A stretch of DNA of 64,000 bases from assembly GCA_963675665.1 (NCBI GenBank), contig OY776510.1, forward strand, positions 2,112,001 through 2,176,000, written 5' to 3'. Positions 1-64,000 of this stretch are shown here, piece by piece. The notes beneath the pieces were generated by a model that was given only the letters and a program-made list of their open reading frames with translations, ran no database searches and had not been told where the DNA came from. Source of the DNA: Spirochaetia bacterium (GTDB lineage: Bacteria > Spirochaetota > Spirochaetia > UBA9216). The position numbers were made by a program, and so were the translations under genes. How positions within the stretch are numbered: position 1 is the first letter of the stretch; each line of letters starts with the position of its first letter.

Positions 1-1
1 A

Positions 2-343
2 TTGCTGTTTTTCCGGAAACTGATTTTTCAGCATCAGCAGATTATTCTCAATTTCTTCAGCGTCTATTATTATATTTCGTTCTGCACATGCCTGAATAAG
101 GAGGTGTTTATTGATGAGCGTTTCGATTACCATGTTTCGAAGTTCTTCAACTCGGGCATAATTAAGCGGAACTTTCTGCTGCTCGCCGACAATCATTGCC
201 TGATACTCTATCTGCCCAAGTTCGAAATTGATTTCATCTTCGGTTATTTCATAACCGTTCACATTTACAACCGCGACGGAATTTTCAGAAAATGCGGGTA
301 TAACAAAAAATACTGATAACATTATTACCGAAAGAATCTTCAT
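2..343 (-). CDS. SurA/PrsA-like periplasmic chaperone or PPIase, N-terminal part (runs off window start)
   Basis: Not in the ORF track. Hand translation from ATG at 343 (SD AGGAG) gives MKILSVIMLSVFFVIPAFSENSVAVVNVNGYEITEDEI...VIETLINKHLLIQAC..IDAEEIE, a signal peptide plus a SurA-N-type pattern. Confidence 0.7.
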   Translation of the reverse strand, partial: MKILSVIMLSVFFVIPAFSENSVAVVNVNGYEITEDEINFELGQIEYQAMIVGEQQKVPLNYARVEELRNMVIETLINKHLLIQACAERNIIIDAEEIENNLLMLKNQFPEKQQ

Positions 344-558
344 TAAAAACTCCTGTTTTGAGAATACAGTATATAATCCATCCGCTTAACAAGTCAAATT
401 ATTAAACATAAATAATATTATTTGTCTCATATAACAGACGGTTATTCTGATAAAAACGACAAGAACCTGCCGGCCGGTATTCGTTTCTGTAAACCGGTAA
501 TCCGTTAAGTTTAAGCAGCATAAGGAATAATAATTTTAGGTGGTATCTGCTGAGAAGT

Positions 559-574
559 TGGCATATGCATTGCA
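559..574 (+). promoter_or_regulatory. sigma54 (-24/-12) promoter of the cupin-ABC-dhaKL operon
   Basis: TGGCATATGCATTGCA has exact GG-N10-GC spacing, 38 nt upstream of ATG 612. An NtrC-type activator lies at the end of the cluster. Confidence 0.8.
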
Positions 575-611
575 ATGTATCACATAAAACAAATTTTTCT
601 AAGGAGAACTT

Positions 612-1250
612 ATGAGTGTTCATGAAGTAAAACTTGAACGTCTTCGTGATATCGGAATGAAGGAGTTTTCAGCCTTCGGCCGTATTATCGGAAGAGATGA
701 AGACACTGAGGAAGGTAAATATAATTTACATCCGATTGATGCAAAAGCAGCTGTTGATAATGACATGATCAAAGCCTACTGGGACCTGCTCCCGTTTGAA
801 TTGTCTGATCAGGAACGTTTCTCAATGGGAATGCTTTTTCTCAAATCCAAGGACCCGGGAGAACCTATCGACTGGACCGAGTGCCATAAAGATACCTATG
901 AATTCTTTTTCCCGCTCGGCGGCAAACAGCTGATATTTATTCTCTGTCCGCCCATGGCTGTGCCGGATCCCGCTCAAACCAGAGCTTTTCTTGTAGGGCC
1001 GGATGAGGGTGTGCTTCTGGACAAAGGCACCTGGCACTATCCGCCGTTCGCGATTAACGGTATTACACCCTGCCTGATGCCCCGATACGGAAAACTTGCC
1101 CCGAGGACCGGAAAGGTTACCCATGCGTATGGAAAAGACTGGCCGACGGAAGGTCCCGGATGGATAGAAGGAACACTTCATGCTCTGAACACCGAATTTT
1201 ACGGAGGAGAGCATACAAACGATGAATACGATATAAAAATTGTATTGTAA
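612..1250 (+). CDS. ureidoglycolate lyase (AllA)-like cupin protein
   Basis: ECH...EFFFPL and AFLV...GVLLDKGTWH motifs; SD AAGGAG. Confidence 0.65.
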   Translation: MSVHEVKLERLRDIGMKEFSAFGRIIGRDEDTEEGKYNLHPIDAKAAVDNDMIKAYWDLLPFELSDQERFSMGMLFLKSKDPGEPIDWTECHKDTYEFFFPLGGKQLIFILCPPMAVPDPAQTRAFLVGPDEGVLLDKGTWHYPPFAINGITPCLMPRYGKLAPRTGKVTHAYGKDWPTEGPGWIEGTLHALNTEFYGGEHTNDEYDIKIVL

Positions 1251-1282
1251 TAACATCAGTGCATAAAGAAGGAGGACTAATT

Positions 1283-2596
1283 ATGTACGGAAAATCTTTC
1301 AGAAAAGCAGCATTACTGCTTATTTGTGTTTTTCTTTTGGCGGGGACTTACTGCTTCGCAAACGGAGAACAGGAACAGGGCGCTGCGGCGGAAGGCCCGC
1401 AGAAAATGCTTACCACTTACGCCACAATGGCTAACGATTTTTTTCTGACTTTTGATCAGGGAGCCAGAGAAGCCGTAGAAGCTTTGGGTAACGAATACGT
1501 TGCCGCAACCGACGATCGAAAACCGGAAAAGTTCATCTCCAGTATGTCGTCTTATGCTGCTTCCAATGTAAAGATGATGTCGGGATATTCACCGACTATC
1601 GGCTCGGTTATCGAAGCTACAAAACTGGTTAACCGCGAAAAGGTATATTACTCAAACGTTCTTGAAATTGCCGACTGGTGGACGCCTCTTGACGCAGGCC
1701 CATACTGGGGAATGTTTCATTTTCCTGATGCCCGTGCGATAGGAATGCAGGGAGGCGACGTAATGGCTGAAGCTCTGGGCGAAAAAGGCAAGACCCTTCT
1801 TCTTCTGGGTTTTCCCGGATCAAAGGCCGGCAACGACCGCGGACTCGGCTACGAGATTGCTCTTGAAAAGTATCCCCAGATGGAAATCCTTGCTGAAGAA
1901 TACGGCGATTTCACAAGGGACAAAGGCTACAGCGTAACTGCCGACTGGATTATTAAATACGGCGACGAAATTGACGGTATTTACTGTACCAACACAAGTA
2001 TGGCTGTAGGTGCGGCTGTTGCCTGCAAGGAAGCCGGCCTGACCGACGTCAAGATTATCGGAACCGACGCCAATAAAGAAAATATGAAATATCTGCAGGA
2101 CGGAAGCATCTATGGTATCTGCGGAATATTCGGCCCCTGGCTTGCCGGACATGCAGCTGTTGTTGCTTATGACATGTATCACGGCTGGGAACCAACAGTT
2201 CCTGAAACAATGATGTCTACCGGATTTATTATGCTCACACAGGATAATGCCGACTGGTACATCGATACTTTCTGCGGCGATAAACTTCCGTATGACTGGA
2301 AGAAGATGTCCCGCACACTTAATCCCGACACCTGGGACCCGCAGAACCTGATGGTTCCGATCGATCCGAATACATTTTCCAACTGGGAATTTGTTGAGAA
2401 ACCCAAGGGATATGAAGTACCCAAGGAATATGCCGAAGCATTGGCTGCAGGCGAATACAAAGAGATTCGTCAACTGTATCTTGATCATTTCAAGGACCAT
2501 ACAACCGTGCCTCCTTCATCTTCTGCACCCTATGACAAGGTTTTTGCTTCAAATAATATAGGCAGCGAAACAGTCGTTGACTATGTATTAAAATAA
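1283..2596 (+). CDS. CUT2 (ribose-type) sugar ABC transporter substrate-binding protein
   Basis: Signal peptide and periplasmic binding protein type I pattern (NDFF, GNDR, N-T-S-MA-GA, GTD). The ATG at 1283 follows GGAGG. Confidence 0.85.
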   Translation: MYGKSFRKAALLLICVFLLAGTYCFANGEQEQGAAAEGPQKMLTTYATMANDFFLTFDQGAREAVEALGNEYVAATDDRKPEKFISSMSSYAASNVKMMSGYSPTIGSVIEATKLVNREKVYYSNVLEIADWWTPLDAGPYWGMFHFPDARAIGMQGGDVMAEALGEKGKTLLLLGFPGSKAGNDRGLGYEIALEKYPQMEILAEEYGDFTRDKGYSVTADWIIKYGDEIDGIYCTNTSMAVGAAVACKEAGLTDVKIIGTDANKENMKYLQDGSIYGICGIFGPWLAGHAAVVAYDMYHGWEPTVPETMMSTGFIMLTQDNADWYIDTFCGDKLPYDWKKMSRTLNPDTWDPQNLMVPIDPNTFSNWEFVEKPKGYEVPKEYAEALAAGEYKEIRQLYLDHFKDHTTVPPSSSAPYDKVFASNNIGSETVVDYVLK

Positions 2597-2610
2597 TCAA
2601 CTGATTGACG

Positions 2611-2634
2611 CACGGGCGGCATGAGTCGCCCGTG
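2611..2634 (+). terminator. GC-rich stem-loop after the binding-protein gene (mRNA stabiliser or partial terminator)
   Basis: CACGGGCGGC-ATGA-GTCGCCCGTG. Confidence 0.6.
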
Positions 2635-2654
2635 TACTTAAAAAGGATAACAAT

Positions 2655-3626
2655 GTGACTGCCGATGTGAGGAAAACAACTAAAATCGATATAAAAAAAG
2701 TCGTCAATCTGGTGCCGGTTATTGTAATAGTCGCCCTGATGATAATTTTTTCTTTTCTTTCACCAGCATTTATCAGATTAAGAAATATTATAGAGATACT
2801 TCAGCTGTCGTCAATTTATCTGCTGATTGCCGCAGGGGTTACCTTTCCGATTTTAATGGGAAGTATTGACCTGTCGATTACCGGAATAATTGTAGGTTCA
2901 GGAGTGCTTGCCGCGACATTTGCTCCTGTGGGAGGTTTGTTTACAGTATTTTTAATTCTGTTTATTGGCTTATGCCTCGGGTTGTTTAACGGGTTTTTGG
3001 TAGCCAGGGTGAAACTTCCTTCGTTTATCGTCACGCTTGCCACAAATTTCATATATTGCGGAATAGCGGTTGCGCTGACGGAAGGATATAACATAAATAT
3101 CAGGAGTAATTTCTTCAGTAATATTTCAAACGGAAGAATTATTCCGGGAATTCCGAACAGCATTATTCTGGCCGGAATAATATACATCGTCTTTGTATAT
3201 CTGAGCGAGAAGACCAAGACGGGAAGATATATCATGGCCATCGGAGGCAAAGAGGATGTTGCCGCTCGAATGGGTATAAACGTTGCCAAGTACAAAATAA
3301 TTGCTTTCGCTTTATCGGGTCTTCTGATTGGTTGCGGGACCCTGTTTTTGTCCTCCCGTCTCGGCATGGCTTCGGCCCAGCTGGGTTCGGGGTATCTGTT
3401 CAGCACCCTGATTGCCGTTGTGGTAGGAGGCACCGCCCTCTCCGGCGGGGTAGGCGGGGTCAGGCGGACAATTCTCGGGGTGCTGATAATTACCATCCTT
3501 GAAAACGGAATGACTCTCGGCGGCATTGACGTGAGAATACAGTATATGGTCAAGGCTGTAATACTTATCGGTTCTGTTTATCTGATATCCATTCCGAACA
3601 GATCACGTCAGGATTTAATGAAATAA
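2655..3626 (+). CDS. sugar ABC transporter permease (RbsC-like)
   Basis: GSIDLS, LPSFIVTL, GRYIMAIGG, VVVGGTALSGG motifs. Confidence 0.92.
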   Translation: MTADVRKTTKIDIKKVVNLVPVIVIVALMIIFSFLSPAFIRLRNIIEILQLSSIYLLIAAGVTFPILMGSIDLSITGIIVGSGVLAATFAPVGGLFTVFLILFIGLCLGLFNGFLVARVKLPSFIVTLATNFIYCGIAVALTEGYNINIRSNFFSNISNGRIIPGIPNSIILAGIIYIVFVYLSEKTKTGRYIMAIGGKEDVAARMGINVAKYKIIAFALSGLLIGCGTLFLSSRLGMASAQLGSGYLFSTLIAVVVGGTALSGGVGGVRRTILGVLIITILENGMTLGGIDVRIQYMVKAVILIGSVYLISIPNRSRQDLMK

Positions 3627-3638
3627 AGGGTTTACTAA

Positions 3639-4589
3639 ATGAAAGAATCAGTAAATAAAATGACGGCCTTGATGAAGTATCTTCCTTTGCTTCTGCTGGT
3701 TGTCGTGAGCTTGTTTTTCGGCATACTTTTTCCCAGGTTTTTTTCAATTCAGAACGTATTGAATCTTATACGGCAAATGTCGTTTCTGATGATAGTATCA
3801 CTGGGCATGACATTTATAATCCTGATGGGCAGTATTGATGCGTCGGTTGGAGCGAATGCAACTTTCTGCGGGGTTATCGGAGCGCTGCTTGCGCCGTATC
3901 TCGGCGGAGGGGCGGTAATTGCAGGACTTATGGCGGGAGCCGGTGTAGGCGCTCTCAACGGCCTGATTGTCACCAGGGTAAAAGTTCCGTCCTTTCTTGT
4001 AACGCTCGCATTGATGGGGGCCCTCGACGGCGCGGCGCTGCTGCTGATGCACAGTTCTCCCGTTAATATATCAAACCAGGTTTTTCTTGACTTTTCCAAC
4101 GGGTCCCTTCTGTTTTCGTTTCCGAACGTGGATCTGATTCCGCTTGTAGCGATTGTCGTCTGCTATTATGTAATCGGTAAAACAGCATTTGGACGTTCGC
4201 TTTATGCAATAGGCGGAAACGAAAAGGCAACGTTTTATTCCGGAATAAGGGTCAGACAGATACAGATTATCGCGTTTATGATCTCGGGGATTATGTCAGG
4301 TTTTGCCGGTTGTCTTCAGGCTTCCATGTTTGAAGCAGCCTGCCCTTATATGGGCGAATCGCTTCTGATGAATTCAATCGCTGCGGTTGTTATAGGCGGA
4401 ACACAGCTGAGCGGCGGAGTAGGCGGCCCGTTACGGACGGTTTTCGGCGTTGTACTGATTGCGATAATCAGCAGCGGAATGAATTTTATGGGGCTGGAAC
4501 CGGCAACACGCCACATAGTTACCGGAGCGATTATGATCCTTGCAGTTTCAGTAAATATCGATCGTTCGAAGATGGCTTATGTCAAATAG
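3639..4589 (+). CDS. sugar ABC transporter permease (RbsC-like)
   Basis: GSIDAS, VPSFLVTL, GRSLYAIGGNEKA, VVIGGTQLSGG motifs. Confidence 0.92.
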   Translation: MKESVNKMTALMKYLPLLLLVVVSLFFGILFPRFFSIQNVLNLIRQMSFLMIVSLGMTFIILMGSIDASVGANATFCGVIGALLAPYLGGGAVIAGLMAGAGVGALNGLIVTRVKVPSFLVTLALMGALDGAALLLMHSSPVNISNQVFLDFSNGSLLFSFPNVDLIPLVAIVVCYYVIGKTAFGRSLYAIGGNEKATFYSGIRVRQIQIIAFMISGIMSGFAGCLQASMFEAACPYMGESLLMNSIAAVVIGGTQLSGGVGGPLRTVFGVVLIAIISSGMNFMGLEPATRHIVTGAIMILAVSVNIDRSKMAYVK

Positions 4590-4611
4590 TATTACAGGTT
4601 GAGGTGGATAT

Positions 4612-6147
4612 ATGTACGGAGAAACGGAAATACTGTTCAAAGCTGAAGGAATTACTAAGCAGTTTCCCGGTGTAAGAGCTTTAAATAATGTAAATGTTGA
4701 AATACGAAAGAATGAAATCCTGGGATTGTCCGGAGAGAACGGCGCCGGCAAATCGACATTAATGAAAATAATTGCAGGTGTTTATTTGAAAGATAACGGC
4801 CGGATGCTGCTGAAGGGCCGGGATTATAACCCGATGAATTACCGTGAGGGCACTTCCCTGGGAATCTCAATGGTTTTTCAGGAACAGAACCTCGTGCCGA
4901 ACCTCTATGGTTATGAAAATATTTTCCTGTCGCACGAAAAGTTTTTTATAAGAAAAAACGGAATACTTGATTCAAAAGCCATGATAGAAAAAACCCGGGA
5001 CTATTTTAAGCAGTTTGAAATAGACGCCGATCCCGCAAAAAAGGTTTCCAGTTATTCTTTTCACCAGAGGCAGCTTGTCGAGATAGTTCGTGCGTTTATG
5101 ATATCCGAATTGTACGGAATCTCTCATCCGCTTATTCTTCTGGACGAGCCTACAGCGGCTTTATCGGAGAAAGAGAGGGAGCTTCTGTTTTCAAAGATAA
5201 AAAAATATTCCGACAGCGCAACATTCTGTCTTATTTCTCACAGATTGTCTGAAATGATGAGCTACTGCAGCCGAATTCTTGTTCTTAAGGACGGCGAACT
5301 TGTCGGAGAGGTGGACCCGGAGAAATCGGAAGAGCATGATCTGCATACAATGATGGTAGGACGGGAAGTCAGCAGGGACATCTACGGGATTTCAAGACAG
5401 TTCGACGAATATACTGATGAAACAGTTATGGAACTGAAAGGGCTGAACCTGCCCGGGAAGTATGAAAATATAGATATAAAACTGAACAAAGGGATGATTC
5501 TCGGGGTCGGCGGGCTTGTCGGCTGCGGCAAACGCGAACTGGGCAAGGCGATATATGGTATTGATGAATACCAGTCGGGCGAAGTGCTGATAAAAAACGA
5601 TCCTGTAAAAAAAGGAGCAATCTCGGCAATGGTAAGCCGCCGTGTCGGATATATCCCTGCCGAACGCAAGGGTTACGGGATAATCGAGTATCTGCCGGTA
5701 AGCTGGAATATAAGTCTGCCGAGCATCTTTTCTCTCGTGAACAAGGCGTTAATGAAAATTAACAGAAAAAAGGAAAATGCGCTTATAGAAAAATATATTA
5801 AGAGATTCCGGATAAAGGCTTCTCCGGAGGATATGTGCTTCTCTCTCAGCGGAGGCAACCAGCAAAAGGTTGTGCTGGCTAAATGGATTGCAAAAAATCT
5901 TGATATCATAATCCTTGATAATCCGACGCGGGGCGTGGATGTAGGCGCAAAGGAGGAAATCTATTCGCTGTTGAGAGAGATAGTTAAAGAAGGCGTTTCG
6001 GTCCTGATGATTACGGACGATCTGCTTGAGCTGATTGGTTTAAGCAACCGGATAATAATAATGAAAGAGGGCCGGATCACGGACGTCAGGGAAGCCGGCC
6101 GGCAAAGCAAGCCGACTGAAAAAGAACTGGTCAGATATATGGTCTGA
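4612..6147 (+). CDS. sugar ABC transporter ATP-binding protein (RbsA-like, two NBDs)
   Basis: GENGAGKST, LDEPT, LSGGNQQK, PTRGVDVGAK. Confidence 0.95.
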   Translation: MYGETEILFKAEGITKQFPGVRALNNVNVEIRKNEILGLSGENGAGKSTLMKIIAGVYLKDNGRMLLKGRDYNPMNYREGTSLGISMVFQEQNLVPNLYGYENIFLSHEKFFIRKNGILDSKAMIEKTRDYFKQFEIDADPAKKVSSYSFHQRQLVEIVRAFMISELYGISHPLILLDEPTAALSEKERELLFSKIKKYSDSATFCLISHRLSEMMSYCSRILVLKDGELVGEVDPEKSEEHDLHTMMVGREVSRDIYGISRQFDEYTDETVMELKGLNLPGKYENIDIKLNKGMILGVGGLVGCGKRELGKAIYGIDEYQSGEVLIKNDPVKKGAISAMVSRRVGYIPAERKGYGIIEYLPVSWNISLPSIFSLVNKALMKINRKKENALIEKYIKRFRIKASPEDMCFSLSGGNQQKVVLAKWIAKNLDIIILDNPTRGVDVGAKEEIYSLLREIVKEGVSVLMITDDLLELIGLSNRIIIMKEGRITDVREAGRQSKPTEKELVRYMV

Positions 6148-6171
6148 TATTTATAAAGACAAGAGGTGTTC

Positions 6172-7167
6172 ATGAAAAAGATAATAAATACGGTTGAATC
6201 TGTTGTATTTGATATGTGTAAAGGCTTTGCCCTTGCTCATAAGGATTATGTTGAACTTGATGAAAAATACAGAATCATTCATCGAAAGAACATAGATACT
6301 GGAAAGGTGAATCTTATCAGCGGCGGAGGGAGCGGCCATGAACCGAGTCATGCGGGTTTTGTCGGAAAGGGAATGCTTGACGGTGCGGTTTGCGGAGATG
6401 TTTTTGCGTCTCCGTCGGTAATGCAGATTTACAATGCAATAACGAAACTGGAGTCGGACAAAGGGGTTTTGCTGATTATCAAGAATTACTCCGGCGATGT
6501 AATGAATTTTAACGGAGCTGCTGAAATGGCGGAAGAGGATGATGGTATTACCGTGGAAAAAGTTTACGTCAACGATGATGTGGCTGTAACCGACAGCCTG
6601 TACACGGTCGGCAGGCGCGGAGTTGCAGGCACTGTTTTTGTACATAAGATAGCTGGCGCTTCGGCTGAATCGGGAGCGGAATTGCCGGAAGTTAAACGGG
6701 TTGCCGAAAAGGTGATTTCAAATGTCAGAACAATGGGTTTTGCTTTGACTTCCTGTACCGTGCCGGCCAAAGGCGAACCAACCTTTGATATTGAAGACGG
6801 CGATATAGAGTTCGGGGTAGGCATACACGGCGAACCTGGAGTCTCAAGAGAAAAAACCGTTAACGCAAAGGACCTGGCGGAAAGGGTCGTCGGCAGGATA
6901 CTGGAGGATATGCCGATAGAGAAGGGCAGCGATACAGCTGTACTGCTTAACGGCCTCGGCGGTACTCCGGTCCAGGAGCTGTATATCCTTTATAACGAGG
7001 TCTGCAGAATATTGGAAGAAAAAGAGATTAATGTTTATTTCAACATGGTAGGCAATTATATGACCTCGCTGGATATGGCCGGGGCTTCCGTCAGTATTTT
7101 AAGATTGGATAATGAGTTAAAGGCCCTTCTTGAAGCGGAAGCGGATACCCCCGCCCTGAAAATATAG
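6172..7167 (+). CDS. dhaK: dihydroxyacetone kinase subunit K
   Basis: GGGSGHEP, KNYSGD, GRRGVAG, GIHGEPG, TSLDM. Confidence 0.93.
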   Translation: MKKIINTVESVVFDMCKGFALAHKDYVELDEKYRIIHRKNIDTGKVNLISGGGSGHEPSHAGFVGKGMLDGAVCGDVFASPSVMQIYNAITKLESDKGVLLIIKNYSGDVMNFNGAAEMAEEDDGITVEKVYVNDDVAVTDSLYTVGRRGVAGTVFVHKIAGASAESGAELPEVKRVAEKVISNVRTMGFALTSCTVPAKGEPTFDIEDGDIEFGVGIHGEPGVSREKTVNAKDLAERVVGRILEDMPIEKGSDTAVLLNGLGGTPVQELYILYNEVCRILEEKEINVYFNMVGNYMTSLDMAGASVSILRLDNELKALLEAEADTPALKI

Positions 7168-7188
7168 GGAAATTGCAGGAGAAATATA

Positions 7189-7824
7189 ATGAATAAACTG
7201 AACATAATAGACATCAAAAAAATAATTAAAATTACGGCGGAAACAGTGCTGGAAAATGAAAAGCATTTCTGTGATCTCGATGCGGTAACAGGCGACGGCG
7301 ATTTCGGGGCAACTCTGGCAAAAGGTTTTAGGGCTATTCTGAATGATCTTGACAGTTTAGCGAAAGATGATATCGGCGAGCTGATAAAATCCATGGGATT
7401 GACAATGATGGATGTCTGCGGAGGCGCTACAGGTTCGCTTTGGGGATCAGGTTTCCGTGCAATGGGAAAGAGCGCAAAAGGCAAAACAGAAGTGGATCTC
7501 TCTGATATAAGCGAAATGACCGAAAGTTTTATAAAAGGAATGCAGAAGGTCGGAGGAGCGGAATTAGGAGATAAAACCCTGCTGGACGCCTTGATTCCTG
7601 CGGCAGAATCGATGGAAAAGGATGCCGCTTCCGGTACGGCAATTCCTTCCGCAATGAAGAATGCCGGTGAAGCAGCGGCGTCGGGAGCTGAAGAAACAAA
7701 AAAAATGAAAGCAAGAAAAGGACGTGCCACATATCTTGGAGAGCGCAGCCTGGGGCATCCTGATGCCGGCGCTGAAGCGATAAACGTTCTTTTTAAGTCG
7801 GTTAATGATAATTTCTTTTGTTAG
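7189..7824 (+). CDS. dhaL: dihydroxyacetone kinase subunit L
   Basis: GDGDFG, GDKTLLD, GRATYLGERSLGHPDAGA. Confidence 0.93.
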   Translation: MNKLNIIDIKKIIKITAETVLENEKHFCDLDAVTGDGDFGATLAKGFRAILNDLDSLAKDDIGELIKSMGLTMMDVCGGATGSLWGSGFRAMGKSAKGKTEVDLSDISEMTESFIKGMQKVGGAELGDKTLLDALIPAAESMEKDAASGTAIPSAMKNAGEAAASGAEETKKMKARKGRATYLGERSLGHPDAGAEAINVLFKSVNDNFFC

Positions 7825-7853
7825 TTGCGAATAGCATATAGCGCTGTTACAAT
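7825..7853 (+). promoter_or_regulatory. sigma70-type promoter giving a probable leaderless transcript of the two-component genes
   Basis: TTGCGA-17 nt-TACAAT with extended TG, then 6 nt, then ATG 7860. No SD. Confidence 0.6.
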
Positions 7854-7859
7854 ATTCGA

Positions 7860-9902
7860 ATGAGAGAAAACACTATCAGTGATGATTACTCGGTCAGTGA
7901 TTTACTTGATATTGCATTGCTTCAGAGAATTCAGGATGATTTCGCCGATACGGCGGAAGTCGGAAGCATTATATACGCATTAGACGGTTCGCCTATTACG
8001 AAGGCTTCAAACTTCTCTGAATACTGCAATTTAATCAGAAGCACCCCCAAAGGCAAAAGAAACTGCATAAAATCTGATGAAGTTCTTGCGCAACGTTCAT
8101 TCAATGAAATAGGCACTGCCATGCCGTGTCTCAGCGGAAGATGTATGGACGGTATAGCGCCTATTGTACTCAAGGGCAAACGGATTGCAAACTGGGGAAT
8201 GGGGCAGGTCCTGTATGAAGAACTTGATGAGGACTGGGTAAGGTGGTATGCGCGGGATATCGGAGTGGAAGAGGATGAGCTTGTTGCGGCTTATCATAAA
8301 CTCACGGTTACGACGATAGAGCAATTTCGCAATAAAATAAAATATCTTATTTCTCTGAGTCAGGAAATATCCGAGATAGCGCTTGTAAACTATCAGCTCA
8401 CAAAGGAAATTGAGAGCAGAATAAAATCCGAAGAAAGATACAGAGCAATTGTCAAGAATGCGATTGTCGGAATTTGCGAGATTACCAATGAAGGCAAAAT
8501 AGATTATATAAATAACCATCTTGAAACCCTGTCGGGATTCAGTGAAAATGAGCTGATTGGCCAGAAACTTAAAAATATTCTGAAATCAGAACGTAATTTT
8601 GAATCATATTTCCAGGGTATAGCGGATTATGCCAATAAACAGTTTCAGCATATCGGTTATGATTTCAGCGGCGAGTTAAAGCAGAAGAATGATATCATGA
8701 GACCCTGCCGCATCTGCATGACGCCCCAGATCAACCTTTCCAATCAGGTAGTCAAATCTACCGCAGTAATCATAGATACAAAAACTGAAGTTCAGGCTCT
8801 GAATAATTTAAAAAAAAGAAACCAGGAACTCAAAGAAAGCAAGAAGCAGTCTGATCTTTTTTTTGATAACAATATTAATGGATTATGTGTTATTGACAAC
8901 AATTACAGATGCATCAAGGTTAATTCGGCCTACATGAAGTTTATTGAAAAAAACGGGAAAGCGGAAGAGTTCAGGAAAAACAGGATTTGGGAACCCTTCG
9001 GTAAAGAGACTATAGACAAGATTTTTTCAGGAGAGATGGAAGAGGTAGAAATTAAGAAAGAATACGGAATGCAACTTTATTCATTCAAGGTGGGGCCTCT
9101 GTTTGATTACGGAAGCAGTATATTCAATATTCTTATAACTCTTACTGATATCACGGATTACCAGATGATGATGGAAAATGCAATGTTTGCAGAAAAAATG
9201 TCTGGTGTAGGCATGGTAGCATCCGGAATAGCACATGATATGAAAAGCGTTTTCTCGATAATCGGGAATTCCAATATCGCCATTAAGAGTATTGTTGCAG
9301 AAGTTGATGATATCGAAAAGAAAGAAAAAATACTGAGGATGCTCCAGACCCAGGAGCATGGATTGATGAACGGCAGAAAGCTTCTTACACAGATTCTTTC
9401 ATATTCAGGAAACGCCGGCGAGGCAATTGAGAGTTTCAATTTAAAAGAGTCGGTAGAAAAAATTATCCGAATTTTCAACAGCGAGATAATGGAGAAGAAT
9501 GCTTCTGCCGTTGTCGATATTCGGGACAATATCACAATTGATGGGAACAGTTCAAAATTTTCACAAATCTTCATGAATCTGACCGCAAACGCAATTGCTG
9601 CTATAGAAGAGAACGGAAAAATAAAAATCAGTGAATCATCGGATAAAGGGAGACTTTCTCTGGTTATTGAAGACAACGGTCACGGGATCCCGTTTGAACA
9701 GCAGGCCCTTGTCTTCAAGGCCTATTATACAACAAAGGATTCAGGTACGGGTTTGGGCTTGTTTTCAGTAAAGAACATTATCGAAGAAATGGGCGGCAGT
9801 ATACAGTTTGAATCAGGTGAAGAGCTTGGAACAAAGTTTATTATAAATATTAAAGACGGAGACAAGGTTAAAATCAGGGTAAAGAAGAATGAACAGAATT
9901 AA
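7860..9902 (+). CDS. cytoplasmic sensor histidine kinase, PocR-PAS-PAS-HisKA-HATPase
   Basis: PocR pattern (LQRIQDDF..G.PIT..SNFSEYC.LIR...C..SD..C..G..D..API) and intact H, N, G1 and G2 boxes (IAHD, NLTANA, DNGHG, GTGLGL). No TM segment. Confidence 0.9.
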   Translation: MRENTISDDYSVSDLLDIALLQRIQDDFADTAEVGSIIYALDGSPITKASNFSEYCNLIRSTPKGKRNCIKSDEVLAQRSFNEIGTAMPCLSGRCMDGIAPIVLKGKRIANWGMGQVLYEELDEDWVRWYARDIGVEEDELVAAYHKLTVTTIEQFRNKIKYLISLSQEISEIALVNYQLTKEIESRIKSEERYRAIVKNAIVGICEITNEGKIDYINNHLETLSGFSENELIGQKLKNILKSERNFESYFQGIADYANKQFQHIGYDFSGELKQKNDIMRPCRICMTPQINLSNQVVKSTAVIIDTKTEVQALNNLKKRNQELKESKKQSDLFFDNNINGLCVIDNNYRCIKVNSAYMKFIEKNGKAEEFRKNRIWEPFGKETIDKIFSGEMEEVEIKKEYGMQLYSFKVGPLFDYGSSIFNILITLTDITDYQMMMENAMFAEKMSGVGMVASGIAHDMKSVFSIIGNSNIAIKSIVAEVDDIEKKEKILRMLQTQEHGLMNGRKLLTQILSYSGNAGEAIESFNLKESVEKIIRIFNSEIMEKNASAVVDIRDNITIDGNSSKFSQIFMNLTANAIAAIEENGKIKISESSDKGRLSLVIEDNGHGIPFEQQALVFKAYYTTKDSGTGLGLFSVKNIIEEMGGSIQFESGEELGTKFIINIKDGDKVKIRVKKNEQN

Positions 9903-11262
9903 TCTGATGGTTGTCGATAATGAAAAATTACTTCTTCAAAGCCTGGTGGATTTACTCGAATCCCAGAATTATAGTGTGGAAGCTTTTTTATCTGCTGAAT
10001 CCGCATTAAAGGTTTTGTCCGCAGGTAATAAGCATTTTGATATTATCTTAACGGACATCAATATGCCGGAAATGGACGGGTACCGGTTTATTGAAAAAGC
10101 CGGAGAAATTATAAACGATACCGTCAAAATTATAGTACTAACCGGTTACGGCTCAATTGAGAGTGCGGTCAAAGCTGTTAAGCTGGGCGCGGATTCATAC
10201 TGCCAGAAAGACCAGGACCCTGAATTGCTTCTTTTTGAAATTCAGAAACTTGTAAAACAGATAAGAATGTGTCAGGATTTGGATTTACTGCAGAGAGCGG
10301 CTGAGGAAAATCAACTTTACCTGTTTGATTCTTCAGATAAAAAAACACGAGAAGTCTTTAGTACCGCAAAGCAGGTGGCTCCGAAGGATGTTAATATTCT
10401 TGTTACAGGAGAGAGCGGTACAGGAAAGGAGATTCTGTCCAGATTTATTTATAACAACAGCGGGGTGCCCGGCCGGTTTGTGTCCGTAAACTGCAGTGCA
10501 ATTCCGGATTCTCTTTTTGAAAGCACGATGTTCGGCCATGTTAAAGGGGCATTTACAGGCGCTCATAAAGACTCAACGGGTTTTTTTGAGCAGGCGGAAA
10601 ACGGAGTTCTCCTGTTGGATGAAATAGGGGAACTTTCTCCAATGAACCAGGCAAAACTGCTGAAAGTAATTGAAGAGAGATATTATTTTCCTGTCGGATC
10701 TTCAGAACGCCGGGATACAACCTGCAGGATTATTGCGGCTACAAATCAGGATCTGGCAAAGAAAATCGAAAATGGAAGTTTTCGAACGGATTTTTATTAT
10801 AGGCTGAACACTGTAACCTTGAACCTTCCGCCTTTGAGGAAACGCCGGGATGATATTCTAAAGCTTGCAAATATATTCATTAAGCAGTTTTCACGTAAAT
10901 ACCAGAATGATCTCGAAGGTATAAATCCTCAGGGAGAGAGGGCTCTGACTGCATATGACTGGCCCGGGAACATCAGGCAGCTGCGGCAAACAATGGAAAG
11001 ATGCGTTTTGTTTTCATCCGGGAAAACTATCGATTCGAATCTTATAATACAGAATATTACTGAGAGTTCAGGTTCCTGTGAAGATGGAGTAAAAGTTGAC
11101 CGGGGGAATGGTTATAAGGAAGCCAGGTTCGTATTTGATAAAGGGTATTTCTCAGCGTTACTTGAAACAGTCGAAAATAATATCAATGAAGCTGCGGTAT
11201 TGTCCGGGTTAAACAGGACTTATATTTATAAAAAACTGAAAGAACTGGGATTGTATAATTAG
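9889..11262 (+). CDS. sigma54-dependent response regulator (REC-AAA+-Fis HTH)
   Basis: REC DINMP, GESGTGKE, GAFTGA, LLDEIG, WPGNIRQL, C-terminal HTH. Confidence 0.95.
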   Translation: MNRINLMVVDNEKLLLQSLVDLLESQNYSVEAFLSAESALKVLSAGNKHFDIILTDINMPEMDGYRFIEKAGEIINDTVKIIVLTGYGSIESAVKAVKLGADSYCQKDQDPELLLFEIQKLVKQIRMCQDLDLLQRAAEENQLYLFDSSDKKTREVFSTAKQVAPKDVNILVTGESGTGKEILSRFIYNNSGVPGRFVSVNCSAIPDSLFESTMFGHVKGAFTGAHKDSTGFFEQAENGVLLLDEIGELSPMNQAKLLKVIEERYYFPVGSSERRDTTCRIIAATNQDLAKKIENGSFRTDFYYRLNTVTLNLPPLRKRRDDILKLANIFIKQFSRKYQNDLEGINPQGERALTAYDWPGNIRQLRQTMERCVLFSSGKTIDSNLIIQNITESSGSCEDGVKVDRGNGYKEARFVFDKGYFSALLETVENNINEAAVLSGLNRTYIYKKLKELGLYN

Positions 11263-11282
11263 CGGATATAATTCTATTGTAA

Positions 11283-11308
11283 AAAAAGGCTGCCGGAGCA
11301 GCCTTTTT
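11283..11308. terminator. bidirectional intrinsic terminator
   Basis: AAAAAGGCTGC-CGGA-GCAGCCTTTTT between convergent genes. Confidence 0.85.
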
Positions 11309-11310
11309 AG

Positions 11311-11436
11311 TTATTCGTCATTACTGTTGAGATTTTTAAGTTGTGCCTTTGCACCTTTAACATACCAAAAGATCAAGGCAATGGGGCCTGCAATTGAAAT
11401 TGCGCCCATAATATAACATGTTACGTCCCAACCCAT
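11311..11436 (-). CDS. 41-aa single-TM small protein coupled to the symporter gene
   Basis: MGWDVTCYIMGAISIAGPIALIFWYVKGAKAQLKNLNSNDE. The ATG overlaps the symporter stop (TAATG), is preceded by AAGGAGG, and the ORF ends just before the terminator. Confidence 0.75.
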   Translation of the reverse strand: MGWDVTCYIMGAISIAGPIALIFWYVKGAKAQLKNLNSNDE

Positions 11437-12944
11437 TATACGGCCTCCTTGACAGTTTCTTTGCCTGCAGCATTTGCTATAAGGTAAACTACAATTACCA
11501 ACGGTACTATAATCAGGATACCCTGCTCCTGCCATATTTCGATATTTCCAATTTTAACCAGATAAACTTCCCAGTCGTCGCTCCATGTTCCGAAAAAATT
11601 GGCCCAGATGTACCATACTACAGAGCAAATCAGTCCAACTGCAGTGGATAATGTTCCGGCAATCTTTTTGGGCGGTTTTTTACTGAATGCGCCGAAGTAG
11701 ACCGGAACAAGGGCTACCGACAGTATAATGGTTGCCTGGAAGACCCAGACTTCCATAATGGCATCAAAGGTGAATGTCAGTGCAAGGGCAAGGGCTGCAG
11801 ATATCAGCATACCTATCTTGGTCATTCGTTCAACCTGTTCAGAGGTTGCGTCCGGCTTGATTATATTCTTGTAAATATCATATCCGACAACACCACCGCC
11901 TACCAGAAAATAGGAGTCGGCTGTAGACATCGCGCAGGCCAATGTTCCAGCCAGGAAGACGCCCATAAGTCCAATAGGCAGGTATTGTCCGCAGATTGCG
12001 AACAGTGCCTGATTGGCTTCTACTTCGGGGATTATTCCCAAGCCTATTGCCGCAGCTCCGAGGATCCCAAGGAAAGTTACGCACCAGTCAAACGACAGCC
12101 ACATCGGAACACCGGCTCCGAAAGCCTTTTTGATTTCATTAGGCCCTGCCGATGCGAATACCCTCTGGAAAAAAGCGGGTTCTGCCAGTACTGCCAATGA
12201 TGTTATCGCATATGAAACCAGGGTCCACGGGCTCAGGTAACCGGCCCCGGCGCTGAAGAAATAACTTGCGTCTTCGGCGCTTCCCGTCCACTCGATCAAT
12301 CCTTCAAATACACCGTCGTATCCGCCGATTGCGTTCCAGCCGATGATCAATGCTATTCCTACAGTTATCATCATGGAGATGAACTGTATGAAGTCGGTCA
12401 TTGTAACGGCCCACAAACCGCCTGTCCAGGTGTAGATTAGAACAAGAACCGCGCCTATCAGGGTCCCCGTCCAGATCGGCATACCGGTAATCAGGTTGAG
12501 GATAAACCCTATTCCCATCATCTCCATGGTATTTGTAGAATAAAGAAAGGCTGCGATGGATGTGAAAACGCCTGCAGGTTTTCCGTATTTCTTAAAAGCA
12601 ATTTCCTGCATTGTTGTTCCGTCGGGAAATACTTCTTTGAACTTCGGTGCAAGAAAAGCCATAATTATGTATAAGGCTGTATACGGCAGCGAATACGCAA
12701 AGAATGCCGAGATCCCCTCGTAGAATCCGACTTCGGATGTTCCGAACAGTGTATCAAGACCGTAAAAGGTTGATACAAGTGTTCCGACCAGAAGCGGCGC
12801 GGTAAGCGAACGGCCCGCCATGAAGTAGTCATCAAAACCTTTTTGTCTTTTCGAGAAATAAAACCCGACAAAGAGCATGAAGGCTATGTACACCAAGACA
12901 ATTATCCAGTCGATAAAATGCAAATTTACTACAATTCCATCCAT
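11436..12944 (-). CDS. sodium:solute symporter (SSS) family protein
   Basis: DYFMAGRSL, YTWTGGLWAVTMTDFIQ, FFQRVF, AMSTADS; about 13 TM segments. Confidence 0.92.
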   Translation of the reverse strand: MDGIVVNLHFIDWIIVLVYIAFMLFVGFYFSKRQKGFDDYFMAGRSLTAPLLVGTLVSTFYGLDTLFGTSEVGFYEGISAFFAYSLPYTALYIIMAFLAPKFKEVFPDGTTMQEIAFKKYGKPAGVFTSIAAFLYSTNTMEMMGIGFILNLITGMPIWTGTLIGAVLVLIYTWTGGLWAVTMTDFIQFISMMITVGIALIIGWNAIGGYDGVFEGLIEWTGSAEDASYFFSAGAGYLSPWTLVSYAITSLAVLAEPAFFQRVFASAGPNEIKKAFGAGVPMWLSFDWCVTFLGILGAAAIGLGIIPEVEANQALFAICGQYLPIGLMGVFLAGTLACAMSTADSYFLVGGGVVGYDIYKNIIKPDATSEQVERMTKIGMLISAALALALTFTFDAIMEVWVFQATIILSVALVPVYFGAFSKKPPKKIAGTLSTAVGLICSVVWYIWANFFGTWSDDWEVYLVKIGNIEIWQEQGILIIVPLVIVVYLIANAAGKETVKEAV

Positions 12945-13142
12945 ACTTTTTCGATTCCTCCTCCTAACATTTTCTTAATTTTACCATTGATTGAATCTAA
13001 AAACAATTTTTATTTTTCTTCTGATTGAACCGGTGAACAATTTATTTATTTTCCTTTTAATTTTGGTTAATGTTTATTAGAATAACTGAAACAAAATAAA
13101 ATCTTTTCAAAGTAATAAGCTGACTATCAATAGAGGTGAAAA

Positions 13143-14999
13143 ATGACAATTAAAAATAAACTGGTTACGCTGGTCTTCGGAGAAATGCTGATGTTTCTGT
13201 TTGTTATAGGGCTTATTGTTCTGCTGTTCATGCCTGTTATTTCAATCAACAGCGAATCTAACCAGTTGTCAAAACTTGCCGAACATATTTTATTAATGGA
13301 AGTAAGGATAAACTCCCTGATGCATGAGCCTTTCGGACTGGAATATGCCAAGGCGCTCGAACAAAAAGACAAGTTAAACGAACAATTCCGACAGGTTGAA
13401 AAAGAGAAAAATCTCAGTGCAATAAATGATAAGGTAGCGCAGTCTATCAAAGCAATTATGCTTCTCGAAGGGCTTTTTGAAGAGCGTTGGATTTCTGTGG
13501 TAGAGTTGACACCCCGTCTCCTTCAGGATTCAGAGGAAATAATGTTCACTACTGCCACCCCCCTTATAAATTTTTATAAAATGAGCGAATCACCAAGGTT
13601 TAAGAATAAAATAGATGTGCTTGCGAGGGTGGAAGAATACGAACAACAGATAGATGTTACCGACGGTGCTTTAAGTTCCGCGTATGATGTTATATCAACA
13701 CAATATGATATTATTCAGGCTGAGATCGCCAAGCGTATCAGGCAGTTAATTGTCAGAGCTTTGATTATTTTCGGAATTGTACTTATCGGTGTGATCTTTG
13801 TTGCTTTACGTTTGGCATCCTCATTAGCCGGAAATATTAAATCACTTTTAAACGGAGTTGAACTTTTACGCAACGGAAATCTTGCAACTGTATTTAACAC
13901 GGCTTCAAAAGACGAGATAGGAACGCTTGGGAAGAATCTGAATTTATTTACGGAAGAATTATCATCATCCATTCTCAAGATCAAGGAATCAAGTGCGAAT
14001 AACCTTGTTATGAAGGCTGAACTGTCGGTTGCCGCAGAGAATTCGGAACATTCTTCCGACGGAATTGCTGAAGTAGCAGACTCAATCAGGGAAGGAATGG
14101 TTGACCTTGACGGCAGAGTCGCCGAATCGGGCGAGGCTGTTAATATTGTAAAATCACGGACCGCGGAGTTGGGCGGTATGCTTGAAGAGCAGATGGCAAT
14201 GATTGAAGAGTCCACTTCGTCGGTTACTGAAATGATAGCATCAATTGGAAACGTCAATGAAATAACAGGTAAAAAAAAGGCGGCAACGGATGAACTTGTA
14301 AAGGCGGCAAATGAAGGCGGCGAACGTCTTACGCAGACTATCAGAATCATTCAGGAGATAACCGGTAATATTGATGAAATCCGCGGAACAGCTTCGGTTA
14401 TTCAGGCTGTTGCAGCCCAGACAAGTCTGCTTGCAATGAACGCTGCAATTGAAGCTGCACATGCAGGAGAATACGGTGCGGGGTTTTCGGTTGTCGCTGA
14501 AGAAATTCGTAAACTCGCCGATGCCTCGTCAGATAGTTCGAAACAGATAAGCGGAGTTATAAAAGATGTAATCGGCAGTATTGAAAAGGCGGCATCGTCC
14601 GGGGAAGAGACAAAACATGCCTTTGCGGATATAAATCGGGAGGTTATTGACGTTGCCGGAGCACTTGACGAAATAAGCTCCAGCATGGTTGAACTGGCGG
14701 CCGGGGGCCGACAAATTCTTGATGCCATGTCCAGGCTTCAGGGATATGCTTCCGGAGTTAACGACAGCAGCGGAACAATGGATGCAGCTGCGGACCGGCT
14801 TGAATCAGCATTCAGAACCGTAGAGCGCGTAACCAGCAGCGTGCTGTCTGAAATAGCCGGCATAGGAAACCGTATAGATGAAATAAGCAGTGCCGTGGCG
14901 GTTGTTGCGGGGATAAGCAGCCGTCTGAGCACCGAGTCTGAACGGCTTGAAGCGGAAGCTGTCAGGTTCACCGTAGGCGAGAGTGGTCAGGTCGATTAG
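13143..14999 (+). CDS. methyl-accepting chemotaxis protein
   Basis: 2 TM segments, HAMP (DEIGTL), signalling hairpin QTSLLAMNAAIEAAHAGEYGAGFSVVAEEIRKLA. Confidence 0.95.
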   Translation: MTIKNKLVTLVFGEMLMFLFVIGLIVLLFMPVISINSESNQLSKLAEHILLMEVRINSLMHEPFGLEYAKALEQKDKLNEQFRQVEKEKNLSAINDKVAQSIKAIMLLEGLFEERWISVVELTPRLLQDSEEIMFTTATPLINFYKMSESPRFKNKIDVLARVEEYEQQIDVTDGALSSAYDVISTQYDIIQAEIAKRIRQLIVRALIIFGIVLIGVIFVALRLASSLAGNIKSLLNGVELLRNGNLATVFNTASKDEIGTLGKNLNLFTEELSSSILKIKESSANNLVMKAELSVAAENSEHSSDGIAEVADSIREGMVDLDGRVAESGEAVNIVKSRTAELGGMLEEQMAMIEESTSSVTEMIASIGNVNEITGKKKAATDELVKAANEGGERLTQTIRIIQEITGNIDEIRGTASVIQAVAAQTSLLAMNAAIEAAHAGEYGAGFSVVAEEIRKLADASSDSSKQISGVIKDVIGSIEKAASSGEETKHAFADINREVIDVAGALDEISSSMVELAAGGRQILDAMSRLQGYASGVNDSSGTMDAAADRLESAFRTVERVTSSVLSEIAGIGNRIDEISSAVAVVAGISSRLSTESERLEAEAVRFTVGESGQVD

Positions 15000-15002
15000 G
15001 AA

Positions 15003-15422
15003 TCAGCTCTTTTCGTAATCTTTTATCATCTGCTTCATCTCGTCACTGATAACCATGGTTTCCTGCTTTTCGTAATCAAATCCGACAAATATGGTAGTGC
15101 AGGTGGATTTAATCTCACCTGTATTGATATCGGTAATTCTTTGGTGCATGGTCAGAGACTTGTTTCCGGTTTTACTTACCCGGGTTTCGAGCTGTATTTT
15201 GTCATGGAGAAAAATCGGTATCAGAAAATCGGTTTTTACCGAAGCAACAACCACAGACTGCCCCCCCGGCTGGTAGTTTTTTCCGCTTATAACGGAGAAA
15301 TAACCTGCCCGTCCGATATCGTAGTATTGCTGATAGATTGAATTATTAACATGCTGTTGCCCGTCTATATCATTGAAGCGAATCTGGATAGGTTCTATAT
15401 ACCTGAATTTTTCTTCTTTCAT
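15003..15422 (-). CDS. acyl-CoA thioesterase (YbgC/4HBT hot-dog fold)
   Basis: IRFNDIDGQQHVNNSIY motif. Start placed at ATG 15422 because TTGACA-16-CATAAT lies 6 nt upstream (leaderless). Confidence 0.88.
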   Translation of the reverse strand: MKEEKFRYIEPIQIRFNDIDGQQHVNNSIYQQYYDIGRAGYFSVISGKNYQPGGQSVVVASVKTDFLIPIFLHDKIQLETRVSKTGNKSLTMHQRITDINTGEIKSTCTTIFVGFDYEKQETMVISDEMKQMIKDYEKS

Positions 15423-15456
15423 AGGGTGATTATGCTTATACATAGAGAAATGTCAA

Positions 15457-15520
15457 TGAAGTTTGCCGAAGGTAAACTTCAAAATGAAGGAGGAAAAGAG
15501 TCATCTTTTCCTCCTTCATT
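15457..15520 (+). repeat. copy of the dispersed double-hairpin element (B+C)
   Basis: TGAAGTTTGCC-GAA-GGTAAACTTCA, A, then AATGAAGGAGGAAAAGA-GTCA-TCTTTTCCTCCTTCATT. It lies exactly between two divergent -35 boxes. Confidence 0.85.
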
Positions 15521-15522
15521 AC

Positions 15523-15590
15523 TTGACTTAGCAATATAAAAGAAATATTATTGATAGTGAAAAGAAAGTAAAAGGAAAGTGTTTGAAAAG
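15523..15590 (+). promoter_or_regulatory. sigma70 promoter with phased GAAA(G) DeoR-type operator
   Basis: TTGACT-17-TATTAT. GAAA/GATAG/GAAAG at 15542, 15553, 15564 and 15575 (11-bp period). Confidence 0.7.
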
Positions 15591-15630
15591 ACAAGCACAA
15601 GCAGATATGGATCTTAACCAAGGAGCAAAA

Positions 15631-16893
15631 ATGAAAACCAAGGCAGTAAGGATATACGGAAAGAAAGATCTTAGACTCGAGGAATTTGAACTTCCTGAAA
15701 TGAAGGATGATGAAATAATAGCGAAGGTAATATCAGACAGCATATGTATGTCGTCATATAAAGCTGCAACCCAGGGCACCGAACACAAACGAATTCCGGA
15801 TGATATTGCTGTTAACCCTACAATAATAGGCCATGAATTCTGCGGCGAGATTGTTGAGGTGGGATCAAAATGGGCTGATCAGTTTAAACCCGGACAGAGA
15901 TTTTCTATCCAGCCTGCACTGAATTACAAGGGTTCGCTTGACGCACCCGGGTATTCATTCCGGTGGATAGGCGGAGACGCCACCAAAATACTGATACCGA
16001 ATGAGGTGATGGAAATGGGTTGTCTTCTGCCGTATGAAGGTGAGGCTTTCTTTATGGGTTCACTTTCGGAACCTGTTTCATGCATTGTCGGTACATATCA
16101 TGCAATGTACCATATCCCGCAGGGAACCTATGTTCATGATATGGGAATCCGTAAAGGTGGAAATATGGCAATTCTTGCCGGTGTCGGTCCGATGGGGCTG
16201 GGCGCTATCGATTACGCCATTCATAATCCTGTAAAACCCGGCCTGCTTGTTGTAACCGATATAGACGATGCAAGGCTTGAGCGTGCCGCTTCAATATACA
16301 CTGTTGGAGAAGCAGCTGAAAACGGCGTAAAACTTGTTTACCTTAATACAAAAAGCTGTAATGATCCTGTTGAACTTCTGATGGAGCAGACGAAAGGAAA
16401 CGGCTATGACGATGTAATGGTGATGGCACCCGTTCGCCCGGTAATCGAGCAGGGCGATTCGATCCTTGCAAAAGACGGATGCCTTAATTTTTTTGCAGGT
16501 CCGTCGGATACAAATTTTAAGGCTGAGATGAATTTTTATAATGTTCATTACGAATTTCACCATATTGTAGGAACCAGCGGCGGAAATACGGAAGATATGA
16601 AGGAATCTCTTGTCATGATGGGCGACGGAAGGCTTAATCCTTCAGCAATGATAACCCATGTCGGCGGTCTTGATTCGGTTGTAGAGACAACCCTGAACCT
16701 TCCGAGCATACCCGGAGGCAAAAAGCTTATGTACACTCACAAAAAGCTGCCGTTGACTGCAATAGCGGATTTTGCTGAAATCGGCAAAACAGATTCTTTT
16801 TTCGCGGAACTTGCAAAGCTAGTTGAAAAGTACAACGGATTATGGAATGTAGAAGCCGAGAAATACCTGCTGGAGAATGCTGAAGATATCTAA
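15631..16893 (+). CDS. sorE: L-sorbose-1-phosphate reductase-like zinc-binding dehydrogenase
   Basis: N-terminus MKTKAVRIYGKKDLRLEEFELP..DSICMSSYK, GHEF, GVGPMG, VGTSGG, ITHVGGL, GGKKL are typical of SorE. Substrate unproven. Confidence 0.8.
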   Translation: MKTKAVRIYGKKDLRLEEFELPEMKDDEIIAKVISDSICMSSYKAATQGTEHKRIPDDIAVNPTIIGHEFCGEIVEVGSKWADQFKPGQRFSIQPALNYKGSLDAPGYSFRWIGGDATKILIPNEVMEMGCLLPYEGEAFFMGSLSEPVSCIVGTYHAMYHIPQGTYVHDMGIRKGGNMAILAGVGPMGLGAIDYAIHNPVKPGLLVVTDIDDARLERAASIYTVGEAAENGVKLVYLNTKSCNDPVELLMEQTKGNGYDDVMVMAPVRPVIEQGDSILAKDGCLNFFAGPSDTNFKAEMNFYNVHYEFHHIVGTSGGNTEDMKESLVMMGDGRLNPSAMITHVGGLDSVVETTLNLPSIPGGKKLMYTHKKLPLTAIADFAEIGKTDSFFAELAKLVEKYNGLWNVEAEKYLLENAEDI

Positions 16894-16915
16894 TTTGCGT
16901 ATTCCTCAGAATTAT

Positions 16916-16961
16916 ATAGCCCCCTGTACGAACTTTTTTCTGCAGGGGGCTATTTTTTTTT
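16916..16961 (+). terminator. intrinsic terminator
   Basis: ATAGCCCCCTGTA...TGCAGGGGGCTAT followed by a T run. Confidence 0.85.
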
Positions 16962-17074
16962 GTTATCGTAATTCCTGTTTATCTGTACAGGCAAGTTTTC
17001 AAATTAATCCGGGCCCGATCCGGTATTCAGTGTTATACTGTTTATGCAAACATAACACATCAAGGAGGGTTGTT

Positions 17075-17608
17075 TTGGAACTTACACCCAAAGATATTCC
17101 AATTGAATTCCTGCAGGGACTGCCGGACGGTATCAAGCTGGTCAGCCGGAAGGGACACCCGTATCTGGTGCTTGAGAAGGCCCTGGATAAAAACGGAAAC
17201 AGTATTATAGACGAAACTGTTCACATCCACGGGGAACCTTCAGTCAAGCTGAAAGCCAAAGTCGGCAAAGCTGAAGGCTCGCTTTTTGTAGACGCATACT
17301 GGGGAAGCCACGCCAAGCTGTACAGCTTCATACCTGATTTTTCAAACGGAGGTTCGGTTGAAGCCTACAGTCCTGTCGACGGATCAAGTTTAATGGTGCC
17401 GTGGGAGTGCCCTATTGAAGGGTGCAACGAAAAGCATGGGATCCTGCTTACGCTGCCGGGGGGGCAGAACTCGATAATCGTATGCGGGAAACTGGGCTGT
17501 CCGGGCCATCATATCAATGTCACAAGACTGGCGGAAGGTGTCAGCGAAACTATAAGCAATATCAACTATTTCGGACACGGAGACGACGATCCGTTCTCCG
17601 ATTTTTAA
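17075..17608 (+). CDS. hypothetical Cys/His-motif protein heading the vor operon
   Basis: TTG start after AAGGAGG, in frame with ORF 16877. CPIEGC...CGKLGCPGH motif. Confidence 0.7.
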   Translation: MELTPKDIPIEFLQGLPDGIKLVSRKGHPYLVLEKALDKNGNSIIDETVHIHGEPSVKLKAKVGKAEGSLFVDAYWGSHAKLYSFIPDFSNGGSVEAYSPVDGSSLMVPWECPIEGCNEKHGILLTLPGGQNSIIVCGKLGCPGHHINVTRLAEGVSETISNINYFGHGDDDPFSDF

Positions 17609-17619
17609 GGAGGTTTTAA

Positions 17620-17838
17620 TTGACTGTTAATCAAGTAGTTGTAAACGCAGAGCTCTGTAAATCCTGCAGGGTATGCGTTGAAACCTGTCCTAATCATTGT
17701 CTGGAAATCGGGAGTGAAATCAATACTCTGGGTTACCAGGCAGTTCGATTCGATTCTGATAAATGCACAGCCTGCGGGCTTTGTTTTTACGTCTGTCCCG
17801 AACCGGGAGTTCTGACTGTAATAAAGGGGGCGGATTAA
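17620..17838 (+). CDS. 2x[4Fe-4S] ferredoxin-like delta subunit of the oxidoreductase
   Basis: CKSCRVCVETCP and CTACGLCFYVCP. Confidence 0.92.
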   Translation: MTVNQVVVNAELCKSCRVCVETCPNHCLEIGSEINTLGYQAVRFDSDKCTACGLCFYVCPEPGVLTVIKGAD

Positions 17839-18887
17839 TGGGTAAAACTCTTATCAAAGGCAACAGCGCCATAGTCCGCGGAGCATTGCTCGGCGGAGCA
17901 ACACATTTCTTCGGGTACCCAATCACCCCGGCGTCTGAGATAGCCCACGGGGCGGCGGATCTTTTTACGCGCGCCGGGCGGACATTTCTGCAGGCTGAAA
18001 GCGAAACAAGCTCAATCAACATGATTTACGGGGCTTCGGCCGCAGGATCAAGAGTTATGACCGCTTCTTCCGGTCCCGGCCTGTCATTGATGCTGGAAGG
18101 CCTAAGTTATATTGCCGGTTGTGAACTGCCTGCAGTTATTGTTGACGTGCAGCGCGCGGGCCCGGGGCTCGGTAATATCTGGCCGGAACAGTCGGATTAC
18201 AACACCTGCTGCAAAGGCGGCGGTCACGGGGCATTCAAGAATATTGTTTTTGCGCCTTCTTCCGGTCAGGAGATGACTGATTTCGCCTATAAGGCCTTTG
18301 ATCTTGCCGACAAATGGAGAATGACTGTAATTATTCTTTCCGACGCCTATATCGGTCAGATGATGGAGCCCGTAGGTTTTCCGACAACAGCAAAACACGG
18401 CGCCCGCAAGGACTGGGCGGTTTACGGCGATGCCGAAAGCAGGAATAACCTTGTATCATCCATCATAATGAACCAAAAAGGTCTTGCAGAGTTGAATGAA
18501 CGGCTCCAGGAAAAATATGCACGGGCAAAAAAAGAGCTGGTCGAATGGGAGGAAGAATATACCGATGATGCGGAGTTTATTCTGGTTGCTTTCGGTATTA
18601 CGGCCCGGATAGCTTCCACCGCCGTGAGAAAGCTGCGGGCCGAAGGCGTAAAAGCCGGTCTTTTCAGACCGAAGACGCTTTGGCCGTTTCCGTCCGAACG
18701 ACTTTCCGGGCTTTCAGCCAGGGTAAAAGCGATGGCTGTTGCCGAATTGAACGACGGAATGATGGCTGAGGATGTTGAACTGGCAGTAGCCGGTAAATGT
18801 CCCGTCTATCGTTATAACTGGTTCGGAGGAACTGTTCCCGGAGCCGCGGAAATAGCAGAAAGAGTAAAGGAGTCGCTGAATGGTTAA
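17838..18887 (+). CDS. vorB: 2-oxoacid:ferredoxin oxidoreductase alpha subunit (VorB-type)
   Basis: FGYPITPASE, QAESE, TASSGPG, QRAGPGLGNI; ATG overlaps the upstream stop. Confidence 0.88.
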   Translation: MGKTLIKGNSAIVRGALLGGATHFFGYPITPASEIAHGAADLFTRAGRTFLQAESETSSINMIYGASAAGSRVMTASSGPGLSLMLEGLSYIAGCELPAVIVDVQRAGPGLGNIWPEQSDYNTCCKGGGHGAFKNIVFAPSSGQEMTDFAYKAFDLADKWRMTVIILSDAYIGQMMEPVGFPTTAKHGARKDWAVYGDAESRNNLVSSIIMNQKGLAELNERLQEKYARAKKELVEWEEEYTDDAEFILVAFGITARIASTAVRKLRAEGVKAGLFRPKTLWPFPSERLSGLSARVKAMAVAELNDGMMAEDVELAVAGKCPVYRYNWFGGTVPGAAEIAERVKESLNG

Positions 18888-20292
18888 GCACGCAAAACCC
18901 AAAGGCTTTTATGATCAGTTTCTGCGCAAGGCTCCCGACGGCGGACCGGCAGCGGAAACAACCCATTACTGTCCCGGATGCGGACATGGAACCGTTCATA
19001 AACTGATAGCTGAAGCAATTGACGATATGAATATCGGAGACAGGACAATTTTTCTTTCACCGGTAGGTTGTTCCGTTTTCGCATACTACTATATGGATAC
19101 GGGAAATATTCAATGTGCGCACGGCCGCGCGCCCGCTGTTGGAACAGGCGTGATCCGAAGCCGGGATGATGCCATTGTTATTTCATACCAGGGCGACGGA
19201 GACCTTGCAGGAATAGGCACTGCGGAAATAGTTCATGCGGCAAACCGCGGAGAGAACATGGCCGTCTTTTTTGTGAACAATGCCATTTACGGAATGACCG
19301 GCGGGCAGCTTGCGCCGACAACGCTGCTGGGGCAGACTACCGCTACAACTCCGCTTGGCCGGCTTAAAGACAGGGAAGGCGGCCCCATTCATATGGCTGA
19401 AGTTATCAATGCCCTTGACGGACCTGTTTTTGTTCAAAGGACTACCCTGAGCGATGCCGCAGGCGTTATGAAAACGCGCAAGGCAATAAGGAAAGCCCTG
19501 ACGAATCAGATTGAGCGCAGGGGTTTCAGCTTTGTGGAAATACTTTCGCCATGCCCGGTCGGCTGGAAAATGCCTCCGGTACAGGCCCGCGCATGGATGA
19601 AAGAAAATATGGAAAAAAACTTCGAGGTTAAGCTTTTTCGCGATCGCGAAGATACGAAACGCGGAACAGGCCGGCTTAGACTGCTGGATGATCCTGAGCT
19701 TCTTGAATTGCTTGGTACCGGTGATACGGAAGAGCCCGTTAAGGGATTACCGCTTGAATCGGAAAAGAGAGTAAAGATATCCGGATTCGGAGGGCAGGGA
19801 GTCATGTCGGCAGGAACTCTTCTTGCGAATGCGGCCATTGCCGAGGGGCTTGAGGCTACCTGGCTTCCGTCCTACGGTCCGGAAATGCGCGGCGGCACGG
19901 CAAATGCCTCTGTGGTTATTTCCGATTCCCCTGTGGGTTCTCCCGTTGTGGATGAGCCTACAGCGCTTCTTGCCATGAACGGACCTTCGCTTGATTCATT
20001 CGAAGATGCAGTAAAACCCGGCGGTTTGATAATTGTAAACAGCTCGATTGTAAAGCGCAGGGTAAAACGTGAAGACGTAGATGTAATCTACGCACCGGTA
20101 AGCGCAATAGCATCCGAAGCCGGATTCATAAAAGGCGCAAACATTGTAATGCTTGCGCTTTACATGCTCAAAACCGGCGCGCCCGGAGTTGATGCGCTGA
20201 AGGCTGTAATTCCCAGGATGATTAAGAAAAAAGAGTTTGTTGAAGTGAATTTGAATCTGGTTAAAAAAGCCGAAGAGTTTCAGGCGGAATAA
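18880..20292 (+). CDS. vorA: 2-oxoacid:ferredoxin oxidoreductase beta-gamma fusion (VorA-type)
   Basis: YCPGCGHG, ThDP motif YQGDGD...NN, IYGMTGGQ, SPCP; gamma part GFGGQG, PSYGPEMRGG. Confidence 0.88.
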   Translation: MVKHAKPKGFYDQFLRKAPDGGPAAETTHYCPGCGHGTVHKLIAEAIDDMNIGDRTIFLSPVGCSVFAYYYMDTGNIQCAHGRAPAVGTGVIRSRDDAIVISYQGDGDLAGIGTAEIVHAANRGENMAVFFVNNAIYGMTGGQLAPTTLLGQTTATTPLGRLKDREGGPIHMAEVINALDGPVFVQRTTLSDAAGVMKTRKAIRKALTNQIERRGFSFVEILSPCPVGWKMPPVQARAWMKENMEKNFEVKLFRDREDTKRGTGRLRLLDDPELLELLGTGDTEEPVKGLPLESEKRVKISGFGGQGVMSAGTLLANAAIAEGLEATWLPSYGPEMRGGTANASVVISDSPVGSPVVDEPTALLAMNGPSLDSFEDAVKPGGLIIVNSSIVKRRVKREDVDVIYAPVSAIASEAGFIKGANIVMLALYMLKTGAPGVDALKAVIPRMIKKKEFVEVNLNLVKKAEEFQAE

Positions 20293-20316
20293 TTCCGTAA
20301 TGGTTCTATAAACCGG

Positions 20317-20341
20317 GGCGGCAGCCGTAACGGCTGTCGCC
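20317..20341. terminator. stem-loop between convergent genes
   Basis: GGCGGCAGCCG-TAA-CGGCTGTCGCC. Confidence 0.7.
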
Positions 20342-20342
20342 T

Positions 20343-20915
20343 TTAATCTCTGGGCTTCTGGGGGACCCTGAAAAGCGCATTTGTATCAAATCCCTGCTTT
20401 TCGGCTATCGTTTTCATTTTCGTGAAAAGCTCCTCATCAATTTCCGGTGTTCTTGCAAGCAGCCAGAGGAATTTTCTTGAGTTGTTTCCGACCACTGCCC
20501 AATCGTAGTTTTCCGTATCCAGTCCGATTATCAAGTAGTCGGATGTAAACAGGTTAAAGAATTTTACCTTCAGGGCGGCTGGAACTGCCGGATCGGGAAT
20601 CCATGCAACAGCCTTTACCTGTGTATAACGACCGTTAAGGTCTTTTTTGAATCCGCTGTTTATAACCTGAATTCTGCCGTCGTTTCTCAGCGAGTATTCA
20701 GCTGTAGCTCCGAAGATGTCGTCTTCAAAACTGTGCTGAAACCGCGCAATTTCATACCATCGGCCAAGATACCTCTCTGCATCTACTGTTTCCATAAGTT
20801 TTACCGGAGCCATACCTTCAGGAGGGATCGAGGCACATGAAGAAAAAATACCCAGAAGCAGTGCCGCAGTGATAACCATGGGGATTGGTCGTTCATAAAT
20901 TGAACATTTATTCAT
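20343..20915 (-). CDS. blc: lipocalin lipoprotein (Blc-like)
   Basis: Lipobox FSSC, RYLGRWYEIAR, LWLLARTP. Confidence 0.9.
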   Translation of the reverse strand: MNKCSIYERPIPMVITAALLLGIFSSCASIPPEGMAPVKLMETVDAERYLGRWYEIARFQHSFEDDIFGATAEYSLRNDGRIQVINSGFKKDLNGRYTQVKAVAWIPDPAVPAALKVKFFNLFTSDYLIIGLDTENYDWAVVGNNSRKFLWLLARTPEIDEELFTKMKTIAEKQGFDTNALFRVPQKPRD

Positions 20916-20983
20916 TTTTGCTCTCCTTAAAAAATAAATTAATTACAGAATGTACATATGGTTTGGGCCGATTATTGTTCCAT

Positions 20984-22522
20984 TTAAAGCAATTTCTTAT
21001 ATGCTTCTATTGAATCAAGAAAGGCATCTACCACTGCCGGATCAAAATGCTCCCCGCGTTCTTTTTTTACTTCCCGGATTACCTCATCTATCGGCCAGGC
21101 CTTTTTATAACAGCGTTGATTGGCCAGGGCATCGACTACGTCGACGAAAGCGGTTATTCTTCCGAATATGTGGATTTCTTCGCCGCGCAGCCCCTGCGGA
21201 TATCCGGTGCCGTTCCATTTTTCATGATGTTGATGGGCAACTATTGCCGCCGCTGCCATTGTTCCGAGTGATGATTTTCTGAAAATGTTGTATCCGATTT
21301 CGGCATGTTTTTTTACTATCTGATATTCTTCAGGAGTCAGCCGCGACGGTTTATTTAGAACTGAGTCGGGAATTCCCACCTTTCCGATATCATGCATCGG
21401 CGCTGTAAGACGCAGTGTCTCAATGTCAGCCTTGCTTAACCCCAGTTTTTCTCCAAGCAAACAGGCAGTTTCGGTTACCCGCCGGATATGTTCAACAGTT
21501 TCTTTCGAGCGTCCTTCAACAACTTCGGAAAACGTGAAGATTATTTCCTTTTGTGTAGCGCTAAGTTCATTATTCATTGATATATTCTCAAATGCCGCGG
21601 CTACATTTGTGCTGAAGATCGAAATCAAATTCCGATCTGTCTCCGTTATCTTTCTCTTCCACTGCAACAGAAGCAGGTTTTTCTCGCCCTTGTGGGATTC
21701 ATAGTAGCCGATGTAAGAAGTCGGGGTGAAAATACTTTTATGTTGCTCAACCGCCTTCATGAGTTGTAAATAAATTTTCTCTGGAATGACATCAGCAATA
21801 CTACAGTTTTCTTTACCAGAGTATATTCCAGTTGCTGCCTGGATAGTATAATCATTTTTTCGATATTCCTGTATCGCGGACAGGCTTGAATAGATAATAT
21901 AGAGGGAATCTTCGTCAAGCCCGAGAATTGAGGTCATCTGCTGAAGAATTCCCGACGCAAATTGATTGAATGAATGGAGTTCAAACAGTCTGCTTGAAGC
22001 ATTGATGACTGTTTCGAGTCCTTTTTTATTTCTGGTTATAGTGTCTATATGTTTATAATCTCTCAAAGATGTTGTAATCACCGTAAACAGTTTCTGAGAT
22101 GTCAGTTCGCTCTTGGCCTTATAGTCATTTATCTCATAGTTGACGATAATTTCCTTTTCCGGGGCCTGTCCAGGCTGACCTGTGCGAAGGATAATTCTTA
22201 CAGCTGAATTTCTAAGGTTCTCCCTGATATCTCTGGCGCATTTAAGCCCTGCATCATCTGTTTCCATAACAACATCAAGAAGAACAAGGGCAATGTCATT
22301 TTCGCGGGAAAGAATATCTATGGCTTCCCTTCCCGAATATGCACTTAGAATCTGAATTGAACGATTTTCGAAGACATAATCTTTCAGAACCAGCCTTGTA
22401 AGAGCATGAATTACCTCTTCATCGTCAGCAACCAGGATTTTCCATGGAGAGGCTTCATATTCCGGCTGCTTTTTGATAATATCTTTTTGGAAAACAATTT
22501 TTTCGTTATTGTTTTTATTCAA
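20984..22522 (-). CDS. response regulator REC-DUF3369-HD-GYP c-di-GMP phosphodiesterase
   Basis: LLDVVMET, LRTGQPG, HDIGK, HHEKWNGTGYP; TTG start adjacent to the kinase stop. Confidence 0.9.
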   Translation of the reverse strand: MNKNNNEKIVFQKDIIKKQPEYEASPWKILVADDEEVIHALTRLVLKDYVFENRSIQILSAYSGREAIDILSRENDIALVLLDVVMETDDAGLKCARDIRENLRNSAVRIILRTGQPGQAPEKEIIVNYEINDYKAKSELTSQKLFTVITTSLRDYKHIDTITRNKKGLETVINASSRLFELHSFNQFASGILQQMTSILGLDEDSLYIIYSSLSAIQEYRKNDYTIQAATGIYSGKENCSIADVIPEKIYLQLMKAVEQHKSIFTPTSYIGYYESHKGEKNLLLLQWKRKITETDRNLISIFSTNVAAAFENISMNNELSATQKEIIFTFSEVVEGRSKETVEHIRRVTETACLLGEKLGLSKADIETLRLTAPMHDIGKVGIPDSVLNKPSRLTPEEYQIVKKHAEIGYNIFRKSSLGTMAAAAIVAHQHHEKWNGTGYPQGLRGEEIHIFGRITAFVDVVDALANQRCYKKAWPIDEVIREVKKERGEHFDPAVVDAFLDSIEAYKKLL

Positions 22523-25066
22523 TTAAATCCCCTCCACCCGAGAAAGGTCGCTGTTGAATATTATTTCGAATTCAGTGCCGTCCTTTTCTTTGCTTCTGCA
22601 GACAATTTTTCCTCCGAGTGTCTGCGTTACAAGATTGTAAACGATATGCATGCCCAGGCCGCTGCTGCCTTCTCCGCGCCTGGTTGTAAAAAACGGATTG
22701 AATATTTTTTTCAGATTTTCACGGGGTATGCCGATTCCGTTGTCTCTGTATAGCAGTTTGATTTTATCTGCCTCTTCGGTTATCTCTATCTTTATTTCTC
22801 CGGAAGAAGTATTCTCAAATCCGTGTTTAATTGAATTGATTATCAGGTTTGTCAGAATCTGGGATAGTGTTCCGGGATATCCGTTTATCACAATATCGGG
22901 ATTGCAGTTGACATATATTGAGTGTTGCGTCTTTTTCAGCTTGGGTCGCAGGCTTGTCAGAATGTCGTCGATATACTCTTTGATATTGAACCTGCGTAAA
23001 GATTCATCCGACTGATCAACAGCAATAAGTTTAAAACTCTGAATAAGTTCAGCCGAGCGATTCATATTAGCCAGCAACATTCTGGAACTGCCTAATGCTG
23101 TATCGATGTAATCGTCAAAATCTCCCCGTGTCAGTTCATCGGAGTTATATTTTTCATTGAAAACATTCGTTTGTTCTTCCAGATGAGATGCTGCAGTTAC
23201 TGCGACGCCTATTGGCGTGTTTATTTCATGGGCAATCCCCGCAACAAGATTTCCCAAAGCCGACATCTTTTCAGACTCTATAAGGAAATCTTTTGTTTGA
23301 TTAAGTTCTTCTATTGTTCTGTTAAGTATCTCGGTCCGTTCGGAAACTAGATTTTCAAGGTTTTCCTTATGTTCTGTTAATTCAATGTTGGTTTTAGAGA
23401 GCTGTTCTGTAAGAATCTTCAGTTCTTCCTCGTCTTCTTTCATCTTTGTAATATCCTGGCCAAATACAATTATATTCCGGCTGTTTTCACTTAACAGGGT
23501 ATACCATGCAATAATCTTTTGTTCTCCTGCTTTGGTGATCACAGGCAGCTCATAATCTACAAGTTCTTTTTTTAACGTTTTTTCAAATAGAGATTCCCGG
23601 ATCTCTTCTTTTATATTACTAAAGAAGAGAATACTGCAATTTTTCCCTATAATTTCATCCTTGCTGTAGCCGGTTATTTTTTCGCCGGCGGGATTAATGA
23701 AAATAATTTCCCCGTCGTTATCGATTCCGCAGATGATGTATGGAGATTTATTGATGATATCCATCGAATAATCGTGTTGACGCTTCAGCTCCTTTCTTGA
23801 TCTGTTTATTGATTCAAGCATCCTGTTCATTGTTGTGCTCAGCATGAATATTTCATTTGTGCCTGTTTGAGGAATCGGATCAACCGGAATTCCGTTTTCG
23901 TCGGTGTCGTTAATTGAGGAAATAAGCTGATTAAGCGGTTTTGTAATGCTTCTGGACACATACAACGAGACTATCAGGGCTATAAAAAGAAGCGATGCTG
24001 AAAATAGAATCAGTCTCCTGGTAAGCCCGGATATTTTATTTTCAAAATCATCTATATAAAAGGTGGTTGCAATATACCATTGCAGCGGTTCGTAATATGT
24101 AACATATGTCCTCTTGCGATAGATATACTTGTTCTCCCGTCCCGGTTTATCCCATCTGTATTCCATATAAAGTTCAGGCTTATTTACCTGCTGTTTCAGT
24201 TCGCCGAGCAGTTTTTTGCCTGTGTCGGGATTGAACAAAGTATTTCCGTCTATATTCTGTTTATTCGGATGAACAAGGAGTTTGTTGTCTTCGTTAAAAA
24301 TGAACGAATATCCGCTTTCTCCTATGCCTGTTTTGGCTATTGTATTGTTCAGTTCTGCAATAACGGCATCAATTCGATCATTAACATCCTTTTCCAGATC
24401 GTCTATGTAAACCCCGGTGCCTATAATCCAGTTCCAGGGTTCAAATAATCTGACGAACGACATTTTTGGTTGACGTTCGGTAAGTCCTGTTTCCGTGGGT
24501 TTGGGCCAAAGATAATCAATATAACCCTCACCCTCACTGAGACATATATCAACCGCAGCTTTAAAGAGGTTCTCATTTTTGCCCTGTGCGCAGTTGAATT
24601 CGGGAGCGTCGAGAATTTTACCGTCCAGTTCAGGCAGGGTCGGGTGCATGATCATAACCGGAAAGGGCTTTTCAGTATTATTTATCCAGAAGTACCCGAC
24701 TTTCTCATTTGTGCGTATCTTCTGAATTATTCTGACGACTTCTGCTTTTGCAGCCTCTTCGGCTATATCTCCTTCCTGAAATCTGAAATATGCATCATTT
24801 ATCAGGGTAAATACTACATCCATGCTGCTTTTGAGTTCCTGTTTTCTTCGATTGAGAACAGCTGATTCATGGTATCTAATACTGTCATATTGAGATTCAA
24901 CATACTTTTTTGCCATATCCCTGTGATCCAGTGCATACGTTTCAAAAACTTCAGCAATTTCCTGTGTTGCTTTATAATTGAAAAGCAGGGTTAGGCTAAT
25001 CAGGGATATAATTAGGATTCCAAGTATTGAAACAATAATTCTTGTTTTTAAAGATTTTAAAAACAT
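22523..25066 (-). CDS. membrane sensor histidine kinase, Cache-Cache-HAMP-PAS-HisKA-HATPase
   Basis: GYFWIN...MHP, WIIGTGVY Cache motifs; IAHEINTP, NSIKHG, DNGIG, GLGMHIV. Confidence 0.92.
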   Translation of the reverse strand: MFLKSLKTRIIVSILGILIISLISLTLLFNYKATQEIAEVFETYALDHRDMAKKYVESQYDSIRYHESAVLNRRKQELKSSMDVVFTLINDAYFRFQEGDIAEEAAKAEVVRIIQKIRTNEKVGYFWINNTEKPFPVMIMHPTLPELDGKILDAPEFNCAQGKNENLFKAAVDICLSEGEGYIDYLWPKPTETGLTERQPKMSFVRLFEPWNWIIGTGVYIDDLEKDVNDRIDAVIAELNNTIAKTGIGESGYSFIFNEDNKLLVHPNKQNIDGNTLFNPDTGKKLLGELKQQVNKPELYMEYRWDKPGRENKYIYRKRTYVTYYEPLQWYIATTFYIDDFENKISGLTRRLILFSASLLFIALIVSLYVSRSITKPLNQLISSINDTDENGIPVDPIPQTGTNEIFMLSTTMNRMLESINRSRKELKRQHDYSMDIINKSPYIICGIDNDGEIIFINPAGEKITGYSKDEIIGKNCSILFFSNIKEEIRESLFEKTLKKELVDYELPVITKAGEQKIIAWYTLLSENSRNIIVFGQDITKMKEDEEELKILTEQLSKTNIELTEHKENLENLVSERTEILNRTIEELNQTKDFLIESEKMSALGNLVAGIAHEINTPIGVAVTAASHLEEQTNVFNEKYNSDELTRGDFDDYIDTALGSSRMLLANMNRSAELIQSFKLIAVDQSDESLRRFNIKEYIDDILTSLRPKLKKTQHSIYVNCNPDIVINGYPGTLSQILTNLIINSIKHGFENTSSGEIKIEITEEADKIKLLYRDNGIGIPRENLKKIFNPFFTTRRGEGSSGLGMHIVYNLVTQTLGGKIVCRSKEKDGTEFEIIFNSDLSRVEGI

Positions 25067-25249
25067 ATTAATCCATGCTCACCATAATTTGTTCTAAACA
25101 GCAAAGTTTACTTAAATGATAATGGAAATAAAAGTGAAAGCAATAGTGAAAAAGAATTTTTCGGTAAAACATTCGATAGAACCCAAAAGCTTCCGGTTTG
25201 TAAAATGCAAAATGAATGAGTAGAAGGAAATATCGTTTTATACAAAAAG

Positions 25250-25541
25250 GCTAAGTGGAGTTTGTCGAAGACAAACTCCAAAATGAATGGATAAAGAACG
25301 AATTTATCTTTGAATGAAACAGCTTAATGGAGTTTGTCGAATGCAAACTCCAAAATGAATTGATAAAGAATGAATTTATCTTTGAATGAAACAGCTTAAT
25401 GGAGTTTGTCGAAGACAAACTCCAAAATGAATTGATAAAGAATGAATTTATCTTTGAATGAAAAAGCTAAGTGGAGTTTGTCGAAGGCAAACTCCAAAAT
25501 GAATTGATAAAAAAAGATTTATCTTTTTTTATCAATTCATT
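25250..25541 (+). repeat. tandem array of four ~72-bp palindromic units
   Basis: TGGAGTTTGTC-GAA-(GA/TG/GG)CAAACTCCA starts at 25256, 25328, 25400 and 25472. Intervening sequence is nearly identical between units. Confidence 0.95.
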
Positions 25542-25543
25542 AC

Positions 25544-25600
25544 TTGACATGCAAACCCAACGGAAATACAATAGAAAGAGAAAAGAAAGCAAATAGAAAG
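25544..25600 (+). promoter_or_regulatory. deoR operon promoter with phased GAAA(G) operator
   Basis: TTGACA-17-TACAAT. GAAA(G) at 25563, 25574, 25585 and 25596. Confidence 0.78.
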
Positions 25601-25613
25601 CAGATGGAGTATT

Positions 25614-26366
25614 ATGCACAATCTTACGGAAAGAGAAAAGAAGATACTTGAGATCCTCGCAGAGGAAGGAAAGATCGGCGTTACCGAGATAAGCGAGCGG
25701 CTGAATGTCTCAAAGGTAACTATCAGAAGCGATTTTGCAAGCCTCGTTGAAAAAGGTGTGATCTACAAAACCCATGGGGGAGCGGTTCCCGCAATGCATC
25801 CGGCTATTCTTGAGCGTCAGCGTGATATGAGCGATGTAAAAAGAGCAATTGCCAGAGAGGCGGCATCAATGGTTGAAGACGGCGATACTATCATGATTGT
25901 AGCCGGAACCACTACTGCTCTGATTGGAAACTATCTTCTTGGAAAGCGGGACATCCGAATTGTAACCAATTCAACCCTTTTGCTTCCATATGCAAGAATG
26001 AACCCGAGTCTGCATTTGACGATTGTAGGCGGAGAGTTCAGACCTCAGGCTGAAGCAATGGTCGGCCCCGAGACCATACGCCAGCTCGAAGAGTTTCATG
26101 TTAAGAAGGCTTTTATCGGTACGGAAGGTTTTTCCTGTGAAGCAGGACTTACCACACAGCTGATAGAAAGCTCCGAAACAATCAGAAAGATGGTTGAGTG
26201 TACCGAACAGGCTATAATGGTAGCTGATTCGGGCAAATATAATAAAATCGGTTTTGTGAAAATTCTTCCGCTTGAAAGTATGAATCTAATAATAACTGAT
26301 AAAGGTCTCGATCCGGCGGTCCAGAAAGAATTTAAAGAGAAAGGACTAAATCTGAGATTAGTCTGA
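25614..26366 (+). CDS. DeoR/GlpR family transcriptional regulator
   Basis: VSKVTIRSD..L...G...KTHGGA, AGTTT, VTNS, ADSGK. Confidence 0.95.
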   Translation: MHNLTEREKKILEILAEEGKIGVTEISERLNVSKVTIRSDFASLVEKGVIYKTHGGAVPAMHPAILERQRDMSDVKRAIAREAASMVEDGDTIMIVAGTTTALIGNYLLGKRDIRIVTNSTLLLPYARMNPSLHLTIVGGEFRPQAEAMVGPETIRQLEEFHVKKAFIGTEGFSCEAGLTTQLIESSETIRKMVECTEQAIMVADSGKYNKIGFVKILPLESMNLIITDKGLDPAVQKEFKEKGLNLRLV

Positions 26367-26378
26367 TAAGGAGGGAAT

Positions 26379-27767
26379 ATGGCAACGGCGTTACTGATGC
26401 CCAAACAGGGTAATTCGGTTGAATCATGTATCATTCTAGAATGGGTCAAAAAAGAGGGTGATACAGTCAAGACCGGCGAGACGGTTCTTGAAGCCGAAAC
26501 AGACAAGGCTACAATAGAAGTTGAAGCTGTCTGCGACGGTACTATTCTTAAAACATATTACGATGTTGATTCGGATGTTCCGGTTCAGAAAATAATAGCA
26601 GTTATCGGTGAACCAGGAGAAGATATCAGCAGTTTTGATGTTGAGGCGGCAGCTGATGCACCGGCAGGCGCAACTGCACCCGCAGCAACTCCGGCTGAAA
26701 CAGCACAGGAACAGATTGAACCGGCGGCAGTTCAGACGGCAGCGGCCCCTAAACAGGCTGTATCTGCAGGAAGCGAAGGCGCAGCCTCTCCGAGGGCAAG
26801 AAATCTCGCCGCAGGAAAGGGTGTGGATGTGACGGCACTTGCCGGTACTGGCCCGAAAGGACGGGTTATTGAGCGTGATGTTCTGATTGCTGCAGGAGAG
26901 ACCCAGCCTCTGACGCCCGCAGCAGCTGCTGCACTGATTGAACAGGGGCTGCAGGCCCCGGTTACAGGCAGCGGTATCGGCGGCCGCGTCAGGCTTCAGG
27001 ACCTTCAGGCGGGAACTGTATCCGCTGCTTCACCAGCCGCAGCAGCCCTTGCTGCCGGAAGCAGTTTTCCGGGCGGTTTCAGGGATGAAAAGGTCAAGGG
27101 TGTACGCAAAATTACAGCAGCCCGTATGATGGAATCATTAAGTGTTACTGCACAGCTTACTCACAGCTTCAGTGCCCTTGCCGAACCTCTGCTGGCCTAC
27201 CGTAAAAAGCTTAAATCGTCGCCTGAAGAACTCGGTCTTAATAAGGTAAGCATAAACGATATTCTGATGTATGTTGTCTCAAGAGTGCTTAAAAGCTTTC
27301 CCGGGTTCAATGCGCACTGGTACGGTGATTCAATGCGCTTTTTTGACAGTGTTCACCTCGGGTTTGCATGTGATACTCCCAAGGGGCTTTTGGTTCCGGT
27401 AATTAAATTCGCCGACAGACTCAGTCTTAAGCAGCTGTCTGATGAATCAGCAAGACTTATTACCGCATGTCGTGAGGGCAAGGCTCAGCCGGAAGAGCTG
27501 ACGGGAGCTACCTTTACAATGAGCAATGTCGGATCTTTCGGTATCGACAGCTTTACTCCTATAATAAATCCGCCGGAGGTTGCAATTCTCGGTGTCTGCT
27601 CTACGCAGCTTAAACCGGTCAGGACCGAAAACGGAGTTGATTATAAGGATTACATTGGATTTTCGCTTACATATGATCACCAGGCAAATGACGGCGCCCC
27701 GGCGTCAAAATTCTGCGCAGCTGTAATCAGGGCTGTTGAGAACCTTGATTTATACCTGGCAATGTAA
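26379..27767 (+). CDS. dihydrolipoamide acyltransferase (E2)
   Basis: Lipoyl ETDKA, E3-binding ASPRAR..GTGPKGRV, catalytic PIINPPEVAILG and TYDHQANDG. Confidence 0.93.
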   Translation: MATALLMPKQGNSVESCIILEWVKKEGDTVKTGETVLEAETDKATIEVEAVCDGTILKTYYDVDSDVPVQKIIAVIGEPGEDISSFDVEAAADAPAGATAPAATPAETAQEQIEPAAVQTAAAPKQAVSAGSEGAASPRARNLAAGKGVDVTALAGTGPKGRVIERDVLIAAGETQPLTPAAAAALIEQGLQAPVTGSGIGGRVRLQDLQAGTVSAASPAAAALAAGSSFPGGFRDEKVKGVRKITAARMMESLSVTAQLTHSFSALAEPLLAYRKKLKSSPEELGLNKVSINDILMYVVSRVLKSFPGFNAHWYGDSMRFFDSVHLGFACDTPKGLLVPVIKFADRLSLKQLSDESARLITACREGKAQPEELTGATFTMSNVGSFGIDSFTPIINPPEVAILGVCSTQLKPVRTENGVDYKDYIGFSLTYDHQANDGAPASKFCAAVIRAVENLDLYLAM

Positions 27768-27781
27768 CGGGAGGGCGACTG

Positions 27782-29128
27782 ATGTATGATCTTATAGTTA
27801 TTGGAGCCGGTCCGGCAGGTTATATTGCCGCCGAGAGAGCCGGTCATATGGGTAAAAAAGTCCTCATTGTTGAAAAGGAATATCTGGGCGGAGTATGCAC
27901 CAATTACGGTTGCATACCGACAAAAAGCCTTCTGAATTCGGCAAAGCATTTTGTTTACGGACAGGAAGCCGGGCAGTTCGGCGTTCACTTCGACAATCCC
28001 CGTTTTGACTTTCCCGAGGCAATGGCCTGGAAGAACGAAACGGTTGAAACTCTCAGAAAGGGAATTGCCTTTCTGATGAAACAGGGCAAGGTTGATGTTG
28101 TAATGGGCGAGGCGCAGTTTGAGTCTGCAGGCCCCGGTAATAAAAAGATAAATGTTAACGGCACAGCCTATGAAGGCAGCAATCTTCTGATTGCTACCGG
28201 TTCCACGGCCTTTGTCCCGCCGATACCGGGCGCTGACGGTCCCAATGTAGTAACAAACCGCGAGATCCTGAATCTTGAAAAGCTTCCGAAAAAGCTTGCA
28301 GTAATAGGCGGCGGAGTAATCGGCGTTGAATTTGCTTCATTTTTCAGCAGTGTAGGCGTTGAAGTTCATGTAGTGGAGATGATGGATGAGATATGCCCGA
28401 TGATGGACGGCGAAGCGGCTGAACTTCTTCGAAAGAAAATGAGCAAGGTTGATTTTCGGCTGGGCGCCAGGGTTACTGAAGTCACTGCCGACGGTGTTAA
28501 GTTTGAGAAAGACGGTTCTGAATCATTTATCAAATCTGATCTTGTTCTTGTGTCGGTAGGCAGAAAGCCAATTACAACCGGACTTGAAAACCTGGGCCTT
28601 GATATCGGCCGGGGCGGAATTGTAGTGGATGAAAGAATGCGAACTAATTTTCCAGGAGTATATGCTGCAGGTGATGTTACAGGCAAATCGCTTCTGGCCC
28701 ATTCAGCTTCCCGAATGGCCGAAGTAGCCGTAATGGATATGTTCGGCAATAACAAGGAAGGAAACCGTATGCGGTACAACGCAGTGCCCTGGGCAGTTTA
28801 TACCAACCCGGAGGTTGCCGGCTGCGGGATGACCGACACTGAAGCCAAAGAAGCAGGCTTCAATGTTAAATCGGCTTCAATGCAGATGCGCGCAAACGGA
28901 AGGTTTCTGGCTGAACACGGAAAGGACGCAGGTTTCTGCAAGGTTGTTTCAGATGCTGATACGGGGCTTGTCCTCGGAGTTCATATGATAGGGGCTGTAT
29001 GTTCCGAAATGATTGGAACAGCTGCGACCTTTATTGAGGCTGAGCTCAGGGTTCAGGACATAAGGGAGATAATTTTCCCGCATCCGTCTGTCTCCGAGAT
29101 CATTAAAGATGTTTGCTGGATAATATAA
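27782..29128 (+). CDS. lpdA: dihydrolipoyl dehydrogenase (E3)
   Basis: GAGPAG, GGVCTNYGCIPTK, GGGVIG, HPSVSE. Confidence 0.95.
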   Translation: MYDLIVIGAGPAGYIAAERAGHMGKKVLIVEKEYLGGVCTNYGCIPTKSLLNSAKHFVYGQEAGQFGVHFDNPRFDFPEAMAWKNETVETLRKGIAFLMKQGKVDVVMGEAQFESAGPGNKKINVNGTAYEGSNLLIATGSTAFVPPIPGADGPNVVTNREILNLEKLPKKLAVIGGGVIGVEFASFFSSVGVEVHVVEMMDEICPMMDGEAAELLRKKMSKVDFRLGARVTEVTADGVKFEKDGSESFIKSDLVLVSVGRKPITTGLENLGLDIGRGGIVVDERMRTNFPGVYAAGDVTGKSLLAHSASRMAEVAVMDMFGNNKEGNRMRYNAVPWAVYTNPEVAGCGMTDTEAKEAGFNVKSASMQMRANGRFLAEHGKDAGFCKVVSDADTGLVLGVHMIGAVCSEMIGTAATFIEAELRVQDIREIIFPHPSVSEIIKDVCWII

Positions 29129-29280
29129 ATTGTACTTCCGTGTACAATTTATATTTTCTGTTTGAGAGATTTTCTCTCTCAAACAGCTCCAGCTTATCGC
29201 CCTTCCGGGGCGAGAGATATTGGAAGTTGAACAAGCAAAGCGTGTCAAACTTTACCATAATAATCCGCCTTCCGGGGCGA
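29122..29280 (+). repeat. intercistronic multi-hairpin element (C-B-A-B'-A')
   Basis: AATATAAATTGTAC-TTCCGT-GTACAATTTATATT; CTGTTTGAGAGA-TTTTC-TCTCTCAAACAG; TCGCC(C)-TTCCGG-GGCGA; AAGTTGAACA..TGTCAAACTT; CGCC-TTCCGG-GGCG. Confidence 0.75.
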
Positions 29281-29305
29281 AGATGTAATTTATAGGAGAT
29301 AAATT

Positions 29306-31765
29306 ATGCCTAAATCATTACCAATTGATCCTGTTGAAATCAGGAAGCCGGGAACAATAAAAATTAACGATATTCCCGTAAATAAATATAAACCCGATTT
29401 TAAGAAAGAAGAAAAGCTCTACGGAAAGGAAGGCCTTCTCGGTGTTTATTACGATATGCTGATTATCCGTGAGTTCGAGACCATGCTCGACCAGATCAAA
29501 AAGGAAGGTTCGTATCAGGGAATGGAGTATAACCATAAGGGTCCTGCTCACCTTTCCGCCGGCCAGGAGTCGGCTTCTGTAGGCCAGAGTCTTGTCCTCG
29601 ATACGGACGACTTTATTTTCGGTTCACACCGAAGCCACGGAGAAATCCTTGCCAAGTGTTTTTCCGCCATCAAAAAGCTCGATGAAAAAACACTCACCGG
29701 CGTGATGGAAAGCTTTTTCGGCGGGGAGACCCTGTCCGTTGTTGAAAAACACAACAAGGGAGAGAATGTAAAAGATCTTGCGGAGAACTTCGTTCTTTAC
29801 GGCGCCCTTGCAGAAATTTTTGCGCGCGCACAGGGCTTTAACAGGGGGCTCGGCGGATCTATGCATACATTTTTTGCGCCGTTCGGTTCAATGCCGAATA
29901 ACGCTATTGTAGGCGGAAGCGGAGATATTTCGGTAGGTTCCGCTTTATACAAGCGTGTAAACCGGAAACCCGGAATCGTTATTGCCAATATAGGCGACGC
30001 CTCGCTTGCATGCGGACCTGTCTGGGAAGGAATTGTGTTCGCTGCAATGGACCAGTACAGGACCCTCTGGGACAAGGAAATAGGCGGAGCGCCCCCGGTT
30101 ATGATAAATGCATTCAACAACTTTTACGGTATGGGCGGCCAGCCGATGGGTGAGACCATGGGTTATCGTGAAGCGGCACGTCTCGGCGCGGGTGTTAATC
30201 CGGAAGGCATGCATTCCGAGCGGGTGGACGGTTTTAATCCGCTGGCGGTTGCCGACGCAGTTTCCAGGAAGAAGAAGCTGCTTCTTGAAGGCAAGGGCCC
30301 TGTATTCATGGATACGATAACATACCGCCTTTCGGGTCACTCTCCTTCGGACACTTCAACATACCGGACCAAGGAAGAGTTTGCAGCTTTCAAGGAAAAT
30401 GATGCGCTTGACGGTTACGAGAAATATCTTAAAGAGAACGGCGTGCTTGACGACAGTACCGCCGAAGCAATGAAGGCCAGGGTTGCCAAAAAGATAGGCG
30501 ATACAATGCGCATAGCAATTGATGATTCGATATCACCGCATGTTGACGGCAGGTTTATAGAATCGGTTATGTTCTCGAATGAGCAGGCTGAAAAGCTTGA
30601 CGATCGTGAACCGGAAGTCCTGATGCCTCTTGAAGAAAACCCCAGGGTTAAGGCTAATGCACGCAAGGCGCGGTATGCATTCGATGAAAGCGGCAAACAG
30701 CTTCCGGCGTCAAAACAGTTTGTTTACAGAGACGCTCTGTTTGAAGCGGCCATTCACGGTTTCTACACGGACCCGACCCTGATTGCCTACGGCGAAGATA
30801 ACCGCGACTGGGGCGGGGCGTTCGCCGTGTACCGCGGCCTGACCGAAGCCCTTCCTTACCACCGTCTGTTTAACTCGCCGATTTCGGAGGCTTCCATAGT
30901 CGGTACGGGCGTCGGATATGCAATGAGCGGCGGTCGTGCAATGGTTGAACTGATGTACTGCGACTTCCTCGGCCGCGCCGGAGACGAGATATTCAACCAG
31001 ATGCCGAAATGGCAGGCAATGTCGGGCGGCGAGCTGAAGATGCCGCTGGTGCTGAGGGTGTCCGTCGGAAACAAGTACGGGGCACAGCACTCCCAGGACT
31101 GGTCGGCCCTTGTCGCTCATATTCCCGGACTAAAGGTAATGTTCCCGGCAACACCGTATGATGCAAAGGGCATGCTCAACCTTGCTCTGAAAAGTACCGA
31201 TCCGGTAGTGTTCTTTGAAAGCCAGAAACTGTACGGTATCGGTGAAGAATTCGAGAAGAACGGGGTTCCCGAGGGGTATTATGAAATACCTGAAGGCGAG
31301 CCTGCTGTTAAAAGAGAAGGCAAGGACATTACTATTATCACAATAGGCGCTACCTTGTATGAAGCAGTTAAGGCTGCGGACATTCTTGAGGAAAAATACG
31401 GTATGAGCGCCGAAGTTATTGATTTGAGATTTATCAACCCGCTTAACTATGATCCGATTATTGAATCCGTCAAAAAAACCGGCAAGGTACTTCTTTCCTC
31501 CGACGCGAGTGAGCGGGGTTCATACCTGCATAATGTTGCTTCAAACATCAGCCGCCTTGCGTTTGATTACCTTGACGCGCCGCCGGTTGTTGTTGGCTCC
31601 AAAAACTGGATAACTCCGCCGGCGGAAATGGAAGAGCTGTTTTTCCCGAGAGCTTCATGGCTGATTGATGCAATCAGTGAAAACATAATACCGCTTGAAG
31701 GACATGCCGGCACTTCAATTCAGACGGACGGAGAGGTTATCCGTCAGAATCGAGAGGGAGTATGA
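29306..31765 (+). CDS. ThDP-dependent dehydrogenase E1, alpha-beta fusion (PDH/acetoin dehydrogenase superfamily)
   Basis: HLSAGQE, HRSHG, GLGGSMH, GDAS...NN, YRLSGHS; beta part GED, SPISE, GAQHSQ, DAKGML. Confidence 0.92.
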
Positions 31766-33099
31766 GAAGCCGGAAAATCGATAACAAACTTATAGATAAA
31801 CTTAATGCAGGCAGCAGGGACGAACGCGTCTCTGCTGCTTTTAATGTTGGAGAGCAGATAGAAAAACTTGGTCTCTATTCGGACAAGACCGACGAAGTTA
31901 ACAACCATATCCATACGACATTTTCATTCAGTCCCTATTCCCCGTCTATGGCTGCATTTATGGCAAGGTCTGCCGGTTTGAAGGCCGCCGGAAGCGTCGA
32001 CCACGACAGTATAGGCGCTGCAAAAGAGATGGTTGAAGCCTGTAAGGCTTTCGGAATCGGATCTACAGTCGGCTGCGAGCTTAGGGTAAATTTTAACGGG
32101 ACCTTTCTTGAAGAGAAGAAAATCAATAATCCCGATATGGTTAACAGCGGGTATATTGTATTTCACGGAGTGCCGCACGACAGGATTGATGAACTTGCGC
32201 ACTGGCTGAAACCTGTTAATGAGGAACGCAACAGAAGAAACAGGGCCCAGGTTGAAAAGCTCAATTCGCTTTTACCGCAGGGAATTATTACGCCTCTTGA
32301 TTTTGATCGGGATGTGTATTCCATATCCGAGGCTGATAACGGCGGGGCTGTTACGGAGCGGCATATTCTTTACGCGCTGTCGGTCAGAATTGTTGAGAGT
32401 TTCGGCAAAGGCAGGGGGACGGTTGATTTTATCTCTGAAAAGCTTGGAATCAATGTGCCTGACAGGGTGAAGGGATATTTGCTTGACGGTGAGAACCCCC
32501 ATTATTTGTATGATCTGCTCGGAATACTTAAAAGCAATATTGTACCCAGGTTTTATATGATGCCCAAAGAGGCTGAAAGTCCCAACGCCAGGGCCGCGGT
32601 TGATTTTGCCAACAGTATCGGCGCTATTCCGGCTTATTCATATCTCGGCGATGTTGCCGAAAGTCCTACCGGCGATAAAAAGGCCGAGAAATTTGAGGAT
32701 GAATATCTTGATGAAATGTTTCCGATCATTAAGGACCTGGGATTCAGGGCCGTAACCTATATGCCTCCCCGCAATACTCTTGAACAGCTGAAACGGGTTA
32801 TGAATCTCTGTGAAAAATATGATCTAATGCAGATAAGCGGGGTCGATATCAATTCTTCAAGGCAAGTCTTTAATTGTCCCGAGATTATGCTTCCTGAATT
32901 TTCTCATTTGATTGCTTCAACCTGGGCTTTGATAGCGCATGAGCATCTTGCTTCACTGGACTCTTCGCTTGCTTTGTTCAGCCGGACCGGCAGGTTTGCT
33001 GCCCTGTCTCTTGAGGAAAGACTGAAAAAATATACCGGGTTCGGACTTGCAATGGATTTGAAGAACCCTGAAAGAATTATCGATCTTGTACAGGATTAA
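31762..33099 (+). CDS. PHP-domain putative metal-dependent phosphoesterase
   Basis: [14 protein letters not shown]; C-terminal SGVDIN in place of GSDxH. Confidence 0.8.
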
Positions 33100-33113
33100 A
33101 GGAGAGTTTTTTA

Positions 33114-34148
33114 ATGAACAAACTTGATATTGCGCCCCTGCTTCGGGGGCTTACTTTTAACGGGGAAACCGGGGCTGTAATCCGCTGTAAGTCCGAAGAA
33201 ATAAAGGATGATAATACTCTTTCACTCACCGCTGAGAAAATTACCGGGCTAAAGGCTTTGCCGGAAGGAACCTCCTGTGTATCGGTAGAGGGTTTCGGAA
33301 CCTTCGAAATAAAACCGGCAAGGCGGATAGCTGTAGTTACCGGCGGGGCCCAGGGGTTTGGAGCAGGTCTTGTAGAGAAGCTTGTTGAAAAAGACATTTT
33401 TGTTTTTATTGCGGATATGAACCTGAAAGGGGCTGAGAAATTCGCGGATGAGCTTAACAGCCGGTATAAAGGCAAAACAGCTTCCGCGGTTGAGGTTAAT
33501 GTTGCCGATGAAGCTTCGGTTGAACGGATGATAAACGAAGTTGTATTTTCTGCCGGCGGACTGGATATTTTGGTAAACAATGCCGGGGTGCTTAAGGCCG
33601 GAAGCGTAAAAGAGCAGGCTCTTTCCGATTTTGAATTTGTTACCCGGGTGAATTATACCGGTTATTTTCTGTGCGTGAAATATGCATCGAGGGTAATGGC
33701 CGCCCAGAACAGGGCAAGTGTGGGTGCCGGTTTGGGCAGATACTACACCGATATTATTCAGATTAATTCCAAATCAGGGCTCCAGGGCTCAAACAAAAAC
33801 GGGGCCTACGCCGGAGGAAAGTTCGGCGGCATAGGGCTGACCCAGAGCTTTGCCATGGAGCTGGTTGAAGACAATATCAAGGTGAATTCCATATGTCCGG
33901 GGAATTTTTTCGAAGGACCTCTCTGGGCTGATCCGGAGAGAGGTCTTTTTGTGCAGTATCTGAATGCCGGGAAGGTTCCCGGGGCTAAAACCATTGATGA
34001 TGTAAAAGCTTTTTATGAGGCCAAGGTGCCGATGGGCCGTGGATGCAATCCCGACGACATAGCGAAAGCATTGTTTTACCTTGTAGCTCAGAAGTATGAA
34101 ACGGGACAGGCCCTGCCGGTAACAGGCGGCCAGATTATGCTTAAATAA
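33114..34148 (+). CDS. SDR, sorbitol-6-phosphate dehydrogenase (SrlD)-like, with a ~70-aa N-terminal extension
   Basis: TGGAQGFG, NNAG, IQINSKSG..GS.KN..Y...KFGGIGLTQS. Confidence 0.82.
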   Translation: MNKLDIAPLLRGLTFNGETGAVIRCKSEEIKDDNTLSLTAEKITGLKALPEGTSCVSVEGFGTFEIKPARRIAVVTGGAQGFGAGLVEKLVEKDIFVFIADMNLKGAEKFADELNSRYKGKTASAVEVNVADEASVERMINEVVFSAGGLDILVNNAGVLKAGSVKEQALSDFEFVTRVNYTGYFLCVKYASRVMAAQNRASVGAGLGRYYTDIIQINSKSGLQGSNKNGAYAGGKFGGIGLTQSFAMELVEDNIKVNSICPGNFFEGPLWADPERGLFVQYLNAGKVPGAKTIDDVKAFYEAKVPMGRGCNPDDIAKALFYLVAQKYETGQALPVTGGQIMLK

Positions 34149-34194
34149 GTTTGCTGATGCAAACTCCATTTCACCAAACCGCCTTCCATGGCGG
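34148..34194 (+). repeat. intercistronic copy of the hairpin element (B-A)
   Basis: AGTTTGC-TGAT-GCAAACT(CCA) ... CCGCC-TTCCAT-GGCGG. Confidence 0.78.
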
Positions 34195-34218
34195 CCAGGA
34201 TTTAATTAGGAGATAATT

Positions 34219-35634
34219 ATGAAGAAATATATTGCTGTAGATCTTGGAGCCTCAAACGGGAGGGTTATAGTCGGAAACCTTGAAGAGATAGAGGTTGTTG
34301 CACGATTCCCCAGCCGACCGGTACGTATCAAGGACTCAATCTACTGGGATTTCCTGGGACTTATCGCTGATATCCGTGAGGGGTTGAAAACAGCATTTAA
34401 AAAGTACGGTGATGAAATCGTCAGTATCGGTTTTGATACCTGGGGGGTGGATTATGCGCTGCTGGACAAGAATGGAGATTTGATCGGAAATCCTTACCAT
34501 TACCGGGATAGTCGAAATGACGGGATGGTGGAGAAGTTTTTTGAAATTGTCCCCAAAGAAGAAGTGTATAATGAAACAGGCATCCAGTTCATGCAGATAA
34601 ATACTCTGTATCAGATTTTTGCCCACTACAGGAATTCACCGGAAATCGTAAAGGCCGCAAGACATTTTCTTACCGTGCCGGATTTATTGAACTACTGGCT
34701 GACCGGAGTGATGAAGAACGAGTTTTCCGAGGCTACTACAACCCAGTTGTATAATCCGGTGAAACGGAAATGGTCTGAAAAGCTGATAAAAGCAGCAGGA
34801 TTTAATCCGGACATTTTCAAGGAAGTAGTGCTTCCCGGCACAGTGATAGGGCCTCTTCTTCCTGTGGAAGCAAAAAAACTTGGTGCGGGCGGGCATGTGG
34901 TGGTGACGACGGCGGCCTGTCATGATACGGCTTCGGCAGTTGCTGCAATGCCTGCAGTCTCCGGAGGAAATCCGGCATTTCTGAGTTCAGGCACATGGTC
35001 TCTGCTTGGAATCGAACTTGATCAGCCGGCAATAAACGAGCTCAGTTTTAAATACGATTTTACAAATGAAGGCGGACGCGAAGGAACTATTACGTATCTT
35101 AAAAACATTATGGGCCTCTGGATTATCCAGGAATGCAAGGCCTTCTGGGATAAAAACGGAGAAGAATACAGCTGGCCGGAAATTGTTCAGATGGCCGAAG
35201 ATGCCGGTTCTTTAGATGCCAGAATAGATGTTGATGATGCTTTATTCTTTGATTCCAATCTTACCAGCTCGGGAATGCCGCTCAGGATACAGAATTACTG
35301 CAGGGAACACGGCCGAACGGTGCCGGAGACTGTTGCCGAAATTTCAGCCTGTGTTTTCAGAAGCCTTGCTGATAAGTATGCTGTAACGGTTAAAATGCTT
35401 AAAGAGAGTACCGGCTCAAAGATTGACAGTCTGTATATTATAGGAGGCGGATGCCAGAATGATTTGCTTAACCGATGGACTGCCGAAGCTGTCAGGATTC
35501 CGGTTTTTGCCGGGCCTGTAGAGGCTACTGCTATCGGGAATATTCTTGTCCAGGCAATTTCAGCAGGAGATGTTTCTTCATATGAAGAAGGCCGCAGGAT
35601 AATTGCGGAAAATTTTGAAGTAAAGAGGTACTGA
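34219..35634 (+). CDS. rhamnulokinase-like FGGY sugar kinase
   Basis: AVDLGASNGR, DTWGVDY, HDTASA, SSGTWSL, NIMGLW, GPVEATAIGN. Confidence 0.88.
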   Translation: MKKYIAVDLGASNGRVIVGNLEEIEVVARFPSRPVRIKDSIYWDFLGLIADIREGLKTAFKKYGDEIVSIGFDTWGVDYALLDKNGDLIGNPYHYRDSRNDGMVEKFFEIVPKEEVYNETGIQFMQINTLYQIFAHYRNSPEIVKAARHFLTVPDLLNYWLTGVMKNEFSEATTTQLYNPVKRKWSEKLIKAAGFNPDIFKEVVLPGTVIGPLLPVEAKKLGAGGHVVVTTAACHDTASAVAAMPAVSGGNPAFLSSGTWSLLGIELDQPAINELSFKYDFTNEGGREGTITYLKNIMGLWIIQECKAFWDKNGEEYSWPEIVQMAEDAGSLDARIDVDDALFFDSNLTSSGMPLRIQNYCREHGRTVPETVAEISACVFRSLADKYAVTVKMLKESTGSKIDSLYIIGGGCQNDLLNRWTAEAVRIPVFAGPVEATAIGNILVQAISAGDVSSYEEGRRIIAENFEVKRY

Positions 35635-35678
35635 AAGCTTTAACATTTGGTAACCCATTTTGAAGTTTCCGGCCTCTG

Positions 35679-36941
35679 TTATGCCGGAAATTTTAATGCA
35701 ACTTTCTTGTTGTTGTCGTTTTCAATTTTGACGTCAATTGAACCGTTTATCTGTTCGGTAAGAAGTTGAATGAGGTTAATCCCGACAGATTCGGTTTCAA
35801 CTATTTGAAGTATATCTATGAATTCCGAATAGTTGAAATGATAGTTAAGTATTATTTCGTCATCTTTCTGATCAAATTTTATTTCTATCAAATTATTCAT
35901 ATTTTTTTCAGGCCATTGCTTTAATGCAATGGAAACAATTTCAGATGTTATCAGGCCGAGCGGAACTACCTTTTCAGGAGTCAGAAATATTGAAGGGATT
36001 GATATTCTGAGGTTTATATTTTCCCGATTGAATGATGTTAAAAGGTATCCGGTCAGATCGCTGATATAATCATTGAATTCTATCCGGGATAAAAGTTCTT
36101 TATTGTAAAGTTTTTCAAATATTAATGAGATGGAGAAAATCCTGTTCTTCAGATCTGTAAAATGTATTGTGTTGTCGGATCTATCCGGATCATCATAAAA
36201 ATTAATCAAACTGATAATAAGCATAAGATTATTTTTAACCCTGTGATGCACTTCTTTCATTAAAATCTCCTGCTCATGCAGTGATTTATACAGACCGCGT
36301 TCAAATTCCTTTTGTTTTGTGATGTCCCTGATTGCACAGGTAATATAATTACAGTCGATTGCGGCAAATCTGCATTCAAGACTTTTCCCCTGTTTTTCTG
36401 AAGGGATGTCGCATTCAACAATAGTTGTTATATTTTCTTCTGCAGCCCTTGTAATCGCGAATTTAACATCCTTCCTGGAGTTTTCCGGCAGGAAATCAAT
36501 TATATTCCCGCCAACAGAGGGTGAATATTTTTTATTCGATGATTTGGGATAATTCGGGATTCGCAATATACAACCTTCCCTGTCTATCTGGCAAAATTGA
36601 TCCGGCAGGGCTTTATAAATTGACTTCAGTTCATCGGTTCGATCTTCAACTATTTTTTCCAGTTCATTTAAATCTATCAGGAAATGTGATTCGTATTTTG
36701 TTTTGAAGTGTGATATTAAAATGGACAATATCGATAGTGCTGAAAAGTCAATTGTGTTAATTATGATAAGAGCACAGCACAACGGCTTATTGATTGTGTT
36801 TCCGTTAATGATAATAGACAGAGAGCAAAGAATAATAACTGCTGATACGCATAGTATCGGGATATAAAGCAATTTAAGACGTTCAGTAAGTTTGTAAAGA
36901 TTTTTCACTTTATAAGATTCTATTATAGATGAATCTTTCAT
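35679..36941 (-). CDS. HisKA_2-type sensor kinase with a degenerate ATPase domain
   Basis: 2 TM segments, PAS-like region, EVHHRVKNNL. N box and G1 box are not conserved. Confidence 0.75.
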   Translation of the reverse strand: MKDSSIIESYKVKNLYKLTERLKLLYIPILCVSAVIILCSLSIIINGNTINKPLCCALIIINTIDFSALSILSILISHFKTKYESHFLIDLNELEKIVEDRTDELKSIYKALPDQFCQIDREGCILRIPNYPKSSNKKYSPSVGGNIIDFLPENSRKDVKFAITRAAEENITTIVECDIPSEKQGKSLECRFAAIDCNYITCAIRDITKQKEFERGLYKSLHEQEILMKEVHHRVKNNLMLIISLINFYDDPDRSDNTIHFTDLKNRIFSISLIFEKLYNKELLSRIEFNDYISDLTGYLLTSFNRENINLRISIPSIFLTPEKVVPLGLITSEIVSIALKQWPEKNMNNLIEIKFDQKDDEIILNYHFNYSEFIDILQIVETESVGINLIQLLTEQINGSIDVKIENDNNKKVALKFPA

Positions 36942-37039
36942 TTAGATAAATTCTCCATTAGGGATATTAATATTTTCGGGGAAATCGCACTGCTGTTTAA
37001 GAATATGTTAGCGCAAACATAATATGATATTCACTGTAT

Positions 37040-37939
37040 TTAGTCAATACCTGCGGAGGTTTTGTCTTTGATAATTTTAACAGGCAGGTTCAGAATAAGA
37101 ACTCCGCTCATTATCAATATTCCGCCGATTATCTGCTGGGTTGTTATCATTTCCTTAATCAGTATCCACGCCAGTATAAGTGTGTAGAGCGGTTCGAAAG
37201 TGCTTATAATGGAAGCATTTTGTGCCCCGACAATCTTCAATCCGTTCAAGAAAGCTATAAAGCCGATTATTGTACTCCAGACGGCCAGTACAATACCTGT
37301 TGTAATGTTGGTAATGCTGAAATTAATTCGGAGCGAACCGGTGGCAGCCCCGTATACGGTAAAAAACACCAGACAGCATACAGCCATATAGGCCGATATC
37401 TTCACTGGCGGAATATCTGCCAGTATTTTACGACTTCCGATAATATAAACTGAATACGCCACTGCAACCAGAAGGGCGAAAAGAACTCCCCTGAAATTAA
37501 TATAACCGAGAGGCCCCCAGAGTACAACCAGGCATCCGGCCAGTGAAACAATCAGGGCAATAAGTTTTCGGCGGCTGAAACGTTCGCCGAGAAAGGGAAT
37601 TGAGCCTGCCATTACCAATGCCGGGTAAATATACAGTATTAATGAGCCGAGAGCCGCACTTATATACTTCATGGCAAGGAACATCATCAATGCTACATTT
37701 CCATAGCAGACAAGGCCTAAAAAGAGAAGTCCGAACAGTTGGTTTCGGGTAACATGCCATTTTATCCTGCGTATTTTCATAAAGGCGGTAAAAAAAAGAC
37801 TGACGATTGCAAACCTGATTATCATTATGCTGGTTTCGTTCCCGCCGGCGGATATTGCAATTCTATTAATAACCGGAATTGATCCGAACGCGCATGCTGA
37901 AATGATTATCAGGACCAGCCCTTTAAGTTTGTCGCTCAT
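37040..37939 (-). CDS. EamA/DMT family transporter
   Basis: 10 TM segments in two repeats; FLGERF, STFEP. Confidence 0.9.
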   Translation of the reverse strand: MSDKLKGLVLIIISACAFGSIPVINRIAISAGGNETSIMIIRFAIVSLFFTAFMKIRRIKWHVTRNQLFGLLFLGLVCYGNVALMMFLAMKYISAALGSLILYIYPALVMAGSIPFLGERFSRRKLIALIVSLAGCLVVLWGPLGYINFRGVLFALLVAVAYSVYIIGSRKILADIPPVKISAYMAVCCLVFFTVYGAATGSLRINFSITNITTGIVLAVWSTIIGFIAFLNGLKIVGAQNASIISTFEPLYTLILAWILIKEMITTQQIIGGILIMSGVLILNLPVKIIKDKTSAGID

Positions 37940-38120
37940 GTTTTCTCCTGCGGAATATTAACACAAAAATTATGGATTATTCAGTTTCTTTGATGGTATG
38001 GAGCTGATAATACGCTGATAAATAATTTGTAAGAATGTAGATATTTACCCTTGATTTCATAATCCCGATACATATCATTAACACTGTAGATTTAAAATTA
38101 ATTTAAAACGGAGAAACACT

Positions 38121-40118
38121 ATGCTGAAAGATTTGAAGATGGCAGGGAAAATGATTCTTGGATTTGGAGCTGTATTAATTATTATTGCCGTTATTATAGC
38201 GATGACAGTTCTGGATATGTTTAAAATTCAGGGACTGGCTGAAGATATGGATTATGATTTTTTGCCGGAAATTGAACTGGCAACGAATCTGGAAAGAGAT
38301 TCGCTGCAAACCATGTATAACATGAGGGGGTACGCACTTAATTTCGGCAGGAACTATCGCGTTGTTGCGAAGGAATATCTTGCTGAAATAAATACGATTA
38401 TTGATGATGCAAAGGAACTTGCCGAAGGTTCGGAGAATCTCGTGAAACTGGAGGGATCGATAGCAACTATTGAAAAAGAAATTGCAAACTATTCAAAAGG
38501 CGCCGACCAGACAGAAATTCTGATAAATAAGATTCTGACTGAGAGGGATCTTCTGGACAAATCCGCTGCGGAATTTAAAAAAGAAACTTCATCGTTTTTA
38601 AACAGCCAGGAGGCCCAATTTAAGGCGGATCTTGAAGTGGGGAAACCCGATTCTGCCATAATGGAGAGAATGCACAAGATTTCTCTGATAAATGCAATAA
38701 TCGATCTCACCAGTGAGGCCCGTGTGAATGCATTCAAGGCGCAGTTAAATGTGGATTACACCATAGCGGAACAGGCTGTTACTTATCTGGATAATATAGA
38801 TTCGGAAATTGCTGAATTGGAGCAAATAACGAGATTGCAGCAGAATCTTGATGAAATTGACCGAATCCATCGGGCAAAGACAACCTATGCAAATGCAATA
38901 AATACTATAGCGTCTTTATACAAACAGCTGGAAGAACTCAACGTGACAAGAGGGGCAGCTGCAGATGCAGTACTTGAATCAGCCCGGGAACTTTCAGGCG
39001 CCGGCCTTGAACAGACAAGCAGTAAAGCTCAGCTCAGTGTTGATACAATTGATAATTCATTACGAATCATCATTGCAGGTTTTGTAATTGCAATAATAAT
39101 TTCAATTCTGATAGCTGTTATTCTGACGTTATCAATAACAAAAGCTTTGCAGAAAGGCGTCATTTTTGCGCAGAGTCTTTCGGAGGGAGATCTGAGAGTT
39201 GAACTTGATGTAGTTCAGAAGGATGAAATCGGAAAACTTGCTGAAGCTCTTCGAAATATGCAGGAAAAGCTCAGGGAAGTTGTTAAGGAAGTCCGGGGAT
39301 CAGCTATGATGGTTACACAGGGCAGCCAGCAGCTGGCAAGTACAGCTGAGCAGATTTCTCAGGGTGCAACCGAACAGGCCTCTACGGCTGAAGAAGTTTC
39401 CTCTTCAATGGAAGAGATAGGCGCTTCAATCAGGCAGAACACGGACAATGCTTCCCAGACTGAAAAGATAGCATCAAAGGCTGCTGATGATGCGGAAACC
39501 GGCGGAGCTGCTGTTTTGAATGCTGTAGAGGCCATGAACCTTATTGCAGAAAAGATAAAAGTTATTGAGGAAATAGCTAGAAACACTAATTTGTTGTCCC
39601 TTAATGCTGCTATTGAAGCGGCGAGAGCCGGAGAACATGGAAAAGGTTTTGCGGTTGTTGCATCAGAAGTAGGCAAGCTTGCTGCCAACAGTCAGGCTGC
39701 TGCAAATGAAATATTGGGACTGGCAAACTCAAGTGTTGAGAAGGCAAATAATGCAGGTGAAAAGATACAGTCAATTATACCGGATATCAGAAAAACAGCA
39801 GATCTCGTTCAGGAAATAAGCGCAACAAGTATGGAACAGAATTCCGGTGCTGAAATGGTTAACCAGGTAATGGTGCAGCTTGATCAGGTTATTCAACAGA
39901 ATGCAGCAGCGGCCGAAGAATCATCATCCATGTCGGAAGAGCTTTCAAGTCAGGCGGAGAAACTGATTGATATGATCGGCTTTTTTAAAATTGATGATAA
40001 TGTTAAGATTAACAGGGCGAACAGCAGAACTGTTTCAAAATCTGTACTGCAATTAAACAGTAAAACCGACACAAAAGCTTTTGCGGATGCCGGTGATGCT
40101 GATTTTGAGGAGTTCTGA
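38121..40118 (+). CDS. methyl-accepting chemotaxis protein
   Basis: 2 TM segments, [33 protein letters not shown]; C-terminal pentapeptide DFEEF (CheR/CheB tether type). Confidence 0.95.
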
Positions 40119-40156
40119 TGGTATTTTCAATGAAAAATAAAAGCAGGAGGATTTAA

Positions 40157-40633
40157 ATGGCTGATATTTTAACCGGAAACCAATTTGTGACCTTTAAAAT
40201 TGAAGATGAGATATATGCTATAAATGTGTTTAAAGTAAGAGAGATTTTGGAGGTCCCTGATATTACAAAAGTTCCGGGAATGCCGGAAATGATAAGAGGG
40301 GTGATAAACATCCGCGGAGATGTCGTTCCTGTTCTCGATTTAAAACAGAAATTCGGCAACGTCAAAACCGAGTTCAAACAGGATACTGCGATTATTGTTA
40401 CAGAGGTTGAAAAAGAAGAAGAAACAATCCCCGTAGGGATATTGGTTGATGCGGCAAAAGAGGTCGTTACGCTTGAATCGGAGCAGATGGAGCCGCCGCC
40501 GAAAATGGGGATTTTCATAGATAATAATTTTCTTCTTGGTATGGGCCGGATAGATGAAACATTTATCATTCTTCTAAATATTGACAAAATCCTGTCTGAT
40601 CAGGAGATGAAAGTTATTAACAGCCTGGAATAG
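40157..40633 (+). CDS. cheW: chemotaxis coupling protein CheW
   Basis: FVTF...YAINV..VREI, GVINIRGDVVPVLDL, GILVD. Confidence 0.95.
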   Translation: MADILTGNQFVTFKIEDEIYAINVFKVREILEVPDITKVPGMPEMIRGVINIRGDVVPVLDLKQKFGNVKTEFKQDTAIIVTEVEKEEETIPVGILVDAAKEVVTLESEQMEPPPKMGIFIDNNFLLGMGRIDETFIILLNIDKILSDQEMKVINSLE

Positions 40634-40639
40634 GACAGA

Positions 40640-41890
40640 TTACAATTTACCGGGGTCGGCACTCTTTAATTTTATTAGAGGATAAACGATTAATCCTGCC
40701 GTCCCGGTAATTGCAAGTGCCGCTCCAAGGCCCCATTTATCTATCATAAACCCTATTGCAGGGGACAGTATTGCAACCCACAATGTCTTAAGCTGGGAAT
40801 CGGTTGAAAGGGCTGTAGCCATAATATCATTATTAAACTGATCTGACAGAAACCCCACTGTGACCGGACGGCGAAGGTTCTGGACAAGGTAGTAAAACAT
40901 AAAAATCATTATTGATACCAGATTCAACCCTGCCCACCGGGAAACACCGGATGCCGCCAGTATCAACATGCCGGCAACATAGCTCAGGTTAAGAAAATTT
41001 CTGTCCGAGCTGAATTTTCCGGACAGTTTGCCGGAAGAGCTTGAAGCTATAGAGGTTAAAAGAAATATTATACTATAGATAATTCCGGATAAAAGAGCTG
41101 TTCGCTGTTTGTCTGCTATTGTAGTCAGAACGGGCAGGCCCAGGCTTAATATCGCAATCAGGGGCTGAATATAATCTTTTACCGCTTCAAAGAAGCCGGT
41201 TGGAATCGATGAATTTAAAAAACTTGTTCTGATATATTTATTTTTGAGGCCGGAGCCCAGCTCAATGAAAATGCCTGATATTGACAATTTTTTATTATCA
41301 GTATCGGATTTATCGTTTCTTTTTCCGTCAAGCCAGGCAGGATAGCTGAGCATCAGAACCAGTTCGGCTAAATATGGAATAAGAGTAAACAAAAATACAG
41401 AACGGTAATTTCCCGTAAAAAAAACAAGGCCTGCCGCTATAAGAGCAGAGACAGCCGATCCCCTCTGCGACCAGCCTCTTGTGTTTCCGTAATAAAATGT
41501 CCGGTATTGTTCCCATCCTTTATGTTTAAGATAATCCAGAATCATTGCCTTATGCGTTCCAGTTCTGAATGCGTCGCCGAAGGCAAAGAAAATCATTGCT
41601 ATAATAATTACATAGTATTCCGGAATAAAGAAGAACAGAAGAAATGAGATAATATAACTGAGAAAACTGAAAATCATGGCGCGCCGGCGCCCGATAAAAT
41701 CAGCAACTACTCCTGAAGGTATTTCCATAATATTTACAGCGACAGCACGAATTGTAAAAAGGAAACCTATTTGGAGAAATGATATATTTGATTCCACAAG
41801 ATAGAGGATCAGGAAAGGTTCGAAGAATCTCAGGTTTTTAAGAAATCCGTAAGTACAGAATTTTACGTATTGAATGTCTTTTCTGAACAT
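40640..41890 (-). CDS. MFS transporter
   Basis: EIPSGVVADFIGRRR motif A; about 12 TM segments. Confidence 0.9.
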   Translation of the reverse strand: MFRKDIQYVKFCTYGFLKNLRFFEPFLILYLVESNISFLQIGFLFTIRAVAVNIMEIPSGVVADFIGRRRAMIFSFLSYIISFLLFFFIPEYYVIIIAMIFFAFGDAFRTGTHKAMILDYLKHKGWEQYRTFYYGNTRGWSQRGSAVSALIAAGLVFFTGNYRSVFLFTLIPYLAELVLMLSYPAWLDGKRNDKSDTDNKKLSISGIFIELGSGLKNKYIRTSFLNSSIPTGFFEAVKDYIQPLIAILSLGLPVLTTIADKQRTALLSGIIYSIIFLLTSIASSSSGKLSGKFSSDRNFLNLSYVAGMLILAASGVSRWAGLNLVSIMIFMFYYLVQNLRRPVTVGFLSDQFNNDIMATALSTDSQLKTLWVAILSPAIGFMIDKWGLGAALAITGTAGLIVYPLIKLKSADPGKL

Positions 41891-41902
41891 TTTGCCTCTT
41901 GG

Positions 41903-43411
41903 TTAAATTTTTATCAGATTAATTATTACTGCGCCTTCTGCCGGAAGATAATCCGAAAGCTCAATTATATTTCGATTTCTGTATACAGATAATTTCAATA
42001 ACGGAACTGAATGTTTTATGATAAGTTCTTCCAGTTCCGCCGTCAGACTTTCCGGTTTGTCCAATTCTTCCCACATTTTATATGGATTTCCATGGGTCTT
42101 GTCAATCTGATACCGCTTTTCAAGATAGTCATTTTCGATATTATCAAATACAATTTTTACATTATTTTTTCTGTTTCTATTTTCCGGCGAAACATTTCCG
42201 GCAAACAGAAGTATTATAATTCCGGTTTTGCTCCTGCAGATTATTATTCCATCTTCCTGATGAATAACGGTTTTTGCCGCAGATAAAAGATCGTATACGT
42301 AAAACAATGCTTTTTTTATCCCTGAATGGGTTGAAAGCCCGGAGTCGCTGTTGAAAACAAACGGGCCTTTATCGTCGGTTTGCTTCAGGGCCTTAATTTT
42401 TCCATTAAAAATGCCTTCAAGTATTTGAGGGAAAGATACGACCTCATCATTATTTATGGGCAAGTCAGTTATACCCAGTATCGGCAGTTTGAATTTATGT
42501 CCTGCCGGAAGCTCTTTCATATTCATTCTGATTGTTCTATTTTCGGCGGTTATATATTTCTGTAATTTTAAAATCAGATGTGGTTCATTCGGGTTAAGAG
42601 TTTTAAAACTGGAGATGCCGGCCTCCGGAAACAGTTTTTTATTGTTCAGCAGGTATTCTGCCGGAGTTATCCCGTGCCGGTATTTGAAAGATTTTTCTAA
42701 TGACAGGGAATCGTTGAAACCGCATTCTTCGGCTATCTCGGATATGTTTTTATCTGTGGACAAGATCATCCGTTCTGCTGCAAGGCACCTGATATGATTC
42801 AGATACTCCTCGAAATTCATTCCTGTTACCAGTTTAATAACGGACGAAGTCTGGTTAAAGCTGTAGTCAATATATTCGGAAACATCTCCAAGGGTAAGGG
42901 GCTTTTGATGGTATTTTCGGATGTAGGCGGATAATTTCTGAAAGCTGTCCATCTGTTGAGGATGTATGTCGTGATTACGAAGCAACATATTCGTTAAAAG
43001 AAAAGTATCCCGGCAGTAATTCAGCAATCCCGTTATCTCGGTAGCGGCCTCGTTTCCGGCAGACTTACTGATTGCAGTTTCAGCCATAAGAACTCTCAGG
43101 TGCTTGAACTCCTCTTTGTTCTGCTCTTCGACGGCCGGATTACCAATAAGTTCCCAGTGTGTTATTCCCGGGTATTTATATTCGAGAAGTCTGCAATCGA
43201 ACCTGATGAACAAAACTGTATTATCTTCATCAGTTCTGCTGAAGCTATGAATTTCTTCGGTGTTGATGAGAAGAATGTTACCGGTCCTCATCCTGTAGCG
43301 GTCGCATCCGACATAAGTATCAACAGAACCGTTTAAAACCAGAGCAAATACAAGCATCTCTTCATGCCAGTGGGGTTTATAATAGTTTATCTGTTCAATC
43401 GAAATCATCAC
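41903..43411 (-). CDS. AraC regulator: cupin, HTH and GH39-like C-terminal remnant
   Basis: HWHEEM cupin, ISEIAEECGF...FK...GITP HTH, GL.T.SGIKK and HGNPY..W tail. Start GTG 43411 or ATG 43408. Confidence 0.8.
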   Translation of the reverse strand: MMISIEQINYYKPHWHEEMLVFALVLNGSVDTYVGCDRYRMRTGNILLINTEEIHSFSRTDEDNTVLFIRFDCRLLEYKYPGITHWELIGNPAVEEQNKEEFKHLRVLMAETAISKSAGNEAATEITGLLNYCRDTFLLTNMLLRNHDIHPQQMDSFQKLSAYIRKYHQKPLTLGDVSEYIDYSFNQTSSVIKLVTGMNFEEYLNHIRCLAAERMILSTDKNISEIAEECGFNDSLSLEKSFKYRHGITPAEYLLNNKKLFPEAGISSFKTLNPNEPHLILKLQKYITAENRTIRMNMKELPAGHKFKLPILGITDLPINNDEVVSFPQILEGIFNGKIKALKQTDDKGPFVFNSDSGLSTHSGIKKALFYVYDLLSAAKTVIHQEDGIIICRSKTGIIILLFAGNVSPENRNRKNNVKIVFDNIENDYLEKRYQIDKTHGNPYKMWEELDKPESLTAELEELIIKHSVPLLKLSVYRNRNIIELSDYLPAEGAVIINLIKI

Positions 43412-43559
43412 GTGCAATTATAGTCTATTTGAAGCATTATCTTCAAACCCGAAAAGCAGATTCCTCAGTAAATTAGTTAAACAGTCATATAAATTGTAAA
43501 ATATATTATAGATTTCTTATAAACTGTGGAGGTTGCAGCAGACGGTTGGGATAAGACGT

Positions 43560-44345
43560 TCAATAGCCGGCTGTCAGCCCGAAATCGATTGAAAGGCAAG
43601 CCCCGGTAATAGCTTCAACTTTAGCCGAAGAGAGGAAAAGTATAGATTGCGCAACTTCTTCAGCTTTTGTAAATCGTCTGTTCGGACGTTCAGGATATAA
43701 GCTTAAAAGTTCCTGCATGTATTCATTCCGGTTTTTCCCGGTTGCGGCAGTGTACTCAGCTGCGGCTTTATCAAGCATCGGAGTATCTACATCGCCGGGG
43801 CATACTGCGTTTACGCGTATTTTCTTCCTCGCCAGTTCAATTGCAAGCGCCTTTGTTAACAGTGTAACGCCGCCTTTTGAGGCGCAGTATACCGAGGCCA
43901 GATCATTGCCGATCAGCCCTGAATCGGAACTGGTATTGACGATACATCCTGATGATTTTTCGAGATAAGGGATGGCAAACCTGCACATGAAGAAGGTCCC
44001 TTTCAGGTTGGTGTCGATAACAGTATTCCATTCGATCTCGGTTACCGATTCCGCAGGACCCTCAAGCCAGATTCCGGCGCAGTTAACAAGAACATCAATT
44101 CCTCCGAGTTCCCCGGCGGCACGGTTTACCAGACTCTCGCAGTCTGCAGGCATTGATACGTCTGCCGGAAATGCCGACAGCCTGTTTTTATCGGATCCGA
44201 GAAAGGCCTCGGCTTCGGAAATACTTTTTCTGCTTTTTCCTGATATGCACACTTCAGCGCCTTCTTTAAGAAAGGCTGCTGCCGCTGCAAGCCCTATCCC
44301 GCTGGTGCCGCCTGTAATTAATATTCTTTTGTCCTGAAATTCCAT
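43560..44345 (-). CDS. short-chain dehydrogenase/reductase
   Basis: TGGTSGIG, NCAG, YCASKGG, RVNAVCPG. Confidence 0.92.
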   Translation of the reverse strand: MEFQDKRILITGGTSGIGLAAAAAFLKEGAEVCISGKSRKSISEAEAFLGSDKNRLSAFPADVSMPADCESLVNRAAGELGGIDVLVNCAGIWLEGPAESVTEIEWNTVIDTNLKGTFFMCRFAIPYLEKSSGCIVNTSSDSGLIGNDLASVYCASKGGVTLLTKALAIELARKKIRVNAVCPGDVDTPMLDKAAAEYTAATGKNRNEYMQELLSLYPERPNRRFTKAEEVAQSILFLSSAKVEAITGACLSIDFGLTAGY

Positions 44346-44447
44346 ATATCCAGAATAAGGCTGCTTTACGGCTTTTGCAACAAGAATAAGAAGATGATTA
44401 TATTACTAATATTAGATGTTTACTTATCTATAAAAAATTATTTTTTT

Positions 44448-44476
44448 TTGACATAAGTTGCAAATTGGTGTTTAAT
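44448..44476 (+). promoter_or_regulatory. sigma70 promoter of the cstA operon
   Basis: TTGACA-17-TTTAAT. Confidence 0.6.
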
Positions 44477-44508
44477 TAATGCATCAAAAATTTTTGGAGG
44501 AAGTTGCC

Positions 44509-46236
44509 ATGGATGTAATTATTATCATGGTCATATCCTTTGCGGGATATGTTGCGGCTTATCAACTGTATGGGCGGTTTATCGGGAAAAAGATTTTTAA
44601 TCTTTCGAATGATAATACTACCCCTGCAGTTGATATGGAAGATGGAGTTGATTATGTTCCTACAAAGAAGGGAATAATCTTCGGGCATCATTTTACTTCT
44701 ATTGCGGGAACAGGCCCTATAGTCGGTCCGGCAGTCGGTATTATCTGGGGATGGGTCCCGGCTCTTATCTGGGTGCTTGTCGGAAATATCGTAATGGGAG
44801 CTGTACATGACTTTGGAGCCCTTGTCTTGTCTCTCAGAAACCAGGGGAAATCAATCTCAGAGGTCACAGCGAAATATATCAACTCCAGAACACGGACAAT
44901 CTTTTTTATCCTTGTTCTTCTTGAGCTCTGGATTGTTATTGCCATTTTCGGACTGATTATTGCGATTATCTTCAATATGTACCCGCAATCGGTTTTCCCG
45001 GTGTGGTGTGAGATTCCGATTGCAGTAATTCTGGGATATGCTTTGTACAAGAAAGGTGCTAAAGTCGGCGTGTCAACACTGATAGCTGTTGTTATAATGT
45101 ACGTTACTGTTGTGCTGGGGCATTTTATTCCGCTTAAGATGCCGGAAATTGCCGGAATTCCGGCTACGGGGGTCTGGTCGATTATCCTTCTTGTATATGC
45201 TTTTATTGCGTCAACACTTCCGGTAACAACGCTTCTGCAGCCGCGAGACTTTATTAATGCATGGCAGCTGCTGATCGCGATGGCTCTGCTTGTGCTTGGT
45301 GTTTTTGCATCAGCTTTCGGCGGCGCACTTCATCTTGTAGCACCCGCAGTTCAGGCTGTACCCGAGGGTGCACCTCCGATGTGGCCGATGCTGTTTATTA
45401 CAATTGCGTGCGGCGCCATTTCCGGGTTCCACTCGCTTGTAAGTTCCGGAACCTCCGCCAAGCAGGTTCACTACGAAGAAGACGCATTGTTTGTCGGATA
45501 CGGCTCAATGGTTACCGAGGGATTCCTGGCAGTTCTTGCGATAATAGCAGTTGCTGCAGGTATAGGCATTGCCTACAAGGGTCCTGAAGGTCAGCTTCTT
45601 ACAGGAGCCGCTGCATGGACCCATCACTACTCTTCATGGGCTGCTGCAAACGGTCTGGGCTCAAAAGTAGGAGCATTTGTTGAAGGCTCGGCAAACATGG
45701 TGACATTTTTAGGAGTACCCAAAGCGATCGGTATTATAATAATGGGTGTATTCGTAGCTTCTTTTGCCGGAACTACCCTTGATACTGCAACGCGAATTCA
45801 GCGTTATGTTATTCAGGAACTCGGTTCGGACGTCAAAGCAAAGTTTCTTGAAGGTAAATATGCAGCTACAGCAGTAGCGGTAATTTCCGCAGGTATACTT
45901 GCTTTTGCCACAGGCCCTACCGGTATGGGAGCCATGAAGCTTTGGCCATTATTCGGGGCTACCAACCAGACCCTTGCCGGGCTTGCTCTTATTACAATTA
46001 CTCTGTATCTGAAGCAGAAGGGCGGAGCCAAATTTATTATTTCGCTTGTTCCGGCTGTTTTTATGATTGTCATGACTATGTGGGGTCTCATCTATAATGA
46101 AATGAATTTTATTTCACAGGGAAATCCTCTGCTCTATATTGTCAACGCGATTGTAATAATAATTACAGTATGGATGACGATTGAAGGCCTTGCAAAGGGG
46201 TTCTCAAAAAATCAGCTACTTGAAGCAAAAGCTTAA
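44509..46236 (+). CDS. cstA: carbon starvation protein A family transporter
   Basis: DGVDYVPT, GHHFTSIAGTGPIVGP, ACGAISGFHSL, TTLDTATR, LWPLFG. Confidence 0.93.
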   Translation: MDVIIIMVISFAGYVAAYQLYGRFIGKKIFNLSNDNTTPAVDMEDGVDYVPTKKGIIFGHHFTSIAGTGPIVGPAVGIIWGWVPALIWVLVGNIVMGAVHDFGALVLSLRNQGKSISEVTAKYINSRTRTIFFILVLLELWIVIAIFGLIIAIIFNMYPQSVFPVWCEIPIAVILGYALYKKGAKVGVSTLIAVVIMYVTVVLGHFIPLKMPEIAGIPATGVWSIILLVYAFIASTLPVTTLLQPRDFINAWQLLIAMALLVLGVFASAFGGALHLVAPAVQAVPEGAPPMWPMLFITIACGAISGFHSLVSSGTSAKQVHYEEDALFVGYGSMVTEGFLAVLAIIAVAAGIGIAYKGPEGQLLTGAAAWTHHYSSWAAANGLGSKVGAFVEGSANMVTFLGVPKAIGIIIMGVFVASFAGTTLDTATRIQRYVIQELGSDVKAKFLEGKYAATAVAVISAGILAFATGPTGMGAMKLWPLFGATNQTLAGLALITITLYLKQKGGAKFIISLVPAVFMIVMTMWGLIYNEMNFISQGNPLLYIVNAIVIIITVWMTIEGLAKGFSKNQLLEAKA

Positions 46237-46250
46237 TTCTGTATAATCTT

Positions 46251-46280
46251 AAAAGAGGGGCGAAGCTCTGCCCCTCTTTT
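46251..46280 (+). terminator. stem-loop or terminator after cstA
   Basis: AAAAGAGGGGC-GAAGCTCT-GCCCCTCTTTT. Confidence 0.7.
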
Positions 46281-46304
46281 ATCTTTAGTAGCCGGCAGGT
46301 ATAT

Positions 46305-46757
46305 ATGAATTCAATTCTTGATGAGACCGTATCACGTCTGAAAAAGACATTTGCTGCTTATATTATAATAGCTGCCGTTCTTTTTGTTCTTGATATTATA
46401 ATCCATAAAATATTCCCACCTGTAGAACCCCCGGTGTTAAACCTCAGAACATGGGGTTATTTTATGTTTGTTATCTCACTTTTCGGAGGGATAGGCGCGC
46501 CGATTCTTCTGCGGTTGAATTTTCAGAAAAATGCAGCAAAAACAAAGATTGCGACTTTGGACGGTTACATTCGTCTTCAAAAAATGCTGTTCCTTTCAAT
46601 ATTCATATCTTGTGTTTCTGCTGTCATAGCTTATCTTTTTCCCGTTCAGATTTTTTATTTATACGGCGCCTTTTTTTCAACTCTTTACGGAATATACAGT
46701 GTTATTCCGTATAAAAAGAAGATAGGTGCTGAAATGCGTTTTTACAAACTGATATGA
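46305..46757 (+). CDS. hypothetical 4-TM membrane protein
   Basis: Four hydrophobic segments; stop overlaps the next start (ATGA). Confidence 0.75.
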   Translation: MNSILDETVSRLKKTFAAYIIIAAVLFVLDIIIHKIFPPVEPPVLNLRTWGYFMFVISLFGGIGAPILLRLNFQKNAAKTKIATLDGYIRLQKMLFLSIFISCVSAVIAYLFPVQIFYLYGAFFSTLYGIYSVIPYKKKIGAEMRFYKLI

Positions 46758-47047
46758 GATCCGGTTTCATCAGTAAAATAAAATACGGTTTTAATGAACT
46801 CAAAGAAATTATTATTACAGCTAATCGCAGTAAAGCTGTCGGAATGATAGAGTATGAAACCGGAGAGCTCGAAAATATTTTCAGCCTTCTTGTAATGGGC
46901 TCTTTTATCGGCATGCCGTCGCCTCCGGCGCATATAAGCCTGCAGCTGATGCCGCTTATGGAACGTGAAATGAAGATTATGTTTAATAAAGTCGGCACGG
47001 CAAACGATGCCCTTGCCGAGATTATCGAAACGCTGGGAGAACCATGA
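46754..47047 (+). CDS. small protein resembling the cstA-ArsA-associated ('cory-CC-star'-like) family, without the terminal CC
   Basis: ELENIFSLLVMGSFIGMPSPP..ISLQLMPLM; ATGA overlaps on both sides. Confidence 0.7.
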   Translation: MRSGFISKIKYGFNELKEIIITANRSKAVGMIEYETGELENIFSLLVMGSFIGMPSPPAHISLQLMPLMEREMKIMFNKVGTANDALAEIIETLGEP

Positions 47048-47955
47048 AACTTGTTTTTTTTGCCGGTAAAGGCGGTGTGGGCAAGTCAACAAATTCAGCC
47101 CTGTTTGCATATAGAACCGCATTGTCGGGAAAATCAGTGCTGTTGAATTCAATCGATCCCGCACATAATCTTCATGATATTTTTGAAGTGAAATTGTCGG
47201 CCAAACCGAAGGAACTGTTGCCCGGATTAAGAGTTCTGGAGACGAGCCTGTCAGACTGGGTAAAAAAATATTTAAGGGAAACCGAGAACACCTTTAAATC
47301 AGTTTATAAATATCAGGAAGCTTTCAATCTTCATAAATATTTTAAAACGCTGCGTTATTCGCCGGGACTTGAGGAATATGCCGTATTGCTTGCGATAAAG
47401 GATACTCTCGGCAGGTTTGCTGAAAGTGAGTATATAGTATTCGATACTCCGCCTACGGCACTTACAATGAAGTTTCTCGCCCTGCCGCAGGTCAACCTGT
47501 TATGGCTTCAGGAGTTAAAAAAGTTCAGGCAGATGATCCTTGAAAAAAAAGAGATAATCACAAAGATTAATACAGGGCTAAAGAAGAAAGAACGGCAGAC
47601 TGATCAGATACTTGAAAAACTGGATGAGATGATAACCGATAATTCAGAGCTGAACAGCCTCTTGCAGAATAAAGACATATGTTCGGTAAACCTTGTAATG
47701 AACCCGGACAAACTTTCGCTTGCAGAATCGGAAGATATTATCCTGGAGCTTGAGAATCTGAAGATACCGCTGACAAAGGTTATTATAAACAAGTGTGATG
47801 AACCGACAGCCCTTGAAGACGAATTAAAAAGATATCTGGTTAAAAGCGGTTTCGGTACTGCCTCAATAATAAGCTTATCTACCCAATGCCGGGAGGTTAC
47901 CGGTCTTGATGCTCTTGGTGAAATAGATGTGCCCCAGGGTTATATTGATCAATAG
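47044..47955 (+). CDS. ArsA/Get3 family single-domain ATPase
   Basis: GKGGVGKST, IDPAHNL, PGLEE, DTPPT, NPDKLS, IINK. Confidence 0.9.
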   Translation: MKLVFFAGKGGVGKSTNSALFAYRTALSGKSVLLNSIDPAHNLHDIFEVKLSAKPKELLPGLRVLETSLSDWVKKYLRETENTFKSVYKYQEAFNLHKYFKTLRYSPGLEEYAVLLAIKDTLGRFAESEYIVFDTPPTALTMKFLALPQVNLLWLQELKKFRQMILEKKEIITKINTGLKKKERQTDQILEKLDEMITDNSELNSLLQNKDICSVNLVMNPDKLSLAESEDIILELENLKIPLTKVIINKCDEPTALEDELKRYLVKSGFGTASIISLSTQCREVTGLDALGEIDVPQGYIDQ

Positions 47956-47986
47956 GGGAAATATAGATTTTTCCCCTCCCGACTGC

Positions 47987-49849
47987 TCAATTCAGTATTC
48001 GCACTTTTTCGGTATTGCTTAGAAAGTCTGCCAGTTTTTCCGGATTGATAATCGGCAGCTGTTCAAGATGACTGCGCAGGATTTTTACCGAATTAAATCT
48101 TTTCCGGTATACAAAGTTGTACAGCTCCGAATTAAAAAGTTCCATTATCTCCGTTATTGTTGCTGCATGCCCGGTTTCTTTATTTTCCATTTTATCAAAA
48201 TGCGGAATAATGTTGTTTGCACTGTTTAAGGTCAGCATCCCGCTTCGATCGATCGCAAACACAAGCCTGTTTGAGATAAATCTGTAAACAAGCTTTTCAG
48301 TTGAGCGGTACTTCCACTCAGGTGCAACCTGCTGAAATCGTTCCGGATTGAACTGAATAAACTGGCCGGGCAAACTGATTCTGCCGGGCAATATATTGCT
48401 GCCTGTGATTACAGGTTCAAAACCGGGATTTTTTTCTGCAGACAGATATTTTGAATTATCTCCGGTTACAATTCCAAGGGCCCAGTCTGCATTGTCTTTT
48501 AAAGTAAAATGGGGGATTGCATAAAGGCGGTCGATAATTTTTGCATCGTCGGAATTCAGGTTGATGCTGAAGGTGAAATCGTTGTTTACGGAAAAATTTT
48601 TACCGTTATGATTTGACAGCAGATGTTTATTTCCGGCGTTCTTAATGAGTTCGACGGTTACAACCGGGGTATATACGCCTTTAAAAGCCCGCCCGTATCC
48701 GGTAATATCTGTGAGCCTGCAGTTTTTCAATACAAGTCTTCTAATATCATCATGTCGTTTCACATTGGTAATTGCTTCCGGCAGAACAATCGAAACTACT
48801 CCGCCGGGTTTTACAAGGTTCAGGCTTTTATCAATAAAAAATGAAAAACTTTCGCCGCTCTTTATCTCCGGATATCTCTGTTCCAGAATTTGCTTTTTCC
48901 CGTCTGTACAGGCTCCCCATGGGGGATTGGTAATTGCTGCGTCGAAAGGCGTGGACTCGTGAGTGCTTTGTGTCCCGGGAAAATGATCCATAAGCAGACT
49001 GTCTGCGCAGTATATGCGCGGCTCTGCATCAATCCCCGGATGTTGGAGAATTATATTTGTTCCGGCTGTAAATACTGCAATGGCATCGATGTCTGTGCCA
49101 AAAGCGTTTTCGGGGCTGCCGCCGGCTTTTATAAACGAAAGAAGGAACTGTCCTGTGCCGCAGCAGGGATCGATAATTCTGATATCCGCCGGAGGGCTTC
49201 CCGTCGGCGCCAATTGCCTGAGGGCGGAACTGACCATGGCGTCGGCTATTTCGGGCGGAGTATAAAACGAACCGGAAACTGACCTGTCTCCGCGTTGCCG
49301 CAAAGCCTGATATATAATTCCGGCAATATCAAGCTCAGCCGGGGACGCCGAAGGAAGTTTGAGCGACATTATGTTTGTGAACGGGTCAAGCAGTTTGTCG
49401 GTTCCGGATGACGGCATAAAGTTTTTTAAATGAGTAGTAATAACCGAAGAGCTGTAATCTTCGGTTCTGAACTGAAGCAGCCGGGCAAGATTACAGGAGT
49501 TTTCGGAGGAATAGCTAATAAGCCCGGCTTCGATAAACAGTCTGAGAGAAAGAAGAAACATCAGGTCGGCTGTCTCCATTTCTATTTTAAGCAGAGATTC
49601 ACATGCCTTTTTAAGTATTCCGTTCGGGAGAATTGAACCGACGCAATGTTTTTTATTGGCACGACGGTTCAGCCTGTTAATTTCGCCTTTTTTTATCCTG
49701 CCGAGTAAAGATTCAACTTCCCTGCGTGCATAGGTACGCGAACCGCCCGAATTCAAAAGGCCGTGTTTCTCCCAGTTTGCTACACTGGCGGTTGAGATCC
49801 CAAGCAGTTCTGCAGTTTCGGTGAGTGTCAGTACTTCTCTATTATTCAT
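47987..49849 (-). CDS. N6-adenine DNA methyltransferase (gamma, TaqI-like TRD) with an N-terminal HTH
   Basis: GSFYTP, DPCCGTGQFL, NPPW, LGIVTGDN, KLVYRFIS...TLNSAN; N-terminal TAELLGISTASVANW. Confidence 0.88.
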   Translation of the reverse strand: MNNREVLTLTETAELLGISTASVANWEKHGLLNSGGSRTYARREVESLLGRIKKGEINRLNRRANKKHCVGSILPNGILKKACESLLKIEMETADLMFLLSLRLFIEAGLISYSSENSCNLARLLQFRTEDYSSSVITTHLKNFMPSSGTDKLLDPFTNIMSLKLPSASPAELDIAGIIYQALRQRGDRSVSGSFYTPPEIADAMVSSALRQLAPTGSPPADIRIIDPCCGTGQFLLSFIKAGGSPENAFGTDIDAIAVFTAGTNIILQHPGIDAEPRIYCADSLLMDHFPGTQSTHESTPFDAAITNPPWGACTDGKKQILEQRYPEIKSGESFSFFIDKSLNLVKPGGVVSIVLPEAITNVKRHDDIRRLVLKNCRLTDITGYGRAFKGVYTPVVTVELIKNAGNKHLLSNHNGKNFSVNNDFTFSINLNSDDAKIIDRLYAIPHFTLKDNADWALGIVTGDNSKYLSAEKNPGFEPVITGSNILPGRISLPGQFIQFNPERFQQVAPEWKYRSTEKLVYRFISNRLVFAIDRSGMLTLNSANNIIPHFDKMENKETGHAATITEIMELFNSELYNFVYRKRFNSVKILRSHLEQLPIINPEKLADFLSNTEKVRILN

Positions 49850-49915
49850 AACTGATTCAGGATTTTAGCATGTATGAGAATATTAGAACAGAAGAAGGCC
49901 AGTCACCGGTTTGCA

Positions 49916-51358
49916 TCAGGGACGGAAACTGCTGATTTCTCCATCGGCGCGAACATGGGTGATTAGCATGCTGTGTTCAGCGAGATCGATTGTTAAGATT
50001 GCAATTTCAGAATTACCGTTGCGCCTGATAACAAGGGTTTTGTTGCCTTTGTTTTTATCAATTGAGAATTCCCCGGAAAAAGCAGAACAGCTCATGCGGA
50101 ATTCCATCAGCTGCTTCAGGCGCATGACGACCGGGCGTTCCGAATCAGCTTTGATTTCAGCAGTTGTATAATTATGCCGGTTGATATCACGTCCGTTTCG
50201 GGTTTTCTCAACAAGTTCAAGGTCATTGCGTCCGGCGAGCATTCCTACATAGTATACCTGCGGTATTCCGGGAGCAAAGAACTGAATTGCGCGGGCCATA
50301 ATGTAGGCGTCATCATTCTCGCCCATCGCGCTGTAATATGTACAGTTTATCTGATAAATATCAAGGTTGTGGTATTCGGAGGTTGAATATTTGCGGTTAA
50401 TATTAGAACCCCTGCTGTATAATTTTTCAACAGTGAATGCCGTTTGTTCTTCAGTAAGCAGTCCTGCAGCGTCTACTACACCGATACCGTCATGTGTATC
50501 AAGAGTTGTGTACTGTTTCCGGGGGCATATTGTCAGCCAGTATTTAAGCGGGCTGAAGTCTGAAGCATACCAGGAATAGAGAAGCAGGAGGGGGAGCGCA
50601 AAATCGTAAACATAATACCCTTTGCCGGCCATTTTAAGCTGGATTGTATAATGTTCATGCATTTCAGGCAGAAGATCAATTTTAAAAATCTCAGCTATTG
50701 CCTTGAGCCTGTCAAGTGTGTTCCAGATATCGGGCTCAACCATGAAGCAGCTTGTACCGCGCTTTTTTGAAATATATCCGACTGCGTCGAGCCTGACAGT
50801 TTTTATTCCGCCTGCTGCAAGATGTTTTAATGTTTCTTCAAAGAGCTTGAGACCGGCGGATGAAGCAATATCAATATCAATCTGTTCTTCGCTGAATGTG
50901 CACCATATCTTTTTTTCATTTCCTGATTTAAACCTTATTGTCAGCCAGGGCTCGGTGGGCTGTCGTCTGTAGATTTTTGTAATCTCTTCAGGGGTAGGGC
51001 CTTCAGCGCCGAAAATCTGTTCGACCGGCAGGAAAAGATCTGCATATTCCGATTTGTTTTCCTTATCTATCCAGTCTCTGAAATAAACTGATTTTCTGGA
51101 AATATGGTTAACCATAAAGTCGGCCATTATTTCATAATCGGCGCCGAGTTCGGAAAGAGATTCCCAGCTGCCGAACGCCGGATCAATTTCCGAGTACGTA
51201 ATCGGTGAAAACCCCCTGTCTCCCGACGACGGGAAGAACGGGAGCAGGTGTATGCCCGAGATGCATCCCGGGAAATATATATTCAGGCAGGAGCGAAGGG
51301 CTTTTATATCGCCTCCGAAGCTGTCAGCATAGGTGATTAATACTACTCCGTTTTTCAT
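49916..51358 (-). CDS. gtfA: sucrose phosphorylase (GH13_18)
   Basis: LITYAD, HLLPFFPSSGDRGF, RLDAVGY, PEMH, THDGIG, NLDIYQIN. Confidence 0.85.
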   Translation of the reverse strand: MKNGVVLITYADSFGGDIKALRSCLNIYFPGCISGIHLLPFFPSSGDRGFSPITYSEIDPAFGSWESLSELGADYEIMADFMVNHISRKSVYFRDWIDKENKSEYADLFLPVEQIFGAEGPTPEEITKIYRRQPTEPWLTIRFKSGNEKKIWCTFSEEQIDIDIASSAGLKLFEETLKHLAAGGIKTVRLDAVGYISKKRGTSCFMVEPDIWNTLDRLKAIAEIFKIDLLPEMHEHYTIQLKMAGKGYYVYDFALPLLLLYSWYASDFSPLKYWLTICPRKQYTTLDTHDGIGVVDAAGLLTEEQTAFTVEKLYSRGSNINRKYSTSEYHNLDIYQINCTYYSAMGENDDAYIMARAIQFFAPGIPQVYYVGMLAGRNDLELVEKTRNGRDINRHNYTTAEIKADSERPVVMRLKQLMEFRMSCSAFSGEFSIDKNKGNKTLVIRRNGNSEIAILTIDLAEHSMLITHVRADGEISSFRP

Positions 51359-51381
51359 TCATTACTCCGTAAACAAAACCC

Positions 51382-51499
51382 GGCCAGGGACGACCCAGAC
51401 AATACATTCTGGCCATGGATGGCCATAGCTTAAAATGCTGAAGTTTGCAAAACATTGCAAACTTCAAAATGAAATTGGACATGGATGTCCAATTTCATT
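51382..51499 (-). repeat. intercistronic copy of the hairpin element (C-B-A-A')
   Basis: mRNA sense: AATGAAATTGGAC-ATCCAT-GTCCAATTTCATT; TGAAGTTTGCAA-TGTT-TTGCAAACTTCA; TGGCC-ATCCAT-GGCCA; GGTC-GTCCCT-GGCC. Confidence 0.85.
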
Positions 51500-52589
51500 A
51501 CCCTTTAACAGATCCCGCCATCAGTCCCCGGACAAAGAACCTCTGGAGGCCGAAGAAGACGACAAGCGGAATTATCATACTCATGAAAGCTCCCGCGGTC
51601 AGGATGTGCCAGTCCTGTCCCTTTTCTCCGACCATGGCGGCCAGTGCGGCTGTGACAACCCTGTTCTTGTCGCCGAGAAAAACAAGAGCAACAAGGTAAT
51701 CGTTCCATACCCACAGGAACTGGAAGATTGCAAAGCTTGCCAAAGCAGGAATCGAGAGCGGAAGCACAAGCTGGACGAAAGTAACGAATGGAGTTGCGCC
51801 GTCGAGATAGGCTGATTCAAAGATATCTCTGGGCAGGTTGCTTATATAGTTATAAAGTAGATAAACAGCAAGCGGAAGCCCGAACCCGGTATGGGCCAGC
51901 CACATTCCAAGATAGGTTCCGTTCAGTCCCCAGCTGGTATAATCTCTGAGAATGGGAATAAGAGCTATCTGAAGCGGAACTACAAGCAGAGCTACAACCA
52001 TTATGAAAAGCGGTTTGCGTCCCGGGAAATCCATCCATGCAAAAGCGTATGCGGCAAAAGCGGCAATGAGTATGGGTATTACTGTTGCGGGAATACTTAC
52101 TGCGATGGAATTCAGTACGGCGTCGGCAAAGTTGTTCCCCTGTCTGGTTATGGTATTTCCCTGAGCGTCCTTGAACGTAATGGTTCCGGCCGACAGAACG
52201 TCTTTGTAATTCTGCAAGGTAAGGTTGGCTCCGAAGCCCACCCATTTCTCTTCGAATACCTCTATTTTCCTTGAACGCTTGTTGCCGTACCATTGAAGAG
52301 TACGGCCTTCGGACACTTCAATTCCTTCGCGCCAATCCTGGAAAGAAGCAGTCACACCTTCGATTTCAATCGGTTGATTGGGATCTGTTTCCGCCGGCAG
52401 TTCGAATTCATCGGATTTCACCGTGTCCTTGTGCGGCAGAACGGTCCACCAGCCTGAAGAATATATATCAGTTGAATCACGCCAGGATGTTATAAAAACA
52501 CCCAGGGTAGGAATAGTCCAGGCTGCTACAATTATTATCAATACAATGGTTACTACCGGATTGCTTTTCTTTTGCTCTTTTTTACTCAT
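51498..52589 (-). CDS. carbohydrate ABC permease (AglG-like)
   Basis: AAYAFAWMDFPGR, PLQIAL, ESAYLDGA, QFLWVWND. Confidence 0.92.
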   Translation of the reverse strand: MSKKEQKKSNPVVTIVLIIIVAAWTIPTLGVFITSWRDSTDIYSSGWWTVLPHKDTVKSDEFELPAETDPNQPIEIEGVTASFQDWREGIEVSEGRTLQWYGNKRSRKIEVFEEKWVGFGANLTLQNYKDVLSAGTITFKDAQGNTITRQGNNFADAVLNSIAVSIPATVIPILIAAFAAYAFAWMDFPGRKPLFIMVVALLVVPLQIALIPILRDYTSWGLNGTYLGMWLAHTGFGLPLAVYLLYNYISNLPRDIFESAYLDGATPFVTFVQLVLPLSIPALASFAIFQFLWVWNDYLVALVFLGDKNRVVTAALAAMVGEKGQDWHILTAGAFMSMIIPLVVFFGLQRFFVRGLMAGSVKG

Positions 52590-53668
52590 TTCAAAGTCCT
52601 CCTTCCCCTGAATTCTCTGAGGTTGTACATCAGTACAGGTACAATTACTACCAGAAGAACAATTGCAATCGCTGAGGCCTGGCCGGAGTGGCCATAAGTA
52701 AACTGCCGCAGGTAAAATTCGTTCGCGATAACATTGGTTCCGAAATTACCTCCCGTCATAACCCTGACAATATCAAAAAGTTTAAGGCTGAAGATCAGTA
52801 TTGTTGTTGTAACCGTGATTAATGTCGGCATGATATACGGGATTGTAATTCTGAAAAAGATTATAAAAGAATTTGCCCCGTCGACGCGGGCCGCTTCATT
52901 TATTTCGCCCGGAATCGCCTTGATTGCTGAAGACAGTATAACCATTGCATATCCGGTCTGAAGCCAAATCATTATCACTATAAGAAAAAAGTTGTTCCAG
53001 AACGGGATTAAAAGCCATGGCTGTGCTTCTCCTCCGAATGATGTGACTATTGCATTTAATAAACCTATTTCAGTAACATTGAATCCTTCGCCTTTATAAG
53101 CATACATAAACTTCCATATTACGCCTGCGCCTACAAAGGATATTGCCATAGGCATAAAGATTAATGATTTAAAAAGCTTTTCGTGACGGCTTTTATCTGC
53201 CAGCACCGCGATAACCAGGCCCATTATTACACAGAAAGCAGTGCCGAAGATCATCCACAACAGATTGTTTCTAAAAGCTTCAAGCATAATCGGGTCGGTA
53301 AAAGCGAATTTAAAATTTGCAAGTCCTACAAATTTCATTGCGTGCGCATCCATAAGGCTCAGCCTGAGAGTTCTGATTGTAGGAACAACCAATGCCCAGA
53401 AAAGCAGGATGACCGCCGGGCCGGCAAAAACGATTGCAACTGCTACCGATCTGATTCTTCGCGGCATTGTTTCGGCGACAGCATTAAGCGTGAAAAAAAG
53501 AAGCGCTGCGCTGCAGAGCCCCCAGATAACAGCAAACAGGGTCATAAGGGTTTTAATTTCCTGCATCATCTGAAGCAGAAAAAAACCGCCGATGAGAACA
53601 ACCGCCGTAATTACCACGAGCCCTGCCAGGACAGCCGGATTCCTTTTAGAGTCAATGGTCATGCTCAT
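52586..53668 (-). CDS. carbohydrate ABC permease (AglF-like)
   Basis: PMAISFVGA, QTGYAMV, EAARVDGA; start after AGGAGG. Confidence 0.92.
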   Translation of the reverse strand: MSMTIDSKRNPAVLAGLVVITAVVLIGGFFLLQMMQEIKTLMTLFAVIWGLCSAALLFFTLNAVAETMPRRIRSVAVAIVFAGPAVILLFWALVVPTIRTLRLSLMDAHAMKFVGLANFKFAFTDPIMLEAFRNNLLWMIFGTAFCVIMGLVIAVLADKSRHEKLFKSLIFMPMAISFVGAGVIWKFMYAYKGEGFNVTEIGLLNAIVTSFGGEAQPWLLIPFWNNFFLIVIMIWLQTGYAMVILSSAIKAIPGEINEAARVDGANSFIIFFRITIPYIMPTLITVTTTILIFSLKLFDIVRVMTGGNFGTNVIANEFYLRQFTYGHSGQASAIAIVLLVVIVPVLMYNLREFRGRRTLK

Positions 53669-53700
53669 AGAAACCTCCTTGGGTTTTTGCATTTAAAGAA

Positions 53701-53735
53701 ACGGGAACAGAACCCGAAAGTGTCTCTGTTCCCGT
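53701..53735 (-). terminator. stem-loop after the binding-protein gene
   Basis: ACGGGAACAG...CTGTTCCCGT. Confidence 0.6.
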
Positions 53736-53758
53736 CGTAAAAAAGTCTGTGATGCTTA

Positions 53759-55090
53759 TTATTTAGGCCATGAAGCGTCGATAGCTTTAAGGGCTTCGTC
53801 AAGTGTTTTGGAGCCTGAAACATAAGCTGTCATTTCTTTCCAGAAAGAACCTGCTCCGACCTGTCCGGGCATAAGATCCGAACCGTCGAACCGAACTGAC
53901 GTTGCATTCTGAATTACTTCCGCAACCTTTCTGTCTACTTCATTGGTGTACCAGCTGAGTTCCGAGTCTTTGTGGGGAGAAATGGCTCCGCCTGCTTTGA
54001 CCCATCCTTCAACTGATGCTCCGGTAGCGAAATACTGCATAACCATTCTTACTTCAGGTCTGTCGTTGAACATCGCATAGATATCGCCGGCAACAAGTAC
54101 AGGGCGCCCGTACTCTGCTTTTACGCTCGGCAGGTAGAAGAAGTCGTAGTCTTTGCCGGCTACAACATTGTCGGGGAAGAATGAGGTAACGAAGTTGCCC
54201 TGTTTGTGCAGCCATGCCTTGGGCGGTTTTTCAAACATAACCTTCGGCGCATCTCCGAAACTGGTTGTCGATATGCTCTTTCTGCCTCCGTAGACCATTC
54301 CGTCGGGAAACCAGATATTGGCTACTGTTTCAATGGCTTTACGTACTTCAGGGCTGTTGAATTTAAGATCGCCTTCAACCCATCGGTCGTAGTTTTCAAG
54401 GCTGGTTGTTCTGAGCATCATTTCTTCAACCCAGTCAGTCATGGGCCAGCCGGTTGCAGCGCCTGATTCGATTCCTACACACCAGGGAGTATCGCCGTCG
54501 GCCATGATTGTTTTCTGAAGCGCTTCGAGTTCCGCCCATGTTTTCGGTACTTTATATCCTGCTGCGTCGAATTCGGCTTTGTTATACCATACAAGTGATT
54601 TACCGTTTACACGGCCCCAGATACCGGCCATAATCGGTCCGTCTGGGGAATCCATTGTAGCCATATCAAGCCAGCTCTGAATGTAGTTTGATTTAACTTT
54701 TCCCATGTCCAGTGCTTTATTTAAATCGACAACATAGCCCTTTGCTACAAAGTTTTTCAGCAGTCCGGGTTGTGGAAAGTCGGCTATATCAGGCGGGTTG
54801 CCGCCCTCAATGGAAATACCGATGGAAGCTTCGAATTCCTTTGAGCCTTCATACTGAATGTCGATGCCCGTCATTTCTTCAAACGGTTTTACAGCGTTCT
54901 CGAATTTAACAGCATCGCTGTCTACGAACGGACCTGCCATTCTGACTACCGTGCCGCGCACTTCGGCATACGGATCATCAGCGGCCGCTTTCGTGTCGGC
55001 TGCTGCAGCGGGTTCTTCCTGCTTTCCACCTGCAAACGCGAAAGACGCAACAAGCAGTATGCAAAGCAATACTAACAGTGTTTTTTTCAT
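53759..55090 (-). CDS. alpha-glucoside ABC substrate-binding protein (AglE-like)
   Basis: GNPPDIA.FPQPG, KSLVWY, GIESGAATGWP.TDW, FDGSDLMP. Confidence 0.9.
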   Translation of the reverse strand: MKKTLLVLLCILLVASFAFAGGKQEEPAAAADTKAAADDPYAEVRGTVVRMAGPFVDSDAVKFENAVKPFEEMTGIDIQYEGSKEFEASIGISIEGGNPPDIADFPQPGLLKNFVAKGYVVDLNKALDMGKVKSNYIQSWLDMATMDSPDGPIMAGIWGRVNGKSLVWYNKAEFDAAGYKVPKTWAELEALQKTIMADGDTPWCVGIESGAATGWPMTDWVEEMMLRTTSLENYDRWVEGDLKFNSPEVRKAIETVANIWFPDGMVYGGRKSISTTSFGDAPKVMFEKPPKAWLHKQGNFVTSFFPDNVVAGKDYDFFYLPSVKAEYGRPVLVAGDIYAMFNDRPEVRMVMQYFATGASVEGWVKAGGAISPHKDSELSWYTNEVDRKVAEVIQNATSVRFDGSDLMPGQVGAGSFWKEMTAYVSGSKTLDEALKAIDASWPK

Positions 55091-55154
55091 ATAAATCTCC
55101 TCTTTTACGGCCATCCGGCCGCAATTTTACTTTTTTACTGAAACCATACCGGTT

Positions 55155-56168
55155 TCAGGTTGTTTTTCTCTCAATAAGGCCGACCTGAAGGTTTACCTTT
55201 TGAATGGTTTCAACTTTTCCGGACATTCTTTCAAGCATCAGTCCTGCTGCAATTCTTCCGGAATCCGTTAAATGCTGCGAAATGGTTGAGAGTTCCATCC
55301 AGTCGGCGGCTTCGATATCGTCAAAACCGAGTATAGCCAGTTCTTCCGGGATGCTGACACCGTATTCCCTGGCAGCTTTCATGACCCCGATTGCGTGCAG
55401 ATCGGACATGGCGAATATCGCGCGCGGCCTGTGTCCCTCAGCCAGAAATTTACTGAATTTTTCATATGCATCAGGGACGGTTGTGGTTGATTCTATTATC
55501 AGATCAGGATCAAGTTCATATCCGTTGTTTCTGAGTGTTTCGCGGAATCCCTGCAGTCTGATCTCGGAGGGGTGGCAGCTGTAAGGGATGTCTTTTGTCT
55601 GGTCGCCGAAGAATGCACAGGGCAGGTAGTTCTTTTTCAGAAAAAGTTCCGCTGCAAGCTGGCCTCCCCGGAAACTGTCGGCAAGGACTCTTGAGTAGTT
55701 TTCATCATCCGATTCAATCATTATGACATTGAGATCCGACGCGTTCAGAATACGGTGCTGTTCGGCGGTCAGGTGTACGGACATCAGAATTAAGCCGTCT
55801 ATTCTTCTGGTGAACGGCACCGATGTAAGATATTCATCAAGCTGCTCGGGGGTTTCAATCGTATAAACAATTACCTCGAAGTTGGCTTCTCTAAGGGGAG
55901 GTATCATTCCGCTGAGCCTTGTTACGAAGGAAGGCGCCGGGAAGAAAGGCGTCAGAACCCCGATTCTGCCTACTGAACGCCTGGCGCGGGTTCCTGCATT
56001 CCCCTGCGGAATGTAATCGAGTTTTTCCATTGCATCGGCGATCCTCGCCCTGGTACTTTCTTTTACATTATCTGAATTATTGAGGAATCTTGAAACCGTT
56101 GTAATACTTACACCTGCTTCCTGGGCTACATCGTAGATTGTCATTCTTTCTGCATTAACTTTTGCCAT
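55155..56168 (-). CDS. LacI family transcriptional regulator
   Basis: TIYDVAQEAGVSITTVSR, GFDDI. Confidence 0.95.
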   Translation of the reverse strand: MAKVNAERMTIYDVAQEAGVSITTVSRFLNNSDNVKESTRARIADAMEKLDYIPQGNAGTRARRSVGRIGVLTPFFPAPSFVTRLSGMIPPLREANFEVIVYTIETPEQLDEYLTSVPFTRRIDGLILMSVHLTAEQHRILNASDLNVIMIESDDENYSRVLADSFRGGQLAAELFLKKNYLPCAFFGDQTKDIPYSCHPSEIRLQGFRETLRNNGYELDPDLIIESTTTVPDAYEKFSKFLAEGHRPRAIFAMSDLHAIGVMKAAREYGVSIPEELAILGFDDIEAADWMELSTISQHLTDSGRIAAGLMLERMSGKVETIQKVNLQVGLIERKTT

Positions 56169-56195
56169 AATTTTCTTCTTGTTTGAAAGAACTTA

Positions 56196-56211
56196 ATGAA
56201 AGTACTTTCAT
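56196..56211. promoter_or_regulatory. LacI-type operator O1
   Basis: Perfect palindrome ATGAAAGTACTTTCAT, 28 nt upstream of lacI. Confidence 0.75.
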
Positions 56212-56330
56212 ATAAATACAGGATAAACCCGAAAATAGTCAATTGTCAAATGAAAATTTTCATGAAAGTGTTGAAAAGTCCAATTATACGCTGTTTGCAT
56301 GAGTTTTGAAGGAAAAGGAAGGTTAATTTA

Positions 56331-56346
56331 ATGAAAGAGCTTTCAT
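56331..56346. promoter_or_regulatory. LacI-type operator O2
   Basis: Near-perfect palindrome ATGAAAGAGCTTTCAT (one mismatched pair), 135 bp from O1. Confidence 0.7.
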
Positions 56347-56601
56347 TGAATTAAGAGAAGTCAGGATGGAGTATCTGTATATTTAATTCAACAGTTCCGT
56401 TGAACAGGAAAAGCGGTCTTCAGCCGGAATCCAGGTTTTACTTACCCGGGTATTTATATCTTTACAGCGGAATTCTGTTCAGGTAATGGTATATAGACTC
56501 TCATATAAATAAAAAAATAACTATAACAAATAAAAAACATGTCAAAATTTTGAAAAACAAAGAAAAAAATCTATAAATTAACATAAAACAAAATTTATAA
56601 C

Positions 56602-56630
56602 TTGACAACAACTGAAAGGATAGATAAGCT
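56602..56630 (+). promoter_or_regulatory. sigma70 promoter of the aldehyde dehydrogenase-LIV operon
   Basis: TTGACA-17-TAAGCT with A-tract-rich DNA upstream. Confidence 0.55.
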
Positions 56631-56697
56631 GATTTATAAGGTATGCTGCTGATTTTTGATGGGTAAAAATTACAGTTGCTGACAGTACCAGGAGGAG

Positions 56698-56780
56698 TAA
56701 TAAAACATCATGGACGATATTTTATTATTTTGAAGTTTGCATTCGCAAGCTTCTTCTCCAACAGCCGCCATTCACGGCGG
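56698..56780 (+). repeat. leader copy of the hairpin element (C-B-A)
   Basis: TAATAAAACATC-ATGGAC-GATATTTTATTA; GAAGTTTGC-ATTC-GCAAGCTTC; CCGCC-ATTCAC-GGCGG. Confidence 0.78.
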
Positions 56781-56802
56781 GAACATTTTATAGGAGGAAT
56801 AA

Positions 56803-58299
56803 ATGACAGTGGAATTCAAACTTCCTGAAGTACTCCAAGATAAAGCCAATCTGATTGGCGGTGTGCATTGCAATGCAAAATCAGGAAAGACCTTTGATCT
56901 CATCAGTCCTGTTACAGGGGAGGTTTTGGCAAAAATACCACTCTGTGATAAAGGGGATGTAGATGCTGCCGTGGCAGCGGCGAAAACTGCCTGGGAGCCT
57001 TATAAACTGACACCGATTTTCAAACGAGCCGAACTTATGCTCAGGATTGCTGAATTGATAAGAGAAAATGCAGAAACAATTGCCATGCTGAAAACTTTTG
57101 AAATGGGAAAATCCTATGAGCATGAATCAATGCCGTGCGCTCTTGAGACCGCGAAAAACTTTCAACTTGCCGGTGAAGATATCGTACGGATGGAGACTCC
57201 GATTATTCCGATGGAAGACCCTGATAAACGTGTCTTCACTCAGAGAGAGGGTGTGGGCGTAATGGCTGTTATTACTCCATGGAATTTCCCCACAACTATC
57301 CCGTCTGAATATCTTGGACCCGGACTTGCCGCAGGAAATTCCATAGTGATTAAACCTGCGTCTACAACCCCGCTTTCGATGATTATGGTAGGTTTTCTTA
57401 TTCAGCAGGCCCTTGATGAATTTGATATGCCGAAAGGCACTTTCAATCTTATTACAGGACCGGGTTCAACGGTCGGCGACTATCTTGTGTCGCACGAGGA
57501 TGTCGATATGATAGGGTTTACCGGCGAGACTGTTACCGGTCAATCGATTTGTTCAAGGGCCGGAATCAAAAAGACGCTGATGGAACTCGGCGGCAACGGT
57601 CCCCAAATTGTCTGTGAAGATGCAAACCTCAAGGAAGCTGCAATTGCTGCAGCAACAGGATGTTTTTACAATTCCGGACAGGTGTGCTGCGCCACTGAAA
57701 GAATTCTTGTTCATGAGAAGGTTCACGACAAGTTTGTTGAGTATATGCTCGAAGAAGTCCGTAACTGGGAACTTGGCAACCCGGCTGAATCCGGCGACTA
57801 TAAAATAGGGCCTTTGAATAATGAAGCCACTGCGGTCAAAACCGAAACGCACTTGAAGGATGCTGTTGCAAAAGGCGCAAAAATTCTGTCCGGAGGCGAA
57901 AGAGCTTCGGGATATCCTACAAAACTGTACTTTCCGGCCACTGTTATTGACGGTGTTACGGAAGAGATGCTGCTTAACAAGGAAGAAACATTCGGACCTG
58001 TTGCTCCCATTATCACTTTTAAAGATGACGATGAGGCTGTAAAGATTGCCAACGGAACTGGTTATGGCCTTCAGATGGCTGTTTTTACATCATCAATCAA
58101 AAAAGCGTTCTTTTATGCTGAAAAGCTGAGGACTGGAAACCTGGTTGTTAACGATACTACCGACTACTGGGAGGCGCATGAACCTTTCGGCGGCGGAGGC
58201 GGAACAAAGAGCGGGTATGGACGATTGGGGGGCAGATATACCCTTGAAGATGTAACATCTTTTAAAACAATCGCCATAGATATAAAGAAAACATTATAA
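56803..58299 (+). CDS. NAD(P)-dependent aldehyde dehydrogenase
   Basis: ITPWNFP, FTGE, MELGG, NSGQVC, EETFGP. Confidence 0.95.
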   Translation: MTVEFKLPEVLQDKANLIGGVHCNAKSGKTFDLISPVTGEVLAKIPLCDKGDVDAAVAAAKTAWEPYKLTPIFKRAELMLRIAELIRENAETIAMLKTFEMGKSYEHESMPCALETAKNFQLAGEDIVRMETPIIPMEDPDKRVFTQREGVGVMAVITPWNFPTTIPSEYLGPGLAAGNSIVIKPASTTPLSMIMVGFLIQQALDEFDMPKGTFNLITGPGSTVGDYLVSHEDVDMIGFTGETVTGQSICSRAGIKKTLMELGGNGPQIVCEDANLKEAAIAAATGCFYNSGQVCCATERILVHEKVHDKFVEYMLEEVRNWELGNPAESGDYKIGPLNNEATAVKTETHLKDAVAKGAKILSGGERASGYPTKLYFPATVIDGVTEEMLLNKEETFGPVAPIITFKDDDEAVKIANGTGYGLQMAVFTSSIKKAFFYAEKLRTGNLVVNDTTDYWEAHEPFGGGGGTKSGYGRLGGRYTLEDVTSFKTIAIDIKKTL

Positions 58300-58310
58300 G
58301 GGAGAATAAA

Positions 58311-59543
58311 ATGAAAAAAACTGGAATTATCGCAATTATCTTTACAGTATGCATGCTGTCCGCGGTTTTTGCCGGCGGCCAGTCTGAAGCTGAGGATGAG
58401 GTTATCAAGATTGGCGCTCCGCTTCCGTTAACCGGTGCATATGCTGCTGACGGCGAGCATATGTTAATGGGAATGGAACTTGCTGTTGACGACCTTAATG
58501 CGGCAGGGGGAGTTCTGGGCAAGAAGGTGGAACTTGTAACATTTGATATTGAAGATCTCCTCGCCGAGACAGTTACAACTTCTGCTGAATATCTTCTCAA
58601 GAAGGAAAAAGTGGATGTTGTTGTTGAAGGTTACGGAGGATGGGGCCCGGACTTTCTTTCGTTCGGCGTTAAAAGCAGCGTGCCGTTCTTTCACGGCAGC
58701 GGTTCGATTCAGGGCGCTAATATGGTTGCTGATGATCCTGCTTCCTGCTCGAATATGTTCCAGGTTTTTTCGACTGAAGGGGGCTACGGGATAAGGGCTT
58801 ACCAGGGGTTGACCCAATTTTCTGATGAATATGTGTACCCGAATAAAAAAATTGCCTTGATTCATGGTGATCTTGAATGGGACCTTTTCTACACTGCCGC
58901 CGTTAAGGATTACGCCGAGGCTGACGGTTGGGAAGTTGTAATGGATGAAACTGTTCCGTACGGAACTACCGACTGGGGGTCAATTCTTCTGAAAATAAGA
59001 GAAGAAAAACCTGCAGCTATTGTCTGTTCAATTCTGTCTGTCGCCGACATCTCCTCTTTTACTCAGCAGTTTATGGAAAATCCCACACCTTCAATGCTTG
59101 ATATATCTTATATGGTAGTTTTTACCGAAACACAGGAAGCGGTAGGAGAAAAACTGAAAGGCGTAATGGGCTATGTCACAAGTTATGTTCCGCCCAGCGC
59201 TGAAGGCGATGCATGGAAAAAAAGATTTAAAGCAAAGTTCGGAATGGATGTTCCTCTTACCACACCTCCTTCAACCTATGATTCTATCATGATTTGGGCG
59301 GCAGCTGCTGAAAAGGTCGGAGATGCAAAAGATTATGAAGCAATTTGTGATGTTATCCGCACTGAACCTTACAAAGGCTTGTTGGGAATTTACGATTTCA
59401 ATAATGCCCAGCAGACTGTTCAGGTGGGACCGGATTTCCCGATTGCTTACGGACAGTACCTGGGTAACGGCGAGCTTGCTTTTTACGGCTCCGATGATTT
59501 TATTTTCCCGCCCTGGATTAGTCCTGAATGGAAGAAGAAATAA
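58311..59543 (+). CDS. LIV-type ABC substrate-binding protein
   Basis: IKIGAPLPLTG...G..LAVDDLNAAGGVLG. Confidence 0.9.
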   Translation: MKKTGIIAIIFTVCMLSAVFAGGQSEAEDEVIKIGAPLPLTGAYAADGEHMLMGMELAVDDLNAAGGVLGKKVELVTFDIEDLLAETVTTSAEYLLKKEKVDVVVEGYGGWGPDFLSFGVKSSVPFFHGSGSIQGANMVADDPASCSNMFQVFSTEGGYGIRAYQGLTQFSDEYVYPNKKIALIHGDLEWDLFYTAAVKDYAEADGWEVVMDETVPYGTTDWGSILLKIREEKPAAIVCSILSVADISSFTQQFMENPTPSMLDISYMVVFTETQEAVGEKLKGVMGYVTSYVPPSAEGDAWKKRFKAKFGMDVPLTTPPSTYDSIMIWAAAAEKVGDAKDYEAICDVIRTEPYKGLLGIYDFNNAQQTVQVGPDFPIAYGQYLGNGELAFYGSDDFIFPPWISPEWKKK

Positions 59544-59549
59544 ATATTT

Positions 59550-59576
59550 AACGGAGGCGGCTTGAGCCGCCTCCGT
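59550..59576 (+). terminator. stem-loop after the binding-protein gene
   Basis: ACGGAGGCGGC-TTGA-GCCGCCTCCGT. Confidence 0.65.
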
Positions 59577-59590
59577 ATCTGGAGTAATTG

Positions 59591-60322
59591 ATGTTTTTGG
59601 AACTGAATAATGTTAGCAAGTCTTTCGGTAGTTTTAAAGCAGTCAACGATTTAAGTTTTTCTCTGGAGAAGGGTGAGATTTTTGGTATAGCAGGGCCTAA
59701 CGGCGCCGGGAAAACAACCCTGTTTAATACAATTACCGGTTTCTACAAGGGCGAGGGTGAGATTCTTTTCAAAGGAAAGAACATCAGCAATATGACTTCG
59801 AATGCTGTATGCCGGGAGGGGATTGCCAGGACCTTTCAAATGCCGTCTGTATTTCAGTCTATGTCCGTAAGCGAAAATATCCGTGTCGGTATACGTTTCG
59901 GTATTAAAGGAAAAAAATCTGAAGAGCGAATTCTTGATGATGTTCTTAAGTTTACCGGACTATTCGACAGAAAAGAAGAAATGCCCGACAGGCTTACCAT
60001 ATATGAAAAAAAACTTACCATGCTTGCTTCTGCGATAGCAACAGAGCCGGAAATCCTGCTTCTTGACGAACCTGCCGCAGGTTTAAGCCCCGTTGAAGCT
60101 GATGAGTTTATCAAGATGGCTATTAAAATAAACAGGGAAAGAGGAATATCAATAATAGTGATCGAACATCTTATGCGTGTTCTTGTTTCCATATCCAACA
60201 GGCTGATGATTCTCGACAACGGTTCAAGAATAGCGTTGGGAGATCCTCAGGATGTGATTAAGGATGAAAATGTAATTGAAATCTATCTGGGATCGAAAGG
60301 AAAAACGAATGCTAGAGGTTAA
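59591..60322 (+). CDS. livG: LIV-type ABC ATPase (LivG-like)
   Basis: GPNGAGKTT, GIARTFQ, LLDEPAAG, VIEH. Confidence 0.88.
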   Translation: MFLELNNVSKSFGSFKAVNDLSFSLEKGEIFGIAGPNGAGKTTLFNTITGFYKGEGEILFKGKNISNMTSNAVCREGIARTFQMPSVFQSMSVSENIRVGIRFGIKGKKSEERILDDVLKFTGLFDRKEEMPDRLTIYEKKLTMLASAIATEPEILLLDEPAAGLSPVEADEFIKMAIKINRERGISIIVIEHLMRVLVSISNRLMILDNGSRIALGDPQDVIKDENVIEIYLGSKGKTNARG

Positions 60323-61016
60323 GAATCTTTCAACTTTCTACGGAGAGTTTCAGGCCCTTCACGGGATCGATATCGAAGTCGGCGACGGATGCCTTGTAGC
60401 TATCTTCGGACCTAACGGTCACGGCAAAACCACCCTGATGAAAACAATTTGCGGTCTGATACAGCCTTCTGAAGGTGAAATTATCTATAAAGGTGAGAAT
60501 CTGGCTGATAAGGATGCGCCGTGGATAGTTGAAAACGGAATGGTTTATATCGCCGAAGATCGGCATCTGTTTCGTGAGATGAGTGTTCTGGAAAATCTTA
60601 AACTGGGCGCGTACAATAAAAATGCACGTTCACTGGAAAAACAGAACCTGGAATTTGTTTTTGATCTTTTTCCCAAATTAAAAATACTCTCTTCAAAACC
60701 CGCTTCTACATTGAGCGGAGGAGAGGCGAGAATGCTTGCAATCGGCCGCGGACTTATGTCTAATCCCGATTTTCTGGCGATTGATGAACCTTCCCTGGGC
60801 CTGGCCCCCAAATTGCGGAGTGAAGTTTTTGAGAAAATTAAAGAAATAAAAGATAACGGAAAAAACATTCTGATAGTAGAGCAGAGTACTTCCGAGATTT
60901 CCGATATTGCGGATTATATTTATCTGCTTGAGGACGGTCGGATAATTCATGAAGGGGCTTCTCTTGATGAGGTTAACGATGAACATTTCAAAAAAGTATA
61001 TCTTGGAATAAATTGA
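60309..61016 (+). CDS. livF: LIV-type ABC ATPase (LivF-like)
   Basis: GPNGHGKTT, LSGGE, DEPSLGLAP, VEQ. Confidence 0.88.
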   Translation: MLEVKNLSTFYGEFQALHGIDIEVGDGCLVAIFGPNGHGKTTLMKTICGLIQPSEGEIIYKGENLADKDAPWIVENGMVYIAEDRHLFREMSVLENLKLGAYNKNARSLEKQNLEFVFDLFPKLKILSSKPASTLSGGEARMLAIGRGLMSNPDFLAIDEPSLGLAPKLRSEVFEKIKEIKDNGKNILIVEQSTSEISDIADYIYLLEDGRIIHEGASLDEVNDEHFKKVYLGIN

Positions 61017-61031
61017 ATTGAGGTTATAATT

Positions 61032-61901
61032 ATGATGCAGTTATTAGAAGCTCTGATAAGCGGAGCTACCATCGGTTCTGTATATTTTATTATAGCGGTG
61101 GGTTTCTCGCTTATCTATGGTGTTTCCAGGGTACTTGTATATTCTTACGGTTCTTTCTTTACCTGGGGGGCTTATTTCGCCTGGATATTCGCAATCGGAG
61201 TACTTAAACTAAATTATTTTCTGGTATTTCTGTTTGTTATTCCGTTGATGGCCCTGATGGGATTCCTTCTCGAAAAAATAGTCATAAAACCGTTGCGTTC
61301 AAGACCGGCCTTTGACTGGAATGTGCTTCTTGCTACACTTGGTGTGGCTCTTGTTCTTGATAACCTTGCCCTTGTTGTATTTGGAGCAAGGACAAAATCG
61401 CTTCCGCTGATGATTGACGGCACTATTGCTTTGGGCGGTCTTGTGTTAAGCAGGCAACAGATATTTATGTTTCTGTTTTCAATTATTCTTGCGGTTGTTC
61501 TGAGTCTGGTTTTATCCAAAACACGTATTGGAATGGCAATGAGAGCCGTTGCGCAGGATTCGGAAGGCGCCAAAATAGTAGGAATTCCAATCGCCAGGGT
61601 TTTTGCATATACATTTGCCATATGCGCGGTTTTGGCAGGGCTTGGAGGAGTATTGCTTGCTCCCCGGTTTTATATAGAACCATTGGGGGGATGGGATTTT
61701 CTTCTGAAGGCTCTGATAATTGTAATAGTTGGAGGACTGGGCAGTATTAAGGGCACGTTTCTAGGGGCTTTTGTTCTTGGGATACTGGAGTCCCTGGTTG
61801 GCTGGCAGCTTGGCCTGCTCTGGGTTATGCCTTTCTGGTTTATCGTTCTCCTGGTTATTTTGCTTATTCGCCCGCAGGGCTTTTTCGGGAAAGAAATATG
61901 A
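61032..61901 (+). CDS. livH: LIV-type ABC permease (LivH-like)
   Basis: AVGFSLIYG, GMAMRAVAQD, VGGLGS, IRPQG. Confidence 0.88.
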   Translation: MMQLLEALISGATIGSVYFIIAVGFSLIYGVSRVLVYSYGSFFTWGAYFAWIFAIGVLKLNYFLVFLFVIPLMALMGFLLEKIVIKPLRSRPAFDWNVLLATLGVALVLDNLALVVFGARTKSLPLMIDGTIALGGLVLSRQQIFMFLFSIILAVVLSLVLSKTRIGMAMRAVAQDSEGAKIVGIPIARVFAYTFAICAVLAGLGGVLLAPRFYIEPLGGWDFLLKALIIVIVGGLGSIKGTFLGAFVLGILESLVGWQLGLLWVMPFWFIVLLVILLIRPQGFFGKEI

Positions 61902-62881
61902 GAAAGAATAAAAAACAATTTAACAGTTTAATAATAATGATCATCATAATTGGAATTCTGCCGGTCTTTCTGTTTCGAAACGGCTATGCCATGCATTTGC
62001 TGATTATGTCGCTTATCTGGGCGGTAGTTGCAGCCTCCTGGGATCTTGTCCTCGGCTATGCCGGAATCTTCAATTTGGGTCAGCTTGCGTTCTTTGCCAT
62101 CGGGGCATATGTATCCTCAATCTTGACAATAAATTTCGGAATGAGCCCGTGGGCAGGTTTGGTGATAGCCGGGATAGCAGCAGGCGGACTGGGAATACTT
62201 GTCGGGTTACCGTGTCTAAAATTAAAAGGAATATATATTGCGTTAATGACACTGGCGTTCTATGAAGTGGTGGGGCCGTTGATTATCGTCGGTCGTCCGA
62301 TCGGAACCGGAGGGAAAGGCGGTTTGTTTCCCGTTCCGGCATTCAGGATCGGCAACTATCTGTTTAATTCCAACGAGTTGGTTCCGTGGTTATATTTGAC
62401 CCTTATATTCTTCGGTGTTTTCATGTTTGCAATATATAAAATGATTAATTCTACGTTTGGTGTTGCATTCACAGCGCTTCGTGACAATGAAAATCTTGCA
62501 AAAGGATTGGGAATTAATAAATTTGTATATTCCCTGCTTCTGTCCGGAGCGGCATCGTTTATTACCGGTGTAATGGGTGCGTTCTATGCTCATTACGTTT
62601 CAATGATCTCTCCACGGATGCTCGGGCTTGATTCGTTTTTGTTTCTTTTAATTATGGTAATCCTGGGCGGGGCAGGCAATTTTCCCGGTGCAGCAATAGG
62701 CGCATTTGCGGTGACCTTCCTGAATGATGCGCTCCGCCCTCTGGATACATGGCGGCTGCTGGTTCTGGGTTTGCTGCTTGTGCTATTGATTATGAAATTC
62801 CCCAAGGGTATAATCGGTACGTTATTTGATTTATTTAACCGGATAATGAAAAAACTACCTTTTATAAAACAGGAAATGTAA
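61898..62881 (+). CDS. livM: LIV-type ABC permease (LivM-like)
   Basis: GYAG..NLGQ.AFF.IGAY, LKGIY.A..TL, ALRDNE, MVILGG. Confidence 0.88.
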   Translation: MRKNKKQFNSLIIMIIIIGILPVFLFRNGYAMHLLIMSLIWAVVAASWDLVLGYAGIFNLGQLAFFAIGAYVSSILTINFGMSPWAGLVIAGIAAGGLGILVGLPCLKLKGIYIALMTLAFYEVVGPLIIVGRPIGTGGKGGLFPVPAFRIGNYLFNSNELVPWLYLTLIFFGVFMFAIYKMINSTFGVAFTALRDNENLAKGLGINKFVYSLLLSGAASFITGVMGAFYAHYVSMISPRMLGLDSFLFLLIMVILGGAGNFPGAAIGAFAVTFLNDALRPLDTWRLLVLGLLLVLLIMKFPKGIIGTLFDLFNRIMKKLPFIKQEM

Positions 62882-62882
62882 A

Positions 62883-63362
62883 ATGGATATTGATAAACTG
62901 GATTCTGAGATAATAAAGCTTCTGCAAAAAGACGGCAGGATGACAAGCAAAGCAATGAGCAAGTTGCTGGATGTAACCGAAACCACTGTCAGGAATCGAC
63001 TATCAAGGCTGATTAAAGATAAAGTGATACAGATAGTGGCGGTTGCTGATCCTCATAGAATCGGGTTTAATCTGGTTGGAAGTTTTAAAATTATTGCGGA
63101 TCCCAAAAAGGTCAATCATGTTTTAAGCGAATTGAAAAAGATCAAGGAAATCTGGTATGTTGCCAAAGCTACCGGCAGTAATGATATTGATACGGAATTT
63201 AATATAGAATCAATGGAAATGCTGAACGATTTGATTTACAACAAGCTTGTCCAGATTGACGGTATTGTGAAGACGGAAACTTCGATAATACTGGGATATG
63301 AGAAACGAAGCTATGAATGGGGTACCGGTTACAAGTCCGAGAAAAAGAAAATAATTAATTAA
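62883..63362 (+). CDS. Lrp/AsnC family regulator
   Basis: IDKLD.EII..LQKDGR...VTETTVRNR, RAM domain TG..D. Confidence 0.93.
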   Translation: MDIDKLDSEIIKLLQKDGRMTSKAMSKLLDVTETTVRNRLSRLIKDKVIQIVAVADPHRIGFNLVGSFKIIADPKKVNHVLSELKKIKEIWYVAKATGSNDIDTEFNIESMEMLNDLIYNKLVQIDGIVKTETSIILGYEKRSYEWGTGYKSEKKKIIN

Positions 63363-63415
63363 ATTTGTTAAACAAAAAATAAACGGCAAATAATTTTGAT
63401 AAAGGGCAATATATT

Positions 63416-63444
63416 TTGACATATATGCCCTTTTGTGTTAATAT
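63416..63444 (+). promoter_or_regulatory. sigma70 promoter with the -35 inside an inverted repeat
   Basis: TTGACA-17-TAATAT; AAAGGGCA...TGCCCTTT brackets the -35. Confidence 0.55.
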
Positions 63445-63499
63445 TAACCACCTGTCAAAAATCGGAGTCATGTCTTAGTTTTATTTCGAGGAGATGGCT

Positions 63500-64000
63500 A
63501 TGAAAATCGCTGTGCTTGGGGGAACCGGATTAATGGCTTCCGGTACAATCCGTGATCTGATCTCTGAACAGTCTGACGGTATTGAAAAAGTATATGTAGC
63601 GGATATTGATGAAGTTAAGATAAGTAATTTTATTAAAGAATTAAATGATGACAGGCTTGAAGGTAAGAAAATTGATGTCAAGGATGAGTCATCCGTACTT
63701 AAACTGCTGGAAAAAGCTGATCTGTGTATTAATGGTGTTCCGACTTTTGCCGGGTACCAGATGGATATTTTTAATTACTGTTTTAAGGCGGGTTGTCATT
63801 ATGTAGATTTCGGCGGAATGGGCGTATATACGGTAAAACAGAAGGCTGAGCATGATAAATGGGCTAATGCCGGTCTTGTTGCTGTTCTGGGTTTGGGCGC
63901 TGACCCCGGCATGTCAAACATGACATGCAAGGCGGTAGCTGAAGAGCTGGAGACAATCGAGAGTATCAACCTTTACTGGGCTGCGACTATTAAAGGTGAG
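63500..64000 (+). CDS. saccharopine dehydrogenase / lysine 6-dehydrogenase family protein (runs off window end)
   Basis: Not in the ORF track. Hand translation gives MKIAVLGGTGLMA...VADID...HYVDFGG...GLGADPGMSN; SD GAGGAG. Confidence 0.85.
   Translation, partial: MKIAVLGGTGLMASGTIRDLISEQSDGIEKVYVADIDEVKISNFIKELNDDRLEGKKIDVKDESSVLKLLEKADLCINGVPTFAGYQMDIFNYCFKAGCHYVDFGGMGVYTVKQKAEHDKWANAGLVAVLGLGADPGMSNMTCKAVAEELETIESINLYWAATIKGE

Follow-up and report, generated by a model that had tools for sequence, protein, structure and literature searches.

Genes and promoters of the set

The window, a stretch of 64,000 nucleotides from a Spirochaetia bacterium, carries on its forward strand an operon (25614-35634) for a DeoR-family regulator, the E2, E3 and fused E1 components of a dehydrogenase complex, a PHP protein, an SrlD-like SDR and a rhamnulokinase-like kinase. 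This gene content, which an earlier note had claimed, was confirmed by Pfam and NCBIfam domain matches. A second unit begins with a SorE-family dehydrogenase gene (ADH).

15523..15551, +, promoter of the ADH unit: -35 TTGACT (15523-15528), 17-nt spacer, -10 TATTAT (15546-15551)
15542..15579, +, operator-like direct repeats before ADH: GAAA 15542, GATA 15553, GAAAG 15564, GAAAG 15575; 11-nt spacing
15631..16893, +, SorE-family MDR dehydrogenase (ADH; ketose-1-phosphate reductase type), 420 aa; Pfam ADH_N, ADH_zinc_N
16877..17608, +, 243-aa protein without family; 17-nt overlap with the ADH stop
17763..20292, +, 2-oxoacid:ferredoxin oxidoreductase, downstream of ADH
25544..25572, +, promoter of the DeoR operon: -35 TTGACA (25544-25549), 17-nt spacer, -10 TACAAT (25567-25572)
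25563..25600, +, operator-like direct repeats before DeoR: GAAA 25563, GAAAG 25574, 25585 and 25596; 11-nt spacing
25614..26366, +, DeoR-family regulator, 250 aa; Pfam HTH_DeoR 62.5 bits, DeoRC 150 bits
26379..27767, +, E2 dihydrolipoyl acyltransferase; lipoyl, E3-binding and catalytic domains (Pfam)
27782..29128, +, E3 dihydrolipoyl dehydrogenase; TIGR01350 479.5 bits, above the cut-off of 408.8
29306..31765, +, fused E1 alpha-beta (ThDP), 819 aa; Pfam E1_dh, Transket_pyr, Transketolase_C
31762..33099, +, PHP-fold protein, 445 aa, TrpH/Cv1693-like; weak PF02811 match
33114..34148, +, SrlD-like SDR, 344 aa; PRK12384 232 bits (cut-off 307)
34219..35634, +, FGGY kinase, rhamnulokinase-like, 471 aa; TIGR02627 467 bits (cut-off 528)

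The ADH start was set at the ATG at 15631, which is preceded by AAGGAG. The protein is a true member of the SorE family, as had been supposed: along its entire length it is 50% identical (69% similar) to the product of a Klebsiella gene that is annotated as sorE and lies in a sorC-D-FBAM-E operon, and it is 56% identical to E. coli yggP; its homologues are mostly 420 aa long and are named L-sorbose 1-phosphate reductase by several sources. The gene for the 243-aa protein, which has no match in Pfam or NCBIfam, is probably co-transcribed with ADH and adjoins it elsewhere only in the closest relative, L009. The ferredoxin oxidoreductase (NF005507 468 bits, cut-off 399; Pfam POR_N, PFOR_II, TPP_enzyme_C, POR) consists of a VorB-like alpha subunit (17763-18887) and a fused beta-gamma subunit (18880-20292). 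Among the related loci its arrangement with ADH is shared only by L009, and by its position it may belong to the regulon.

The likeness of the SDR to SrlD likewise stands: among the best 12 of 25 plasmid matches listed, all are srlD at 37-40% identity, nine being annotated as such and three, equally identical, lying on E. coli records that carry no annotation, and the sorbitol-6-P dehydrogenase model PRK12384 scores 232 bits versus 139 bits for the C-terminal half of the RhaEW model. An N-terminal extension of 70 aa (70-130 aa in orthologues) has an LRGLTFDG-like motif as its sole conserved part. The kinase is the genome's best match to the rhamnulokinase model TIGR02627, and its orthologue is the sole match at E <= 1e-60 in two of the three other genomes that gave a match. 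The models nearest to the regulator in NCBIfam are AgaR, GlpR, YciT and SrlR, each of them under its cut-off.

Two promoters drive the set in this genome, and GAAA(G) repeats span the -10 element and the transcript start. The earlier note had described GAAA(G) every 11 bp at both promoters, and seven of its eight repeats are exact, whereas the one at 15553 reads GATA; its placement of the repeats, 4 nt before the -10 element, is correct, as the last base of the first repeat immediately precedes the -10 element in both cases. The ADH-unit promoter matches the consensus in 10 of 12 positions (consensus scan). At the DeoR promoter all four GAAA are exact (0 matches in 100 shuffles), and this is the sole genomic occurrence of the threefold GAAAG site. 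In 5,150,563 bases, a 13-nt -35 block, TTCATTACTTGAC, occurs without mismatch only at 15515-15527 and 25536-25548, and a search for the four repeats that permitted GATA likewise gave these two promoters alone. The two upstream regions are 77% identical across about 150 nt, part of which, 5' of the -35 element, is a hairpin element that is repeated genome-wide and not specific to both promoters. Of 48 DeoR upstream regions from related loci, 35 have at least three GAAA spaced by exactly 11 nt; of 944 other upstream regions, 12 show this pattern, every one of them before ADH or E2 of the cluster, and shuffling produced it in 1 of 4800 cases. As the operator-like pattern is unique to both sites, and as ADH lies within the DeoR operon in most relatives, the proposal that both units form one regulon holds.

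A spirochaete gene cluster and its tie to L-rhamnose

The genes constitute a DeoR-repressed catabolic set of spirochaetes that is marked by operator-like repeats. In 78 related loci, many of them on truncated contigs, the usual order is DeoR-E2-E3-E1-PHP-SDR-ADH-FGGY kinase in one string, or a close variant thereof, and the separated ADH gene of this genome is therefore part of the set. E1 is present in 72 of these loci, E2 in 65, E3 in 61, the PHP gene in 50 (directly 3' of E1), the SDR in 47, ADH in 46 (inside the cluster), DeoR in 45 (as the first gene) and the FGGY kinase in 42. Where the cluster is split in genomes of the Oceanispirochaeta type, the PHP gene and ADH are retained 17-65 kb away in five of five cases. 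The linkage of the complex to sugar genes, for which a co-occurrence check had been suggested, is conserved across at least 31 genera. We found no description of the cluster in the literature.

The set is part of the system by which this bacterial class uses L-rhamnose, a 6-deoxyhexose, and it is this tie to L-rhamnose genes that is new here. Recurrent neighbours of the related loci are the rhamnose ABC binding protein RhaS (11), RhaM (11), RhaA (7), FucU (7) and FucI (4), and in one genome (G035) E2-E1-PHP-SDR-FGGY-ADH are contiguous with RhaS, RhaM, RhaE and RhaA. Unlike the earlier idea of a ketose pathway, the neighbours indicate L-rhamnose (also fucose), a 6-deoxyhexose, rather than L-sorbose or ketoses in general. 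Among 121 genomes sampled from the class, RhaA is present in 42 of the 49 genomes with the PHP gene, and the PHP gene in 42 of the 46 with RhaA. All 42 genomes that have both also have a RhaE-type aldolase-like gene, which is absent from all four RhaA genomes without the PHP gene. A classical aldolase split is therefore encoded alongside the set, and rhamnose use can be explained without an aldolase-independent route. The RhaE-like proteins reach 95-127 bits on RhaEW models with cut-offs of 568-1014, and the RhaW half is absent. The rhamnose locus of the present genome encodes RhaA, a RhaE-like protein, an aldehyde:ferredoxin oxidoreductase and a LarA-type racemase, and contains no kinase. Parts of the set decay together in genome G265, which lacks the PHP and RhaE-like genes: E1 is broken by an insertion, RhaA contains a stop, and only a remnant of the kinase is left.

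The E1-E2-E3 complex and the PHP protein

The fused E1 stays below the cut-offs of all PDH E1 models (alpha 161 versus 394 bits; beta 235 versus 454 and 238 versus 321 bits), and the top NCBIfam model of E2, that of PDH E2, scores 277 bits versus a cut-off of 445; another E1a/E1b/E2/E3 set of the genome is nearer to PDH models (357 and 384 bits). In the tree that the earlier note had suggested as a check, E1 falls outside the labelled PdhB, BkdB and AcoB and is set apart from them on a long branch (support 100/100, length 1.42); together with alphaproteobacterial fused E1 it makes up a separate clade, and the genome's two other E1 sets are separate from it as well. Orthologues in the 78 loci are 65-91% identical. 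Beyond the phylum, the closest relatives are 52% identical and are found on Rhizobium and Pleomorphomonas plasmids, next to genes for a lipoyl protein, an AcoC-type hydrolase, a sugar kinase, a SorC-type regulator and sugar ABC components. A paralogous fused E1 (50-52% identity) adjoins GntR/FCD regulators, TRAP transporters and an Ldh_2 enzyme, which is a 2-oxoacid setting. When aligned with human E1 alpha, E1 retains the GHS loop motif, and by its Pfam domains E2 is of the ordinary 2-oxoacid_dh type with standard domain order, not of the AcoC type. E1 residues that seemed specific to cluster-linked copies were rejected as marks of context, as their distribution tracks phylogeny.

An E1 orthologue exists in 61 of the 121 genomes, 14 of which lack the PHP gene, and in five of five such genomes tested, all near-complete (93-100%), ADH and RhaA are absent as well. 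The flanks of four stand-alone (DeoR-)E2-E3-E1 loci contain mostly unrelated genes and no other gene of the set, RhaA, RhaE, sugar kinase, isomerase or transporter; one such locus keeps the GAAA operator-like pattern. Because E2-E3-E1 occurs without the set genes, the substrate of the complex is independent of ADH and SDR in these lineages. This speaks against the earlier proposal, an inference, that the operon has its own E1 for cleaving a ketose phosphate.

The PHP gene overlaps the E1 stop with its start (ATGA). The predicted structure of its product (pLDDT 92.9) has 3e0f, 2yb1 and 9etk as top Foldseek matches, with TM values of about 0.7 (normalised to target), which points to a TrpH-type phosphoesterase fold. 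Two metal-ligand positions are altered: H49 and H51 are invariant, whereas F56/S57 and N364 align with two ligands of 3e0f, the Asp of its SDG and the His of its DxH motif.

Possible fates of the 6-deoxyketose phosphate

How could such a set of enzymes act on L-rhamnose? We tentatively favor, with a probability of roughly 0.4, an undescribed step of rhamnose breakdown in which the carbonyl group shifts to the carbon beside the methyl group and an acetoin-dehydrogenase-like cleavage then yields acetyl-CoA. L-rhamnose isomerase, encoded elsewhere in the genome, would form L-rhamnulose, which the FGGY kinase of the operon would convert to a 6-deoxyketose 1-phosphate. The SorE-family dehydrogenase would then reduce C2 to give a 6-deoxyhexitol 1-phosphate, and the SrlD-like SDR would oxidise the penultimate carbon. 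With a 6-deoxy sugar, the SDR product would be a 1-deoxy-2-ketohexose 6-phosphate, which would leave nothing for phosphofructokinase to act on. E1, E2 and E3 would cleave this product, passing the acetyl unit via lipoamide to CoA and releasing a tetrose 4-phosphate. A sugar phosphate would free DeoR from its operator.

Several points argue against this carbonyl-shift pathway. The complex also occurs alone in genomes without the sugar genes of the set, the RhaE-type gene that always accompanies the set has a role that the model does not explain, the paralogous E1 is found in a 2-oxoacid setting, and the ADH unit here also carries a 2-oxoacid:ferredoxin oxidoreductase. The type of E2 and the GHS loop of E1 would likewise fit a 2-oxoacid enzyme. 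By Fischer-projection reasoning, L-rhamnulose would give D-threose 4-P or L-erythrose 4-P, neither of which is, to our knowledge, a central metabolite, and the PHP protein is given no role.

The main rival explanation, which we consider somewhat less likely, is that the complex is an ordinary 2-oxoacid dehydrogenase that forms acetyl-CoA, most likely from pyruvate. An old DeoR-E2-E3-E1 unit would have been joined by the kinase and other rhamnose-related genes in rhamnose users; the RhaE-type aldolase would split rhamnulose 1-P into DHAP and L-lactaldehyde, both ending as pyruvate that is oxidised by the complex and here may also be oxidised by the co-located ferredoxin oxidoreductase, which lies downstream of ADH behind the same promoter, while the SorE-like, SrlD-like and PHP proteins would serve some side reaction. 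This would account for the stand-alone units, including the one with the same repeats, and for the RhaE-like gene in 42 of 42 genomes; the genes of the rhamnose locus fit a route from lactaldehyde to lactate, the top NCBIfam models of both E1 and E2 are PDH models, and the domain order of E2 is standard. A passage of Rodionova et al. (2013, PMC3870299) also reports L-lactate dehydrogenase genes within the rhamnose regulons of some bacteria, with the pathway extended to pyruvate. However, such an explanation leaves three always-present genes without a role, two of which are of clear sugar-phosphate types (SorE 50%, srlD-like 37-40%), and the SDR resembles SrlD more closely than it does RhaW, the lactaldehyde dehydrogenase domain (232 versus 139 bits). 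E1 and E2 are far below PDH cut-offs, E1 is outside the labelled PdhB group, a more PDH-like set exists elsewhere in the genome, and E1, RhaA and the kinase decay jointly in G265.

A scheme with two branches, one by RhaE aldolase to DHAP and lactaldehyde and one by reductase, SDR and E1, which share the 6-deoxyketose 1-phosphate and either balance fermentation reducing equivalents by running jointly or serve different 6-deoxy sugars (rhamnose, fucose), or else a RhaE-like protein acting as ketose-phosphate epimerase as does AraD, a member of the class II aldolase fold, would explain the strict co-occurrence of the RhaE-like gene and the presence of FucI/FucU as well as RhaA/RhaM beside the cluster, and would be compatible with the low RhaEW scores and the missing RhaW half of the RhaE-like proteins, but stand-alone complexes and the PHP protein stay unexplained, and we consider it quite improbable.

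The favored pathway of carbonyl shift and cleavage is supported by the nearness of ADH to sorE and of the SDR to srlD, the separate position of E1 in the tree, the sugar genes beside its plasmid relatives, the lack of a kinase in the genome's own rhamnose locus and the existence of another, more PDH-like set. SorE and SorD/SrlD carry out C2 reduction and penultimate-carbon oxidation on L-sorbose 1-phosphate, and acetoin dehydrogenase cleaves acetoin, whose head group, CH3-CO-CHOH-, is the same as that of 1-deoxy-2-ketohexose 6-phosphate.

The two transcription units and their shared operator

Scans with Pfam and NCBIfam models recover every gene that the earlier note had listed for this region. 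The genes are organised in two transcription units, the DeoR operon and a second unit that begins about 10 kb upstream of it.

Genes of the two transcription units (window coordinates, strand, description)
25614-26366, +, DeoR-family regulator with both family domains (Pfam; HTH_DeoR 62.5 bits, DeoRC 150 bits)
26379-27767, +, E2 with lipoyl, E3-binding and catalytic domains (Pfam/NCBIfam)
27782-29128, +, E3, above the lipoamide dehydrogenase cut-off (NCBIfam)
29306-31765, +, fused E1 alpha-beta, 819 aa (Pfam/NCBIfam)
31762-33099, +, PHP protein, 445 aa, with a weak PHP match; its start overlaps the E1 stop
33114-34148, +, SDR nearest to sorbitol-6-phosphate dehydrogenase, with a 70-aa N-terminal extension (Pfam/NCBIfam)
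34219-35634, +, FGGY kinase nearest to rhamnulokinase (Pfam/NCBIfam)
15631-16893, +, MDR dehydrogenase (ADH), first gene of the second unit, with ADH_N and ADH_zinc_N (Pfam)
from 16877, +, 243-aa protein of no family in the second unit, overlapping ADH by 17 nt
17763-20292, +, VorB-like 2-oxoacid:ferredoxin oxidoreductase, fused beta-gamma subunit, end of the second unit

Both units start with a common promoter, which consists of the block TTCATTACTTGAC with the -35 box in it, a 17-nt spacer and the -10 box, and in which the first GAAA of a series with an 11-nt period ends one base before the -10 box. At the DeoR promoter, GAAA is exact at 25563, 25574, 25585 and 25596. Of eight such repeats claimed for the two promoters, seven are indeed exact, and only the second repeat of the ADH promoter (15553) deviates, reading GATA. 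Neither the -35 block nor the four-repeat pattern is present at any third site of the 5.15-Mb genome, and the stricter pattern of three GAAAG occurs only at the DeoR promoter. Genome scans for further regulon members, with three or four spaced GAAA(G), returned the two known promoters and a few scattered matches, which mostly lie within coding-looking sequence and never carry the shared promoter block (for three GAAA, 8 matches were found and about 3 are expected). In the same repeat scans, the operator is absent from the RhaA/RhaE locus of this genome.

The two upstream regions share 77% identity across about 150 nt. The portion upstream of the -35 box is a hairpin element with about 17 occurrences across the genome, several of them adjoining rRNA or tRNA genes, and the likeness upstream of -35 is uninformative on regulation. 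The element has two hairpins and lies immediately upstream of both -35 boxes (15426-15524 and 25256-25526), forming a 72-bp tandem array of 3.8 copies ahead of the DeoR promoter; the stem positions of its core hairpin, AGTTTGNCGAAGNCAAACT, vary with compensation among the roughly 17 genome copies. No known RNA exceeds its Rfam threshold in the leaders; the one match of note is that of the stretch 15426-15524, scoring 42.6 bits over the full length of the TD-2 RNA model, below the gathering score of 48.7.

How general this arrangement is can be seen from relatives of E1, which were sought in one genome per species and gave 78 loci, all from spirochaete isolates or metagenome-assembled genomes, with E1 identities of 65-91%. 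Clustering of the ORFs found E1 in 72, E2 in 65, E3 in 61, the PHP protein in 50, the SDR in 47, the MDR dehydrogenase in 46, DeoR in 45 and the kinase in 42 of these loci, all of which are lower bounds because many contigs are short. The usual order, on one strand, is DeoR-E2-E3-E1-PHP-SDR-ADH-kinase, and the separate ADH of the window therefore normally belongs within the operon; it has moved out in this genome and in its closest relative (L009), retaining a copy of the promoter and operator. The layout of ADH, 243-aa protein and ferredoxin oxidoreductase (16877-20292) is likewise found elsewhere only in L009.

Of 48 loci, 35 have at least three GAAA with strict 11-nt spacing in the 140 nt upstream of DeoR, versus 12 of 944 other ORFs of those loci and 1 of 4800 shuffles. 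All 12 of these other ORFs are the ADH or E2 of the cluster, at places where the cluster is split or has no DeoR at its head. Splitting is also seen in Oceanispirochaeta-type genomes, where only E2-E3-E1 are together and the PHP and ADH genes lie 17-65 kb away (5/5). The proposal that both promoters belong to one DeoR regulon is well supported, as the operator is unique to the two sites in the genome and conserved in relatives, and from the conserved position and specificity of the repeats we infer that DeoR probably binds to them. The complex also remains linked to the sugar genes in at least 31 genera, all from a single class of spirochaetes. The observation made in the earlier note is thus confirmed, with a regulon that is real and conserved, while the interpretation attached to it is supported in part only.

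The sugar-phosphate enzymes and the link to rhamnose

ADH is identical to Klebsiella SorE (sorC-D-FBAM-E locus) at 211 of 418 residues over the full length (50%), has the MDR fold at a length of 420 aa and can be aligned to SorE end to end; identity to E. coli YggP is 56%, several sources name close homologues L-sorbose 1-phosphate reductase, and among solved structures it comes nearest to sorbitol dehydrogenases and a ketose reductase. ADH thus belongs, by sequence, to the SorE family, whose reaction is the reduction of L-sorbose 1-P to D-glucitol 6-P, and is a putative ketose-1-phosphate reductase. A PTS gene is found neither in the two transcription units nor in the flanks of six related loci, and a kinase is present instead. 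This kinase is the best match of the genome to the rhamnulokinase model, without reaching the curated RhaB score (TIGR02627, 467 bits, cut-off 528), and in two of three other genomes that have an orthologue, the orthologue is the sole match at E <= 1e-60. The genome itself has a very large set of sugar kinases, with 37 stretches matching the rhamnulokinase model in about 28 separate open frames of FGGY size.

The nearest family of the SDR is SrlD. It scores 232 bits on the SrlD model PRK12384 (cut-off 307, so the curated score is not reached), and the best 12 matches listed among plasmid records are all srlD at 37-40% identity, nine of them annotated as such and three on unannotated E. coli records; identity to Klebsiella SorD is only 26%. 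Because RhaE is unfused here, a split-off RhaW was considered as well and rejected: the SDR reaches 139 bits on positions 413-670 of TIGR02632 (whole-protein cut-off 568), less than the 232 bits on SrlD, and its best listed plasmid matches are srlD. At the N terminus, the SDR orthologues are longer than SrlD by 70-130 aa. In alignment A3 this extension (33114-33320 in the window) is variable in length and sequence save for an LRGLTFDG-like motif with an invariant Arg-Gly, and it could be a docking peptide.

The flanks of the related loci point to the sugar concerned. A RhaS-type rhamnose ABC binding protein above the RhaS cut-off flanks the cluster in 11 loci, rhamnose mutarotase in 11, rhamnose isomerase in 7, and in 9 a RhaE-type aldolase-like protein that has no RhaW half; fucose isomerase and fucose mutarotase are found in 4 and 7 loci. 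In the complete genome G035, the cluster (E2-E1-PHP-SDR-kinase-ADH, the kinase being of another, non-RhaB-like FGGY type) leads directly into a histidine kinase and an AraC-type response regulator, followed by RhaS, RhaM, RhaE and RhaA. In the genome of the window, the rhamnose genes are at about 4.77 Mb (L103, G000:C1:4758001-4778000), where RhaA, the RhaE-like protein (a separate 366-aa gene), a LarA-type racemase, an aldehyde:ferredoxin oxidoreductase and two RhaS-type rhamnose ABC systems are encoded, and no kinase.

Co-occurrence was counted in 121 evenly sampled genomes of the class, and only counts are given, as kin are not independent. The PHP gene is present in 49, RhaA in 46, the RhaE-like gene in 45 and the orthologous E1 in 61 genomes. 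PHP and RhaA occur together in 42 genomes, every one of which has the RhaE-like gene, and the four RhaA genomes without the PHP gene lack the RhaE-like gene as well. E1 is present in 47 of the 49 PHP genomes, the two exceptions being 81% and 86% complete. A decayed cluster (L135, G265:C8:66001-86000) retains E2 and E3 next to a 98-aa kinase remnant and a RhaA with an internal stop, and in the E1 of that genome an insertion of about 3.5 kb with two opposite-strand ORFs lies between residues 1-218 and residues 216-819. That these parts decay together speaks for functional dependence, albeit in a single case.

The lipoyl complex and its possible substrate

Kinase, SorE-type reductase and SrlD-type dehydrogenase together correspond to the logic of sorbose utilisation, with the kinase standing in for the PTS. 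Acting on a 6-deoxyketose 1-phosphate, the same logic would generate a 6-deoxyhexitol 1-phosphate and from it a 1-deoxy-2-ketohexose 6-phosphate, a compound that would have an acetoin-like head and no entry into glycolysis, and the ThDP/lipoyl complex of the operon could then cut it into acetyl-CoA and a tetrose phosphate. The earlier note had suggested that E1 cleaves a ketose phosphate; the sugar enzymes fit this idea once it is narrowed to deoxy sugars, whereas stand-alone complexes oppose it. Acetoin-like cleavage of a deoxyketose phosphate by the complex is the leading but tentative assignment, somewhat short of even odds. The wider proposal is that spirochaetes, and probably members of other phyla, reduce and re-oxidise the ketose 1-phosphate of a 6-deoxyhexose, which brings the carbonyl beside the methyl group, and that a dedicated lipoyl/ThDP complex removes this end as acetyl-CoA with a tetrose phosphate left over; we give it a probability of about 0.35. 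If it is true, a complex of the 2-oxoacid dehydrogenase type would for the first time be known to have a sugar phosphate as substrate, and the route, which is not in the textbooks, would retain all six carbons with no loss of propanediol.

In the main rival explanation, the complex would be an ordinary 2-oxoacid (pyruvate) dehydrogenase which is co-regulated with rhamnose genes. We rate it only a little below the cleavage model; it leaves three conserved enzymes unexplained. The best matches of the complex among solved structures are pyruvate dehydrogenase E1, such as Geobacillus 1W85 and human 1NI4. The curated pyruvate dehydrogenase scores are reached by neither E1 alpha (161 bits, cut-off 394) nor E1 beta (235 and 238 bits, cut-offs 454 and 321) nor E2 (277 bits, cut-off 445), and E3 alone passes (479.5 bits, cut-off 408.8), while another E1a/E1b/E2/E3 set of the genome scores much closer to these models. 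A midpoint-rooted tree of the beta part places the fused E1 of spirochaetes together with those of Rhizobium pRL8 and a Pleomorphomonas plasmid in one 100/100 clade on a long stem, apart from the labelled PdhB, BkdB and AcoB and from the other E1 betas of the genome. E1 was thus not found to group with PdhB, in a small set of 16 rows with one automatically labelled reference for each of the three families. The two E1 sets that the genome has besides that of the operon are located at G000:C1:2215672-2220529 (L116) and G000:C1:1287576-1290920 (L117); one is a complete E1a-E1b-E2-E3 set with two regulators next to it, a GntR and an LsrR/SorC-type one, and the other is an E1a/E1b pair with an IS110 transposase gene in between.

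Substantial evidence nevertheless argues against the cleavage model. Of the 61 E1 genomes, 14 have no PHP gene, and in five near-complete ones ADH is absent as well. At four PHP-less loci, (DeoR-)E2-E3-E1 is flanked mostly by unrelated genes, without the other genes of the set, RhaA or RhaE and without any sugar kinase, isomerase or transporter, and one of these four stand-alone loci retains the GAAA operator. An E1 paralogue of 50-52% identity adjoins GntR/FCD regulators, TRAP transporters and an Ldh_2 enzyme, a setting that likewise counts against cleavage, as do the constant presence of the RhaE-like gene and the lack of a step for the PHP protein. Finally, apparent cluster-specific E1 residues follow phylogeny. 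Although 46 cluster-linked E1 all have F310, F362 and P567, we rejected these residues as marks of specificity because G035, whose E1 is cluster-linked too, has Y, W and A there, as in stand-alone E1, and because positions 310 and 362 lie outside the GHS loop in an alignment to human E1 alpha.

Outside the phylum, fused E1 of 52% identity are encoded within clusters at 12001-17649 of L121 (Rhizobium johnstonii 3841 plasmid pRL8) and at 10366-16534 of L122. Their neighbours are a 78-aa lipoyl protein, an AcoC-like hydrolase, a sugar kinase and a SorC-type regulator, with sugar ABC genes and a sugar-phosphate isomerase nearby, and this alphaproteobacterial plasmid cluster is an uncharacterised acetoin-dehydrogenase-like sugar cluster. 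The single paper found to name pRL80081 describes it as a putative, non-essential hydrolase and no more. Fused E1 of another kind, with 34-39% identity and without E2 and E3, is found at 8705-10996 of L127, where it adjoins a transaldolase-like gene, a GntR regulator and ABC permeases, and at 7790-10063 of L128; genomes of one family in the phylum carry six or seven matches each.

The PHP protein, for which the earlier note had no step either, is modelled with high confidence (pLDDT 92.9). The model has the PHP barrel fold, with a Foldseek probability of 1.00 to 3e0f, 2yb1 and 9etk and target-normalised TM scores of 0.67-0.72, and the protein matches the TrpH/Cv1693/RNase AM group of PHP phosphoesterases. 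We take the metal-binding residues of 3e0f to be HxH, a following Asp and a C-terminal DxH. The HxH is retained (H49, H51), and in the HMMER alignment to 3e0f the SDG motif is opposite SFS and the DwH motif opposite DiN. Nearly all of 39 orthologues have other residues at two positions opposite the 3e0f motifs, F56 being present in at least 90%, and S57 and N364 being invariant. Plasmid records gave no match to the PHP protein. Source names of close homologues of the PHP and SorE-like proteins include other phyla (Lentisphaeria, Pontiella, Clostridia and Bacteroidales). The metagenomic database protein P0171 (676 aa) joins the last 200 residues of an orthologous E1 (71% identical to E1 residues 612-812) and a full PHP protein in one frame, and is either a real E1-PHP fusion or the result of a lost stop codon.

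Rhamnose and fucose count among the main sugars in the glycans of plants, algae and mucins, and the bacterial routes for them that are known to us all proceed via an aldolase and lactaldehyde. The gene set of at least 31 genera always brings in a sorbose-type reductase/dehydrogenase pair, together with an unusual PHP protein and the lipoyl dehydrogenase complex. Cleavage of a deoxyketose phosphate by this complex would be a new reaction for a very well-studied enzyme class and would give deoxy sugars a new route that saves carbon. Should the complex turn out to be no more than a pyruvate dehydrogenase, three conserved enzymes with a link to rhamnose would still be left without a function. On either reading, the cluster yields a defined repressor/operator pair, and as cultured hosts are among the records and source names (Sphaerochaeta halotolerans, Sphaerochaeta pleomorpha, Marispirochaeta aestuarii and Salinispira pacifica), the question is directly testable.

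Comparison with known systems

A search of the full-text literature found no description of the cluster. The complex resembles pyruvate dehydrogenases with a heterotetrameric E1 in the domain content of E1, E2 and E3 and in the GHS loop motif. It differs from them in that alpha and beta are fused, with about 100 added N-terminal residues and a clade of their own, and in being co-transcribed with sugar-phosphate enzymes.

With the phosphorylated L-rhamnose pathway (RhaEW), as far as it is described in PMC3870299, the main comparative work on rhamnose utilisation, the system shares RhaA, RhaM, a RhaS-type ABC system, a rhamnulokinase-like kinase and a RhaE-type aldolase-like protein in the same genomes. 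The differences from that account are that RhaE is not fused to RhaW and that the kinase sits in the DeoR operon and not with RhaA and RhaE. DeoR-family rhamnose regulators are described there for other phyla (Rodionova et al. 2013, PMC3870299); the text itself mentions neither spirochaetes nor pyruvate dehydrogenase, and its supplementary tables could list further genomes.

As in the sorbose operon of Klebsiella and E. coli (sorC-sorD-sorFBAM-sorE), a SorE-family reductase is paired with an SDR polyol-phosphate dehydrogenase, a pair that in the sorbose operon shifts the carbonyl from one chain end to the other. Unlike the sorbose operon, the operon described here has a kinase in place of PTS genes, its SDR is of the SrlD type, its neighbours indicate a 6-deoxy sugar, and a lipoyl complex and a PHP protein are added.

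Acetoin dehydrogenase (AcoA/AcoB/AcoC/AcoL) converts a methyl ketol to acetyl-CoA and an aldehyde, and it shares with the complex a ThDP-dependent E1 alpha/beta, a lipoyl carrier and E3. The nearest E1 relatives from outside the phylum adjoin an AcoC-type hydrolase, and the AcoC type was seen only there. The differences are that the E2 has a 2-oxoacid_dh catalytic domain and is not of the AcoC type, the fused E1 falls outside the labelled AcoB, and the substrate proposed here would be a sugar phosphate.

Follow-up and report, generated by a model that had tools for sequence, protein, structure and literature searches.

In a 64,000-nt window of a Spirochaetia genome (contig OY776510.1), four gene junctions harbor a similar succession of hairpins in front of a start codon, namely, a long AU-rich hairpin C (absent in one copy), hairpin B with a GUUUG...CAAAC core, and a short GC-rich hairpin A. 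Is this a new cis-acting RNA, or a dispersed repeat that is found within operons? The initial annotation described an unnamed RNA module and offered several roles for it. We conclude, with very little doubt, that the window element is the already catalogued spirochaete TD-1/TD-2 repeat (Rfam RF03162), on the strand opposite to Rfam's, and the best reading is that it belongs with the modular, dispersed, hairpin-rich repeats of the REP/BIME/BOX kind; among the roles initially offered, a domesticated REP-like element comes closest. A function of the repeat as intercistronic punctuation is a tentative inference, and to the combined statement, repeat identity plus punctuation, we assign a probability of about 50%.

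The four copies have the hairpins, the order and the positions originally reported. In copy 1 (forward strand), the stop codon of an lpdA-like gene (29126-29128) lies inside the 5' arm of hairpin C (29122-29155; 14-bp AU-rich stem, loop UUCCGU, U-rich tail, -13.5 kcal/mol), which is followed by hairpin B (29158-29186; CUGUUUGAGAGA/UCUCUCAAACAG) and hairpin A1, with a GC stem and a UCC loop (29197-29213). Next comes a duplicated B-A module (29224-29281) that consists of a degenerate B' (29224-29252) and hairpin A2 (29264-29281) and is recovered by our own sense-strand covariance model as a 14.2-bit match (29216-29281). The predicted, element-borne ribosome-binding site UUUAUAGGAG (29289-29298) and a spacer then lead to the ATG of the E1 gene at 29306 (this part spans 29289-29308). 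Copy 2 (forward strand, 34146-34221; 29.6 bits with our model) lacks C and consists of B (34148-34165) and A (34179-34194; loop UUCCAU), flanked by the TAA stop codon of an SDR gene (34146-34148) and by UAGGAG (34207-34212) ahead of the ATG of an FGGY kinase gene at 34219. Copy 3 (reverse strand, 51356-51500; 80.5 bits) contains C (51499-51468), B (51466-51439), A (51425-51410) and a second A-like hairpin (51395-51382), between the TAA stop codon of a permease gene (51500-51498) and GGAG (51368-51365) upstream of the ATG at 51358 of a GH13 (sucrose-phosphorylase-like) gene. Copy 4, the leader of an aldehyde dehydrogenase gene (forward strand, 56696-56805; 87 bits), comprises C (56696-56729), B (56732-56753) and A (56765-56780), followed by UAGGAGG (56791-56797) and the ATG at 56803.

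The additional partial copies reported near 15457 and 25250 are present as well. The first one (15436-15521, reverse strand; 34.9 bits) is a C+B unit between divergent genes, with promoter-like sites on either side (15456..15429 on the reverse strand and 15523..15551 on the forward strand). The second one (25256-25537, reverse strand) is an array in which a full hairpin C (25502-25537) precedes 3.8 tandem copies of a 72-nt unit that combines a B hairpin with a short C-like one; the array adjoins a promoter-like site on the forward strand (25544..25572). Our covariance model detected no copy in the window beyond these. Chance does not account for the element: the pattern of the C-B junction has 6 matches against 0.00 expected and GTTTG...CAAAC has 7 against 1.10; the folding z-scores of the elements range from -2.7 to -7.1. 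By comparison, start regions in the window do not generally have a GC hairpin with a UCC hexaloop (5 found, versus 2.2 in shuffled sequence).

The identity of the family emerges from the Rfam searches. The TD-2 model, with a curated gathering score of 48.7 bits, matches copy 3 at 64.7 bits (51409-51503, forward strand), the only one of the four copies above that score; below it are copy 1 (46.2 bits, 29118-29213, reverse strand), the C+B copy (42.6 bits, 15426-15524) and copy 2 (14.4 bits, 34133-34195), and Rfam returned no TD-1 or TD-2 match for copy 4 (56695-56781). Thus, the Rfam model misses or barely detects two of the four window copies. In relatives, a search of 11 spirochaete loci gave 13 TD-2 matches, 12 of these above 48.7 bits and one below. 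The TD-2 consensus alignments show the fixed order of three hairpins, the model-strand hexaloops AUGGAU/ACGGAU and the GAGUUU...AAACUC middle stem, and our own model and pair counts agree with the consensus structure; the two elements share the three hairpins, the conserved loops, the B stem, the phylum and the modular, variable stems. They differ in that the Rfam model represents the opposite strand, labelled 'Gene; sRNA', whereas the window copies are read in the sense of the genes. The module is, therefore, not unnamed, and a match to an already described family is the outcome that the initial annotation itself had listed as a refutation. Over 216 kb, comprising the window and 23 spirochaete loci, our model had 72 matches at E up to 10, and over 999 kb from 90 other loci, all with the B pattern, a single one at E up to 0.01; these statistics cover the window and the sampled loci, and the genome scan pertains to the matches listed.

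According to the survey by Weinberg et al. 2007 (PMC1950547), the TD-1 and TD-2 motifs were described from Treponema denticola only, TD-1 is 'usually in a 5' regulatory configuration', and it has its two 5'-most hairpins in common with the reverse complement of TD-2. This definition of TD-1, as given there, fits the elements analyzed here: each of the 17 best copies precedes an ORF on its own strand, and C and B are the 5'-most hairpins. The Rfam searches gave no row named TD-1, and two of them each hid a weaker, overlapping match of the same clan. In the searchable literature, TD-1 and TD-2 are mentioned only in the 2007 survey, without an assigned function. These motifs have been in Rfam since that survey, and the window extends the family well beyond T. 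denticola, to a genome with 44% G+C as well as to termite-gut Treponema and Spirochaeta MAGs. Accordingly, the elements should not be annotated as novel riboswitch-like leaders.

The stems vary among copies while pairing is maintained, as initially noted. Across an alignment of 17 copies, taken from the window and relatives, 97.6% of the cells are paired, compared to 70.2% after shuffling and 39-48% with slid partners, and compensatory changes affect 23 of the 28 pairs in this alignment, which was fitted to the model; compensatory changes were likewise seen in 17 of 20 pairs when MAFFT/RNAalifold was run independently. This covariation had been taken as a sign of RNA. However, among the 1099 pairs of 110 distinct hairpins, 1063 (about 97%) are Watson-Crick, 13 are G-U, 16 are A-C and 7 are of other types. 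Because G-U pairs are no more common than A-C pairs, the covariation favors neither strand as the selected RNA, and the missing enrichment argues against long-term selection on the RNA fold of either strand. Perfect-palindrome repeats can mimic RNA covariation, a caveat for methods that rely on it.

The context of the elements is highly consistent. All full copies are sense-oriented and extend from the upstream stop codon to a conserved U-rich UAGGAG ribosome-binding site. The downstream ORF is on the same strand in 17 of the 17 best copies (16 identified by script and one added separately), in line with the fixed orientation claimed initially, and so is the upstream ORF in 15 of the 17, where it terminates between positions -33 and +21 (in nt) relative to the start of the element. 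As had been noted, the stop codon that precedes copies 1, 2 and 3 is within or against the first stem. Copies on either strand of one replichore track the local gene direction. Conversely, the TD-2 strand runs antisense to the adjacent genes in both intercistronic matches in the window, in 9 of 9 matches in locus L061 and in 4 of 4 in the UBA9216 loci. Judging from operon position alone, the copies would be co-transcribed with their neighbors. In the four copies, 22-26 nt separate the end of the last A hairpin from the ATG, practically the spacing reported (23-27 nt). The sequence AAUUCUUUAUAGGAGA is common to copies at different loci, and among the 49 window genes, 4 have TAGGAG in the 25 nt before their start, 3 of these being element-linked; as read from these sequences, the U-rich UAGGAG site is part of the repeat unit, so that the fixed distance requires no regulatory explanation. 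What is new here, compared to the catalogued family, is that the unit spans the interval from stop codon to start codon, including the SD, on the gene-sense strand rather than the strand annotated by Rfam, and that its covariation lacks the G-U signature of RNA.

In operons, one sense-oriented unit spans the whole gap between two cistrons. From 5' to 3', this unit consists of stop codons at the 5' edge, the long AU-rich C with its U-rich tail, B with the conserved stem GRAGUUUGC...GCAAACUYC, a linker ending in AAC, the short GC hairpin A, with a loop consensus, C[WUCCNU]G, that A shares with C, and the ribosome-binding site. Most likely, the unit spreads and is maintained as perfect palindromes at the DNA level, similarly to REP/BIME, BOX, ERIC and Correia repeats. 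Under the model we propose, hairpins C and B could act as a 3' barrier or a weak terminator for the upstream cistron next to its stop codon, and A together with the strong SD would shield the 5' end of the downstream cistron and insulate its start site, with a changed expression ratio of the two neighboring genes as the net result. The sequences establish the family identity, the structure, the orientation, the contact with stop codon and ribosome-binding site, and the spread among genomes; the effects on RNA stability, termination and translation are inferred, and we consider the punctuation function taken by itself to be a possibility held at somewhat less than even confidence.

Known systems provide precedents for parts of this model. 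The REP/BIME elements of enterobacteria are co-transcribed, stabilize upstream mRNA and, near a stop codon, reduce expression of the upstream gene; like the window element, these are dispersed, multi-copy extragenic palindromes at the ends of cistrons that form modular mosaics. Unlike the REP/BIME, which alternate copies of one hairpin, the window element combines three different hairpins in a fixed order, is strictly gene-sense and includes a ribosome-binding site; neither an association with RAYT, among the 49 window proteins, nor alternating orientation, among the window copies, was observed. The BOX elements of Streptococcus pneumoniae, ERIC and Correia/NEMIS, which are co-transcribed, exert orientation-dependent effects on mRNA stability and sometimes carry outward promoters, are likewise modular (as in boxA-B-C) or hairpin-forming intergenic repeats whose module number varies, and their promoters are comparable to the promoter-like sites adjoining the C+B copies. 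No sequence similarity to these repeats, terminal inverted repeats or target duplications were found for the window element, and the stop-to-start fit and built-in SD are not known from those families. Single-locus features offer a further parallel: in the ompA, ermC and aprE leaders and the puf and malEFG operons, mRNA is stabilized by 5' stem-loops with an SD or by intercistronic hairpins, a layout that yields segmental mRNA stability. These share with the window element a stable hairpin just before a strong SD and hairpins just after an upstream stop codon, but the window element is a dispersed repeat family.

The strongest competitor is a purely selfish DNA repeat, in which the hairpins would be single-strand or cruciform signals for a recombinase or for replication-linked copying, the RNA would have no role, and orientation and position would result from target preference and purifying selection. 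The base-pair statistics above are compatible with such a repeat, as is its spread; both also count in favor of the reading that we prefer. The L105 and L107 copies, which come from two genomes and have different genes on their flanks, share 91% identity as far as the start codon, and copy 4 is 73-75% identical to these two but only 45-57% identical to the other window copies; subfamilies common to genomes at non-orthologous sites point to recent spread. Modularity, evident in the duplicated B-A module of copy 1, the 3.8 units of the 72-nt array and the C+B-only copies, supports our preferred reading; the tandem arrays and the flipped loop of copy 4 fit a selfish repeat as well, and so do the 9 TD-2 matches within ~8.5 kb of the prophage-like L061. 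Because all nine share one prophage-like operon, they are not independent. However, by eye, the ends of the element are direct SD-like motifs, with no terminal inverted repeats seen; the longest common string of cognate flanks averages 5.75 nt versus 5.41 nt (sd 1.1) for non-cognate ones, giving no sign of target duplications, and a MITE was rejected on the same two grounds; and no transposase/RAYT (IS200/IS605-type) domain was found among the 49 window proteins. The exact stop-to-start fit and the conservation of the loops relative to gene direction also go against a purely selfish repeat, and because the sense orientation carries a terminator-like hairpin, strict sense orientation is hard to reconcile with mere tolerance. 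We regard this explanation as unlikely, albeit a serious one. A separate, improbable reading is a novel type of mobile cassette that would combine stop codons, a terminator-like hairpin, two further hairpins whose identical loops are recognized by a protein, and its own ribosome-binding site. This cassette would be precisely copied into stop-start junctions of spirochaete operons and prophages, needing neither terminal repeats and target duplications nor a linked transposase, and would rewire the relative expression of its neighbors through one loop-binding factor.

Alternatively, the identical C[WUCCNU]G loops of C and A might be bound by one (dimeric) protein or paired with a GGA such as that of the SD, placing many operons under one post-transcriptional control. 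UCC indeed occurs in 16 of the 17 C loops and in 11 of the 13 distinct A loops, the closing C-G pair in 17 of 17 C and 15 of 16 scored A hairpins despite the varying stems, and AAC before hairpin A is kept across subfamilies. Two such loops suggest a specific ligand, which simple punctuation would not need. The UCC loops are not universal, though: in copy 4, the C loop is flipped (AUGGAC) and the A loop (AUUCAC) has no UCC, yet the architecture is intact. The flanking genes are functionally unrelated (2-oxoacid dehydrogenase, sugar kinase, GH13, aldehyde dehydrogenase; phage-like in L061). The loop-SD pseudoknot proposed at the outset fares poorly, given that the UCC/GGA complementarity is just 3 bp and that the predicted folds leave the SD unpaired or in the loop of its own weak AU hairpin, not in contact with the UCC loops. 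Overall, a regulatory site of this kind appears rather improbable.

Still less probable, to the point of being far-fetched, is a functional TD-2 strand, that is, sRNAs or antisense transcripts titrating CsrA through two C[ANGGAW]G hexaloops. In CsrA/RsmE sites, which reside on a transcribed RNA, a C-G pair closes an ANGGAN hexaloop that contains GGA, and loops of this shape are present on the antisense strand, where both hairpins read CAUGGAUG or CACGGAUG; the Rfam annotation 'Gene; sRNA' points the same way. Yet, this strand is antisense to co-directional genes in all intercistronic copies, it has no driving promoter, the promoter-like sites beside the C+B copies pointing away, and the G-U and A-C counts lend it no support. 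Integron attC sites or relics, as in the chromosomal integron of T. denticola, can be dismissed: the short, mostly uncharacterized genes of L061 are each set apart by one same-orientation element, but in the window the copies separate ordinary metabolic genes, on either strand, no integrase was found there, and no attC features were seen, neither R''/R' cores (..AAC / GTT..) closing one long bulged hairpin nor intI-adjacent arrays. The eight representative T. denticola attC sequences are bounded by GTCTAAC...GTTAGA, form one bulged hairpin each and have nothing in common by eye with C, B and A (PMC3607928). According to the same source, the integron was gained after the termite-gut treponemes had split off (PMC3607928).

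Should the repeat indeed serve as punctuation, it would shape the stoichiometry of spirochaete operons, and hairpin C is the candidate terminator. The C stems range from -6.6 to -23.8 kcal/mol, with 4-6 U within the next 8 nt; the U-tail after C is missing in the L061 copies. These hairpins were not listed by the terminator scan, being too AU-rich for its rule. In L104 and L092, C+B units are located directly 3' of tRNA genes.

The four sites described in the initial annotation are borne out by the window sequence, and Pfam agrees with the gene names given there. Read 5' to 3' in the gene-sense direction, a full copy of the element consists of three hairpins, C, B and A. Hairpin C, the 5'-most, is long and AU-rich, with a 14-bp stem and a hexaloop WUCCNU closed by a C-G pair. 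It is joined through a short U-rich segment (AUUUUG in the window copies) to hairpin B, whose stem, GRAGUUUGC/GCAAACUYC, is conserved and whose loop varies. A linker of 10-20 nt with AAC at its 3' end leads to hairpin A, a short GC stem with the same loop as in hairpin C, C[WUCCNU]G, and the copy ends in a U-rich stretch followed by UAGGAG and the start codon. Copies 1 and 2 (29122-29308 and 34146-34221, both + strand) lie in an operon with the gene order DeoR regulator, E2, E3/LpdA, copy 1, fused E1, unknown, SDR, copy 2, FGGY kinase; copy 1 carries an extra, partly degenerate B-A module (29224-29281), and copy 2 has no hairpin C. Copy 3 (51356-51500, - strand), with an extra A-like hairpin (51395-51382), occupies the gap between the ABC permease and GH13 enzyme genes, and copy 4 (56696-56805, + strand) the gap between the divergent LacI gene and the aldehyde dehydrogenase gene. 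In copy 4, UCC is missing from the A loop, and the C loop reads AUGGAC (56710-56715), which is the usual GUCCAU in reverse complement, on a stem that is retained. Apparently, the loop has been flipped between its two arms, a change that would have occurred in the DNA. The window also contains a copy with C and B only (15436-15521, - strand) and an array of 3.8 tandem units of 72 nt (25256-25537, - strand).

The element is confirmed as a structure beyond chance. The pattern spanning the C-B junction occurs 6 times against 0.00 expected, and GTTTG...CAAAC 7 times against 1.10 expected; folding z-scores of the elements range from -2.7 to -7.1, and the minimum-energy structures contain all three hairpins. 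In the alignment of the 17 best copies found across the window and its relatives, which is itself fitted to the model, 97.6% of the cells are paired, compared to 70.2% after shuffling, and both-side changes are found in 23 of the 28 pairs (109 cells). When the partners are slid by 1-3 columns, only 39-48% of the cells in the same copies pair. A plain MAFFT/RNAalifold analysis of 15 copies yields compensatory changes in 17 of 20 pairs.

The description of this element as a covarying module was accurate, and the proposal that it is unnamed was not: the comparison with Rfam identifies an already catalogued family. On the strand opposite to the gene-sense element, 51409-51503(+) matches TD-2 (RF03162), a motif catalogued in Treponema denticola, with 64.7 bits, exceeding the gathering score of 48.7 bits, against which the matches at 29118-29213(-) and 15426-15524(+) score 46.2 and 42.6 bits. 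In the model alignments, the three hairpins of TD-2 are A, B and C in reversed order. The account of these motifs in Weinberg et al. 2007 (PMC1950547) reports TD-1 (28 copies) and TD-2 (36 copies) from T. denticola only, and already remarks on their covariation and modular stems. According to the same account, 7 TD-1 copies overlap TD-2 reverse complements, with the two 5'-most hairpins common to both motifs, and TD-1 is placed 'usually in a 5' regulatory configuration'. Together, the opposite-strand TD-2 match and this overlap imply that the element is TD-2 read in the TD-1 orientation, and we estimate the probability that it belongs to the TD-1/TD-2 repeat family at about 0.95. In the full-text literature searched, the two motif names were found only in that paper, and no Rfam search of the window copies or of 11 spirochaete loci returned an entry named TD-1. 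Searched alone, copy 2 matches TD-2 with only 14.4 bits, and copy 4 has no TD-2 match; a 'freshwater-2' match at 56735-56805 (15.5 bits, threshold 49.9) is probably noise. The freshwater-2 motif has a similar layout, with two hairpins right before an AAGGAG ribosome-binding site. What the present analysis adds to the catalogued family is a wider distribution, a strand and context rule, a built-in ribosome-binding site and a caution on covariation.

A scan of genome contigs with the C-B junction pattern produced at least 113 loci; among the matches listed, most are lone chance matches in unrelated genomes, and about 23 loci belong to spirochaetes. In 11 of these spirochaete loci, Rfam detects 13 TD-2 matches, 12 of them above threshold. 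A sense-strand covariance model trained on 7 copies gives 72 matches, with E up to 10, in the 216 kb of the window and 23 spirochaete loci vs a single match, with E up to 0.01, in the 90 other loci (999 kb); this match, from an unclassified MAG (L113), is itself of the C+B type, and thus the composite is specific to spirochaete-type genomes. Within the window, this model found no copies besides those already annotated. One Treponema MAG contig, L061, holds 9 TD-2 matches within about 8.5 kb, all above threshold and all with the element in gene sense; an element is present in most intergenic gaps of its first 10 kb. The region 1-11500 of L061 contains head-tail adaptor, tail/NlpC-P60 and D5-type primase matches, with most ORFs assigned to no family, and looks prophage-like.

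With a G+C content of about 44%, compared to roughly 38% in T. denticola, the window is unlikely to derive from that species, and BLAST of the window against all loci of the scan detected no close relative. The elements of two loci from different MAGs, L105 and L107, are 91% identical up to the start codon and precede different genes; copy 4 shows 73-75% identity to these two, against 45-57% with the remaining copies of the window. Thus, subfamilies are common to different genomes at non-orthologous sites, a pattern of sequence identity that points to recent copying, not ancient in-place conservation. At L104 (199-346; order tRNA-C-B-secE-nusG) and L092 (202-553; between two tRNA genes), C+B starts 3 nt past a tRNA gene; the C loops lack UCC, and the hairpins have the appearance of plain terminator or spacer hairpins. 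In many short contigs of the Spirochaetaceae MAG Gsp477_bin169 (L021, L023, L026, L029, L033, L079, L081, L083), C+B forms part of a longer GC-rich repeat with GGGGGGCGCG...CGCCCCCC flanks, which is a different composite of the same modules.

The element fits between genes in a consistent manner. In 15 of the 17 best copies, a same-strand upstream ORF ends -33 to +21 nt from the first base of the element, the exceptions being copy 4, located in a divergent region, and L105, with a flank of only 85 nt; a same-strand ORF lies downstream in all 17 (16 by script, L061 4869-4961 by separate ORF inspection). The TD-2 strand is antisense to the flanking genes in every match. Within a single segment of monotonic GC skew, the window has copies on both strands, and these are oriented like the local genes; orientation therefore tracks transcription, and a replication-strand cause was rejected. 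Hairpin A ends 19-23 nt before the start codon in the window, the Spirochaeta sp. UBA9216 loci and L107, and 8-16 nt before it in L061, where GGAG nearly adjoins the hairpin. TAGGAG occurs within 25 nt upstream of 4 of the 49 window genes, 3 of which are element-linked, and AAUUCUUUAUAGGAGA after hairpin A is common to copies at different loci; the ribosome-binding site is part of the repeat, hence the fixed hairpin-to-start distance. A general rule of UCC hairpins before start codons was rejected, with 5 strict hairpins in the window vs 2.2 in shuffles, 3 of the 5 being element hairpins. A small ORF across the element was also rejected. In L105 and L107, an ORF runs from a 5'-edge AUG to the UAG of UAUAGGAG (by eye); the frame closes after three codons in another locus (L042) and is a different one in copy 3, and the 2-nt variation in B-loop length likewise speaks against a conserved frame.

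The covariation alone is not evidence for an RNA. A strand-symmetric stem finder applied to 110 distinct hairpins from 46 loci counted 1063 Watson-Crick, 13 G-U, 16 A-C and 7 other pairs. Because A-C on one strand is G-U on the other, the counts of 13 and 16 do not distinguish between the strands (p = 0.71); a 4:1 G-U excess is rejected for the sense (p = 3e-5) and antisense (p = 0.002) strands alike. In RNA helices under selection, G-U pairs generally make up several per cent and A-C pairs are very rare; wobble pairs in the element hairpins amount to about 1%, and therefore the covariation is that of perfect DNA palindromes. Such palindromes could be kept up by both-strand selection, by selection for a DNA hairpin, or by templated quasi-palindrome correction at replication. 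A role at the transcript level, or an insertion rule directed by transcripts, is suggested by the strictly gene-sense orientation, by the stop-to-start fit, and by the loops, which keep UCC in the gene direction in 16 of 17 cases for hairpin C and in 11 of 13 distinct cases for hairpin A.

We tentatively propose, at somewhat less than even odds, that the element functions as co-transcribed intercistronic punctuation. It would be a REP/BIME/BOX-like modular repeat transcribed with its operon, in which C and B at the upstream stop codon would form a 3' barrier or weak terminator, and hairpin A with the strong SD would protect the 5' end of the downstream cistron and keep its start site free of structure. 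Hairpin C folds at -6.6 to -23.8 kcal/mol and is followed by 4-6 U within the next 8 nt; against a terminator role, it fails the GC rule of a terminator scan, and the U-tail is absent in the L061 copies. That the element is a purely selfish DNA repeat appears unlikely, albeit worth serious consideration. Flank comparison of the copies revealed no terminal inverted repeats or target duplications, and no transposase was found among the window proteins. AGGAGGA is present at both ends of copy 4; a target-site duplication around an SD target is not supported, cognate flanks being no more alike than non-cognate ones. A loop-specific protein site or a loop-SD regulatory site, the latter suggested initially as a pseudoknot, is improbable: the UCC/GGA complementarity is only 3 bp, and the SD lies outside such pairing in the predicted folds. 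We give very little credence to an antisense TD-2 RNA with C[ANGGAW]G loops resembling CsrA sites. Integron attC sites can be practically dismissed, the published T. denticola attC sequences being unlike the element.

Promoter-like sites adjoin the C+B-only copies. At 15429-15551, the C+B copy lies between two divergent sites, both ranking near the top in a scan of 20 kb: 15456..15429 on the - strand (TTGACA-16-CATAAT, 11/12) and 15523..15551 on the + strand (TTGACT-17-TATTAT, 10/12). A gap of 6 nt lies between the end of the former and the thioesterase ATG at 15422, so this mRNA may be leaderless. Another + strand site is located at 25544 (region 25530-25572; TTGACA-17-TACAAT, 11/12). In both window cases, UUCAUUAC-TTGAC(A/T) links the C end to the outward -35 box, and L113 at about 240-280 looks alike by eye (TTAC-TTGACA-17-ATAATT); a subfamily may carry, or adjoin, an outward promoter. 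Promoter scans found none in the sense copies, and a conserved promoter between B and A was rejected given the inconsistent spacing (14-19 nt, by eye) of the -35/-10-like hexamers.

The ordinary terminators of this genome are exemplified by a GC-rich bidirectional one between convergent genes at 11254-11314 (A-tract, GGCUGCC/GGCAGCC stem, U-tract), which accounts for the low-scoring STnc540 and STnc370 hits from Rfam. The ORF at 47987-49849 (- strand), which has no bearing on the element, contains N6-DNA methylase, Eco57I-type and TaqI-like specificity domains and probably encodes a restriction-modification enzyme of type IIG or type IIL.
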